From assembly GCA_001724265.1 (NCBI GenBank), contig MEDY01000002.1, positions 186,001 to 249,647 on the forward strand: a DNA stretch of 63,647 bases. The letters are read 5' to 3'. The notes under the pieces were generated by a model. It saw nothing but the letters and a program-made list of their open reading frames with translations. It searched no databases and was not told the origin of the DNA. The position numbers and the translations under genes are program-made. Position 1 is the first letter of the stretch. The number at the start of each line of letters is the position of its first letter. Positions 1 to 63,647 of this stretch are shown here, piece after piece. This DNA comes from Rhizaria sp. SCN 62-66. Taxonomy: Eukaryota.

Positions 1-2674
1 GTGTAGCCGGCGTAGCCAGACGCGGCGGCGGCGGCCGTGGCGGCGGCGAGCGCGGCGGCGGCGGCCGCGGCGGTGGGGGACATGTGCGGCGGGTTGGAAT
101 GCGAGAGGGACATCGCCTGCGACGGCCAGAAGCTGCCGCTGTTGCTGTGGGCGCCGACGCTGCCGTTGTTGCTGTACTGCGACTGCGAGTTCGAGTACAC
201 CCCACCGTGCGGCGACTGGCCAAGCGACTGGGAAATGATGCGTTGTGCCATCATGAAGCAGTGCGCGCTACCGCAGCCGCCGGGGTTGACGCCGTTGAGC
301 ATACCGGCGCTCATGTTGCTGCTGTTGCTGCTCCCGCTGGTATTGCCGGAGCCGGAGTACGGGTCCTGGTTCGACTCATCACCGCTGCCGCTGCCGTTGC
401 CGCCGTGGCCGTGGTTCTGGTTGTTGAGAACGGTAGCCAGGCACGTGCACGTGTTGCCGCCCGCGTTGGCGACGCCCGCGGAACCCATGGCACCCATGCC
501 CGCGGCCCCCCCCGTCGCGCCGGCGGCGGCGTGCGACTGTCGCAGCAGGAGGTGAGCCTGCGCCTGGGCCTGGGCCTGCAGCATCATCATCGCCTGCGCC
601 TGCGCTTGCGCCTGAGCCTGGGCCTGAGCCTGAGCCTGCGCCTGTGCTTGGGCTTGGAGGTGCAGGTGGGCCTGGATCTGGGCGTGCGCGTACGCGTGCG
701 AGTGCGCGGAGCCTTCCTTAAGCGCTGCCGCGCGTGCAACACCGCTGTGGAAGTTGTTATTGTTGTTGCTCATGTTGAGATTCACACCGCTGCCGTTGTT
801 GCTGTTGGCGTGCATCGACACCGAGTTCGCGGTGGACCCGGCGACCGACGAGTACCCGCTCGTGCCGCCGCTGTTGCTGCCGTTGTTGGCGCCGCCCGCA
901 CTGCGCGGGGCGGCGGTGCTGGCCGCCGCCGTGGAACTGCTGCTGTTGCTGCCGGCGCCGGCGCCGCCCTGCTGCGAGCCGTACGCGTGCTGCGCGGCGC
1001 CGGGGCTGGGCCCGCCAGAGGCCGGCGCGGCGCCGTCGTCGGCGTTGGTGATAAACGGGTGGCGCATGCCTTGCTCGGGGGTCAGCCGCGCCGCGGGGTC
1101 CCACTGCAGGCACTCGCGGATGAACGAGAGGAAGCGGGCGTCAGTCGTCCGGGTCGCGTCTGACAGCGCCTTGGTGCCCGCGTGGCGCACCTTGCCGCGG
1201 GAGTTAGGCACCACGTTCGGCCGGTTGCTGTCGTCGAAGAAGGCGGAGCGGCGCGAAGCGGTTGATAGTAAGCGGGAGGGGGGAACGCCGAAGACTTCCA
1301 TGATGCACTGGATCTGCTCCGTCTCGTCTTCACCGGGGAAAATCGGGTAGCCGGTGTGGAGTTCGACGAGAATGCAGCCCAGAGACCACATATCGATTGG
1401 CAGACCGTAGGGGCACCCGAGGATGACTTCGGGGGAGCGGTAGAAGCGCGACTGGATGTACGTGTACACGCACTCGTTGGCGAAGCATGAGGAGCCGAAG
1501 TCGATGACGCGGATGTTTGACTTAGAAGTTGACTTGAGCAAGATGTTCTCGGGCTTAAGATCGCAGTGGATGGTGTTTTCCTTCTGTAAGAAGCAGAGAG
1601 TCTGCAGCAACTGATGCGCCATACGACGCACGAGCGACAGCGACATGCCACGGAAGTTATTCGCCTTGATGTACTCGTAGAGGTTCAGAGACAGCGGCTC
1701 GAACGTGATACACAGGTGGTTACGGAAGTAGAAGTAACCATACACACGGACGATGTTGCTCTTATGCTCACGGTCACGGTTCATCAGATGCTCGAGAATG
1801 CGGATCTCCACCAACGCTTGGTGGTGGAAGCGCTTCTTGTTGCGGATCATCTTGAGTGCGACGATCGAGTCCTTTTTGTAGTCATACACACGTGCAACCT
1901 GACCGAAGGAGCCCTTGCCGTACATCGCAAGAACTTCATACCGGTACTCAATATGGTCACCAAGCACGAACTTGTAGTCGCCACGCTCGTCATCGTACCC
2001 GCTGTTGTGCGGCGAGTGCGGGATGCCTTTGATCTTGCGCGCCTGCGGACCCGTGAACCAGACGTGCGAGTACTCGAGGATCTCGCTCTGCTCGAACGAC
2101 GTCATCTTGCTGCCAAACTGTCGCAACGCCTCCGCGGGCGTGATGTGGGGCCGCACAGCGCCCGGCGGCAGCGGCGCGGACCCGGTCGCAGCGCCAGTGG
2201 CGCCCGCGGCCGCCGCGGCGGACTGGGGCACGGCAGCGGCGGCCACAGCGGGCGGGGGCGCCGCAGCCACGGGGTTCACGCTGGCACAGGCAGCGTTTGC
2301 ACCGGGAGCGTTCGCAGAGGAGCTAGAGGTGGCGCCGGCGGCGCTCGGGGCAGGGATGGCAGTGATGACGGGGGAGGGCTGCGGCATCGGCACTGAGGAG
2401 GCGGCGGCGGCGGCGGGCTTGGCGGCATTGCCGTCAAGCGCAGTCTTAGACTCGGTCGCCTGCTGCGGCTGCTGCTGCTGTTGGGGAGGCATCTGCTGGA
2501 CGCTGGCGCGGGCGCCAGCGCTCGTGTTGGTCTTCATCTGCTGCTGCTGCTGCTGGAGAGTGTGGAGCGCAGTGACAGCGCTCAGTGAGGCCACTTGGTC
2601 ACCGGAGCGACGCGCGCCGTTTGTCCCACTCACGGTCACAGACGCAGTTGTTGCAGCCGTGTTTGAGCTCGTAG

Positions 2675-2708
<34 letters not shown>

Positions 2709-3695
2709 GGAAACGGTCCCACTCGTGTTGCTGTTGTTGAGACTGGCAGATGACGACGAAAACGACGCAACAGACCCCCCAATTGCCGTGACAGGAGCGG
2801 CGTTGTTGGTGTTGTATGCGATGGCGTTATTAGGGTTGTTGTTGTTGTTGTTCAGGAGGGCGGCGGCGGACATCGTGCTACGGCGGCTGCTGGCGCTGGC
2901 GTTGTTCGATGACGCACCTGCATTGGCGTTGGCAGAGGTGGCGTTAAGGTTCATGGAGCGGAGCGAGCTATCGAGGGTGTGATTCGCGTTTGCAGTACTG
3001 CTGCTGTTGTAGTTGATCGCGGGCAAATGCAGCGGCGCGGCAGCGTTGTGCATCGACGACGCGGAGACGGAGAGAGTTGCATTCGCCGCGTCGCCCTGTG
3101 ACGCGGGGGTGCTGCTCGACCCGCTGGAATACCCTCCAGCCCCGGCAGCGGCGGCGGCAGCAGCAGCAGCGGCGTTTGAGGTCGTCGTCATCGGCGACGC
3201 GGCGACCGAGTTCACAGAGCCCGGACTGGGCCCCGCGCCACTCATGTTGAGCGCGGAGTGGTGACGGGACGACGCCGCGTGAATCAGTGACGGCAGCTCA
3301 TACCCGCCGCCGCCGCCGCCGTTAGTGCCAGTGCCAGTGCCAGTGCTGCTGCCGCCGGTGCTGCCGACGACGCTGCCGCCCGCGGATGAGGTGGTCATGT
3401 TGACGCTCGACGCCGCGGCGCTGTTGGTGCCGCCCGAGCTGGGCGCGGTAGTGCTGGCGGCGTGCGTGCTGCCGGAGCGGGACAGCGACGGGGCGCCACC
3501 GCCCGTCGCGCTGCCCGCGTGGCTGCCGGTGTGGGACGGACTGGGACCGGGCTTGGGGGCGACGCGGAAGCGCGCGGAGGCCGGATGGACGCCCGCGGCA
3601 GAGCCCCCCGTGGAGCCGGGGGACGGGCCCGCGGCCACGGAGGCGGCGGCGGCCATGTACGCCGCTGTGGTGTTGGTCGAGCCGGGGGAAGACAT
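1..3695 (-). CDS. Dual-specificity tyrosine-phosphorylation-regulated kinase, class 2 (DYRK2/3/4-like); 3' end runs off the window
   Basis: Minus-strand frame open from ATG 3695 (MSSPGSTNTTAAYM...) to the window edge, so it is absent from the ORF track. It encodes a NAPA-like segment (EQSEILEYSHVWF), DH box (GYDDERGDY), GKGSFGQV, VALKMIRNKKRFHHQALVE, HCDLKPENILL, IDFGSSC, activation loop VYTYIQSRFYRSPEVILG and IDMWSLGCIL (kinase core about 1050-1965). Long Ala/Ser/Asn/Gln-rich flanks. Confidence 0.95.
2676..2708 (-). repeat. (AAC)11 microsatellite encoding poly-Asn in the DYRK N-terminus
   Basis: Pure GTT run on the + strand. Confidence 0.9.
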
Positions 3696-4665
3696 TAGAC
3701 CTCGAGGGAGCGGCGAGGCGGTTTGGGGAGGGCGTATGCAGCGCGGTCTGCGGGGGAAAAGGCAGAAAGGCGTGCAATGCGCAAGGAAAGGACGCTAAAG
3801 GGGACGGGGTACGCGGGGAAAGGTGAAGAAGTGCCGCGCTGTGCGTTGGGAGCGAGCGGGAGAGGCGGAGAAAGAGAGAAGAGGACGCGGATGCCCAGGC
3901 TGGGGAGGGCGAGGAAAAGCGACTGAGCAGAGTCAATTCGAGGGTGCCGACGGGGGCGAAAGGAAAGAGTTGGGAGAAGTCACCCAGTATCTACCAGGGA
4001 AACTGCCGAGAGCGCTCGAGCGCTGCACAGGAGGGAGAAAATGAAAGCGAAAAGGTAAGTAAGAGAGGGAAGGGGCGGTGAGGGGAGGACGGTCGACAGA
4101 ATGCAGCACAGAGTGCTGTATGGTGATGATGACGAGATCTCTTTGAAAAAACAAGTGAAGTGGAGGATATAGCTAGAGGGACCGGTCTGAAATATAACAA
4201 AACATTGGATTTATCCCCACGCCTGGCCTGCGCCCGAGCCGTTTTTGGGGACTCGACAAAGACTTAGCCTGATCTGCTCGGAAGCATCAATTTCGTCGGT
4301 CCACGGCGTCAAAGCGTTTCATAAAAGCATCATGAAGCCCACAAACTACTAATCTACCCACAAACAAGCCCGAAGCGCTTTCTGCTAGTGCTCCAACCCC
4401 AGTATGCGGTTGTTTCTCGTCCCCCGACCGACTGACTCTCGTGAGCGAAAACTTGAGCGAGAAGTTGACCATGACGGGCGGGGTGACCGTGAGCACGACT
4501 AAACTTCGGCCAAGGTTGGACCTGTCTGAGCTACCACAAACGGTTCTTTGATGTTTCGAGACCGACCGACGGTCGACGACCAGCGAAGCAAGCAAAGTGG
4601 CTCATATTGGTGTGTATTTGTGCTGAATGTGCTGTGATCCTTGACATCGTTCGTTGGCAGCAGAA

Positions 4666-5417
4666 ATGAGCGACAAGGTTTTAAACTTCTTTTGGTTTGG
4701 TACGTGATGATTTTTGTTGCTTAAATGTGCGCTCCTGATGCTGTGTGATGTCTCCCGAAACCCTGCTTGGCCTCTCGTCAATGCTCCTTTCCTCACCACG
4801 CTCTTGCTGTTCTGCCTGCGCCCTTCTGTGCACCCCCTGTCCTCACCACACAGTCCTCGGGGGCTTTCTGATCTCCACGCTGTACTTTCTCGGCGCGCTA
4901 TGCTTCATGCTCACCATTTGCGGCTACCGCACGGGTCTTTCGTTGCTCAAGCTCGCCCGCTACAGTGCAACGCCCTTCGGACAAAAGTGGAAAGTTCTCG
5001 CTATCTCCGACATTGTACGTCAAATTTACATGCCTTTTAGCAAGTACACCGTATTTTATATTCATTTGTCTCTTCTGATTGTTCTACGAGATCTCCACGC
5101 TCGTTTCTCTTCGTGTGCCAACCTCTCACCTCTTCCTCCTCTCCTCCTCTCTCTTCATGCATCGACTCATCCTCGCCTTGCTGTTGTGTCGACAGGATTT
5201 CGAAGAGAGTGGCGGCTGCAGCTTCTACACCCGCGCACTGACCTGGTTCCCTTTCCTCGTCGCCATCACCACCGTGCATCTCTGCCTCACTTTGCTTCTC
5301 TGCATCACTGTCGTTGGCATTCCTCTTGCGCGCACGCACTACACTCTCATTCGCTTCGCTGCGTTCCCCATGATCGATAACACAAAGACCAGGGACGCGT
5401 GCCTTTTCTGCGATTGA
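4666..5417 (+). CDS. YccF-domain (inner membrane component, two repeats) protein, 138 aa; exons 4666-4699, 4854-5014, 5196-5417
   Basis: The spliced product MSDKVLNFFWFVLGGFLISTLYFLGALCFMLTICGYRTGLSLLKLARYSATPFG...HLCLTLLLCITVVGIPLARTHYTLIRFAAFP matches the duplicated YccF pattern (N-x-x-W-F-V-L-G-G ... C-I-T-x-x-G-I-P ... P-F-G). Both introns are GTACGT...CAG and restore the frame. Ends in TGA. Confidence 0.88.
4700..4853 (+). other. Spliceosomal intron (154 nt, phase 1)
   Basis: G|GTACGT...CACACAG|TC joins NFFWF-V-LGG and reconstitutes the YccF motif. Confidence 0.88.
5015..5195 (+). other. Spliceosomal intron (181 nt, phase 0)
   Basis: ATT|GTACGT...pyrimidine-rich tract...GTCGACAG|GAT. 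An alternative in-frame GAG acceptor at 5090 is possible but less canonical. Confidence 0.75.
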
Positions 5418-6878
5418 GCGCGCACGCTTGTATGCGCTGTGCTCATGTTTTTGAGGAGGCAGAGCGCTGTTCGATGTGTTATTATGTAGTGTTGTTTGAT
5501 GTACAGGTGTTGTTCGTGTTTTATGGGTTGGCCGTTGATTTCAGGCTTCTTTGCTGGGTGATTGACTGTTGGTTGATCGCCACGCGGTAAATCTATCTTG
5601 CTCGAGCCTTGAGATGTGGTGTGGCAGACTGAGAGCTTTGTGCTCTTGCTGTTCTGCGATCCACTATGTTTCCGTCTTTAGAAGCGATAGATTTCAACCA
5701 CTGTCATGGTATACGTGACTCGGGCCAAGTAGTATCACAAGTAAATTATACACAAAACTCATATTCAAATCAATCGGGATCTTTATGACTCGCAACAGTC
5801 TTGTTTAAGATATTTATTGCGATGAGGCAGAATGCTGCAATGCGATTGTCAACGTTATACTAGTATAGCAGCATCTCCTTTGCTTATGTGAGATTAGTTT
5901 ATGAAAATGTATCAAAAAGTCCCCTCAATGGACATTGTACAAGAAATGTATGTGATATACACTATCTTTTGATTTGCTTTTGTTGTTTTGATTATAAACC
6001 TTCTAGAGGCGTCAGAGATTGCATTTGCCAAGCCTCGAGGGCAACAAACGTCGGGAGATTGGATGTTTTCTGCGATCCAGCAAACTATCCCACATCGGTA
6101 AAAACCTCATTGTGTGGATACTGCTCAAGCACAAGTATTAAAAGTCTCTAAACGCCCACGGTCACCCTACCTCAATCTCGACTTTCTACGCTACTCACGA
6201 ACGAAGATGAGCTAAGTCACTTAAATAGATATATCAATAGATGAAATCGGAGTTAAATTGCTATAAAAAGTCGCATAGTAATCAAGCATATTGGATTATT
6301 ATTTTATTATAATTTCAACCGTAGAAACTAATGTATCAAAGATATATTAAGGGTTAAGTGGTTTGTGAGGGCAAGTTGGTTCTTGAGATCGTAGATCGAC
6401 CCACTTGAGTGGCTCCTCCTGCATCTTTGAATAGTGATCGCCGCCATCGTCATTATCGTCTGACAGCATGTGCTTGCGATTTTACACGCGCAAATGCATT
6501 ACTTACCAAATTATATCATCCTACAAGCACTTATTTTTCGTTCAAAGTCACATTTGAAGTGTGCCTTCTTGCTCTCATGTCAAGCTCTCCCGAATGTCCT
6601 CCTATCTACCCAGCATAGACATGGATATAAGTGACTGATTCATTATTGACCCTGAGATACCGGAACTATACTTGCTTATATACTTTTAAAGCGCGCCATT
6701 ATTCCACTTAATCTTACCTAATTAACTTTGCACCTCGATTTTCATTTCCTTGGCTCCAGCCAGCGCTTCTTAATCGTTCCCTGCTGCCTTCCCAGCTCCT
6801 GCGCATCCTACCCCGTCCTCTCCCGCCCCTTGCGGCGGCCCTTACTTTGCGGCGTACTTGCCCTCTACCGCGCGCACG

Positions 6879-9800
6879 ATGCGGCGCTCGTACGGGACGT
6901 CGTCGAACCTTAGCAAGCTCGATTCTGACTCGGCGTCCACAGCTTCTGCTGCTGCGTCCTCTATCGTCTCTCCCGCATCTGCGTACACTGCCACTTCCCC
7001 CGCGCTGGGTGTCAACTCATCACATGTCGCAAACATGCATCAAAAACAGCAGTGTCCGCTCCCTGCGCCTGCATTGGGCCTGCGTGCGGTGTCTTTGACG
7101 CCGACAGTCTCTTCTGCAGCTAACGAGCGAGGAGCGACATCCGCAGCGACCGCAACAGCAACAGCAACAGCGACGGTTACGCCGGCTTCTGCTGCCATTG
7201 CGGCGTCTGGTCTTACGCTTGGCTTGCGGCACTCACACTCGCGCAACTCAGCGCTGTCTTCCCTTGCGAACTCTCATCAAGTGAACGCGACGAACTCTTC
7301 CAGCAACAAAAAACACGCTGCAATTCGTAACAGTGACGACAGCGCAAGTGACTGCGACGGCATCAGACAGCTCCAACAGCGACAACAGCAGCGGCAGCCA
7401 CAGCAGCAGCCGCTGCCGGAGCGCGCATTGGCGCAGGAGCCCGTGCAAGACCGTGACTCAGAGTGTGACTGTGCGCGCGAATGCGATTGCGGTGCGCAAC
7501 AGCGTGGCTTGGGACTGCACGATAGCGCGTCGCCAGAGCTGTCTTGCCCGTCGCCGCCTATTGACGAGCTGGCACCGCTGTCGTTTGTTATGCGGGAGCC
7601 GTTACCAGAGCCACTTACAGCACAACAGGTTCTACCACCACTGCAAGTTGTCACTGACCAACCTCACCACTAGCAGCAGACACTGTTGACACAGCAACAC
7701 GCACATGGGAGCTTGGCTTCTGCGTTTACTGCCGCTGCGAGTCCAGTTGCGACACAGTTGCACTCAATCTCCAACTCACAGTCACAGTATCAGTCTAATG
7801 GTCAGCTGCAGTCCTCCACTCAGACTCTTTAGCAGCAACAACAGCAACACCAACAGCAACATCAGCAGCAACATCAGCAGCATCAGTTGCAGCAGCATTC
7901 GGCGGATCAACGCGTTATCTCCTACGCCCTCGACGCCGTGACTACTACCGCCAGCACTCTGCTCACCGCCGCCTCAGCGCGCATCCCACTCTTCCGCCGC
8001 TCGCTCACCACGTTCAACTCGCTCGCACAGGCCACACCGCTCGCGTCCCTGGCGTCGCCGCTTGCGTCGCTGGCGTCGCGGCACTGGCACGCATATGCGG
8101 AGCCGCTCGTGCAGAGTCTCGACGCGAAGATCGGGCAGGCGCTCGCAGTGGAAGCTGCCGAGGCTGCGGCGGCTGCAGCGGCTGCGGCTGCGCTGGCATC
8201 AACGACGAACAACGCTCTTGCAGCTGGGAGTGTTGCTAATGCAGCACAGATTCTTGGTGGCAGCAGCATCAGCGGAGGCAAGCATACCGCGGTTGGCGCC
8301 GGTGCTGGCAACACTGGTGCAGCAGCTGCAGCTGCAAACGCGAGCATGACGGCAACAGCGGCTGCTGCTGCTGCCGCTAATGGTGGCTGCGTGTGTGACT
8401 GTGCGTGCGGTGTGCGCGCCCGCGGCGGCTTAACTGCTGAGCTTGGCGGCTTAGCGTCGATCATGGGAGGCGGCTTCACTTTCGATCCAAGCTCGAGCGA
8501 TGATGATGACGACGACCGGTTCTACGACAACAACAACGTTCGCAACCATTGCAACGCAGGCCGCAGCCGCCAGGGCGCTCCCAATTCAGCGACGAAAGCC
8601 AACACTCGCCGAGTCAACCAAGCAAATGCAGCCGTCAGCAAGCCGAGCAGCTACCAACCCACGGACGCTGTTTTATCCCAACGTACGAACAACAACGCGG
8701 ATGGCGCGGACGCAGACGAAGACGAAGACGGTGATGCCGTTGGCGGCCTGACTTCAGTGCAGCACGGCTTAACTTTGTCGCCTCCAATCGCTCTTCCGTC
8801 GGCTCACAGTCTCGACACGACCACGCCCGGCGCTGGCCAAGGGCATAGTCACGGTCACAGTCTCGCCCGCCACAGCCGTGACTGCCTCGGCCAGAGCCAA
8901 AGGCCAAGGCAAAGCCACAGTCATAGTCACAGTCATGGCCACCACCGTCGACGTCGTAGTGGCGACTTAACTTTCTACACTCCCACCAATGCTGCTACCA
9001 ATAGCAATAACAGCAATAACTTGAGTGCGAGCATCGATGCCAGTGATGCCGCTGGTGGAACTGCTCCCACGACGACAGTCCAGCCGACTTACAGTCAGCA
9101 ACACGAGCGTGCGATGTTTTGCCCTTACCACACGCATGAGAGCTCGTGTAAGTACCGCGCGCGGTCCGCCCCGCGATCGAAGTACCAGGCGACATACAAG
9201 TGCGCCCATTCTAAGCACCAACACCGCCGCCGCGACCACAATTGTGATAACGCTGCAGTCGTCAAAAGCAGTCGCGGCGGCGTCGGCGGCGGCGTCGGTG
9301 CGCTTGTGAACACTGGCGACCGCCCCCACGCTGACTCCGGCGACGCCACCGCTGCTGCAGCGGCCGAGGCTGGCGCTGACGCAGATACTGGCGCTGACGT
9401 TGGCGGAGGCTGCGACGACGACGCCGATGCTGAGGCGCCGGAGTCCGCAGAGGCCGAAGCGTCGTCATCCGCTGCAGCGCTGACAATCCTCGCTTCAGTG
9501 GCCTCAGCGCGCGCTATGGCACTCGCCGCCGCCGTTACCGCCGCCGGGAACAACAACATCAGCAAAACTGCGACAACGAACGCCGTGAACGCAAACCCGC
9601 AGTTGTCGCCACGGGCCGCCGCCGCCACCGCCGCCGCTCGCGCGCGCGCCCGCGTCCGCGCCCGCAAGGTCGCACGCGCAGCCCTTGCGGCAACTGCAGC
9701 AACGACTACTACCGTTGCCGGTGCTGCTGGAGCTGCAACTGGGGCTGGGACTGAAACTGCGGGCGCTAGCGCTGATGCGGATGCCGAGGCTGAGATGCTG

Positions 9801-12800
9801 TTTGGACGCGCGCGGTCGCTGAGTGATAGCGACGACGGTGTCGGTCTGCGGGCTGTGTTGGGCTCACTCAGCCACAGCGAGAGCTACAGCTACAGCTGCT
9901 GCAGTGGCGAAGACAACGCCGACGGTAGTGACAGCGACGGCGACAACCAAGGGAGTACTGCCGGTGGCAAAAACAAGTTCTTTGAGTGTAATCCAGCCGA
10001 TGACGCTGAAACCGAGGAGAGTTACGCTCGGATTAGTCGTCGCTACAGCAAGAGCTTCAGTCACAACAACGCTGCTTCTGGTGCTGCAGTCAACTCCGGC
10101 GCTGCTGCTGCGGCTCTTATGAGTGGAAATGGCAACGATGTCGATGTCAACGGTCTATTCCGCGAGACGTCGTCGGCTACAGCGTCTGCCTCTGCATCAG
10201 GCTCTGCCCGTGCTTCCACACCCGTCGTCGTCGACTCCTCTGCCACTGCATCTGCGAATGCAAGTGCGAACGCGGCTGCTGCTGCTGCTGCTGCGGCTGC
10301 TGTGACCAGTGCCCAGGACCAGCAGGTGCGCCGGCGCTACACTTTCTCGGTTGATCCAAGCACCCGTGGCGCCAATGCAAATACCCCTGGGCTGGCCGCT
10401 GCGGGGGCTGAGGCACACGCTCAGACGCCGTCAGGTAGTCCGCCGGAGGATATAAGTCCCGTTGCCGCCGATGCAAGTACCCCGCCGACGTCCCAGGGCC
10501 GCAGGTCGATGATGACGTGGGCCTGGGCAGGGCTCGGCCGCACTGTGCTTTCCGGTGCGTCGATCCTACTTACATCGCACGAGTATCTAGTGCCCTCCTC
10601 TGCGGCAGCAGCAACGAACAGCGAGTCAGGAAGCATCACCAATGCCGCCGACAACACTGCTCCTGCTGCGAATGCACAGTCGCAGTTGTCTTCACTTTCA
10701 CCGTCGACTGGCGCTGCGAGTGGCATCCCTGTTGTTTCTAAACTCACACTGCAATTACAGCAGCAACAGCAACAGCAGCTAGGTGGGGAGATCGCTAACA
10801 ATTTCAACACTCCACCGCGGCCGAACATGGGCCAGCAACGAGGAAGTTTGCCGCAGAATCTGCCGCCGCGACACCCCAACACGCCCTACGCGGCGACCGC
10901 AGCCGCTGCGGCAGCTGCCGCTGCAGCAGCTGCGACGACCTCAAATTCTATCTCGGCCACCCCACCTCATGCTTCTGTTGTCACAACTGCAACGACATCT
11001 GCTATCTCTGGCTCGAGCTCTTTGTCTGTGTCACCCGTTGGCGCCGGCAGCAGTGCGAACAGCAGCATTAGCAGCAGTCCGAACTCCCCAGGCGCTGTTA
11101 CCACTGCTGTGGCGCCGCCGCGCCAGCCGAGAGCTGAAACATCTGGGCAGTCGCCTCCGTCGACTTCGGCAACGCCAACGAGTCAAGCCACACAGAGTGA
11201 TGCCGCGAGTGACCAGGTGGCTGATTCTGCAGCTGGTTCAACTGCTGCCGAGACCGCGAGGCGGCCTAACTTTGACGCGCGGCGGCCTGATTTATGGTCG
11301 CGCTTGCAGTCGACGCTGTTGAGCTCCAAGTGGCGCTTCTCCGTCGCGTCCACTTTGTCTCCGTCAACCGCGTCAAAAGACGCGAATAACACTGCTGCTG
11401 CGCAAAACATCCCTCCTCAGAGTGGCACGTTAGACAGCACACTGGACTCTGGCTCGTCAACGAGCACAAACAGCAACTCCACGACGGTCTCAGAGTCTAC
11501 AGCGCATGATGCGAGTGGGCCGATGGGCGCGGCGGTTGACGCGAAGCCTCTGTCGACTGAGGCGTTTTACTCCATTTGTCAGTCTATTTTTCTAGCATAT
11601 TTCACTCCGACAACCGCAGCGTCGAACGCAACGGAGACAGCGGAATGCGCAACTGCGATGGATCTTCCACCGGTTTCCACGAGTCACAGTGAAGGCAACC
11701 ACGTCGTCGCCGCAGCGGTGGAGACTGAGCTTGAGGACACGCACCCGCGCGCCCGCTTCCTGATGCTGCTGCGCCGCTCTCTCGGAGAGCGCTGGCGGCC
11801 GTCGCTTGCGGCCCCTGCCTCGGGTTTTTTTGCAGCAGCGTCTGCGCTCTCTGGTCTCTTGCGCGGTGCAAACAATAGTACCAACAACAACGATAACAGT
11901 CTCGCCAACAACCCCGCTAGCACGCCAACATCCGTGACAAGTACAGCTATCGATGGCGCAAGCACCGCAAGCGCGAACCAGTCTCCATCGCAGCCAATGA
12001 CGTTAACATATGCGGCTGCTGCCGAGTCACGGGCGACGGTCTCAGCAGGCGGCTTACCTTTCTCGACGTCGCCCCGCAGAGGCGGCCTGATTTCCCAGAG
12101 TGTGTCGCGTTTGCTGTCACGTTGGGAGACGCTTGTTTCGCGCATTGAAACAACTCTGCAGTCGTGGCTTCCCCCGTCTGCAAGCCCGACGGGAGCAGCA
12201 TCAGCAGCTGCAACACCAGAGACACCAGTGGCAACCGCAGCAGCGACCAACGCTACTGCAAGCAGTCCCGGTGCTAATCTTGTGCCTGCATTTGACACTG
12301 TGTCTGAAGCGAATATTGTACCCAAGGCTGCTCATGATACCGCTGCTGTTTCTGCGACAACTTCGACTGCGATCACTGCTGCGCATAGAGTAGACGCAGC
12401 TGTTGGACCACTGGTTCCTCCTCTCATGCTCACAGCCTCGGCCTTTGCACCGTCTGTTTCGAGAGCGTCAACTGCGGCAACCGCCAGCATCAACCCTGGC
12501 TACAACAATGTCACAGGATCCGGTGTTGATTCCCCTTCGACCCGGGGCCGCAACAACAGCATTAGCCATTCCCAGTGTCCACAGCGCTCATACACACTGC
12601 CTGCTGTCCGGCGCATCGACACTGCGAACGCAAGCGACACGAACGACAGCGTTGGCGACAGCGACGCCGCTGCCCACAGCAGTCGCGCGACGAGCCCGAT
12701 GCCGGACGCTACGCTGACTCACAACTACACAGCCGACAGCACGGACGTCGACAACTCCCACAACAGTAGTCGCAGCCACCCTGGTGGGTTAAGCCACACA

Positions 12801-14657
12801 GGTGGGCATGGAGGCGTGTTTGGCGACAGCGGCGATTTCGATGAGGACGATGACTGCGATCTCGTCACTTTGCTTGACCGAGTGCTCCAGTTAGAGCTCG
12901 ACGCTGAAGCAGAGGCGGAAGCAGAGGCGCATGCCGAGTCAGAGTCTCGGAGTTCGACTCAGACTGCAACAAATGATATTAAGCGTGATCAGAGTGAGCC
13001 CACAGTGACGGTTGCGAGACACCGTACGGTTGCTGCTGTGCCGTATGTTGCGAGTGTTGTGTCTGCCGCAAGCATCAACACAAATAGAAACAGCAACAGT
13101 CATGGAATCAGCAACGAGCAGACGACATCCCTCAAGGCCGCACAGCAACAACAACATCAACAACAACACCAGCAACAGCAAGCATCACCGTCGCAGCTCC
13201 AGCGCAGCGCAAGTAAACGCGTTGTTCCCGCAGTCTCTCTGCCGCCGTCATCGTCCGCGCCCGGTCAAATCCCTTCGCCCGCGACGCCCACACCGCAGGC
13301 TGCTGCGCTGTACGGCAACAGCGCGAGCGGAGGCGCACTCGGCGCGAACGCTTTCGCAGTGCCGCTGCAGGTCGGCGACTTGACTTTGATGCCGTCAGCG
13401 CCGGTGCTGCCCGCGCCGGGCCGCAACCGCACGCCAACGCTTGGGGGCCGCACGCTCACACCGACGAATAGCCACGCTGCTTATGGTGCCGGCGTTGCGA
13501 CGCCGCCGCTGGCAGCTGCGATTACGCCAACGCTGACGCCCGCACCCGGTCTGGCAGCGACCGCAAGCGTTGGAGCGGTGCGCGCCACGACGCCGAAAGT
13601 TCAGGGGCTTGAAAACGGGCAAGGAGTGCTTACGCCGTCACAGGGGGCGCATGCGCAGACTGGAAGAAGCATTGCGCAACCGCGACATCCGCAGTCGCAG
13701 CTGCAATCACAGCATCATCTGCAAGAACAGGGTCAGATTTACGCCCAGAAACAGACAACTGGTTTGTTTTCCACCGCCCCCGGGGCTGTTGCTTATGTAG
13801 TTACTCCTGACAGCGGAGGTGCAGGTAGCATGCAACGGTCGCAGAGCCGGCAGAACTTGTCCGCATATTTGACCGAATCTCAGGGCCAAGGGTACTTACA
13901 ACATACGCCGCGGCTGCAGCGTAACAACAGTGCGACCGCAACGACTACCACTGGATCGAGTCCCGCTGCTTTCACTGATGTTTTTGGAACCAACGCGACT
14001 GTTATGACTTTCGGCAACGCGAATGCTGTCGTGGATGCTGGTAGCGTCGCTCTTGTTGGTGCCCACGGCCTCGGTAGTCGCCGCTCGAGCAACACCAACA
14101 GCAACAGTCACAGCGCGGTCACGACGAACAGCGCTGGTGCATCGACAACGACTACTGCGTCCAATAGCGCGCACTACTACGACAGTTCTGGCCACGGCCA
14201 CGGTTACGGGCACAGTGTGCACAGCGCACTCACTGTCAGTCATGCTGCAAGTGACGCAACCGCGACACCCCAAAGTCTCACACCCAGTGTTGCTGGTGCT
14301 GGTATGAACACTGGTGCTGGCACTGACACTGGCACTGGCTGGGCATCGCCCGTTCCGACTCTGTCCAGCGGAGGGCGGCTTAAGCGTCTCGCTGCCGCGG
14401 CCGCCGCTGCACCGGCAACCACGACTCCCGGTGTCGGAGTCAGTGCCGCTGCTCTTGGCGCTGGTCTTGGTGGCAGCGGCGCGTCAACGCCTGTGCCCAC
14501 GGTCACTCGCACTAGCACGAGTATTGGTGCTGCCTCGGTGAGCAATAGTCCGGTTATTATTAGCAACAACGGCACAAGCAAAGGTAAGGGTGCGAATGGG
14601 ATTGTAAAGACGGGATCAGTGTCGGTAGTGTTGGGGTCGCCGTCCCCGCGTTTGTGA
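6879..14657 (+). CDS. Large low-complexity Ala/Ser/Thr/Gln-rich protein (about 2592 aa) with two in-frame TAG codons; possible perilipin-like amphipathic segments
   Basis: ORFs 6858-7673 and 7887-14657 are in the same frame and are separated only by TAG 7671-7673 and TAG 7830-7832. The intervening sequence is coding-like and Gln-rich (QQTLLTQQHAHG...STQTL*QQQQQHQQQHQQQ). First ATG 6879, ends in TGA. Confidence 0.8.
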
Positions 14658-14778
14658 ACGTTTTTTTATCGGCACACATATCAAATGTATATCTAGCCTT
14701 AATTGAATAAAACATCAACTTTTTATTATTAAAAGGTTTCAAGGCATAACCCCGTTTGGGTCTTCGTCAGAAGACTGT

Positions 14779-17700
14779 TTACAACCCGAAGGCACTGTCA
14801 ACGACACTGACATTATCGCTGTCGCTGTCGCTATCGCTCTCACTGTCGCTGTCGCTGTCGCTCTCACTGTTGCTGTCGCTCTCACTGTTGCTGTCGCTGT
14901 CACTATCGCTGTTACTGTCGCTGCGGATAAACTCTTTAAAAGACATATATGACCGCCGTGAGTTATCGCTGCTTCCGAGATGTTTTTGACACTTTTCTAA
15001 ACGACAATGCTATTCGAAGCATCGCAGTACATCGGCGTCAAAGGGCGTGTCCCCACTGTCATGTGATGCTGCTGTAGTGTCTTTTACACACGACATTACG
15101 CGACCGACGGGCACAGCGCCACGCAGCATTCTTGCTACACACGGCTTGAAAACAATGAATACAGGCGTATCATCTGTGCAAGGTGAAGGTAAAATACAGC
15201 GCGGATACATTAACACTGTTCCGACAGGATACGTTAAAATGGCTTCATCGGAGGGTGATTCGTACTCACCGTAAACAACGTCGTCATTGGGCAGTATAAG
15301 TGGCAACGTAGCACAGGAAATCGATGAACTGAAACAGTAAAGCGTGACAAACGGCAGCAATGCCGCAGTCAAACCAGGTGGTACAAAGCAGTTGTGCACG
15401 GTCTGGGCTAGGGCACCACTTTTTGAAGCGGCGCGGAAGTGTGCTGCGTTTGCGGGAAACTTTGAATCATTGAGCCGAATCCTCAAAAGGTACGCGTCAC
15501 AACGTTGCTTTGTTGCACTGGCAATATGCAACTAAAAAACGACATCCGATTGCTTTCCTGTACCCGTCACTGTTTTAACAGTATATTTGAGGACGCTTTT
15601 ACGCGCATTCCTTTGAAGTTTTTGCCTTATCATCAGCGATAACGGCGGGCCACAAGTCAGCACAGGTGCAAATCGTTGCTCAAGTTGACGCGTCAACTGA
15701 TTGCACGTAAGCAGACGTGGGTAGCCAGCGTTTTCAAGAAGGGATGCAATGTAATTGTTGAACTCAGATTCCCAGGCAAAGGACCGCAAGAGGACAAACC
15801 ACGAAGCGTCTTGGCGTAGAACCTTAAACTCCTTCGGCTCTTTCTTTGCCCTTACCTCTGCTTTTTCATCCGAAATCACCTGCTGATATGGGGCATACCC
15901 CGCCTCCAGAGTCTCGCGTGCCAACGCATCAACGCACAGCTGCAGTGCGCGCGCTTGTTGTACCACGTCCGGGAACGACACGGAGCATCGCACACGAACT
16001 ACCGCCATAGAGTCGCTAATGAAAATGTTGCCGCTTTTGTTTGTGTTCGTCGTCCTAGTTTTTAACTGCTATTCGTTCAGCAGCGCTGGAAAGCTCAAGG
16101 TGGCTGACGCCGCACAAACGCCATCGTTATCTGCGGGGTTTGGGTAAGCCTGAGCATTAGCCTCCTCCTTGCTGCCACCATCTACTTTGGTAAGCCAAAC
16201 AACACACTGGCCACAGCTCGCATTGTCAGTGCTAATGTTAGAGCTTTCAATAAGGCGCACAGAAAAAACGGCATTTACGCAACCAAACGTACTTGCAACT
16301 GTCGTAAACTGGGTCAAATATGAGGCGCTGTCAGGAAGAACAACACTGGTTGCTGCATCATCGCGGTTACTCAACTTCCTAACAGCGTCGCGGTCACTCC
16401 CCTTCTGAGTCGGTTGCTCCGTAGTCCGCTGCAACCCGCAGTGAATCTTACCCTGGTCCAATGCTGATAACGTGCTAAGTGCAGCGGACTTTTGGGACTC
16501 CTTGAAAGACTGACTTGACTGTGCAACTGACTTCTTGTCTTCAGAGTCACAAAGGCTGCTAATTTTGCTGTTTTCATCAGAGAGTTCGTCATCTGTAAAA
16601 ACAAGATTGTCGACAGCACGCGCGCGCACACCACAGGCTTTGTAGAGTGACGCAAGTGCTTTTGAGACGGGCTCAGCTTCCACCTCGCATGTGAAGCCTT
16701 GGGTATTTACGCCCTCAACACCGACATCTGTCTTGCAGCCGCGGTGCGCACGAAAGCGGAAACGCACACCACAAAGCTCAGTCGAGCCTAGCTCAACTGC
16801 ATCAGAACCGGGTGTCAATGCAGAAAGCGGAATATCAGCCTCGCAAACGGCCTCGCGCGGGGTTATGGTCGCGGCAGCGTCTGCAAGTGCAGCCTCAAAG
16901 GTAGCACGTGCCGCTGCGCACTTGATGCTTCCGACTTCAAGAGGGGGGTCAACACGCTTGGACCATCCGGAGCTCGCGGTGAGAAGTGCGGAGAGAGAAG
17001 TGATCCCTGGTGCGACGACTGACGCGGAAATGCTCGAGAGATTTTCACGTGCGATGCTGAGCTTCTTTTCCTCAGCCGCAATTGACTGTGCTGTGTAGAG
17101 CTTAAGCTGCGAGAGCACCACTGCAAGAGGAGCGGTGGCTTGTGCAGTAAATGCCTTGCTGTGGTTTAACAGCGTTGTGTGTTTACAGTCGACCTCATCT
17201 TTAAACTGCGTCATTGCAGCGTTTTGCTCCTGTCGTGTTTATTACATGAAATTTTCAGGGCAGTGTAAATTGGTATGGATATGAAGGTTTGTGAAATTCG
17301 TTTCATGCAAAAATAATTCATAACAAACAATAACCTAATAGTGAGCAAAACCACTTGACTTGTTACGGACCTGAACGCTACGCTCAAAGCTGGCAAGTTC
17401 GAGTGGGAGCTCTGACACCTTCGTTTTTAGCTCTTTGTGCACATCGCCAATCTCGCGAATAGAGTGAGCAGCGTGTTCGCCACTCATGAGCGCGCACCGC
17501 GCGCATGCAGTGGTTTTGCATGTGTCGCACCAGTTTGCGATCTCAACCGGCGGTGTATGCAAGTGGCAGAACTATTGGACGACATACAGTTAGAGTGACG
17601 CGAGAAAATGAACAAATCAATCGGACATGACAAAGCCATAAAGCTTCGAGAGGATCGCGAGATAATTATAAATTTTATGTCGCGTACGTTTGGGTTGTTG

Positions 17701-18064
17701 GCAAGCACGAAGCCTGCCGTAGCACTTGAGACAACGACGACAACAGGGCTCGTCGACGATGCAGCATCGTCCGTGACAGTGACGTAGGATGATTCCGAAT
17801 TATGGAGGGCTATTTGAGCCTACGATTGCAGGACAACAGAGTAGATACATCGATCACATCATATATCAGTCGTAAGAGTGATCGTTGTGAGATAGAGTTC
17901 ACATGTACGTAACATGTCTACGAGGTCAGGGATGGGAAAATATCATCTGAGAGCTAAGTTAAGCGTACCATCAAGCAAACGACACAGATGTCCATGGCGC
18001 GGCCACCCGCGGCAGGTGACTGTCTTTTGCCACAGATTTTGCAGCTAAGCCCTTTTGCCGACAT
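14779..18064 (-). CDS. B-box zinc finger / coiled-coil (TRIM-like) protein, about 959 aa; exons 18064-17969, 17819-17688, 17571-17371, 17229-14779; three in-frame TAG codons
   Basis: Exon 1 MSAKGLSCKICGKR...DICVVCLM has two CxxC pairs. Exon 3 FCHLHTPPVEIANWCDTCKTTACARCALMSGEHAAHSI is a B-box pattern followed by a coiled coil. ORFs 16069-17214, 15532-16008 and 15010-15531 are one frame separated only by TAG. The frame continues into a Ser-Asp repeat tail and ends at TAA 14779-14781. Confidence 0.8.
14815..14922 (-). repeat. Hexanucleotide-type repeat (AGCGAC/AGTGAG) encoding an acidic Ser-Asp/Glu tail
   Basis: Reads SDSNSDSDSDSNSESDSNSESDSDSDSESDSDSDSD in the B-box gene frame, with synonymous third-position variation. 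Confidence 0.85.
17230..17370 (-). other. Spliceosomal intron 3 of the B-box gene (141 nt, phase 0)
   Basis: CAG|GTCCGT...ACGACAG|GAG. AT-rich, contains in-frame TAA TAA, and joins FERSVQ-EQNAAMTQF. Confidence 0.75.
17572..17687 (-). other. Spliceosomal intron 2 of the B-box gene (116 nt, phase 0)
   Basis: AAC|GTACGC...CTCTAAC (branch point-like)...CAATAG|TTCTGC. Confidence 0.78.
17820..17968 (-). other. Spliceosomal intron 1 of the B-box gene (149 nt, phase 0)
   Basis: ATG|GTACGC...ATCGTAG|GCTCAA keeps the frame open between exons 1 and 2. Confidence 0.7.
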
Positions 18065-18551
18065 GAAGAGCTTTCTGGAATTGACGTGAACGAAGAAGAT
18101 GCTGGTGTTAGAGTATGTGAGATGATAATAAGGCGTCGATTACAAGACACAGTGCCGATTCCCCCAAATGTCGAGCAAACATCAAGTCACTATCAAACAT
18201 ATAATATGTCGAGTTGCACACGTCATCAAGACTGAGCTCTTTGGCAAATTAACGACTTGGTTTCCGAAGAATTCGTCGTCATTACATAACTCAGCTTTCC
18301 GGGGATTGGTCGTAATTGTTTGGACAAAATGAACTGCAAAATGAACTGCCGGTGGTCAACAAAGCATGACATACGAAGATGAGTAAAACGAACTGTATAA
18401 TTTAGAATTAAAACCGTCGAAGAGCGTGCGAATATATTTGAATCGGCTAAGACACTGGAAACACATATGCTGGCAAAACTAGCCATATCGCCCGATGCTA
18501 GTAGCGGGATTTCCATTGACATCGCCGACAAATCTAACCCGATGATATAGG

Positions 18552-18585
18552 CCTACAATTGCAATTGCCTACAATTGCAATTGTA
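18552..18585. repeat. Tandem 16-bp duplication (CCTACAATTGCAATTG x2) containing a 16-bp perfect palindrome
   Basis: Directly visible; TACAATTGCAATTGTA at 18570-18585 is self-complementary. Confidence 0.9.
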
Positions 18586-19016
18586 TAGCTAGTTCTCTCT
18601 GTAATTTTTACATAACCATCTGACCAAAAAGATTCTACACAACCTCACAGCTACCAACACAAAACGATGTGACGGGCTAACGTGTTTTTCGCTGGGTTTT
18701 GCATTCATATATTAATACGTATATAATATAGACACATTCGGACGGTTTCAAGAATCAAAAATAAGAAATTATAAAGAAATCTACAAGATACTTTTAAGGA
18801 ACTTCGAGTACAAAAAAGAAATCACTCATATTCGTTTTAGCTAAAGGCGAACGATGCACTTGAACAGAACAAGGATCGAATCATCAAATTACACGTATTA
18901 TTATAAGCTTACCGATTATCTAGCGATTTTTTGTACAAACAATCATCAACATGTTACGAAATGAGATACAAAGAACAGGAACCACCATCTCGGAATGTGA
19001 ACGATTCGCAAAGCGA

Positions 19017-22000
19017 TCACCAGACACCGTTCCAAGTCGGTTTGCCAAAGTTCGGCCGCGGCGGCGGCATCCTCTTAGGCACAATCAGCGTGTGCTCCGG
19101 CGGCAGCTCGACGCCAGGACCGATAAAGTCAACACTGCTCACAGGCGCCAGCGCCGACACGGGGCCAGTCGCCGCCGCCGCCGACTGCACCCCTGCCGCG
19201 CTGCCCATGGCCGTCACAGTACTAGTAGCTGCGGCTGATGCGCGAGAGCGGGGCACCGCGGTGGCCGGACGACGGAATGGAGACACCGCACCGCCGCACA
19301 CATGGGCTACGACAGTGCCGCTGTTATGAGAGATCACAGTCGGACCGCTGGGGGCAGCGGAGAGCGGGCGCGCGGCGCCGGGCGCAGGGACGACGCAGGG
19401 CCACTTGAAGGGCACACCGACTGGGGCGTCGTCAGCTCCCACAGTCATGATACCGGCGTTGCCGCCACTGTAGGCAGTGTTGGTCGACGAGGGGTGCGCC
19501 CAACGGTCGCCAATTGACGGCGGCCGCGGCCACTTTCGGCCTGATGCAATGGCACCGTTAGCAGCAGTGGTAGCATTGTTGTTGTTATTGTTGCTATTGT
19601 TACTATTGTAGAGGTTGCTGTTGCTGCCGCTACGAGACCAAGGGCGGCGCGGGACAGTCATACCACCACCGTTCGCAGCGCTAAATCTGGTGTTGCGAGG
19701 GGTAGATGAACTCGAGAGGGCGTTGTTTCCAGAGCCGTTGTTGTACGCGTTTGCGTTGTTGTTCACTATGCTCCCGTTGTTATCAAACCACGGCGACACC
19801 GGCTCTGACGCGTCGCTCTCATCACGGTCACCGTCATTGGCAAAGCCCACATTGATGCTATAACCACCAGCATTCCCAGCGTCCCTGACAACAGCAGCAG
19901 GAGCGGAACCGGCAGCAGTGGCGAGAGCGAGTGCTTGATCCATGCGGTCCCTCTCGCTCTCGTCTGCAACAGTCAACGACCCACGGCGGCCACGCACGCC
20001 ACCCTGCGCGCTCCACGCGTCCGCCTCGACCGCCGCAGCGCCCAGCGCGGCAGCAGACTTCTGCTCGCTCTCGCCATGCTCATCGCCGTTACCGTCGCCG
20101 CCGTTGCCGTAGGTGTCAAAACTAGCGTGCGCGGGGATGAACAGACCAGAAAGCGCCTCGGCAGCGGAGCCGCGGCGGCCGGCGATGGACGCCGGGTGGC
20201 ACGGCGCGCCTTGGACAAGACCGGTGGCCAGCGGGCGTGCGGCGGCTGCAGCGGCGACGGCGACGGAGGACGCGGGCATCACGGCGGAAGCCGAGGCCGT
20301 TGCACTGGCTGATGCTGATGAACCAGTCGGCGCGGGCGACGGGGCGAAGCTGGGAGTCTCGACGTTGACGAAGCCAAGGCGCGAGGGCGAGAACGGGGTT
20401 CCTCCAGAAAGGTTGTTACTGTGACCTGTAGCACTCGACAAGTGTGCAAACGAAGAGTTAGAGGGCAGCGCGCGGCCGAAAGCGCGACTCGGGCAGCGGC
20501 TAGAGCTCAGCCCATTGTTGTTCGGGGAGAGCATGGTCGAGTCAAGATCAGTCGCGAACGAGTCAACTCCTTGTTGCGGCTGCTGGTTGGGCAGTGCAAA
20601 GTGCGCCTCAGGCGCGCGCGGTGGCAGCGTGCCGTTGGCACCGACGGTGAGCACCCGCACGGCACTGCCGCCGCTTCGGGCACCGACGCTCGGGCTAGAG
20701 GCGGTCAGCAGTCTACTGCTGTTGTTGTTGACTACAATCAATGACTGTGAGCCCGAGGCCGAGGCGGGGGCAGTCGAGAGATCCGAAGATGGCAGTGGCA
20801 TTGGTGAGTGCGAGCGCGACGACGGGGCACGGCTTAACTTGAGCTCGTAAGCCACTTCAGCGTCAGCGATGGGGTCGTCACTCTGGTTGTTGACATTGGT
20901 ACTGATGACGCTAGAGTTGAAACCACTTGGCGAGACCAGTGATGTGAGACTGCGAGGCGACTTTGTGTTCAGCGTCGGCCCGTAAGCAGTCGGCGCGAAC
21001 TGCGGACTAGAACCAGAGCTTGCAACTGCACTTGAGCTCCGTGATTGCGGATGTGACTGCGCGGGGAACAAAGCGTCCAGACCAGAGATCGCAAGAGTCG
21101 CCGAATCAGCGTCAGCGCCAAGCAAGAGCGCCTCTCTCTGATGTCCGTTCTGCTGGTAGTCGTGATCGAAGCCCGCAAAGTCGTGACCGTTATCACGCTC
21201 GTGCTGCTCCATCTGTTGGAACGACGCGTTCACCACAGTCGTTGCAGCGGCCGGAAACAAACTGGCAGGGTTGCTCACAGTCACCCCGCGCGCCGACGCG
21301 CCCCGCAACAGTCTCTCCGCGGCCGCATGCGCAACAGCAGTCGCCGCGTCAACACCAGCCGGCGCTAGCACACGTTGCAACACCGCCAGCACTGACGGCG
21401 GCGGCAGACACACGCCGCCGCTGCCAACCGCGGCCGCCGCTGCACTGGACTCGGCCGGACCGGCGCCCGCGACGGCGCTTTGGCCCGCTGCGGACACCGT
21501 GGCAACCGCGGAGTAGCCAAGCGTCGCAGGCTCCGTCGGCAAGAATCCCTTGTTATTTGGCCGGCCATTAGTACCGCCGATTGTACCAGTATTGCCGAGC
21601 CCCGTTGTTGACGCAAACGGTGATGTTCCCATCACTCCTGCAGTTGCAGCTGGGGTGTTGCGCTGCGGCGGCTGCGGCGAGCGCAACGGCGGCGCTGGCA
21701 TGCCATGCGCGCGCGCACAGACCAGCGCCAGCGCGGCTTCCTTGGTCCGCGGAGTCGGTATCACATCCGCAGCCTCAACCTGCCGCTGCACAAGGCTCTC
21801 CAGCACGGCCTCCGCGTTGGCGTAGTCGTAGCTCGGCGCCAGCAGCGGTGGGTGGATGCCGTAAAGTGCCAGCGACGCGCCGCCAGCGCCCGCCGCGGCC
21901 GCGGTCGCCGCGGCCGCGGTGCCGCCCGCAGCGGTGAGGCTCGACGCGAGCGCACTGCGGCGCCAGTCGGCCACGGCGGCGGCGGCGGACTCAGGCAACG

Positions 22001-25000
22001 GGGCCGGGGCCGTGGCGGCACGGTGCTCGCGCGGGGTGAGATACGCGATCTCGACAAACACGGGAATGCGGATCGACTCGAATAGAACGTCGTTTGCACT
22101 GCTGGCTGCAACGGCAAGCGCGCGTGCAGTCACGGTCACACCACTCGCGGTCTTGTTGCCACCGGCAGAGTTGCGGTTGCTGCCGTGGTTGAGCAAAGTT
22201 AACGGCGTCGCGGCAGCTGCATCCGAGAAAATCAACGGTGACCAGCCTTCGTCGTCATCTCCGTGCACGCCCGCGCTAGGGTTTGCAGCAACAGCGGCAG
22301 CGTCAGGGGCGAGAACGGAGTCGGCCGGCAGCACGCGCAGCGCAGTTGCAGCGAGGCCGGGCACAAACAGCGCGCGCGCGACACTAGGCCCCGTGCCAGC
22401 GACCGCCGCCGCCGCGGCCGCAGCCGCCGAACGCGCCGGCGCCGTGGTCGTCGCAGTCGCCATGCCCACGTTCTCAGCCGCCGCAGATGCGGTCGTGCTG
22501 GCGTTGGACACTGCGGACAACGGGCGCGCGCGCGCACTGCTGCCGCGGGTCCCAGGCCGGGTAACTGCGCTGCCGGGTCGCGAAGCGCCGTGGCTTCCGC
22601 CGCTGCCGCCGCCGCCGTTACAGCTGGGTGTGTGCAGAGCGGATCCGCTGGGAGTCGACGGCGCAAACAGGGGACTCAGCGCGTGCGCCGCGGAGAGCGG
22701 GCGCGCGCCGGCGGCAAATGCGCGGCCACCGGTAGTCGCGGTGTTGTGCACGTTCGCAGTCGCGCCGAGGTCAATGCCGAACGTGCTGCTGCCCGAGTCA
22801 CAGAGGAGCGGGTTCGCTGGGTGCGCGAGCGCGCCGGCGACGTGCGGCGCGACGCCGTGTAGGGGGGTGCTTAGAGTCAGCGTGAGGTGGCCCAAGTACG
22901 CGCCGGGCGCCGGCAGTCCCGCGTCCGTGGCCAGTGTGATCTCGACCACGGTGGACACGCCCTGAGGCAGAGATACGGCGCGATACCGCACCCGCAGCGG
23001 AGGTAGTGCGTGCGCGCTCACAGTCAGACCCAGCAGCGCGGCGCCGGTGTTGGTGACTGTGGCAACCGCGCGGTGGCGGCGCGACTCGCCCGCGCAGAGA
23101 ACGTGCTGCGAACGGTGCTCGGCGTCGCTCCACAGCGCCGGCGCTGCGGCAGAGCCAGGGGTATCCGCCGCGGTTGCGATCGCCGCAGCAATAGTGTTAT
23201 CCTGGCTGTCGACGTGCGTGTGGTTGCGCTGGTACTTAGCCGGGTAAGGGTTGATCAGCCCGCGCTGCGCCTTTTTCCCGGCCGCGGACGACGGCGCGAA
23301 CGGCGGACCCCGTGCCGTGCGGCCCCGCAGCTCAGCGGTCAGCGCCACTGCGGGCGCGTGGGGCGGCAGTGTGACGCGCAGCTCGCACAGGCCCAGGTCG
23401 ACGAACGGGCCGGCGAACGGGGCCAGAGTCGGCGGCAACCGCTCGTGCGTGTAGCCTTCAAGTACGCGCATCGCCTCGCTATCCACGGAGGCACTAATCG
23501 CGCCGTGGCTCGCCGCAGTGCCGCCGGCGGCTGAGGCCGATACCGGGCGCGCGGCAGGCGCGAGTGCCAGTGCAGCCAGAGCGCGCGCAGCGGCGGAGCG
23601 GCGGCGGGCGCGGTCGCTGTGGCCGCCGCCGCCCACAGTCACCTTCAGACCGTTGCCAGGCGCGGTGGCAGCGTTTGAGCCAGCGGACGCGGCGTTGGTG
23701 CGCTTGCTGGATGTGGCCAGTGTGAACAGAGACGGATGATGTGGGTTCGCGACAGAATACTCCCATGAATCGTCATCATCGTCGATTTCAGCGCTGTTAC
23801 TCGGATTGGCAGCGGTGTTGACGGTTTTTTGCGGTGATTGTTGCTGTGCCTGCGCAAGTTGTGGCTGCGACAGACCGAGAGCGAGTGCAGTACTGTCTAA
23901 ACTGCCGGCACCCCGGTGTGTGCTATTGAACCGACTTGTCGTCGCGCTCGTATTGACCAACGGCGGATGTTGCTGTTGCTGGTGGTGCTGAAGTTGGCTC
24001 TTACTCAGACTGAAGCCAGTCGCAAGCGTCGCTGTGCTGGGGCGGCCTAACTTCCCTCCGCCACCTTGGCGGCTTAGCTGCTCCTCCACGTTCGCCACAG
24101 CGCCAGCAGTACGGTCAACAGTCGCCATCAACGCCTTCGCAGTCACCGGCCGCATCAACGGCACCGTCACGCCGCTGCTACCCCCATCAGCAGTGAGAAA
24201 ACCAGTGGTACTCTTGAGAGAGGCAGTTGCAGTTCCGTTCGCACCCCACCCCGCTCCAGTCGCCGTCATCGTCATGGCCGCGCCAGCGCCAGAAGCGCCC
24301 GTGCTAGACGCGTTGGTGACCGTGAGCAGCGGGGCCTGCGTCGCGCGCACCGCCACGGCGGCCGCGAGCGCTGGCGCCACAGCGCGTGCGGCGTGCGCAT
24401 GCGCCCTCCGCGCCGCCCGTGCCGCGACTCGCGGCAGCAGCGCCGTCAGCCGGGCTCGCAGCGCAGCCGGGTCGTCGGTCAACAGGAGCGGCAACAGACG
24501 GCGCACGCTGTCCACGGCGCGCGCGGGGCCAGCGCCGGATGAGATCGATGCGTCGCCGGTCAAAGTCACGGTTGCAGTGGCGGTGGCGTTGTGAGAGTGA
24601 GAGTTGTTGTGCAAGGGGAATGCTGTGGTGGCGGCGCGTGCAAGCAGGGCGAGAAACGCGGGGTACGTCAGACGCATGTTGGGGTCCGGCGTCGTGGCGA
24701 GGGGGCGCGGACCGATGAACGAGTCGTTTGTGGCTCCAGCCACGGCTGCGAAGCTGGTGGAGCTTGTCGTGGTGATCGCGACGTCGTTTCTAGACTGGAA
24801 AAAGAGTGTGATAACGTCAGCGCGACGCAGGTAGCGCGGAGAAAGCGCAAAATCGGTGCAGAAGTTGTCCCACTGCGTGAACGACATGCCCACACTCTCC
24901 GTCTCACTGTTGGCGTTCGGAGCGGAGTGAACGCTTGCTGAAGAGGTGGCGACTGCGGGAGTGGACTGTGTGCGGAGAGACAGCGCAGCCGACTGGTCTG

Positions 25001-25232
25001 CGGTAGGGGCTGAGTCATGTGAGTAAAAGAGGTAGATTGTGGCGAGCGGGCCGAGGTTGCCGGTCAGCTTCTGCTCCTGTGTGTAAGCGGTTATCTCGAC
25101 ACTCGTTCTCACGTCGAACAGACGGGGTGGCGCGGACAAAACGGCGGCGTGGGCGCAAAACGCCTCGTCCTCGAACTGCGCGCGCACGGTCTGCGCGGTG
25201 GCGCTACTATATAATGGCACACCGGGGTCCAT
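19017..25232 (-). CDS. Uncharacterised 2071-aa Ala-rich protein with an N-terminal EF-hand/p25-alpha-like helical segment and a central ASH/PapD-like Ig fold; possibly cilium-associated
   Basis: Uninterrupted ORF from ATG 25232 to TGA. Globular-looking islands MSFTQWDNFCTDFALSPRYLRRADVITLFF...LTYPAFLALLARAA and FVDLG...ATVTNTG...LRVRYRAVSLPQGVSTVVEITL. The domain names are my inference. Confidence 0.8.
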   Translation of the reverse strand: MDPGVPLYSSATAQTVRAQFEDEAFCAHAAVLSAPPRLFDVRTSVEITAYTQEQKLTGNLGPLATIYLFYSHDSAPTADQSAALSLRTQSTPAVATSSASVHSAPNANSETESVGMSFTQWDNFCTDFALSPRYLRRADVITLFFQSRNDVAITTTSSTSFAAVAGATNDSFIGPRPLATTPDPNMRLTYPAFLALLARAATTAFPLHNNSHSHNATATATVTLTGDASISSGAGPARAVDSVRRLLPLLLTDDPAALRARLTALLPRVAARAARRAHAHAARAVAPALAAAVAVRATQAPLLTVTNASSTGASGAGAAMTMTATGAGWGANGTATASLKSTTGFLTADGGSSGVTVPLMRPVTAKALMATVDRTAGAVANVEEQLSRQGGGGKLGRPSTATLATGFSLSKSQLQHHQQQQHPPLVNTSATTSRFNSTHRGAGSLDSTALALGLSQPQLAQAQQQSPQKTVNTAANPSNSAEIDDDDDSWEYSVANPHHPSLFTLATSSKRTNAASAGSNAATAPGNGLKVTVGGGGHSDRARRRSAAARALAALALAPAARPVSASAAGGTAASHGAISASVDSEAMRVLEGYTHERLPPTLAPFAGPFVDLGLCELRVTLPPHAPAVALTAELRGRTARGPPFAPSSAAGKKAQRGLINPYPAKYQRNHTHVDSQDNTIAAAIATAADTPGSAAAPALWSDAEHRSQHVLCAGESRRHRAVATVTNTGAALLGLTVSAHALPPLRVRYRAVSLPQGVSTVVEITLATDAGLPAPGAYLGHLTLTLSTPLHGVAPHVAGALAHPANPLLCDSGSSTFGIDLGATANVHNTATTGGRAFAAGARPLSAAHALSPLFAPSTPSGSALHTPSCNGGGGSGGSHGASRPGSAVTRPGTRGSSARARPLSAVSNASTTASAAAENVGMATATTTAPARSAAAAAAAAVAGTGPSVARALFVPGLAATALRVLPADSVLAPDAAAVAANPSAGVHGDDDEGWSPLIFSDAAAATPLTLLNHGSNRNSAGGNKTASGVTVTARALAVAASSANDVLFESIRIPVFVEIAYLTPREHRAATAPAPLPESAAAAVADWRRSALASSLTAAGGTAAAATAAAAGAGGASLALYGIHPPLLAPSYDYANAEAVLESLVQRQVEAADVIPTPRTKEAALALVCARAHGMPAPPLRSPQPPQRNTPAATAGVMGTSPFASTTGLGNTGTIGGTNGRPNNKGFLPTEPATLGYSAVATVSAAGQSAVAGAGPAESSAAAAAVGSGGVCLPPPSVLAVLQRVLAPAGVDAATAVAHAAAERLLRGASARGVTVSNPASLFPAAATTVVNASFQQMEQHERDNGHDFAGFDHDYQQNGHQREALLLGADADSATLAISGLDALFPAQSHPQSRSSSAVASSGSSPQFAPTAYGPTLNTKSPRSLTSLVSPSGFNSSVISTNVNNQSDDPIADAEVAYELKLSRAPSSRSHSPMPLPSSDLSTAPASASGSQSLIVVNNNSSRLLTASSPSVGARSGGSAVRVLTVGANGTLPPRAPEAHFALPNQQPQQGVDSFATDLDSTMLSPNNNGLSSSRCPSRAFGRALPSNSSFAHLSSATGHSNNLSGGTPFSPSRLGFVNVETPSFAPSPAPTGSSASASATASASAVMPASSVAVAAAAAARPLATGLVQGAPCHPASIAGRRGSAAEALSGLFIPAHASFDTYGNGGDGNGDEHGESEQKSAAALGAAAVEADAWSAQGGVRGRRGSLTVADESERDRMDQALALATAAGSAPAAVVRDAGNAGGYSINVGFANDGDRDESDASEPVSPWFDNNGSIVNNNANAYNNGSGNNALSSSSTPRNTRFSAANGGGMTVPRRPWSRSGSNSNLYNSNNSNNNNNNATTAANGAIASGRKWPRPPSIGDRWAHPSSTNTAYSGGNAGIMTVGADDAPVGVPFKWPCVVPAPGAARPLSAAPSGPTVISHNSGTVVAHVCGGAVSPFRRPATAVPRSRASAAATSTVTAMGSAAGVQSAAAATGPVSALAPVSSVDFIGPGVELPPEHTLIVPKRMPPPRPNFGKPTWNGVW

Positions 25233-25920
25233 CGCGGACAAAATAGAGCAGCGCGCGTGGGCGCGGCAAAGGCGGGAGGCAGAGGCAAGCGTGCTTCTGT
25301 GTCACTAGAACGAAACGAGCAAGCGCAGCTTGAGGGATATATAACTCCTGTATGTATACAATCAAAGGGAAAGGTATTTAGATGTGAGTTGTTTCTGGAA
25401 TTCAAATTTAATTTCCATTGACGGATATTTCACGCTGATGCACGCCCGAAACAGGAGACCCACTCAAGTCGAGCTGACCGTTACGGGCTCGGTCCACAGT
25501 CGACCAAGGGCCGTCTGCTCACGGTCACCCATGCCTACACTCACGGTCGCACACCGAAGCCGTCATTAAACGGGTCTTAAGGTAGATCAAGACATCTGCC
25601 AAATCGTTTTGTATAAACTTATGCTATATTTCGCTTCTTAATAGCTTGCTACATTTACTCAACCAGTTCTGCAATGACTCTTACACTGCCAAGGCCGTCT
25701 CACAAACTGTTGTAGAGTTAGAGTGCGCTTCTGACTTCCTACACCTTCCACCGTTCTGCAAGATCACCACAAATAAGTCAATGCTTCGCAGCTAGCACTG
25801 CAGACCTGTCATTGCCACCATCTGCACTTATATCATATTTACAACTCACACGACGTCATCGCCACCTCTCTATGCCTTCCTTTTCACTCGCGCCTTAGGT
25901 ACCCTTCTCCCCCCAGACCG

Positions 25921-26769
25921 ATGCTCCGCACCACGTCTACCCTCGGCCGCGCCTTCATCCCCAAGTCGGGTCACGCGCGTCTTGCGGGCGTGCGCAACGC
26001 TTTCTCCGTGCCCCTGGTCATTTCCGTTATGGGCGGCCCCGGCTCCGGCAAGGGCACCCAGTGCACGCGTCTCCAGACGTTCCTGGCCGATGACACCCGT
26101 CTCCACCCCTGCAAGGCGCGCCTCCCGCGCCGCATCTACCACATCAACGTCGGCATGCTGCTCCGCGACGAAGCGCTCAGCAACCCGGACCTGCGTCTCG
26201 ATGACGGCAAGTCGCTCTCGTCCTGGCTCGCGGACGGCCGCATCGTGCCGTCCTCCGTCTCCGTCGGCATCATCCAGAAGGAGATCAAGCGCATCACCGC
26301 TGAGATCGCCGCCGCCGCCGCCGCCAACGCCGCCGCTCCGCGCTCCCCCATTACGCCGCCCTACCCGCCCGCAATTCTCCTCGACGGCTTCCCGCGCTCT
26401 CTGGAGAACCTCAAGGCGTACGAGGCCGCGATCGGTCCCCTCAACGCCATGGTGCTCGTCGACGTCGACCCCGCGGTGATGATGGAGCGTGTTGCGCGCC
26501 GCTCGCAGTCGGGCCACAAGCGCTCCGACGACGCCATGGCCGCCCAGCGCACCCGCGTGTTTGAGGCGAACATGGGCAAGATTGAGGCCCGTTTCACCGC
26601 GGTTGCCGTGGATAAGATCGTTGAGAATGGTGGCGCCGAGAACATGTACGATGCGCGTGCGCTGCGGATGCACCCGATCTGTGTGCATATCGATGGCAAT
26701 GGCGATGTTGAGGGCGTCCAAGCACAGATGCGCGCCGCTGTCACCAGCCTCGTTAACGCTGCCTACTAA
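25921..26769 (+). CDS. Adenylate kinase family protein (UMP-CMP kinase-like, short LID)
   Basis: P-loop GGPGSGKGTQC, HINVGMLLR, GRIVP, LLDGFPR and short LID RVARRSQSGHKRSDD. Ends in TAA, followed by a sharp drop in GC content. Confidence 0.93.
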   Translation: MLRTTSTLGRAFIPKSGHARLAGVRNAFSVPLVISVMGGPGSGKGTQCTRLQTFLADDTRLHPCKARLPRRIYHINVGMLLRDEALSNPDLRLDDGKSLSSWLADGRIVPSSVSVGIIQKEIKRITAEIAAAAAANAAAPRSPITPPYPPAILLDGFPRSLENLKAYEAAIGPLNAMVLVDVDPAVMMERVARRSQSGHKRSDDAMAAQRTRVFEANMGKIEARFTAVAVDKIVENGGAENMYDARALRMHPICVHIDGNGDVEGVQAQMRAAVTSLVNAAY

Positions 26770-26817
26770 AATCAAAATACTGCAACGCAAAGCCAAGTCC
26801 GACAAGATCTTAGGCTA

Positions 26818-26853
26818 TGCGAGGTCAGCCAAAATTGCGAGGTCAGCGAAAAT
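26818..26853 (+). repeat. 18-bp tandem duplication in the 3' UTR (TGCGAGGTCAGCSAAAAT x2)
   Basis: Directly visible, one mismatch between copies. Confidence 0.8.
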
Positions 26854-27334
26854 TCAGATGGTGGTTTATATTTAAAGGGTCAACAGTTATTAAAACGACA
26901 AAAACAATCAGAAACACACACAACACGGTTATATAATAATCTTACTACATAATACTCATGATATTATATGCTAATCACATACAAAAGAAACATTACTTTC
27001 TGTTTGCTTAATTCCACAGGGCATCACGAAAGAACAGTAGATGAATGTATTTGTGGCTACATTAAAAGTTCGCGCCGAATGGCCAGAAAAAGGCACTCAG
27101 GCACAGCGATGCTGACAACATGCGTTTGAACAGCGGTTGAGGAAGCGTCACACGTATCAGCAATGGCACTTAAGCAACATGAAGTGACCGAGGCCACTCG
27201 AACGACGATATCTCGTTGTGTCACAACAACGAGACAACCAACTTTCATAACAACCACCCAAAACTAAACTGTACACATATCATTGAATTGCGTGATAGAG
27301 TCGAAAGTGAGCTTGTGAGAAGTGTCGTTCAAGG

Positions 27335-28213
27335 TCAAGGTAGCTCGTCATCAGAGCTGTCTCCCTTATCATTCTCCAGCCCCTTTCCAGTGGCAGCAGC
27401 ATCAGTGCCTTTGTCACCAGCAGACTCAGCGTCGCCATCTGCATGCTTGCTGACGTCAGCGTAAAACGCGTCAAGACCCTCCTTCGTCGCCTTCACACTA
27501 GCCGTCTTATTAGTGTTACCGCTGCTGTGACTAACAGCAGAGACGCTTGCACTGGAACTGGAGCTGGCGTTGCTCTCCGCAGCAGAGGCGATGCTCTAGC
27601 GCAGAATCCCCGGCACCGCGACCGCGGCCGAGCTGGCGGTAATGCTCCCTGTCGTCGCCGTCTCCTCCGCCGCGGCCGCCGTCGCCCGGAGCGCGTACTG
27701 CGCCATCGCATTCTCCACCTGCGCCTGCACTTGCGCCTTGTGCGCGCGTAACGCGGCATCAACACGGCGCTGGCGGGCAACGGTCACTTCGCGGCGCGTC
27801 TCGACGAACTCGGTGTGCAAGCGGCCGCGCTCTTGCAGCAGCGCGTCGTCGGCGTTGATACGAGCAGCGTGGATGATCGACTCATTGTGCTGCTTGATGG
27901 CTAAGTCAAGCGCAATCTCCAGACGAGTGACTTTGTCAATCACACCCGCGACGGAGGAGGAAATGCGGGAAATCTGCTCCGTCAGCGCGGGTACGCCGTC
28001 GAGCTCGCGCTGCAGCGCGGCGTACGAGTCATGAGCGGTTTGAAAGGGCTCGACCACGTCGCATACGGCGTTCTCAGCAACTTCAGCGCGGCGGGCCAGG
28101 ACGATCGAGTTTTGGCGGATACCGCGCCAGTTCTCAACCAAGGCGGAGATCAAAGGCTGGCCAGTTGGTTCCAGGGGAGCGGTGTCTCCAGGGGACGGGG
28201 TAGGCGGTGGCAT
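27335..28213 (-). CDS. Dysbindin-like coiled-coil protein (BLOC-1 subunit), 292 aa, with one in-frame TAG
   Basis: GQPLISALVENWRGIRQNS...LQRELDGVPALTEQI...QVENAMAQY parallels the dysbindin coiled coil as I recall it. The frame stays open past TAG 27596-27598 for 86 more codons (KEGLDAFYADV...DSSDDELP) to TGA 27335-27337. Confidence 0.72.
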
Positions 28214-28690
28214 GAGGAAGAAAGCCGGGTTAATCTGGGAGGGCAAGACGCGAGCACAAGCAGGTTTGATGAGATTAGTCGAGGCAGAGATCGTCGTAGC
28301 GAATACAGTGAAATGCCTATATGAGACCATCTAAAAGATATATATTCATCAAATATCATGTCATTCGGACAATGTTAAGGGCGTCGTTGGGCATGGATGT
28401 GAGTCTTAACACCAGTCTGTTGAGCCCAGAGAGTAATCCTTTTAGTCGTTGGCCAGCGCGAGTAAGTGAGAGATGAAGGAGAGTGCTGGTGAGACGAAAC
28501 AAGCAAATACTCACTCTAATCTCGCAAGATACAAATGCCAAGCTACCATTGCAACTTCTCATTACTATTATATATTGCTTTAAATTCCTATTTTTCTCTG
28601 CATTATTTCAGGACGGAAACTCGCAAACAAGAGACAATTCCCCGGCCGGTCAAAAGAGAGCGTTTGAACACCCGCCTTCACGCCACTCCC

Positions 28691-31600
28691 ATGGGGTTCC
28701 GGGCCTTCTATTTGGCCCTCTGCTGTGTATTCCTATACGCAGCAAGCACAGTGGTACGTATTCTATTCTCAACACCTCTTATGTTTTTCTGCCTGCTTAT
28801 AAAACGTCTCATTATTGCTATTTTCCACAACCTGCCTGAGTCTCATCACCTCCTCCCATCTTCCCTTCTTTTCGACGTGTTGCTCTCGTCTCTTTGCGTG
28901 TATTGTGTAGCTCGCGGATGACAATATCCCCGGTCTTATATTCAGTACTTCTTCAGTGGTGGCGTGGACATCTGGTGTAACGATCAACGCGACTTGGGCC
29001 TGCGGTGGATACTTCTCCAGCTCCGCTGGCGACCGTGTCGTTCTCACCATGCCAACAGGCTTCCTTAAGTCCGCTGCTACCACCTCAGGTGATGCTGATG
29101 CGATGAACTGCACGGTTACGCGCTTTGGCACCTCGGTTGTGATTCCTTCGACCATGTACACAACAGGTCTTACTGTCGACGACGGCAAGTTCGCTGTTAC
29201 TTTGACAACTGCCGAGACTCTCCCCAGTCAATGCTCGCTCGTCTGTCAGCACGTCACAAACGCTCCGCGTCAGCTTGCGTCCGATTGGGTAGCTCAGCTT
29301 ACCCACATTATGCCTTCCGAGACTGGAGATATCCTGATCTTTAGCGAGACCACACCGCTGCCCACTTTCACAACACCGCGCTTTGCCCCCACGATGACCA
29401 CTGCTGTCAACATCAGTACCGAAGGGCTCCCAGTCACAGCGCGCTCCTCTGCTCTGCTTTCGCTTCAGATCCCGGAACGTGGCCCGCAGTTGCAGACTGG
29501 CCAGTACTTTTCAGTCGAGTTTCCTTCGCTGTGGCCGCAGACCAACTCGCTCTACACTGACGTGAAGATGACACTCACGATCAACACATTCTCCGTTGTG
29601 CTTCCTTCCACGGGCCGCACGAATAACGTCTATATGTTCCTCGTTCCGAGCTCTGTCGTGACGAACGCAAGTACGAATGTTGCGTTTTTAAACAATAATG
29701 GCGCCAGGCTACCAATGCGCATTGACATTGTCGGTTACGCCCGTGCGCGTACAGTGAGTGAGAAATTGTATCTCTCTGTATCGCGTTATTTCTCTGATGA
29801 TACTCCCCTGGCGACTGTAAACAGTCTGTTCTGGCTGCCTACGGTGGTGTACGGCTCGATCTCTACTTTCATGCTGGCCCCTAAGGTTCCTCTCACGGGT
29901 TCACACGGCGATCTTACGATCACCATTGTCTACCCGTCAATCGACATCAACCAAGGTGAAATCTTTAACCTCATGCTCCCCACAGCGAGCGGTTCACACT
30001 GGGAGTTCGTGTCGACACGCACGTGTAGTCTTAACGGTACGGACTCGCGTACCGCATCGATCACAGCCTCCACGAACGTCATCTCTCTGCTGTCCATCTC
30101 CGCCGCTGCCCGCATTGCTAACCTTGCGATTGACGAGTCCGCCACCAACACACTCATCATTGTGTGTAAGGACGTCATGTCCCCGCGTGTTCCTGTCGAT
30201 TCGGCCACAACCGCTACAGCGCGTATCGTCACTGGCTCCGTCACACTCGCTCTTTCCCCGAGTAACACGATCAGTTTCCCTGCGATCTACAGTGCGACGG
30301 TGCTCGGTGGCGATCTCCCCGTTCGCTTTGCGTTTGGGTCCCCGTCCTCTGCCACACAGTCCTCGCTCACGGTCACCATCACCACGCTTGCGTTCCCGCT
30401 TATCGCAGCCGGATCTGCCGTGGAGATCGTGCTTCCCGACCGCTTCAGCTACGGCAATGACGCTAGCTGCGGACTTAAGGTCAACGGTTCCGACGCCTCT
30501 GGCACTCTGCTAACGACGACTACGTCCGCTTTTACCCCGTTTGGTCGCACGCTGCGTCTCCGCATTCCGAACGCGTGGCCTGACACGCTCGAAGTCCCCA
30601 TTGTTGTCAGTTGTGCCAAGATCCTGATCGCCACCTATGGCCGCGACGCCGCAGATGACGGCACGGTGAGACTGATCTTTTTCGGCAATTCTGTCGCCAG
30701 CTCGAGCCCGGTGCAGTACACCGAGTTCCTAGCGTCCGTGCGCACGACGGCCTCCGTGCCCGCATTCTCCCCGTCGATTACTATGGGTGACGTCATGCGT
30801 GGGATCACGTACCTGCCCGAGACTCCCGCGGCGAGCGCTGTTGTGACCATCACAGCTGTCATCTGGCCGCTCATCGACGACAACCCCGGCGTGGAATTTA
30901 CCGTCGAGTCCAACGCGGCCGTGGAGATCCTCGTCCCTGCCGCGGCCATCAATGCCGGCTCCACCACGGGCGGCGCCTCGGCTGCCACGGTCTGCAATAT
31001 GACTTTGAACATCGTCGACGCTGAGACGTCTTTCTCCAACACCATCGCCGTCACCACCGAGGCTGAGATTCTATCTAACGTCATTGCACGTTCCCCCACG
31101 AAGCAGTTCGCGCGACTCCGCGTGCGCACTGCACGTGAGATGGTGCTGCCCGCGGACGTCACGCGCCGTGTCGCCACGGTCATCTGCACCAACATCAAGC
31201 TCCCCACGCACGGACTCCGCGCCTCGCGTGTCGGTCAGGTGCGGATCGTGAACACGGCGAATCTTCCCATGACTCAAGCGCTTGACCTGGGTATCCCAAC
31301 GGTCACTCCGCGCGCTTTATCAGTCGCGCAGATGTTCGCCACCGAGTCGATGATCACCGGTGCGCTCGGCGCCATGGATATCTCGTTCACGTCCTCCCTC
31401 GCTATCTCGGCCACGGACATTGAGGCGCAAGTGATCGACTACTTCAACATCGAGATCGAGATGCCCACGGGATTCACCACCGCGACTACCCGCAACATCA
31501 CCTGCCGCGGCACGTCCTCAGACGCTGTGTGGTACCCGGTCACGCCGGTCGTTTCCCACCGTGGCGTGCCCATCTTCCGCTACCCCGTTAAGGCCGCGTT

Positions 31601-34600
31601 CGCCGCCATCAACGTCAACCAGCGCGTGTCGCTTCAGTGCCGTTGGTTTGCGCTGCCCCTCACAGCGCAAACGTCGTCGTCATGGCGCCTCTCGCTGCTC
31701 GCGTCGCCGGAGAACGACGTCGTCGGCACTCTCCAGGGCACGCTGGGCGCGATCACCACGCCCGCGACGTCGACCAACTTCGGTGGTGTGAAGCGCGAGC
31801 TCGTGTACGCTAAGACTTCCGCCGGCTCTGCACGCCTCACCGTGACGATCGACCCCGCGCTGAACCTGGACCGCGAGAAGAACCACGCTGTGCGCGTTTT
31901 TCTGCCTAGTACGGCGGGCCTCACCGCGGGCTCTATCATCACGGTCGACGGGTCGACGAACCGTACCATCACGTGCACTGTGGCCGACGAGCTCACTCCG
32001 ACGCAGGCCCCGATCGCCACCACGGTCTCCGTGTCGTACATCACGTCCGGTGACAACGACGAGATGCTGCTGTTCCCGGAGTCCCGCGTCGCAGTGCTCA
32101 CGGCCACTCCGCTGGCGTCGCTGACCAGCTCCGCCACGAACCCCCGGCTCGTACTCGAGTGCCTCGCCATGCCGCTGCCGCCGGTTGACTACGCGCAGAC
32201 CCGCGACGTGTACGTGGGCGTGCTCAACGCCGAGCAGGCTGTGTCGCAGATCTCCACCGAGACCGCTGTACTCTCGGCGTTTATCCGCGCCCCAATCGCG
32301 ACCGATGGCGGCACGTCCTCGTTCCTGCCCGACTCGATCGGCGCCGTCGGTGCGTACCGTCTCGTGCTTTCTCCGGTCAACACGTTCGCTGGCACATCTG
32401 TGCGTGTGCCCGTGCCGCCGGGCACGACGCGCGCGTCCGAGTCAACTGCGATCACGTGCAAGCTCTTTTCGCGCCTTGCTGGTGCCTCGACGGAGACTCT
32501 GGTATCCACCATGACGTGGGCCACGTTTGCGTACCCGTTCGACTACATTGCGACGGGCCCGCTCATCCACAATATGTCCGCCGACACCACCGGCATCATC
32601 CAGTGCTCAAACCTGCGTGCGCCGACCACTCCCGCCGGCGTGTCCGCGCTCATGGTCACCACGCACGACGCCACGGGCGCGGTGCTGAACCGCAACTTCA
32701 ATGTCGTGTTCGCTGGTGTCGGTGCTCGTGACTTGGAGGGCTCACGTGTTCTGCGCATGAGTCCGTCCTACGTCTCTGTAGCTTCCACGCTACTGTTCAC
32801 GTTCGAGGCACTTCCTTTCGCGCTCAACATCGACGACTACTTCGTCGTCGATCTCCCCGATGGCGTGCTTACTACGCGCGCCACGCGCTGCCTCGTCGCC
32901 AACGTGCAGGCCAAGAGCTTCGCGATTCTCGACCCTCTGACTGACGGCGGACTGCGCCGGATCCAGGTTAACGTCGCGTCCACGGTTCAGGTGCTTGCGT
33001 CGCGCAAGGAGCTGACTGTAAGCTGCGTGTTCATGACCAACCCATCGGTTGCGATGTCGTCTGTGTCGACGTACAACATGCAGCTCTACTCGAGCGCCAG
33101 TGTGCTCCGTGCAGTGTCCCAGTCCATCACGTTCCAGGGCGTTCTCTCCCCTCGTCTCGGTGCTGGTTCGATCACGGCCAAGTACTCGATGCCCTACTCG
33201 TACCAGTCGACCACGATCTCCGTCGGTATGTCCCCTCTGCCCGTCGACCTTACCACCTCTGACAAGCTTGTACTTTCGTTCCCCTCGGAGTACGAGACGG
33301 CCTCGCTGTTTAATGCCGCATGCTTTCTCAACCGCACGCTGACGTCCGGTACGTACACGCTCACTTCAACGTCGTTTACGCTCTCGTCGGTCATCACAAG
33401 CGGTGTGATGACCTACGACCTCACAGTGAAGCCTGCCAACACTGTGGCTGCGATCGACGCCTCCGCCGGCACGGTCACGCTTGTGTGCAATGAGATGCGC
33501 ACCCCGAGGACCGCCATCGCGAGTACCGCGGCCACACTCTCGCTCTACAAGGGCACCAACACCGTTGCGACGTACATGAACAACGAAGTCGTGCTGCCCG
33601 CGATCGGCTACACCGAACTTGCCACAGACTACGGACTGTTTGTGCCCAGCAACGGCCGCGTCGCTGGCACGAGCACGCGCGAGCTTGTGCTGACGATCAA
33701 GCCGCTGCCACTGATGCTGCAAAGGTACTACGGTCTCGAGCTCGTCATCCCCGTCGGCGGCTGGGTGTTTGACTCTGACACCAGCGGCAACCGTGTCGAA
33801 CCGTCCTGCTCGTATCAGGTCCAGACCGGTGTTAACGGCACGCTTATCAGCATGGCTGCACACACTGAGGTCGTTGCGACGTCGTCTTCGCTCACGATTC
33901 GCGCCGTGCTTACGCTGCAGGACATTGCGAACAAAAACAACACTCTTGTTAAGCTTGCTTGCTCTCCCATCGACGTGCCCGCGACCCCGATCGCGGCTAT
34001 CAACAACATCGTTGCCATCGGTCTTGCGCCGCGCAACGAGGCCGCCAACTCGCTGAGCGACGACTTCATCTACTTCATGCGTCAGTCTTCGATCGGCATG
34101 CCTGCGATTCTCTCCGCCACCCAGGCGACGCAGATCAAGACCTACGTGCGCCACAGTATCACCATCGCCGGACTCGCCGCGCCACTAACCGCCGACAAAC
34201 TTAAGTCAGCTGCCAGCGCCTTCTCGTCACAGGTTGTCGCGTCCGGTTCGCTCGCCGACGTCGGCGTTGTAGTCACGCATCAGTACGCTGTGGAGACTTC
34301 CGCCAGCACGCTCTCGGTCGCCACGGGTCAGCCGCTGCCGACCCTCCGCGGCGCTGCGGCTATCGGCGCCGCTGTCGCCAGCACCAAGAGCAAGTGGGGC
34401 GTTATGGCTGATCCTGATGAGCAGACCGCTTTGGCTGCGCTTGTCAACGCCGACGCCACCGCCACTGCCTACGGCGCGCGCGCGAGCAATGGTGATTTCG
34501 CGACGACTGCTCTGCCGTTGCCAGGCCCGGGTGGTGTCGCTCGGACGGGCCCCGGCCTGCGTGCGACCACGAGGACCTATGCCAGCACACTGTACTTCCA

Positions 34601-34997
34601 GGTTAGCATGCCGGCGACCTTCACGGACGGCATCACCTCGTTCATCGACCGTCTCGTGCTCATTCGCAGCTCGATTGACCAGGCCGTGCGCGAGGAGACC
34701 CGCGGCACTGCGGTCACCGCGGGCGCGCTGTCCATCACGGACACGTCCAATTCGTGCTCCAACGGCGTCAAGGATGGCACCGAGACCGGGCTCGACTGTG
34801 GCGGCTCGTCGTGCAGTCAGTGCGCGATTGGTCTCGCGTGCTCCGCCAGCAGTGACTGTCTGTCCTCTGCGTGTGACTCCACAGCCGGCGTGTGCGTGCT
34901 GCATTCGAGCCAGACCAGCGCGGCTGTGAACGCGGCCTCTGCCGGGTTTGCGGCTCTGATTACGCTGGTGGCCGCTGTTGCAATGCTTGCGTTCTGA
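28691..34997 (+). CDS. Secreted, probably GPI-anchored 2049-aa Thr/Ser/Val-rich surface protein with repeated beta-sandwich modules and a C-terminal Cys-rich module; exons 28691-28753, 28911-34997
   Basis: Splicing yields the signal peptide MGFRAFYLALCCVFLYAASTVLA-DDN. Recurring modules of roughly 140-180 aa carry Cys pairs. The C-terminus has CSNGVKDGTETGLDCGGSSCSQC...C and a hydrophobic tail ending at TGA. Confidence 0.88.
28754..28910 (+). other. Spliceosomal intron (157 nt, phase 0)
   Basis: GTG|GTACGT...pyrimidine-rich...TGTGTAG|CTC completes the signal peptide in frame. Confidence 0.88.
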
Positions 34998-36712
34998 GCC
35001 GGGTAATGATTCTGACACGTCCTGCGAGCGCATACGACCGATGCCGGCCTGAGTTGGCTGTTGTGTGCGACAGCAATTAGAATGTCACGTTTCATTCACC
35101 CTATGAATCAATATCTGTCATGTTGGTATATTTACTTCATTTCTGTTTTATTTTGTGCTAAACTCAAAGAAATGCACCGTGTCCATCGTGACACATGCGT
35201 TTGTGACTTCTGTGTGTCTGTCTCTCCGTCTGGAAAACATGATTTCTCTTCGTTTTTGTAGCTATATGTATTAGTACGTATTAGTAGTTGTATGAATTGA
35301 GTACTGTCTTGTGTTTGATGTTTTCTGCTTTAGTTACTGTTAAAACTGTTAAAATACCATGTTCAGTGCTGACTTGCTGCGTGAAGAGGCTCTTACAGGC
35401 TGGACGCGCGCGGTTAGAATTTAGACATTCTATTGTTTCGAAAATTGTATATATCACGCCCCACAAAGGCATCCATACATAATAATCTCTCCCATCCGAG
35501 CCACCTCATTGTGTCACTTTCTGAGTATCGTGTTAGTGTTTTTGAGTGCCACCCTCTTGTTGTGCGACGAGCGCGATGAAGCTGATACCTTGCCAAGAGA
35601 AAACTTTGCTGCTGTCACTCAAAACCAAGGGGTACAGATGTGATGCGATGCGTCTGGTCAGCTCGAGTCCCGTGTATTAATCGATATCCTCACTGACGCG
35701 CCAGCAGTGACCGCCATCATAGTGTCAAACTCGCTGCAACACAGCCTAATTCTTGGCGAGCACTGGCTCACGTGCGAAGCTTGTTAGAGATCTATCTTGG
35801 CTTGCACAAGCTTATTTGCTTAGTGCGCAGGCTCCACAGCGTCCACGCTCGCAGCAGTGATGACCAAGACCAGGAAGCTGCAGAATAAGTGCAAATGTGG
35901 GTTGATCTTGAAGTGACCGTGACAGCATATACCAGTGCAAACAAAAGTGCATGGCGCCCACGCTGAAACAATGTCGGGTACGTGTAGCGCATGTTTACAG
36001 TCATTGCTACGTTGCGCGTCCAGACAGCGCATGCGTGGTGTGCGTCGTGGCTTCGTGTAGACAACGTGTCCACCCGCGCAGCAGCGTGAGCGGTGTGTGT
36101 GTGAAGTCAGTCGCCGGTGATGTACAGCCGCGCCAGCAGTAGCAGCACCAAGGCCGTGCGGACGCCCTGCGCCTCGGCCGCCGCGGCGTCGATCAAACGC
36201 GACGTGCTCCGTCACATGGATCTCGAGAATCGTGGGTAGTCGTGCTGAGAGTTGATTGATGACCGTCCGTGAACACTGCGCGTCGCGCCAGCAAGCATAC
36301 GACACATTCTTTGCGTGGTGTTACTAATAGTTTGTTGTTGCTACCATAAGTTTGTTGAAGATAAAATATGCAGCAGTGGCTTAATAAATACACGGTGGAC
36401 ATTTTCTGAAGCCCATGACGAAAATACTTACATAATCGAGTGTGGTCATGTCTTATTGGCAAGCTACCGGACTTGTCTTGGCTCTCAGAACGGATCAACT
36501 AAGGATCAAATTACGACTCGACCTGAATCGTCAATCTCGAATCTTAAGAGCTGTATTTAAACCACTGTATATTTTCCATTTGTTCTTTTTTTCTTTTTCT
36601 GTAATCTTGTATATGCCGCTCTCCTCACATCATCTCCTAAACGCGATTCCCACTGATCTCTTTCGTCGCAGATCCTTCGCTCGTAGTCCACGCACAAGAC
36701 GCAGTCCCGTCA

Positions 36713-39700
36713 ATGCTGCCGATGTCGTCGCGTCTAACGATGGATGATGGTGGTGGCTTTACCACCCCGGCACATCAGCCACGCTACTCTCGCTTAGCCG
36801 CCGTTACAGCGACTCCCATGACAGATGACCATGACTCCGCGCTCCACGCTAGTCAAGTCCCTCTTCACGAGCCTCAGGCACAGTCGTCGTACTCCACTGT
36901 CATGCGCGCGCCTTTCTCGCCGGCGTTGCCCACGACTGCGTCTGCGACTCCGGTGCGTAGTGTGGGTGGGTTTAGCGGCTTCGGCTCGCCGCGCCAGGCC
37001 CCCGCGCCTACCGGTCGGGCTCCGCTTACCGTTGTCTCGACCGCGACGCCTTTCCGCTCACACGCGACGGATACATCTTTCCCCGCTGCGTCTCCTGCTC
37101 ACAGTGTCTACACAGTCCTTTCAACCCCGTACTTGCCTCCAAACGGCAGCTACAACAACTACAGCGCACACCGTGCGACCAGTGCGTTAGCCTCCGCTGT
37201 ACATACAAGCAGTGCGTTTGCCGCCACACCGGCGGCGCGGGCTCCAGCACCTGCAGTGTTGCAGCCATATCTCCCTTAGCAGTCCTCCGCCGCCGCCTAC
37301 ACAGCTGCCTCCGCTGCCTCTGCTTCTCCATGGACCAAGTCCAGCATCAAATCCGAGGCGCCTGCGACTGCTGCGGCTGCTGCTACTGCCACGGCTGCCG
37401 TGGCTGTGACAACGCGCGACGCGCACCGTGCCGCGCGCGCCGACGCAGAGCTGGCAGCGATGCACGCCGACAAGGCGCGGCAAGTACAACAAGCTCTTGC
37501 ACTGCAATCGCGCTCGCCGTCGCACACCAAGCGCAAGGGCGGTGCGAGAGCGATGGGTGACAGCGCCCACAATCACGACAAGATCGGCAACGATAACGAT
37601 GACGATGACGATGACAATGGTGAGAATGACACGAGTGATAGTGACAACGATAATGACATTGCGGCTCATGGGTACGGACTCGTGCCAGTTAACAATAGCA
37701 ATCCCATCAACGACTGCGACATCGACGCTGAGAGTAATCTCAGCGCTAACTCTACTGCGCACAGCGAGGCAGTGAACAAGAGTCTCTTGGCTGCTCTGGG
37801 TGACTCTGGCGCCAACGCTCGTTTTACCAACACCATGACCCGCGTCTGCCCGAACTCTGCTTCATACAGCAACGTCACTAACGGCGGCGTCAGGAGCACT
37901 GGCGCGGCTGCCAAGGGGGCGGACTACTACGCAGCTCTCGCAGCGCGCATTCTCCCCCACATCCAAGCCGAGGCCCTGCGCCTTGCGGCCACCGACGCCG
38001 CCGCCGCATTGGCGACCGCAACAGCTCTGGCGCCGCCTCACGTGACCCGCGCCTGCGCTTTGACCGGGTCGCGCGCGCCCGTTGCAGTTACTCCCGCGGC
38101 TGCAGAGGCGCACTATGCCTCCGCGGTGGCGCGCGCCTCCGCTGCTGCTTCTCCAGCTTCATCGGCGTCAACAGCGTCGTCTAGTGCCGCTTTGACTGGT
38201 ACTAGCGTATCCGCCTCTGTGGCGGCTGACTGGGACGTGACGCGCGCTCTCGGTCCCATGCCTCCGCACGCCAACTCGTGCAAGTATATCTCCAACGCGA
38301 TGGCCGAAGTCACGCCAGCGGACCTCGCGACACTGCGGCCCGGCACGTGGCTTAACGACGAAGTCATCAACGGCTACCTCGCGCTCGTGCTCGACCGGGC
38401 TAAGCGCAGCGCCGGTGACCGCGGTGCCGCGGCCGTTGCCCCGTGGCAGCGGTCCAAGCCGCCGAGCGCGGCGCGGGTGGCTGCGGAGCCTGCGCTTGTG
38501 ACTGGCGCCCCCAATGCAGTCACTGCGGCGGCGCCGGGCGCTCTTGCGCTTGGACGCGCGCGGGCGCAGGCGCGTGCTGATGTTATGGCGCGCGCCAACG
38601 CACGCGTTTATGGCGTCACTGACACCGAGAACCGCAGCAATAATAACATCACAAGCAGTAGCGCTGTAGGCATGGCTGACGGTGATGGTGACCGTGAGTA
38701 CTCACTGCAAGGCCTGATGAGCGCGGTCAATCTCAACGCCCGCGACTCACACACAAACGCCAAAGGGGAGTGCTTTCTGTCGCAGCAGCCGCCCGGTGGT
38801 GGCTATTTGCCAGTGCGCGCCACCAGTCAAACCGCGGCTGCTGTCTCCAAGACCGCTGCAAACGCTGTGACGAGCAACAGCGTGGCCAGTACGATGTCTG
38901 AACTGTTGGCTGGAGTGGGCATGCAATCCCTTGTCCCCACGGTGGCTGCAGCGCGACTGGGTTTGCCTTTGTTGCTCTCATACTTGCCCCTCACGAGCGT
39001 CGCCACAGACAGCGACAACGCTCCCCACAACAGCAATATGGGCGACAGTGCAAGTTCCAGTTCCAGCGCCAGCGCCAGCGCCACTGCGAGTGCAAATGTG
39101 AGTGTGAGCACTGTGTCGCTGTTGGAGACACACCCGCTGCTTCCTGCGACCGCGCCAGAGCACGTCGCGGGCGCGTTAACTGCTAGTTTGACCGCAACAG
39201 CGACTCCTTTGCCGGGGCGGCTTAACATCCACATCTTCCTGTCACAGTTCTTCGCGATCTTTGCACCGAAGCAGCCCGCAAACGGTGGATATCATCACAA
39301 CCACACCGATGAGCACCAGTACGACTACCAGCGCGTGCGCCGTTGGTCCAAGACGGCGCAAGTGCGGATCTGGGGGCTGGACAAGCTCATCTTGCCGTGT
39401 CACGTGCACGGCAACCACTGGACTCTGCTCGTGGCTGACTTTCGCCGCCGCGAGATTCAGTATTATGACTCACTGCAGGGATCGCTACCACGCAGTCACG
39501 TTATGGTGCTGCGGCGGTATCTGTGCGACGAAGCACGCGAGTACGAGCCCGCGCTGCACGCCGCTGCAGAGGCTGCTGCGGCCGAACGCAAAGCCAAGGC
39601 GCTTACGCTTAAGGCGAAGGCTGAGAGCGTCTCGACTGCGGCTGCCGCTGCGGCTGCGGGTGCCAGCATGGGTGAGGACGGCGATTCAGCTCATTCGCAG

Positions 39701-40057
39701 CCGCAGCCGCAGTCGGTGGCGAATGTGGGTGGCCGTGAGCCGTGGTACCGTGGCGTGATGACTGGCTGGCGTGACGTTGTGATGTCGGACATCCCTCTAC
39801 AGGCCAACGGGTACGACTGCGGCATCTTCCTTCTTGGTATGGCGGAGCATGTGGCGCAGGACCGCCCGCTAGGCAAGCACACGCGCATGCGCGTCGTTCG
39901 CCGCACTGTGCCGGGCAGTGATCTCAACGGCAGCGGCGAAAACGCGTCTGTGGTGACGGAAACTGTGAGTAAATTGTGCACTGCGTTCACACAGGAGGAT
40001 GTGCCCATGATGCGACTTCGTATTGCATTGCAGCTGGAGGCCAACCGTCTGGCGTGA
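36713..40057 (+). CDS. Ulp1/SENP-family SUMO protease (peptidase C48), about 1114 aa, with one in-frame TAG
   Basis: DLATLRPGTWLNDEVINGY, RVRRWSK, ILPCHVHGNHWTL, YYDSL and QANGYDCGIF give the His-Asp-Cys triad. ORFs 36713-37279 and 37400-40057 are the same frame joined across TAG 37277-37279. A possible acceptor at 36671 suggests an additional upstream exon. Confidence 0.9.
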
Positions 40058-40786
40058 AAGAACTTATTTTTCATCAATATTGCCGAACTATAGTGTTATT
40101 TATACTGCTTTATTCGCGGAGACGTTGCCTAGCTGGTGTGGCCAGTGAGGAGATATGCAACTCTTCGGTCGAGAGTATGTCCAATTTCATGAATAAAACA
40201 TGTTTTATACTAATTCAACTTGTTCAAACATGATGTGGGTGTCAAAAATCAAACAGCTGCCAGTGTGTTTGTTAAAAACATGAAATCGAAAGCAGCCAGA
40301 GGACTTTGACTGGAGGGCCTTAAACACAGCGAGCCGACAGCGAACCGCCTTTTCAGTGCCTATTGCGAGCCCTTTGGTCGACAGTCTGAAATGATAACAC
40401 GTGTTTATGTAGAATGCGATATATACAATCAACTACATCTATTACACGAACTAATACTGACGTCTACCTTGCGAACTATGTGCTTTGCGTTCCCTTGCTC
40501 AAGCAGTCACTCCAGCCTCGCTCTGGACACTTTCTTCCTCGATAGGCCAATACTAATCAGGCTCTAGAGATAGATAACGTTTTTATACCGTTAATTTGTG
40601 TGTTATATATCTTATTTCTACACAAATTCTTGTATAACAGCTATATAGAGGCTCTAAAAAGCCCGTCTTCTCCTTGCACGTGATCGACTAACGTCTCGCT
40701 CTTTCCGCGGCCTCCCAGTTCCGCCCCGCGCTGCGCGATCGCGCTGTTTGCACTCCATCGCATCCCGCGTATTTTTTGCGTCAGCC

Positions 40787-43700
40787 ATGACCTCTCCTTT
40801 TTGTCTTGGTGAGTCGTCCAACGGCTGTGAACGCCGCGGCGGCCGGCTGCGCAAGTCGTCGTTTCTCACGGCCCTTACATGCATTGCCGTGACTACAGCA
40901 TTATTGTTCGCATCTTTTGTCGACGCATCTGACTCAGCCCTTGTGCCTCACATTAGCTCAGTCTATGCTGCGCCCACTGGCGTTGCATGGGGCGTTAAAT
41001 GCGGCGGAGACACCGTCTCTGCAGCCGACGCCGCCGCCGTGCTCGCAAAGTCGACTGCCGACGAGCTGTTCACACAATCTGGTGTTAGCAGCGACGCTTC
41101 ACTTGCGCACAAGCTCGCCGCGCACATGTTTACTCCCGCAGACGAGGCCGATGACGCTTCGGTGTGGATCGAGTCAGGCGCTCACTGCGCGGACCCGTTC
41201 TCACTCATCAGCGCCTTCGCATACTTTAATATCTCCGCGGCGACCGCGAGCCCGCTGCTGTTGCGCGCCAACATCACCGACTCGGGATCCCCCGCGCGCG
41301 CCACGGTGTTCGCGCGCGAGGAGACCGTTGTCACTTTCTCCTGCTGGAACAATGCTGTTCCAGACCTCTTTGTCATCACTGAGGACGCCTCACCAAACTT
41401 CAACTCAAGCACCAACTCAACCGGCGGCACCAGCGGTGGCAACATCGGCGGCTTGGGCGGCGGTCTCGGCTTCATCATCGGCGGCCCCTGCAGTCTCCCG
41501 CCCTGGTTGCGGCCCGAAGGCACTGTCTGCGACGGCGACGGTGGCGGCGGTGACGACGGTGGGGGTGATGACGGCGGTACTGACACCGGTGGTGGTGACA
41601 CTGGCGGTGGCGGCGACACTGGCGGCGGTGGTGACACTGGCGGCGGTGGTGACACTGGCGGCGGTGGTGACACTGGCGGCGGTGGCGGCACCAACACCAC
41701 GGACCCCACCGACCCCGTTCAAGTGCCTATTAACTTGGATCTCTTTCTTCCTGGCTCCGCGACAGCTCTTATCCCGGCGCTCCCCGCCGCAGCCTCAGCC
41801 TCCAACTCCGACTCAACACCGCAAACCACCGCAAAGGTCTCGCTGACGTGCCGCGGCGGCCGCTGGCACGCGCGCACGCACCTGCGCGAGGCTGCGAGCT
41901 CAACCACGCCCACGGTCGCGGGCGCTGCGATGCTCGGTTCGATCGCGACGCGTGCTGTTGTGCTTGCACATTGCCCCGCGCAGTGCGGCCCACATCCGCT
42001 GGAGCGCGCGCTGCCGCCCCACATGCGGTTGCACTACTCCGCGGACGTTGTTGTCTCGCATGAGCAGGGCATCTTGCCCCCACCCGCTACTGCGAGCGTG
42101 CGGCAGAGCCCGGTCGCCCCCGCTGTGTTCACAGCTGCCAAGGACGCTGCTGTGAGCTCTCTCCCCGGTATTAGCGCTGACGACCTCCCAGGTGTTGGTG
42201 GCGGTCTCATCGACGGTCTGCGCGTCTACAACGACGGCGCGTACGCGCACCTCGTCTGCCGCAACTCCGCGGCGACGTCGAGCGCGGCGCGGCCCATTGC
42301 GACGTACCAGTGCCATGCCTCGGCTACGGGTCCCGGCGAGTGGCACCTCGTCACGTCTTCGGTCCCCGCGACTGTGCCCACCTCTCTCGGCTCTGAGCCC
42401 ACCGCTACGGCGCTTCAGGCCCTCACAGAAAAGCTGCCTTCAGGCGCCACCGACGCTCAGGCGCGCACTGTGCTTGTGATGTGCGCGATGTGTCTCCCGG
42501 TTGTGTGTAAGGCTTTCCCGGAGTCTTACACGTCCACCGTCGGTCTGCTCACCACCTACAGCGTCCTGCCTCTGTACCCCGGCTCACCGGCGCAACACCT
42601 GCGGACAGAGGACTACGCGCCCGTCGCCCTGCCGTTCCGCGGCCGCCGCTACCCCGCCGGCGCAGTCGCCACATTCTCCTGCCCGCTCGGTGGCTTGCCT
42701 GTGCCGCAAAGCACGCTATCCGCGCTGCCCGCGGCGATGCAGTTCGAGTGCCGGCCGCTGCAGGGCGGTGCGTCTCAGGCCCGCGCGTTCGGCGACGCCT
42801 GGTGCGGTTATGCCGACATTGACTGCGCGGCATTGAGCAGCGCCGACTACGGCAACCCGGAAGCCGCCGACGCCGCGGCCGCCGCGCAGACGGGTTTCCG
42901 CCACGGCGCCTGGGTTGCTGTTGCGACGGATCAAACGCTCGGCCGCGGTGTCGGTCTTCCGCAGTGCGTGCCCACCGAGTGTCTGCACTTGCCGCAGTGG
43001 GCGAAGCCGACGACGGCGCGCATCCAGTCCGTGTCCGTGACAGCGTACACTGGCGCTGCATCGGGGCTCAAGACGGAGATCATCACCTCGTGTCCGGAGC
43101 ACTACGTGTCTACGACGCCCGACACGCCTCCTTCGCTCACGTGCGTCGACGGCGTATGGACCAAGCAAAACACTCAATGCCGCCGCAATGATGTGTGCAT
43201 TCTGCCCCTGCATCAGGCCGCGCACACACGGCTCACGTACCTGGCGAATGCGATTACGGGACTGCCGGGCCCGCAGGTCAATGACGATTTGCACGAGTCG
43301 ATGCTGGTGCCGTGGCGCGATGCGAACGAGCGTCACTACCCCATTGGCACGTCGCTGCTGCAGTCCTGCGCCAGCGACGGTGATAACTACAACGTCAACA
43401 GCTCGTCTGTGGTTTGGCGCAAGTGCAACACTGGTGCGCTGCGTGTCGACCCTTCGCGTGCCAGTGAAGTCACCGGTGGTATCCTTCACTACACATCGAT
43501 GTACGCGACCGGCGACGAGGATCTGGACACACTGCCGCTTTGGAGCAACATCACTCTGGCCGCAGGACAGACGTGCACTGAGTCCGTCTGCAGCTCCATT
43601 GCCCGTCTCCGTTGGGCCGGCTTTGACCCCGTGAGCCAGCTTGAGTACACTCAGGTGTCCGGTACTCATCCTGCAGTCGACAGCACGTTTACACTGCATT

Positions 43701-46700
43701 GTGTTGAAGAGGGCTACGAGTCCTTTTCGTCTCACACATGCACCCCGACTGGCAAGTGGTCGCCATTACTGGCCACAGACACCACCGGTGCTGAGGCGCT
43801 GGCGGCGTGCCCGCGCCGATCGTGCTGGCTGCCGCTGCAGCTCGCGCACTCGGGTTCACTCGGGACAGAGGGCTCAATTGTCACACTCAACTCAGGCTCA
43901 ATCGCGACCAACAAGGTCTTCACTGGCTCGGCCGTCGTCAGCGCCACTGACGCCACAGCGCCGCTGCTCGGTGACTTCCTCGGCAAGCTCGCCGACGCGC
44001 GTCTGCCGGTCAAGGTCAAGCCGGGCTCCCAAGTCACAGCGTCCTGCCGCTCCGGCTACGTCGCCGTAGACCAGGACGGCGAGCCGCTGGCGATGCTGAC
44101 TGTCACTGACACATGCAGCGACTATGTGCAGTCCGCGACTGGCTTGACGTATGCCAAGTGGATTTCCGCCAATGTGCCTACCAAGGTGCCCGCGTTTGAC
44201 ACCATCGTACCGGACGCGATCCCTAGTGTCATGATGAAGAACTTCAACTGCAAGCTCGCGCTGTGCTCCGCGATGACTCTCTCTCGCGCGCGTCAGCTGC
44301 TAATGCTGCCCGACGAGGAGCAGGAGGACTACCCCGTGGCCCGCTACCAGCTCACATTCCCCACGCCGTCGTTGGTCAACAGCCTCGGCATGGCCCACGT
44401 GGGCGCGCGCGTGCACTTGCGTTGTGCGCCGGGCTACGCGCCCTCCGCGGCGGCGACTATGGTGGGCGGCCAGCCCCGCGCGTTTGACGGCGACGGCGTG
44501 CTGGCCGCGCAGTGCCGCCAGTCGCAGCCCGGCATGCCCGCGCAGTGGTACCGCCTCAACGCACGGACGACGCCAACGCCGTGTCGCCCGTGCTGGACGG
44601 AGAGACGACACTGTGGTGCGAGAAGCTGCCCGTGCGGTGCTCGATGGACAACGGTTATAATAGTATCTGGAGGTTTAAGGCTGGCCCCTTGCAAAACTTT
44701 TTCCCCAATGAGACTGACCACGCGACGTTTCCTTACGTCAACTCGACGCTGGTTGTCGCGTGTGCCAAAGGCTTCCATACCACGTACTTCCGGCTGACTT
44801 GTGGCGCGGACGGCGAGTGGTTTGGTGACACACCCAAGTGCATGCCCTTGGCGTGTGGCCCCGCGCCCGCGCTTATGTCACCTGGGCTGCGGCTTAGCGC
44901 CTATTTAAGCTACAACCATGATGGACTGGGGCCGTATCCTGACATTATGCTCGAAGAGGATGATTACGCTGGCTTTTATAACATCACCGCATGGCCCACT
45001 GATTCTAAGATGTTTTACAAGTGTCCTGAAGGCACGGTACAATCTGGAGTGACATTCTCCGAATTGTCATCGTCCGTTCGTAACCTTGTGATTACGTGCA
45101 CATCGAATGCTGCCTCAACTGCGAGCTCCTGGTCAATGACCTATGATGAGCTCGTTGCGGCCTACTCCTGCTCCCAGATTGTCTGTGAAGACATTACCCC
45201 CTATTTGCAGGACTACGTGGTTAACACCTCATCAGCAGTGCAGCCGAACACGTCGACTGTGTACACACATGTGGGCTCGCACATAGTGCTTTCGTGCCCG
45301 GAGGGGCTGTATGGTGCGGATGCTGTGCTTGTCTGTGGTGATACCGGCGGCTGGAGTGGAGCGGTGCCTGTGTGCACTCCACGTTATGCATGCCCTGCGT
45401 TGACATCAACGACTATTCCCAAGCAACCGTTGTCCGTGGCTGATGGTGGCGAGACACTCTTACCCCAATTTGTGAATATTGACATCATCACCAATGCTAC
45501 CAACAAGACCGACGGTATGATTGTTGCTGACCGATTTGTTGCCCCCTCAGGCAGCTACAGCTCTGGCGCCGTCGCCAAGTACACATGTTCAAGTGACGCG
45601 CCGCAGCCCTTTGGCAGCTCCGTCGCACCGCTGTATCGTGTGTGCGACAGCACCACGGGCAAGTGGTCGTGGGCGAGCAATGCTAAGGACTTCGCGTGCG
45701 TGCCTGCTAAGTGCCCCGCGCTTGACACAGTCATGTCCGCACATCACGCAATCTTGATCGGTGTTGCCGTCGCTGGCGCTACGTATAGCGATGACACCGA
45801 CCTCACGCCTGCCAGCGCAGTTACGAGTGGCACCCCGGGACAGATCGTATCTGTTCGCTGCCGCAATCCCTTGCGCCCGGCGGCTCTCGACTGGGTTCAG
45901 GTCACCTGCGACTCCGAGACCCGCGGATGGGCGTACGACTCGGTCAAGATGGCTCAGTGCCTCGACCTCCAGTGCGCGCGCCCCACGCTCGGCTCGTACA
46001 TGGTCTTCAACACGACCACGACGGCAATCACGCACACTGCGTTCGCGCGCCCGGGCAAGCACCCCTCGACGCGCTCCCCGCGGACGCTGCTGATGCGCTG
46101 CGAGGACGCCGATGGCGTGGGCGCGCGCTGGACCAACGCCACTCTTCTGGCGCGCAAGGCGTATACCTCCACTGCGCCCACTGGCCTCGGTGGCATTCCT
46201 TTAGCGGCTCCGGAGTTCGTGTGTCAGACCGTTGTTTCGACAGCAAAGTGTGACTCGTTGTCATGGCAACTTAGCTCGTTGATCTTGCCGCATGTGTTAG
46301 CTGGTGCGTATGAATACTGGTATGTCGGCTCTGTCGCAGGTCTGGAGTGTCCTCCGACCGCATCGTCTGACTTGAACTCTCCTCCCTCTCTGTTTGCTCT
46401 TGATTATGGTAGCAATAGCAACAGTAATATTGTGGCTACTGTCAACACAAGTGTGAGTCGTCAGTTATTCCGCATGCGCACTCTGGCAGCTATTGCTGCG
46501 AATACTGCGGCTGCCGCTTCAAGTGTCGGCTCAAGCTCTATCTCAATGAATGCTTTGGAGACTGAGGACGATGACAATCTTGATGACCCAGCTTACTTCC
46601 GTCCTAGCATCATCTACTGCTCTGCTGACAAGACCTGGGTCGGTTACTTCCCCGCATGTGGCACAGCGGACACTGCTTTGTACACCGGCTGTGGGGCGCC

Positions 46701-49700
46701 CCCCCTGCCCTCCGGCGGCATTGGCCCCGGAATGAATGTCACAGCCGAGTCAGTCTGGATGCCGACAGTTGCTGCGGTTAACAGCGCCAAGAGCTACCCC
46801 TTAGGCACGGCAGTGCGCTACTCCTGCGCGGCGGGCTACAGGCCTATTAATGGCACCTCACTTACCGCCGTTTGCACAATTGGCTTCGCCAGCACCAACA
46901 ATGAGTCGCCTATGTGGGTCGGCACTGCGGCGAACAGTGGCGCGTCGTTTGGATGCGAGCGCATTTTGTGCGCGACACCTGAAACTCTGGCTTACTATGT
47001 AAACACGGTGGCTGCCTTTCCTTTGGCGGAACTGGGCGGCGCTATTGACCCCACAGTCTCGGTAACTGCGGGATATCCGGTTGGTTCAGTTATTCATCTT
47101 GAATGCGGCACTGGTGCCGTCACATCACCTCTTAGCTACGTCGATCTCACGTACACATGCACCCAATCTGGCACCACGGCCACATTCCAGATGAACTTTC
47201 CTTTTTGGTTCGGCTATAGTCGATGCATAACTGCTGAGAGCTATGGGTTTGCGGCATGTGAACTTCTCAAACCTGTCGCCAACGCCATTGCCACGTATTC
47301 GGGCGTGAATAACTCTCTAAGCGAAAAGAGTTACCCACTTATCACGTCAGTTGTTAGTTACACCTGCGCACCTGGCGCGCATCTTGTGAGTGGTACCTCT
47401 ATTCGCGATTGCACGACTGACGGCATTTGGGGGGGTGAAACCCCCGTCTGCGTGGCCACGCCTATGTGTCCCTCCGCTGCAACGCTGCTTGGTGCTGACA
47501 TCACCGAAGACTCTGCAAAGATCGCTGGTATTGATATCGTGTATTCGGAGTCACCGGCACTCGGGGGTTCGCTCGCCATTGGCGCCACTGCTTCGATCTC
47601 CTGCTCTAGTGCTCTTGGTGGTGTCCCCCACAACTCTACACTGGGTGCGCCCCGCACGTACGTTTGCAACAGCGAGTCTGGCGCTGGTGTGTGGCAGCTG
47701 AAGGATGCTACGACCGGTGAACTCGTTCTCTCTGGCCCGCTTGTCGATTCGCCGATGCAGTGTGATGTGGCAACGTGTGTTGACATTAAGAACGACCTAA
47801 AATCGCGTTTTCTGCTCTTCACAGAGGCAAAGTCTGATGATTTTAGCTCACGTCAATACCCACAGGCATCGATTTCTCTCGAACTATTATGTGCGCGCGG
47901 TTATGCGCCCTCAACCAAGATCACTTTAACTGGTGCGAACGACCCCGACACGTGTCCTGCTGCACCCTCTGGCACGCTGAGCACCATCACTTGTCTTGGT
48001 GATGGCAAGTGGTATGGCGTTGTGCCCGTGTGCGAGCCCGTGACATGCCCGCACGTGACCGAAACCGTGTACCTTCTTGATGAAAATGGTGAGGTTATCT
48101 CGGTAAAGCATGTTGTGCCTGAGGGTTCACCCAATGACGTGCCTGTCTCGTCGGGCTCTGGTGGGCTATTTACGCCGCCATATGACAACTGCGATCTGGA
48201 TCAAAAGTGCCGTCTGTCAGGCTCCATCGACACCATGATGACTTCTGCAGTTGCGGCCTTTGAGAACAGCTCAGCCTTTGCGTACCCGACCTTCCGTTCC
48301 CAAATCCAGGTCAGCTGCCCCGCCGGCTACCGTCCTGACGCGAGCCTCATCGAGTGTGCTGCTGATGGCAAGTGGTTTGGTCGCGCAGTCGCGTGCTCAC
48401 GTGTAACCTGCAGAGCCCCGCCCGCGGCACCTCAGACGATGTCTGTGTCTATTCGCGCGCCCGCAAGCTCTGGCTCTACCGTGTACGCGTTTGAGCCCAC
48501 ACAGGGCTACCCTTCGGGTGCGCGCGCTACGTACTCCTGTCGGACCAACTCCTCGACCAATGACTCCACGATTGTTGCGCTGCAAGTGCTTGAGTGTGAC
48601 GAGACCGGCGCGTGGCTCGCTGCAGACTCCGCTGCGGCCAACACAACAATCCCGCTTGTGGGTCTCTGCTCGTTTGTCGACTCTTGCCCGCCTCTACCGC
48701 TCACGGTCTCGTTTATTGGATCGCAGTTGCTCTCAGGCTCTGCCGCCGCTAATGCTGGGTCGACCTATGACGCGCAGCGCACCTCACATCCGCTAGGTAC
48801 CGTGGCCGTTCTCGGCTGTCGCACGTGGTTCACGCCCGTCGTAGGCACTATGAGCACTCTCATTTGCACTGCGGCAGGCTGGACTCCATACAATGCGACG
48901 GCGGGCGCGCTGCCGTTACAGTGCACGCCGACGACGCAGTGTCCGGAATACCCCGCCATCACCAACGGGTCCGTCTCGTACTCTGATGGACGCACTCCTG
49001 GCTCCTATGTCATCCCCGTGTGCTCGTCTTCGGCGCTCAAAGTGTCTACTTCGACGACCATTGTGTGCATGCGCAGCGACATATCGAACTACTGGAGTGT
49101 GGCGTCGGTTGAGTGCGTGGCCCGCGCAGACTGCGGCCCGCTACCGCTCATGTCGCCAGTCTCGGCTGTGTTCTACTCCTCTCTGTCGGGCAGCACCAAG
49201 CCGACACTCGAAGCCGCGCACGCGCACGCAACGTGCGTGTCGGACGAGTATGTTCCGCTGAAAGACATCATCTGTCACGACGGTGCTTGGACGTCAGACA
49301 AGCCTTGCGTACAGGTGCAATGTCCGCTGCCGTTTGCAAATATTGCTGGGACTGCGAAGCGCCCGCTGCCCAACATCACCGTACACCACGGCTCCCAGTT
49401 CTATGGTACCTCAGGCATGGGTTATACGGTCGGTTCCAAGCTCACCCTGTCCTGCGCTGACCCGTTTATGGTCGAGAGTGTCGCTGCGTCGATGATTGAA
49501 TGTCTGTCGACGGGCGAGTGGTCGATCTCGCCGACGCGCTGCACTCAGTATGTGTGCCCCTACTTTGAGGCTCCCGTTGGCCAGGACGAAGTTGTGAACC
49601 CCACAACGAACCTCTTGGCCACAAACTGGAACTCCCCGGCGGCAGTCCCGGGCACAATGGCGTATACGCGGTGCTTTGTGCCGATGGCCACTGTGCAGTC

Positions 49701-52700
49701 GGGCGCAGTTGTTCCTGGTGACAAGACACTGCGAGGCGTGTACAAGTGCGTCTACGGCCGTGGTTGGGTTCAGCAGACAGCGTTGTCATGTCTGGTTGTG
49801 AGTTGTTCGAATTTCGTCAGCACGATGTACCCGCAGACAACGATTGCACCGGTCTTGATGTACTACGACCAACAGTCGTACCAGAAACTGGCGGCGGAAA
49901 TTGCCTCGGGTAATATATTTACCACGACGCTAGGCGCTGACTGGCGCACACAGAGCGAAAAGCTGCCAGCGCCGACGATGGCGTATGTGCAGAACTCGGT
50001 ACTGCTGGACAATATCACGACTGTGACGTACCGCGAGCCCCTGACTCTTATTAGCAATCCGCCTACGTATGAGAACTGGCATCTGCAACCGACAGCTACG
50101 GCGTATATCACCTGCCCGACTGGTTTCAACGTGCTACATGTGAGCCCTTACGAGTCATCCACGGTTGGCGACGAACGCGTGACCAAAGCGAGGATTATCA
50201 GTGGTGGCCGCTTCAGTGCTGAACGTGGTGAAGTTGAGTGTGTTGTCGATGAGACGACTGTTCCGAAGCTTAAGACTGTTGCGCAGCCCCTGCTGCACGA
50301 GTTTGACTCCGCCGTGTTTGACACAAGCCACATGGCTTCGTGGAAGAATGCCACCAGTGCGCGTATTATTTGCGCTCGTGAGTGCGAATCCGACTACACG
50401 AACACGCGTGCTGAGCTGCAAACTGATGGATACTACGATGGCGCAAACAACCCCAATGACGGCTTCCCATTGTTTTCCAATCTCGCTGGTGGCTATCGCT
50501 ACTGGCAATGCGGTATCAGCACGTATGACGCCACTCTTAACGCGAACTATGTGAAGCAGACCTGCGGGGATGATGGTCAGTGGACCCCTGCTGCTCCGAC
50601 ATGCGTGGCGTATCCTAACAGAACTTGCTCGGTGCCATACACGGCTGGAAACGTTTCTGACGGCACAGTCATCTCATTTAACAAGCACACGTTGGAGTCC
50701 GGCACTGTGGCGTCGACGTCTTGTATTGCTGGACTGTACGAATTCGCTGGTCAGAACTATGGAGCTGCGCAGCTCAACCAGACGTGCCGCCCCGACGGCA
50801 CGTGGAGCCCTGTTGCGCTGCCAGAGTGCGTCGAAATGCCTCGCTGCTCTGCAAGGACCACACGCCTTGGTGTCACATCAATCACGTACCTTGAAATTGA
50901 CGGGGCGATCTACGCTGTGGATCCCGCGACAATGCAGGGCGGTGTCGGCAATGACGGTGGCTGGGGCAGTGGGTTTGGCGGCTCTAACTTCAAGAGTAGC
51001 TTTGTGGCGGGCCCCAAGAAGCGCGCGTCTCGTGCTGGTTCTGCTGCTATGGCGGCTGCAGCCGACCCTGTGTTCCGCATCACCTCGACTTTAGACCGCA
51101 CTGCGAACGCGCAGGCTCTCGGTCTCGTGATCGGTGGCCCGACTTCGAACGCCTCCCCCGAATACTTGCATCTCAACTCTCAGGCATACGTCACGTGTAA
51201 GGCAGGCTTTGTGTACTACCCAACGTCGATTACGTATTGCTCGCGTGTGGCTTCTTCAACCACACTGTCTGATGGCGTGACCCCGGCGTGGGACGCTTCG
51301 TGGGCTGAGGACATTATGTGTATCCCGATGTGCGCGATCACCGACGTGCGCTTCGATACTTCTGGCACTCACGTTGACGTCACTTTCTCGTACCCGACGA
51401 CGCAGCCCGTCGTGACGTACATTGACGCTGCAAACGCGACTGTGCGCGACACAGCAGGCTCAATTCTCACGTGTACATACCTGCTCAGCAGCTCGACGAT
51501 CGCAATGCTGGGCAGCAGCAATGGCGTTTCATGCGCTTGGCGCTCACCGTCGGTGCTTCGTATCACGCTTGGCTACGGATTCACTCTGCGGCCCGGTGCG
51601 TCTGTGACTGTGAAGGGTGGCATCATCAAGCCTGCTATCTCGGCCACCAGCTCCGCGCTGTATCCTGATATTGACCCCGCGTTTGTGACGTACATGCCGC
51701 AGCACACCTGGAACGTGACCGCACCTTTGGTTGCGCCCAAGATCTATGTGGATCTCTCTGCGCCATCGAATATCGGATTCTGCTCGAAGCTCACGCTGAC
51801 ATTGCGCGCAATTATTGGCAACGGCGCGTTCCTGCCTTCAATTCAATTCGAGCTTGTGAACTCGACGAACACCACAGCGCTCACCAATTTTGCAGCATTG
51901 ATCGCGACACGTGCTCCATTTAACGTGAATGGTGTGTTTAACGAAACCTCAAGTCCGGCAATGGTCTCCTCGCTGACATTTACAACCAGCGAGCTCGCCA
52001 CATTTTTTCCGATTGGCACCACAGCAACTTTTGCTGTGCATATCACTACCTGGTTAGGCTCTACGTTTATGGCTTCAGTGACTGTCGCCAGGTCCAATGA
52101 TTTCATGTCGATCATCTCGTTCCCAGGCGGCCGCAGCAACACGTACACTGCAGGTGAGACGATCACTATTGTGCCTGTCGCCTCGCTTCCTACGTGCTTG
52201 GTTGAGTTACTGCGTCAGGTCATTGGGTATTCCTGGGGCGCATGGCCTGGTCAGATTCTTCCGTCGCGCTTTTACACCACTGTCACAAGGGTGAACGAGT
52301 CGTCGCTCGTCATCCCGCCTTACACTCTGCCCGCTGGTGCATCATATCGTTTGCAGTTCTGCGTGACTAGCGGCGTTTTAGGTATAGTAGGGACATACAT
52401 CACTACTTGTGAGCGCACTAAGCTTACGATCAAGTCACTGCCGCTCACTGCGGGTCTCTCTCTGTGGCCCTCGACGTCATCATCGACCTCATCCGTGTCT
52501 TACTCCACAGGCACAAGTGTGTCTCCGCTTGTCCGCGTGTATGAGACGCTGTTCACATATGTATATGACTCTAGTGTACACTCTGCTGCTTCTGAGGCAT
52601 CGACGTTTGACACTGCGACTCCGTTCAAGTTACTCTCCACTCAAAACTCGAGCAGTAGCGTTGGTGGGACAGTGTTTGTGCCGAACCAGAGACTTGTTCT

Positions 52701-55700
52701 GTACGCCAATGCATCGTTTGATCCTGACGCCGAGTCTATAACTGAGACGTCGCATGTCTACAGCTGGACGTGCTATCGCCGCTACCACTCGCCGACCACG
52801 ATTAACACGTATGTGCCTCTCAACATGACCATCCGCTCCGCCCTCACGCATGCAGATTTGGCCACTAACTCGTCACTGTCACAGTTGCAGCTCACTGCAG
52901 GACTGGCAGAGCTTCAGACCGCGTCCACCCCCTGCTTCATGGCGGGCAGCGTCGGTGCATCACTCCTTGACTCGTCGCAGTCCATCATCACACTTCCTGC
53001 GTCGGTGATGGCAACGCTGGTTGAGACCGATACTGAGCGTGCGTCGACTATTGGCCAGCGCGCTGACGCGATGGTTTCGGTGTACTTCGCCGTCACCGTG
53101 AAGTCAACGTCGAACGCTACGCGCGCCTCCACAGCTGTTCTCGCGGGCGTTGTCCGTCGCACGAACCGCTACTACGTCAGCGCCGCCGCAGTGCCGCATC
53201 CGCAGTACGCGCCCGGCATTTTCCCGGTCTTTGAGAATTTGCGCCTTTCTGCGCGCGTGTCGGCCAAGGACAGCAACTATGCCGTGCTGTGGACCTGCGA
53301 GTCTGGGCAGCTTTCGCTCGCGTCGTCTTACGTCACAATCGGCAGCAAACGCACTCTGACCACGCTTGTGATTAACGCAACCGCGCTGAGCCCTGATACT
53401 ACGTATACGTTCCGTGCCCATATTTTTCCTGCTGACGCCGCGTACCCGCTCTCTTCCCCGCCGGCCGCTGCAGTGGCCGCAGCAGACGGTGACCGCATCA
53501 CTGGCGTGATGCTACCAGGCGCGGTCGACTCGTCCCTGGTGACAGTTGTGACTGCGGCTGCGCCGACTGCGGGTCGCTGCGGACTTGACGACTCTGGAGC
53601 AACGAGTCCAACGGTGACCGCACGCTGCTATGGATTCTCCGCCGCGGAGGCGGTGCTACCGCTGACCTACCGTTGGTACGCCGCTACTACCCCGGTCGAC
53701 GTCTCCTTTGCATCGAGCTCTGCTGAGGCGTCACGGCTGCTGAGTCAGACCCCGAAGCTCTTGCTTCACTCGACGCGTGTGGATCCTGTTCGTGAATTCA
53801 CGTACCTCTCCTCCGCTGTCACCGTGCTCGTTGAGGCAACAGATGCGGTGGGTGTTAGTGCTTGGACAACTTTCACAGTGCCCGCGTCTGCGCTCACCGA
53901 CTCATCATCAGCTGATCCGGCGGTCGTGCGTTCAGCGCTGACGACGCGGGCGTCGACGCTTGTGAACAAAGCGCGCGCAGCGTTAGCGAGCCAACACGCT
54001 AGTGATGTTGTGCAAGTCTTTTCTGCGTTATTCACCACTGCCCATGCGCTTGCCCCGCAAACTGGCTTCGCAGTTGCTATGGCACTTACAAAGGAGCTTG
54101 TCAATGGCAATCTCGACGCTGCGCTTGCCAACGTGGAGAACGAAGCCGTGCCTTCGTCATTCGACGGCAATTCAACAGCGTCTTCTGACTCTGATGCGTA
54201 CGTGGCGCAGGAGGCCCCTATGGCTCATCCCACGAGCCAATTTGCAACCACAGCGTCGACTGAAACTTCACCGGCATCGACAACGACGCCGACTCACACA
54301 GGTATGGCTCTAGCGACCTATTTGGTAAACGCGTTGTACACTACCGTGAGTGAGATGAATACTTTGGTGAATAGTACTAGCGACAGCTCGACCATTACAG
54401 AACCTGCGCGTCAGAGTCAAGCACGTCGTCTGCGTTCTGAGGTTGCGAGTGTCTTGCGCAAGATTGGTGTCCTGGACAGCAACAACATGATTGTCGAGAG
54501 CGCAAACTCAGCGTCGCTGATGGCTTCATTAAATGAGACCCAGCTGTTTAGTTACACGTCCACCACCGTCGAGTCGACGGCGCAGGATGATGGCGCATGG
54601 CCAGCGTTTTTTGCCGTCTGGAACATGTGGCAGCGTGTGCTGTCCTACCAGTCGAAGCAAGTCATTGCGCTTGCTGCCTCGAAGGGTGCCAGTGCGACGG
54701 ATGTGCTTGATTTGAGCCTTGCTAACCTTGTCAGTGGTGTGTACGTCATGCAGCGGCTCTCGGGCTTCAGCGCGCTTGGCCCTGTTGTCGACACGCTGCT
54801 TGAACATGTTACAAAGCTCACTCCGGCCTTCACCGCACTCAGTCTGCGTGGCAAGGTGGCTAACGAAGCGCCCGTGATCATCGGCAGCAGCGGACTCGCA
54901 TTCGCATTCCTGCGTTCGTCGACACAGATGCAGATCGGGGCCACAGTGCAGCCGCATGCTGCCATGATGACGTCGATCAAGGACAAGTACAACATGTCCA
55001 GTTTCCTTTTCAGCGTTTCATCGAACGCTGAGTCCACTGCCGATGATATCGAATCTGAGGATGACGCCGGGTGGTTCTTTACCACCGCTTCGAACAAGGC
55101 CAAGACCGCACCTCGTGCTGACAGCGCGTTGACAGCGCCTTGGGACGGTGCCCGCTTTGTCAACAACGACGAGATCGTGTCTGATTCGCCGACTGCCGAC
55201 GACGACGCTGGCTCAGTCACGCTGCCTGATGCGCTGCTGTCGAGCCATGCGCTGAATGGCTATGAGAGCTCCGACATCGCTGTTTTCACTCTCTTCTCGG
55301 GCGGCGCCCTCTCCATGATTGCTAAGGATGCCGCCGACACGGCCGCTGTGTTGACCGGTGGGACCGGCGCAGCCCCCAACGCGTATCAGACGCACAGTCT
55401 CGCGAGTACGCTCCCCGGTGTGTCCACGTTGTCTCTGCCGCGCGACGCGTTTGGTTTCCGTGAAGGTGCTCTTTTTAGCAGCGAGTCCGACTCTGGTCTC
55501 TCTGACGACGAGATTGAAGTGATTAGTAACCTTATGTTCAAGACTAGCGACTCGGATAAGTGGCCGCTGTGGGTTCGCTCCGGACTCTCCAACGTTATGG
55601 CCTATGCAGGCAGCGCAGATCGTAAGGTTGCGGCGCAAGTTGCAGCCGCCGCCTCCTCTGTTGCGGATGCGCCTCCCGCTGCCTTTGTTGCGCAAGTTTT

Positions 55701-58700
55701 CACGCAAGAGCAGCTTGCACAACTCAACGAAGTGCACAGCCGTGGCGCTGCGCTCGCAAGTATGCTCAGTATGCCTGGTCAGGACAGTCGCAATGAAGCG
55801 TTCTTTGATTCAGACGCATGGGAACCTCTTTACACTCCGATGTACGTGACTGTTGCGCACAGTGCGGTCGGTGTCAACATGACCGCGCGCTGTGCGAGCA
55901 GGCCGAGTGAATGGTCACAGTCGACCTCGGTCACAGATGCAGTGACTGGCACCACAGCGACTGCGCAGACCGGCACCGCTAGCGACTGGGATACCTCCTC
56001 GTGTACCGTCGCTGAGAGCATTTCGTCTACGCGCACGGTCTGCGCTTGCACCCGTCTGGGACTATATGCAGTGCTGGCTGCGCCAGTCACGCTCCCCGTA
56101 GCTGAGCCAGTGACGGGTCCACTGGCGTTCATTGGATTGACCTCACAAATGCTGAAGGACAACATCGCTCCGATTGTCATCATCGCCGCTGTGTGCGCCA
56201 TCTGTCTACTCGCCGTTCTGCTCGCGGGCAGCTGCGATGCGGCAGCGATGCGCAACAGCATTCTGCTCGCAGCGTTGCGGTGGAACAAACGCCACCTCGC
56301 GAATCATCCGTGGGCGCTGGAGACTGACCCTGCTGCGCTTGCTGCCGCCGCCGCCGCAAGTGAAGCAGCCGCCACGCGCGCTGCGGCCGCTGCCAAGAAG
56401 GCCGCCGCTGCTGCTGCTGCCGCCGCCGCAGCTCCTGACTTGAGTGGACATGTCTCTGCTTCCTCCGGCCCTATTGTGTCTCAAAATGAAGGTGAGATTG
56501 CTCAGGCTTCCAGTCCCCTGCCGCCGCCGCCTGAGCCTGTTGCCGCCGGTGAGCCCGCGTCCTCGACAGCCGCCCAGACTGTCGAACGTGTTCCTCGCTC
56601 TCTCCCGCCTCTCACTTCCTGCTCAACTCTGCCGCCGTCTGGTCTGATCTCCTCGGTCCGCTCCCGCACGCGCCCTGCCGACGGATACCAATCGGACGAC
56701 TTGTTCCAGAATGCAATTAGCATGTTTCAGAACAAGCACGTGCGCGGTCGCCCGCAAAGCCGTTGCGAGAGCATGTCTACCACGCCGACGCCGACCAGTA
56801 GCCGCAACCGCGAGCCCACTGCGGCGGAAACGCAGCAACGTCAGCAGCAGCAAGTACACAAGGTTCTCACTAAGGCGCTGAACCAGAGTGTTCAGGACAC
56901 CAACGGTGGCAACAACGCGAGTTCACGCGATGCTCGGTTCTTGGCCTCCAGTCGCCAACACGCAGACTCAACTTCTCGCATGGGCGCTGCCGAACACGAC
57001 GATGCCGGCGAGGTTGACATTGCCGCTCTGGCCGCGGCCGCCAAGGCGCTTGATGTGGAGCTGCAGGACGAACTTGACGAGATGGAAAACTGCTCCGGTA
57101 GGGACTCTGATTCCGACACGCTTCAGAGCGATGACGACATTGATGACGACATTAATGAGGCCAATGGTAATAACAAGAATGGTGAGCGTGATCGCGCCTC
57201 TGTTGCGAGTAAGTTTAGCAGTGGAAGTGCCTCGATCTGGGGCCCGCGCCCGAAGCCCATCTGCTCGATCGTCGGCATCATGTGCTCTCGTCTTTCACGC
57301 CGCCGTCACGTTGCATACTCGATTTGGCGCCGTTCATCCGTCTCGCGCATTACGTTCACGCGCCGCTTTGCAATCATCTTTGCTGCAGCTGTTTGGGCGC
57401 TTGCGTGCGCTTCGCTCGTTCTCTTCTTCGTCTTCGGCTCCCCGCGCGACAGCGAAGGTGAGGGTTCGTACTCTGCCGAAACCACTGTGCTGCGCATTGT
57501 TGTCGCCGGAGCTATCGCGTCCGCTCTCATTGCTGTGCTTTCACAGCTTCTGCTCTGTGTCATGCGCACTTCTGGCGTCAAGCGTGCCGATGACTTCGTC
57601 CGCTACTATGCGGAGCAAGTTGCATTTGCCAACTACTGCGGGGGCGTGGTTCCCGCGGCTGGCTCTGGTACCTACAGGAACAACTTCTTCCCCCAGATGG
57701 AGTTACCCTTGGTTCTCTACACTCGCACCAAGCCCGCTGGTGTCAATATCGCGCCTTCTCCTTCTGCTACCGCCTCTGTCGCAACTGTTGCTGGCAGTCG
57801 CAAACACGGAGTATCGTCTAAACGGTCTGGACAGGCACGGGCGGGCTCACCGCTCGGTGCGAGCCGGACTGCGGCTGACTTGACCGTCAGTGAGGGATCG
57901 GTTGGTATGCGTGTGCAGTGCGCATGCGATACTTGCTCCACTCGTGCGCGCGCCGCAGCCGCTGTTTTCAACAACCAGCGCATGCGCAATCTTGGTTGGA
58001 TCACGCTCTGTGTCGGTCCTGCAGTCAGGCTCGCGGCCACAGCCGCTGCAGCGGTCGTTGCAGCTGCCGGCCGCTCCCAAACGGCGTCGGTTGAGGGTGA
58101 CGCTGCTGGCGCGGTGGCGTCAGCATCAACCTTGAGTGTCAATGAGACATCGATCTCGGGTCCATCATTAGGTCTCTCTTCGATCTACGCGACCGGTGAT
58201 AACAACGGTCAAAGCGGCGCTTCTCCTCCCGCCAACAATCCTGCTGGTGAGCCTGCATCTGCCGCTCCTGCTTCTTCACGTGAGCCTTGCCTCCTGCGCG
58301 CTGCGATACAGTCACGCAATACGCGCGCGTTCGAGCTGCTACACATGCTTTCCTTTGCCGCACGCTGGCGCCCTCAGCCCCGCGAGATTCCCGACGCTGC
58401 CACGGAGCTCGCTCGCCTTATCAACCCCGAGTCCGCGATCTCTACTGGCGCTGCGAATGTCGCCGAGGTTGTTGCTGCGGCCGCGATACTGGAGAGCATG
58501 ACTCGCCAAGCCCGCGCTGATGACATTCACGCCAATAACTACGTGTCGTCGTCGGGTCGCGCTGCAACGCCTGAGTCTCACTTCGTCTCTGACAGTGCTG
58601 AGGTCGTGCGTGCATCCCCCTCAGTCACGGCGCCCACGTCGCCCATGAGCAATGGAGTCAACGGCGCAGTCGTACTCACGATCACCTCGAATGAGCCCTC

Positions 58701-61700
58701 TTCTATGACCGCTGGTGCGCCCGATCATGTCGGTGAAGCCCAAACGGGTGTTTCTGATATCTCGTCATCGACTGCAGCTCCGGCGACTGTCCCGCAGATG
58801 ACCGCTGCACAACGGCAGGCGTCGATGCGTCTTGCGCGCGAGCGCCTGCTGCAGCGCCGTTTGCGTGTGCTGCCGCTGGCGACACTATACGGCGACAACG
58901 CGATGAACCGCGGCGCCGCCGTGCGCGCGGGCCAGGCATACCGCTGCCGCACCACGCTCACGGGGTTCGATGAAGACATCAACGCGAGCAGCAGCAGTGA
59001 AAGCGAAGGCGAGCGCGTGCGTACCGTCGGTGTCCGCACCAGTGCGACAAATAAGCGCGGCGGCAAGGCATTCCCGACCTCCAAGGACGCCAACACTGCC
59101 GCTGCCGCCACCGCCACTGCGGCTACGACTGCTTTCGGCAAGTCCGACAGTCTCTCTGAGGCACCGACAGTGTCTGTTGCAGGCGCGGCCCCGGGCACGT
59201 ACATTACCGTCGCCACCGTCGCGGGCGCGCGCAACGACGCCTTGCTCGCCGCGGCCCGCGCGCGCCGCCACCGCCGCCGCGCCGGCGAGCTGCTGCGGTC
59301 CGCTGACCCCGAGCCCAGCACCGGTGAGCGCGCGCTGGCCGCGTGCTACAGTGGCGTGCCGCTCTGTGGCCTCGGTGGGCGCAAGAGCGCTGGGTACCAG
59401 CTCCAGGAGCAGTTGGCGCAGCGCCAGCGCGAAGAGGCGCTCATTGCGCGCGCTCTCGTAATCCTAGTCGCCGTTGACCCCGCGCACGTGCTGCGCTGTT
59501 ATGAGCGCTTTGTCGACCCGACTCCGTTCAAGGAAGCTGCACCCGCCGGCGCGCCCAGTGCGGGTGCTGCGACTGCTGTGGTCGCTCCCGCGACGAACAC
59601 CAGGGGGACAGTACCGGCTCCTGCCGCTGCTGCTGCCCCGCCGAGCCGTTCGCATCGCTCGCGCCGCCGCAAGCGCGTTTGCTGCTGCTGCTGGCGCATC
59701 CGCACTCGCTCGCACCGCGAAACCTCGACTGCTCCAACTTCATCTGCTTCTAACAACGCAGCTCAGAACCGCAACCAGAGTTCCAACGCTGCATCGCCCG
59801 TCACTCCGTTTGCGCAGCCGCAGTCTGAAAAGTACGAGCTGCAGCGCGAGAGCATGTGCGCCTGGTCTCTGCTGCCCGCGCTGCTGCTACAGCTCACCTT
59901 GATCGTGGGCACGATCCTCGTCGGCATTATGATCGCGCTCGTCTTCTCGGTCCGCCTCGCCGCTCGCGACGGCTCCGCGGGCGTGTGGGTGTGGGCCGTC
60001 GGCGCGCTTTGTGGACTGCTGTTTGACTGGTTCATCACTACGCCTCTTAGTCTCTCCGCTATCGCCGTCGTCGCGGGCTGCGCTGCGCATCTGCGCATGC
60101 GTCTCCACGGCCGCCGCCGCCGTGAGATTGCGCGCGAGATGCGCCAGCGCCGCCGCGCCGTGATCTTGCTTGCACGGGAGCGTGTGCTTGCACAGCTGCG
60201 CACGATGCGCGGCCGCGGACCTCAGGGCAATGGTGAAGTTGTCTGGAAGGCGCGTGCACTTGACAACGCCGCCGCCAGTGGCAACACTGTCAACAATGAG
60301 GAGCGCGCCCGTCGCGCGAACAATCCTCTTCGCAACAGCACGACAAGTGCTGTACCCATGGTTCCTCGTGGCACTCACGCCCGTCCCGACCCGAGCGCTA
60401 CGGGCAAGCTGACGCAGAAGAAGATAGTCATCGCGATCGCGAACCGCGCGCTGAACGCGGCCGCGGGCAAGGACCGCGACAGCCACGACCCCAGCGCCTC
60501 GGCCTGGGGCTGGGCGCCGATCGCGCTCACACAACTGACGGCGCGCACGGCTCACGCTGCGCCTGCGCTCGCGCCCTTGCCTCTGCTCACGTTCGCAGGA
60601 CTTGAGCTCGACGATCTGGAGTCACCGTCGGCACCTAAGTTGCGGTCGCTGAAAAACCACCCCGGTATCGCCGACCTGCTCATCAATGAGGCCAACGCAA
60701 ATGGCAATGGCGATAGACAAGCACAGAAACAGAGACAATGTCAGGAAGTTGGAAAGCCTGTGATTGTGCAGAGTCCACCACCGGAGAAGAATGTGATCGC
60801 GGCTTCTCCTGAGCAAGACACTGCGCCTCAGGTCAACGCAAACGTCCTTGTACTGTCTGCTGAGAGCGCTGGACCTGCGGATCCTGGCATCGAGACGAAC
60901 GTCGTTACGGCTTATGCGGAGCCGCCTGTCGCTGCGCCAGTCACAGTGCATGTTGCTGCCGCGCCTGTGTGTGTGCAGGAACCTGAGCCTGTTACTAATG
61001 CACTCTCAGGGTCTGTTCCAGTGACGGATGGTAGCGACTTCGATCATCGCCGCAACAACAGTCGCAATCGCATTAATGACAACGCCAATAAGATGGGAAA
61101 TGGTGCTGTGCCGGTGACTGCAAGCGCACCTGCACCCTTGGGTATGGCTCCTCCTCCGCCGCCGCTGGCTCTGTTCATGAACAACAACGGCGCACCGCCG
61201 ACGGAGCAGCAGATGCGGCAGTACACTGAGAACTACAACGCACTCGTGTCGTACTACATGCAGCAGCACCAGCAGCAATTGCTCGCCATGCAGCAGCAGC
61301 AGCAGCCGCAACAGCAGCAACAGCAAATGCAGCAGTATCAGAATATGATGTCGCAGCAGCAACAGCAGCAGATACAGCAGCAAGTACAGCACCAGGCGCC
61401 CCCGCAGCCATCCCACGTTCTTCAACAGCCTGCTAAAGAGCAGCGGAAACCTCTCACCGAGTTCCTGCCTGTCTTGCAAGACAACTACAAGGACCACGTC
61501 TCACTCTCGCGCGGCGGAGGCGAGACTCAGTCTATCACCCGTGCCAGCGGCTACGGCAGTGCGATGCCCAGCGGCTTTGGTGGCGGTGGCGGCAGTGTCT
61601 ACGGCGGATCTGCTCGTGGTGGTAGTGCCATGAGCATCGGTTCCGGTGTCTCTCAAGCGCCAAGCGGGCAGCAGCAAAAGTTTCAGCAACAACAGATGCG

Positions 61701-62408
61701 GATGCAGCTCATTGATCTGCTCCTGCGTCAACACGCTGATGGCTTTGATGCTGGTGCCAGCCGCGGGAATGTTGTTCCTGTCAATGGAAACGTGATGATC
61801 GCACCGTTGCCGCCGCATCAGCCGTCACCCCGTCTTCCGTCACCTCATTTGATGTCGCCGCGCCTGCCGTCGCCTCGCCAATCACCCCTCCAGTCCCCGT
61901 TTCAACTCCCTCAATCGATGCACGAGCCGCTGGAGCCAATGCCGCAGCATCTAGCCAACAGCAGCAGCAACAGCAGCAGCAGCCCGGCGCGGGAAGCAGC
62001 TTGCAACAGCGTGTCGTATCCTGTCGAAAGCAATGATGCTCCTATGGTGTCCGTGCCTTTGACCGCACCGGAGACGACGAATCAGAGCCACTACGGACAC
62101 ACAGTGCACATCACTGACGGTGAGCTAGAGCCTACGGCTCCTAGCACTGATGCGGAGGCTACTGCTGCAAAGCTCGCCGCTGCCGCAGCCACCGCTGCTG
62201 CTGCTCTCACTCCGGTTGACATCGTCACCACTGCAAACTTGCTCCCCAGTGCCGTGGACGTGACCGCGCGCGCAGTCGTCAGCGCTGACGCCAACGCCGA
62301 CAGCATCGTCCCCAGTGCTCCTGTGGGCGACTCGGTGCCTGCTGCCATCACCTTCACGATGTCTGCTCCTCCTCAGGCCAGTGATGTTGTGGCTGACTCC
62401 GACCTGAT

Positions 62409-62444
<36 letters not shown>

Positions 62445-62970
62445 CTCGCATCAGCCCGATCGCGCGCCTACGGCGCATAACCCTGTGACTGCTGCCGACG
62501 ACGGCGACATCATTCCGCCTGCAACCGGCCGCGACTTTGACGACGGACTCATCGTGCCGAGCCTTGGTTTCAGCGCGAGCGCCGCTGGCAAGCCAGAGTC
62601 CGGTTCCGCGGGTGTCGTCCGCGCTGGTTCATCGCAGTCTGACGGTTCCGATCATGAGCTGTCCCCGGTCGCCACAACGGACTCCCCCACTGGGAGCAGC
62701 TGCAACAATGGTGGCAGTAATGGCAGTGGATGTGGGAGCTCAGATGAGTCCGGCTCTGGTGCTCCGACGCGCGCTTCGGTGCGCGTGTCGCCGCTCGGCT
62801 ACTTGCCAATGTCTGCGGTTGCCGACTCTGGCGCTGAGGGTCGTGTGTCGTCGCGTAACGGCGGCAATACTGATGGCGACGGTGCCACGCTCGCGATCAA
62901 CAATCTTGCGCGACTTCAAAGGCTGCAACGTGCACAGAAGCAGCAGCAGCAGCAGCATCAACAGCAGTAA
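40787..62970 (+). CDS. Giant polycystin-1/PKDREJ-like receptor (about 7390 aa): signal peptide, many Sushi/CCP repeats, REJ-like region, GPS motif, about 5 TM helices, long low-complexity cytoplasmic regions; 1-nt frameshift at about 44561
   Basis: Sushi patterns (e.g. SYTCAPGAHLVSGTSIRDCTTDGIWGGETPVC) occur on both sides of the frameshift. REJ-like motifs SLVIPPYTLPAGASY, LYANASFDPD..YSWTC and LPLTYRW. GPS-like WDTSSC..TVCACTRLGLYAV at 55987-56076. PKD1-type TM contexts HVAYSIWRRSSVSRITFTRRF and WVWAV..LLFDWFITTPL. Ends in TAA. Confidence 0.85.
41582..41689 (+). repeat. 18-bp coding tandem repeat (DTGGGG)n, a flexible Gly linker
   Basis: GACACTGGCGGYGGYGGY repeated about 5 times. Confidence 0.9.
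62410..62442 (+). repeat. (CAG)11 poly-Gln
   Basis: Pure CAG run in the receptor C-terminus. Confidence 0.9.
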
Positions 62971-63647
62971 TGCTGCAGTGAACTCCCTATTCATATCTTT
63001 TTTTCATTTAATAAGGTCGAGATGTTGTTTTGTAGTGTTTTCTAAGTCAATTTATTTTATGTGGGTTTATCCCTGTCTTTATGTGAACTCATTAATTTGT
63101 GTGCTCAGCAAGTGCGATCTCGTATTGTGAACGAGCTTGGACTCGGTTCACCTCTCTCAGTTAAAACCTGTTTTTAAGTCCAATTTGCCACCCATTTTTA
63201 CGCCACAGATAAGTGTTTCTTGTATTAATAATTTGTTTGTCATCTCTTTCACAACGCTAATAGTACTAAGTCTCTTGTGTTGTATTTTTTTTATCCAGTG
63301 CCGACCTGTAGCAGCTACAACCACTCATATTGAGTGTTGTAGGTGATGTGTCACGCACTACATCCTTATTCGTCTTCCAAAATCTTCTTTTTTTGCCTAT
63401 GGTGTCAGGATCACTCCGCGCGAGATCTTATTGTGTCCCATGTGTAGTGTATTTGTTGTTTCTCTTTGCTAGTCATCTGCAAGTCGCCCGCCCCACGCAC
63501 ATGCACGACGTGTTACTTGCGTGTGTGGTATGCGACATTCATTTCATAGTTACCATCGGTCCGTCGTAGGATGGCGCGCCGACGATTTTCGCTCCGCGCG
63601 GGCCCGTCGGAAATTCCCGGAACTTTTCTTTGCCTAATAAAGACCAT

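Follow-up and report, generated by a model that had tools for sequence, protein, structure and literature searches.

Gene content of the window

The window, by which we mean the whole 63.6-kb stretch of contig that was analysed, has a GC content of 59%, with about 11 long genes that lack introns distributed over both strands, a combination unlike that of ciliate genomes. Four of the genes (g1 to g4) contain in-frame TAG codons, and two long genes, g5 and g8, served as controls (Table 1). The product of g4 matched Peptidase_C48 (E = 2.6e-16), the roughly 7,400 codons of g10/g11, which gave Pfam matches to Sushi and GPS, include no in-frame TAG, and a PDB sequence search with the ADK-like ORF returned UMP-CMP and adenylate kinases only. 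The frames of g10 and g11 overlap at 44488-44797 and, because the two together look like one frame-shifted gene, the TGA of g10 is probably not a true gene end. No Rfam match was found in the window, and no tRNA gene was detected in the window or in eleven related loci (L001-L011) described below.

Table 1 Genes, ORFs and in-frame TAG codons of the window
Feature	Position	Strand	Description	End
ORF	4739-5380			TAA
g1	6876-14657	+	low-complexity protein, about 2,590 residues	TGA
g1 TAGs	7671-7673, 7830-7832	+	in frame	
g2	14779-17214	-	family member with conserved C-terminal domain	TAA
g2 TAGs	16069-16071, 15532-15534, 15010-15012	-	in frame	
g5	19017-25232	-	2,071 codons, zero in-frame stops; control	TGA
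ADK-like ORF				TAA
g3	27335-28330	-	331-residue coiled-coil protein	TGA
g3 TAG	27596-27598	-	in frame	
g8	29049-34997	+	1,982 codons, zero in-frame stops; control	TGA
g4	36713-40057	+	Ulp1/SENP-type C48 protease	TGA
g4 TAG	37277-37279	+	in frame	
g10 + g11	40787-62970	+	Sushi/GPS giant surface-type protein(s)	TGA (g10), TAA (g11)

The DYRK2 kinase was about 60% identical to its counterparts in animals, green algae, dinoflagellates and Thecamonas alike. A quick tree was built from the window sequence and 31 of 120 listed kinase matches; in it the window sequence joined P0023 only, outside the animal and green-algal groups. A protein-atlas search returned generic kinase clusters only.

In-frame TAG codons join open reading frames in four genes

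All seven in-frame TAGs reported by an earlier, sequence-only reading of this DNA were found at the coordinates and on the strands that it gave, each linking two open, coding-like frames. With TAG read as sense, ORFs 6774-7673 and 7833-14657 merge into one ORF of 6774-14657 (g1), ORF 16069-17238 extends to 14779-17238 (g2), ORF 27596-28330 to 27335-28345 (g3), and ORFs 36641-37279 and 37280-40057 become a single ORF of 36641-40057 (g4). Conserved coding sequence surrounds the three TAGs of g2 and the one of g3, and the homology runs on in frame; for those of g1 and g4, the evidence consists of the open frame and codon usage.

Nine homologues of g2 with 478 to 877 residues were retrieved, and those of about 800 residues span the three TAGs. 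The alignment crosses all three TAG columns, ungapped at the second and third, and invariant motifs follow these columns. Downstream of the second TAG lies a strongly conserved C-terminal domain, the first Met of which is well inside the domain. Longer members of the family have a Cys/His-rich N-terminus that by eye appears B-box-like, and a protein-atlas search with the C-terminal domain gave a weak SPRY lead. The AlphaFold model of g2 was poor (mean pLDDT 47.8, 55-84 in the C-terminal domain); in it, the second TAG falls within a predicted strand (557-565).

Relatives were represented by the eleven loci L001-L011, all from one other metagenome. Stops within their homologous alignments were 13 TAG, one TGA and no TAA, and their g2-family ORFs end in TGA (four) or TAA (one). 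In L003, the database protein P0010 ends at a TAG, although the sequence goes on to FRPV, conserved at the C-terminus of the family, and next to a TGA. Frame breaks were found in four of the 11 loci (L007, L008, L009 and L011), so the g2 family of the relatives contains damaged copies. Two scans of prokaryote genome contigs gave nothing useful, the only hit being a chance-level match of 37% (L012).

The database entry P0143 corresponds to a truncated, 244-residue call of g3. Its homologue P0144 is 50% identical in an alignment that reaches query residue 305, and both g3 and P0144 carry the motif LDxFYxDV and a terminal DDELP, each downstream of the TAG. The codon score of g3 past the TAG is still 0.45-0.48.

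In g1, the first ATG lies at 6876 and the next one past both TAGs at 8346; the 524 codons upstream of the latter are free of TAA and TGA (chance P = 4e-6 to 2e-9), the codon-usage score is mostly positive over the TAG region, and in the TAG-read frame the strain SNP at position 8054 is silent. In g4, coding score and GC are unbroken from about 36640 on, and neither TAA nor TGA occurs in the 273 codons that precede ATG 37460 (chance P = 1.6e-3 to 3e-5). The homologue search with g4 returned its own truncated product P0021 (834 residues) and one weak match, leaving the N-terminal part of the protein with no informative homologue.

A generic search for stops flanked by coding-like sequence did not discriminate and flagged two TGAs as well. 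One of these is antisense to the alanine-rich g1 and the other precedes the kinase gene, in a pyrimidine-rich stretch read as its leader.

UAA and UGA terminate genes and are absent from reading frames

The gene models comprise 17,903 codons with seven TAGs (0.04%) and neither TAA nor TGA, as the sequence-only reading had maintained. In-frame TAG amounts to 0.39 per 1000 and out-of-frame TAG to 6.27 per 1000, a 16-fold depletion at odds with the behaviour of an ordinary sense codon. The further claim that genes end in TGA or TAA and never in TAG also held, with six TGA and four TAA ends. UAG ended none of the eight main genes of the window and none of six ORFs in the relatives' loci, a small sample built around one window; the sole TAG-ended ORF (25870-26814, minus strand) is antisense to the ADK-like gene and was hence rejected as a credible gene. 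Directly past the TGA and TAA ends of the eight main genes, g10 excepted, GC drops to 0.34-0.46 (0.37 after g1, 0.39 after g2 and 0.34 after g11). Over the 17,903 codons, UAA and UGA occur in frame nowhere, yet the GC drops indicate that they still terminate genes.

TAG sites in independent assemblies

In an independent assembly from 2025 the same letters were found across four TAGs, with a fifth covered. Contigs from other studies (X3 and X4) bridge 7830 and cover 7671, those of X4 also bridging 15012, 15534 and 16071 and being identical across all three g2 TAGs; no differing letter was listed at any of these five sites. The TAG at 7671 is only 21 bases into the compared stretch and so counts as covered, not bridged, under a 31-letter rule, and that at 27598, near the end of a compared stretch, was covered by no listed contig. 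The TAGs thus stand unchanged in independent data at five of the seven sites, with no assembly errors there. The listed differences numbered 26; once an intergenic one and a group of 11 crowded at a single contig end had been set aside, 14 strain SNPs remained, located in g1, g5 and the ADK gene, and nine of these were synonymous changes at third positions. The poly(A) RNA run X8 yielded small contigs on g1 and g5; among those listed, none lay over a TAG.

Amino acid candidates for UAG

Glutamine had been favoured in the sequence-only reading, with leucine as a plausible second choice. The observation that CAG follows four of the seven TAGs is correct, and two TAGs head poly-Gln runs in the translation. 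Were CAG to follow TAG at its background frequency, four such cases would have a probability of 1.9e-5, and if TAG were flanked as Gln codons are, one of 4.5e-3. CAG comes next after 0.11 of Gln codons vs 0.02-0.05 of those for Lys, Glu, Leu, Ser, Tyr and Trp; the CAG excess behind TAG is thus larger than Gln clustering predicts. This next-codon context is the part of the case for Gln that stood, and it favours Gln over Leu about 20-fold.

Aligned residues were compared in the g2-family alignment of window and relatives, at the 15 of 20 listed TAG sites having at least four aligned residues. Plurality residues were A (3), S, Q, L and K (2 each) and D, R, Y and T (1 each), a distribution that fits no single amino acid and counts against both Gln and Leu. 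Every candidate residue agreed less well with the TAG columns than with those of its real codons in the same alignment (P = 0.005 or less). Summed BLOSUM scores at TAG sites reached at best 1.6 (K) and 1.1 (Q), and those of real amino acids in the same alignment ranged from 21 to 104 (5th percentile 12.8 or more). Over these 15 sites no one amino acid corresponded to UAG at conserved positions; the g2 family is fast-evolving and paralogous, so that the test is a weak one as to conserved sites.

Interpretation of the in-frame UAG codons

Since the frames are open, homology extends past the TAGs, TAA and TGA are absent in frame and independent assemblies agree, UAG is very probably translated. 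The proposal of a variant nuclear code with UAG as sense and UAA and UGA as stops is consistent with frames, homology, stop usage and assemblies; its assignment of the inserted residue fared less well, and the term nuclear derives from the eukaryote-type genes only. We consider it likely that UAG has undergone a stop-to-sense reassignment, recent or still mildly costly, in an uncultured eukaryote. UAG would be decoded by a tRNA with anticodon CUA, derived most simply from tRNA-Gln(CUG), the inserted residue would be Gln, and eRF1 would no longer recognize UAG. The rarity of TAG and its variable positions suggest a young or still costly reassignment, or else efficient readthrough.

A considerably less probable version is a code change at an early stage, in which eRF1 is blind to UAG and gene ends are cleared of it, with the codon lacking a settled conserved meaning. 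TAGs would then come from one-step neighbours (codons for Q, K, L, S and Y) and persist only where tolerated, and decoding might be left to weak suppressor or near-cognate tRNAs, aided by the CAG behind TAG. If this were true, the organism, a GC-rich eukaryote with UGA as main stop, would be an example of an "ambiguous intermediate" in nature.

Somewhat less probable again is leaky termination, with UAG still a stop genome-wide that is efficiently read through in good contexts and so holds a dual meaning. A following CAG, and UAG-CAR-YYA in full, are readthrough-promoting contexts; C follows five of the seven TAGs, the CAG excess goes beyond Gln clustering, and site 16071 reads TAG CAG TTA, the one full CAR-YYA match among the seven. 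The scarcity of TAG at variable sites agrees as well. Readthrough would, however, demand three successive events in g2, and it leaves unaccounted for the lack of TAG ends among the eight main genes of the window and six ORFs of the relatives; in the relatives, moreover, C follows only three of 14 TAGs and CAG none.

Decay of the four genes into pseudogenes or nonsense alleles, the TAG-only pattern stemming from a TAG-biased mutation spectrum, appears unlikely. TAG is indeed the commonest nonsense product expected from the codon usage of the window (54-58%), the residues aligned to TAG are mostly its one-step neighbours, and broken copies of the g2 family exist among the relatives. Against this, seven TAGs of seven have a probability of 0.014-0.023, which falls to about 1e-4 when window and relatives are pooled (20 of 21 in-frame stops being TAG), and the four TAG-bearing genes contain no frameshift over about 4,850 codons. 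The conserved motifs kept past the TAGs of g2 and g3 and the mainly synonymous strain SNPs also oppose decay, and g3 and g4 resemble conserved housekeeping-type genes, not members of expanded families.

We rate mRNA editing slightly lower still. In-frame UAG is corrected by A-to-I editing in some fungi, and UAG-to-CAG or UAG-to-UGG changes would yield a message devoid of the genomic stops. Trp was nevertheless the plurality residue at none of the 15 aligned sites (column share below 0.03) and Gln at only two, and the RNA-type runs X5 and X8 list no differing letter at a TAG, their cover of the sites not being established. Sequencing or assembly errors can practically be dismissed, being refuted at five of the seven sites by the contigs from other studies and not expected to give TAG alone.

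Comparison with known codes

The reassignment of UAG favoured here would have precedents, as UAG-only sense codes have been described in Iotanema, in a sainouroid rhizarian and in phyllopharyngean ciliates. In the fornicate Iotanema spirale UAG encodes Gln and, as in the window, UAG alone is reassigned, genes reported there do not end in UAG, and UAA and UGA terminate (PMC5304391). In-frame UAGs of Iotanema number 204, spread over 126 genes, vs seven in about 11 genes here, and its main stop is UAA (104/119) vs TGA here (PMC5304391). Its Gln meaning was drawn from hyperconserved sites (22/28), in contrast to the absence of a consistent residue in the window, although in less conserved alignments only about a fifth of its UAG positions are dominated by Gln (PMC5304391). 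The eRF1 of Iotanema has a changed GTS motif (PMC9161772).

Rhizarian exLh (Sainouroidea) likewise reassigned UAG only, with UAA and UGA as the sole terminators reported (56 and 15 cases), and bears 384 in-frame UAGs in 71 genes, a far denser use than in the window (PMC5304391). UAG is Leu in exLh (PMC5304391), unlike in the window, where Leu is poorly supported. The phyllopharyngean ciliate code, which was found by metagenomic data mining, also has UAG alone reassigned, and the system described in that report prefers UAA as stop, unlike the TGA-dominated window (PMC11687900). In the trypanosomatid Blastocrithidia, all three stops are reassigned (UGA as Trp, UAA as sense) in a GC-poor genome, and in-frame stops are found in otherwise intact genes and avoided in some, as here (PMC12153298); TGA and TAA are in contrast never in frame in the window and end genes there. 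A code with all three stops as sense was rejected on the absence of in-frame UGA and UAA from the 17,903 codons. A 2026 catalogue of giant viruses describes single-stop reassignments as favoured in viruses of effluent and activated sludge (PMC13524828). No viral features were found in the window, and a scan of viral contigs returned no g2 relative and hence no sign of a giant-virus origin.

Significance of a probable UAG-only reassignment

Nuclear codes that split UAG from UAA have been reported in very few lineages (PMC5304391, PMC11687900, PMC10553269), and a literature search confined to articles without their supplements returned no paper on a wastewater protist with UAG reassignment. Several studies of wastewater and bioreactors have encountered this uncultured eukaryote in their metagenomes, so material for its study exists. 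Gene calling under the standard code cuts its proteins short, as with P0143 (g3), P0021 (g4) and P0010. Every further code that separates UAG from UAA tests how eRF1 distinguishes the two codons, and the present case would stand apart from those known in being GC-rich, with UGA as main stop and a very sparing use of UAG.

In-frame TAG codons and stop usage

The sequence-only reading had reported seven in-frame TAGs in the window, and all seven were found where it had placed them; read as sense, they merge the flanking ORFs into four genes. Its statement that coding frames lack internal TAA and TGA also held, the ten gene models (17,903 codons) containing in frame seven TAG, no TAA and no TGA. 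The genes g1, g3, g4, g5, g8 and g10 end in TGA, and g2, g11, the adenylate/UMP-CMP kinase-like (ADK-like) ORF and an ORF at 4739-5380 end in TAA. GC content falls sharply directly 3' of the stop in the eight main genes, g10 excepted, and remains high on either side of the seven TAGs. In-frame TAG occurs at 0.39 per 1000 codons versus 6.27 per 1000 in the other frames, so the codon is still avoided, and it is concentrated in g2, a fast-evolving gene of lower GC (3 in 811 codons versus none in the 6,108 codons of g11).

TAG-bearing gene models and low-complexity runs of the window
Feature	Position	Strand	In-frame TAGs
g1	6876-14657	+	two
g2	14779-17214	-	three
g3	27335-28330	-	one
g4	about 36713-40057	+	one
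GCN/CAR low-complexity runs	about 7830-7900, 9615-9640, 10758-10780, 13142-13181, 22403-22430		

The TGA of g10 lies at 44795-44797, within a g11 frame already open from 44488 (44488-44797); Sushi-like sequence is encoded on both sides and the sense switches frame near 44560-44580. The two models are probably parts of a single gene (about 7,400 codons) interrupted by a one-base frame shift, for which misassembly, a genuine shift and a tiny intron are all possible causes.

Homology and open frames across the TAG codons

The strongest case for TAG within coding sequence is g2, whose alignment with nine homologues of 478-877 residues continues through the three TAG columns. The best-conserved part of the family lies downstream of the second TAG (motifs IRLxD, NAAHFR, CFVP, LPFVTL, D[IV]VYGEY, YPVGTVL.YPR, FIVFKPC and LRGAVPVGRVMS), and no separate start Met is present for this conserved g2 domain. 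A tail of about 50 residues, (Ser-Asp/Glu)n, at the g2 C-terminus (14782-14960, minus strand) occurs in no homologue. For g3, 20 matches at E = 0.001 or better came from a database of 1.84 billion representatives. Its database record P0143 is a 244-residue stub cut at the TAG, and the nearest relative, P0144 (50% identity), aligns up to query residue 305 and shares with the post-TAG part of g3 both LDxFYxDV and the extreme C-terminal DDELP.

No informative homologues were found for g1 or g4. Upstream of the first post-TAG ATG, 524 codons in g1 (P between 4e-6 and 2e-9) and 273 codons in g4 (P between 1.6e-3 and 3e-5) are free of TAA and TGA and have coding-type codon usage, whereas in TAG-free genes the first ATG is preceded by only 23-46 open codons; the g1 and g4 stretches are unlikely to be non-coding.

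Pseudogene, intron and artefact readings

Decay of the TAG-bearing genes into pseudogenes is unlikely, as random nonsense mutation here would yield TAG in only 54-58% of cases (P = 0.014-0.023 for seven of seven) and the four genes carry no frameshift. Moreover, g1, g5 and the ADK-like gene together carry 14 strain differences, of which nine are synonymous third-position changes, and the synonymous difference at 8054 sits between the second TAG of g1 and the next ATG; this count leaves out 12 of the 26 differences listed, one intergenic and 11 clustered at one contig end. In g2, the columns of the second and third TAG are ordinary ones in which the gene has no insertion against its homologues; these two TAGs therefore lie outside introns. 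Assembly artefact was ruled out at the five of seven sites compared (7671, 7830, 15012, 15534 and 16071) by aligning contigs from other studies' runs to 7650-27620: contigs of run X4 (13491-15890 and 15881-17185) showed no differing letter, thus bridging the three g2 TAGs, contigs of X3 and X4 spanning 7650-9793 and 7650-9344 bridged 7830 and covered 7671, and none of the differences listed fell at a TAG.

Across 7650-27620, strains from separate studies and years (runs X3, X4 and the RNA-type X5 and X8) were nearly identical, the 20 kb holding only 14 scattered differences plus a 3-base deletion (9053). Many foreign contigs were drawn to the low-complexity GCN and CAR repeats of this region.

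Relatives of g2 in another metagenome

A g2-family pattern scan of JGI metagenome contigs retrieved 11 loci (L001-L011), all from a single metagenome. In-frame stops within unbiased tblastn alignments were TAG 13 times, TAA never and TGA once, the latter within an insertion in L009. The database protein P0010 is encoded by L003 (99.7% identity) and was predicted to end at a TAG; beyond this TAG the locus continues to the conserved family C-terminal FRPV and then TGA. Family ORFs in these loci end in TGA (four) or TAA (one), and a neighbouring 2,444-codon ORF ends in TAA. Frame breaks in L007, L008, L009 and L011 mean that the set includes damaged or mis-assembled copies.

Three paralogues share a TAG position (L003, about 379-384; L006, about 9803-9811; L008, about 606-611), directly upstream of a conserved Cys/His-rich stretch, CCYKHDEP... 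(a B-box as read by eye); L006 and L008 lack any in-frame ATG 5' of it. The shared TAG resembles an intron acceptor (YAG) rather than a codon, and the lineage may therefore have a few introns.

Longer relatives carry an N-terminal Cys/His-rich stretch (B-box, by eye) and then an alanine-rich repetitive stretch, and all members have in common a C-terminal domain, conserved over about 260 residues, for which Pfam gave no match and the only lead was a weak one to SPRY (score 0.77). This layout resembles that of TRIM proteins, with many paralogues apparently expanded in one metagenome. The C-terminal extension of L005 (about 520-961) comprises a degenerate ubiquitin tail and then a full ubiquitin-like unit; the tail contains a TAG at the position of ubiquitin Lys63.

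Amino acid at TAG

Residue identity was assessed in an alignment combining g2 with eight ORFs from the relatives and the same number of database proteins, in which 15 of the 20 listed TAG sites had at least four aligned residues. No single consistent residue was recovered at these 15 sites of the g2 family: plurality residues were A (3), S, Q, L and K (2 each), and D, R, Y and T (1 each), and the top summed BLOSUM62 scores were 1.6 for K and 1.1 for Q. As a control, sets of 15 sites drawn at random for any one genuine amino acid within these rows scored 21-104 (5th percentile at least 12.8), with the right residue recovered in 91-100% of trials. Whether Q, K, E, L, S, Y or W was assumed, agreement at TAG sites was below expectation (P = 0.005 or less). 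Given these mixed residues, TAG is derived at these sites, which are free to vary, and is not a conserved codon; many of the residues aligned with it (Q, K, L, S, Y) have codons a single step away from TAG.

The sole positive signal for Gln is the next-codon context. CAG directly follows TAG at four of the seven window sites, with P = 1.9e-5 at background frequency, P = 4.5e-3 under Gln-codon neighbours and a likelihood about 20-fold or more lower under Leu, Ser, Glu, Tyr, Lys or Trp; two poly-Gln runs are headed by TAG. The excess could instead reflect a readthrough-favouring context. Among the relatives, TAG was followed by CAG in 0 of 14 cases and by C in 3 of 14. Of the proposal that UAG is a sense codon, probably for Gln, the part that UAG is no stop in the window is supported, and Gln is a candidate residue.

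Source and lineage of the window

The window (63,647 bases, about 59% G+C) has very long intronless ORFs on both strands, with GC of about 0.55-0.70 in coding regions versus 0.36-0.46 in spacers. Pfam matches comprised a DYRK-type protein kinase, the ADK-like ORF, a YccF-domain ORF, an Ulp1/C48 protease (g4) and giant Sushi/GPS proteins (g10, g11); scans of the 63.6 kb found no tRNA genes or Rfam families. The sequence derives from a metagenome, and runs containing all or part of it are labelled bioreactor, wastewater, activated sludge, sludge or microbial fuel cell (11 rows from 8 studies, four of the 11 with at least half of the sampled words). The kinase shows about the same degree of similarity to many groups of eukaryotes, and in a quick tree of 31 of the 120 listed matches plus the window its neighbour was one sequence only. 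A viral-contig scan found no g2 relatives. We read the window as DNA of a cellular eukaryote.

Upstream of the kinase start (3700-4300, minus strand) and in other upstream regions the coding strand is strongly pyrimidine-rich and some stops are missing; such stretches gave false "coding-like" flags in the stop/coding-flank scan.

Comparison with known codes and proposed mechanism

This type of code, in which UAG is sense while UAA and UGA terminate, has precedents. UAG encodes Gln in Iotanema spirale and Leu in the rhizarian exLh (PMC5304391), and Leu and Gln in phyllopharyngean ciliates (PMC11687900), all with UAA and UGA as stops; another ciliate has UAA = Lys and UAG = Glu (PMC10553269). 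In literature searches no wastewater protist with a code of this type was found. The window matches Iotanema, exLh and the phyllopharyngeans in stop usage but differs from known UAG-sense codes in its far lower UAG density, in UGA as its main stop, in its GC-rich genome and in TAGs that yield no single residue.

Most likely, UAG goes unrecognised as a stop and is translated, leaving termination to UAA and UGA; a tRNA(CUA) and an altered eRF1 would be expected by analogy with known codes of this kind (PMC5304391; PMC9161772). We take the sparseness of in-frame TAG as a sign of recent or costly reassignment, and there is a real chance that the window organism is at an early stage of it.
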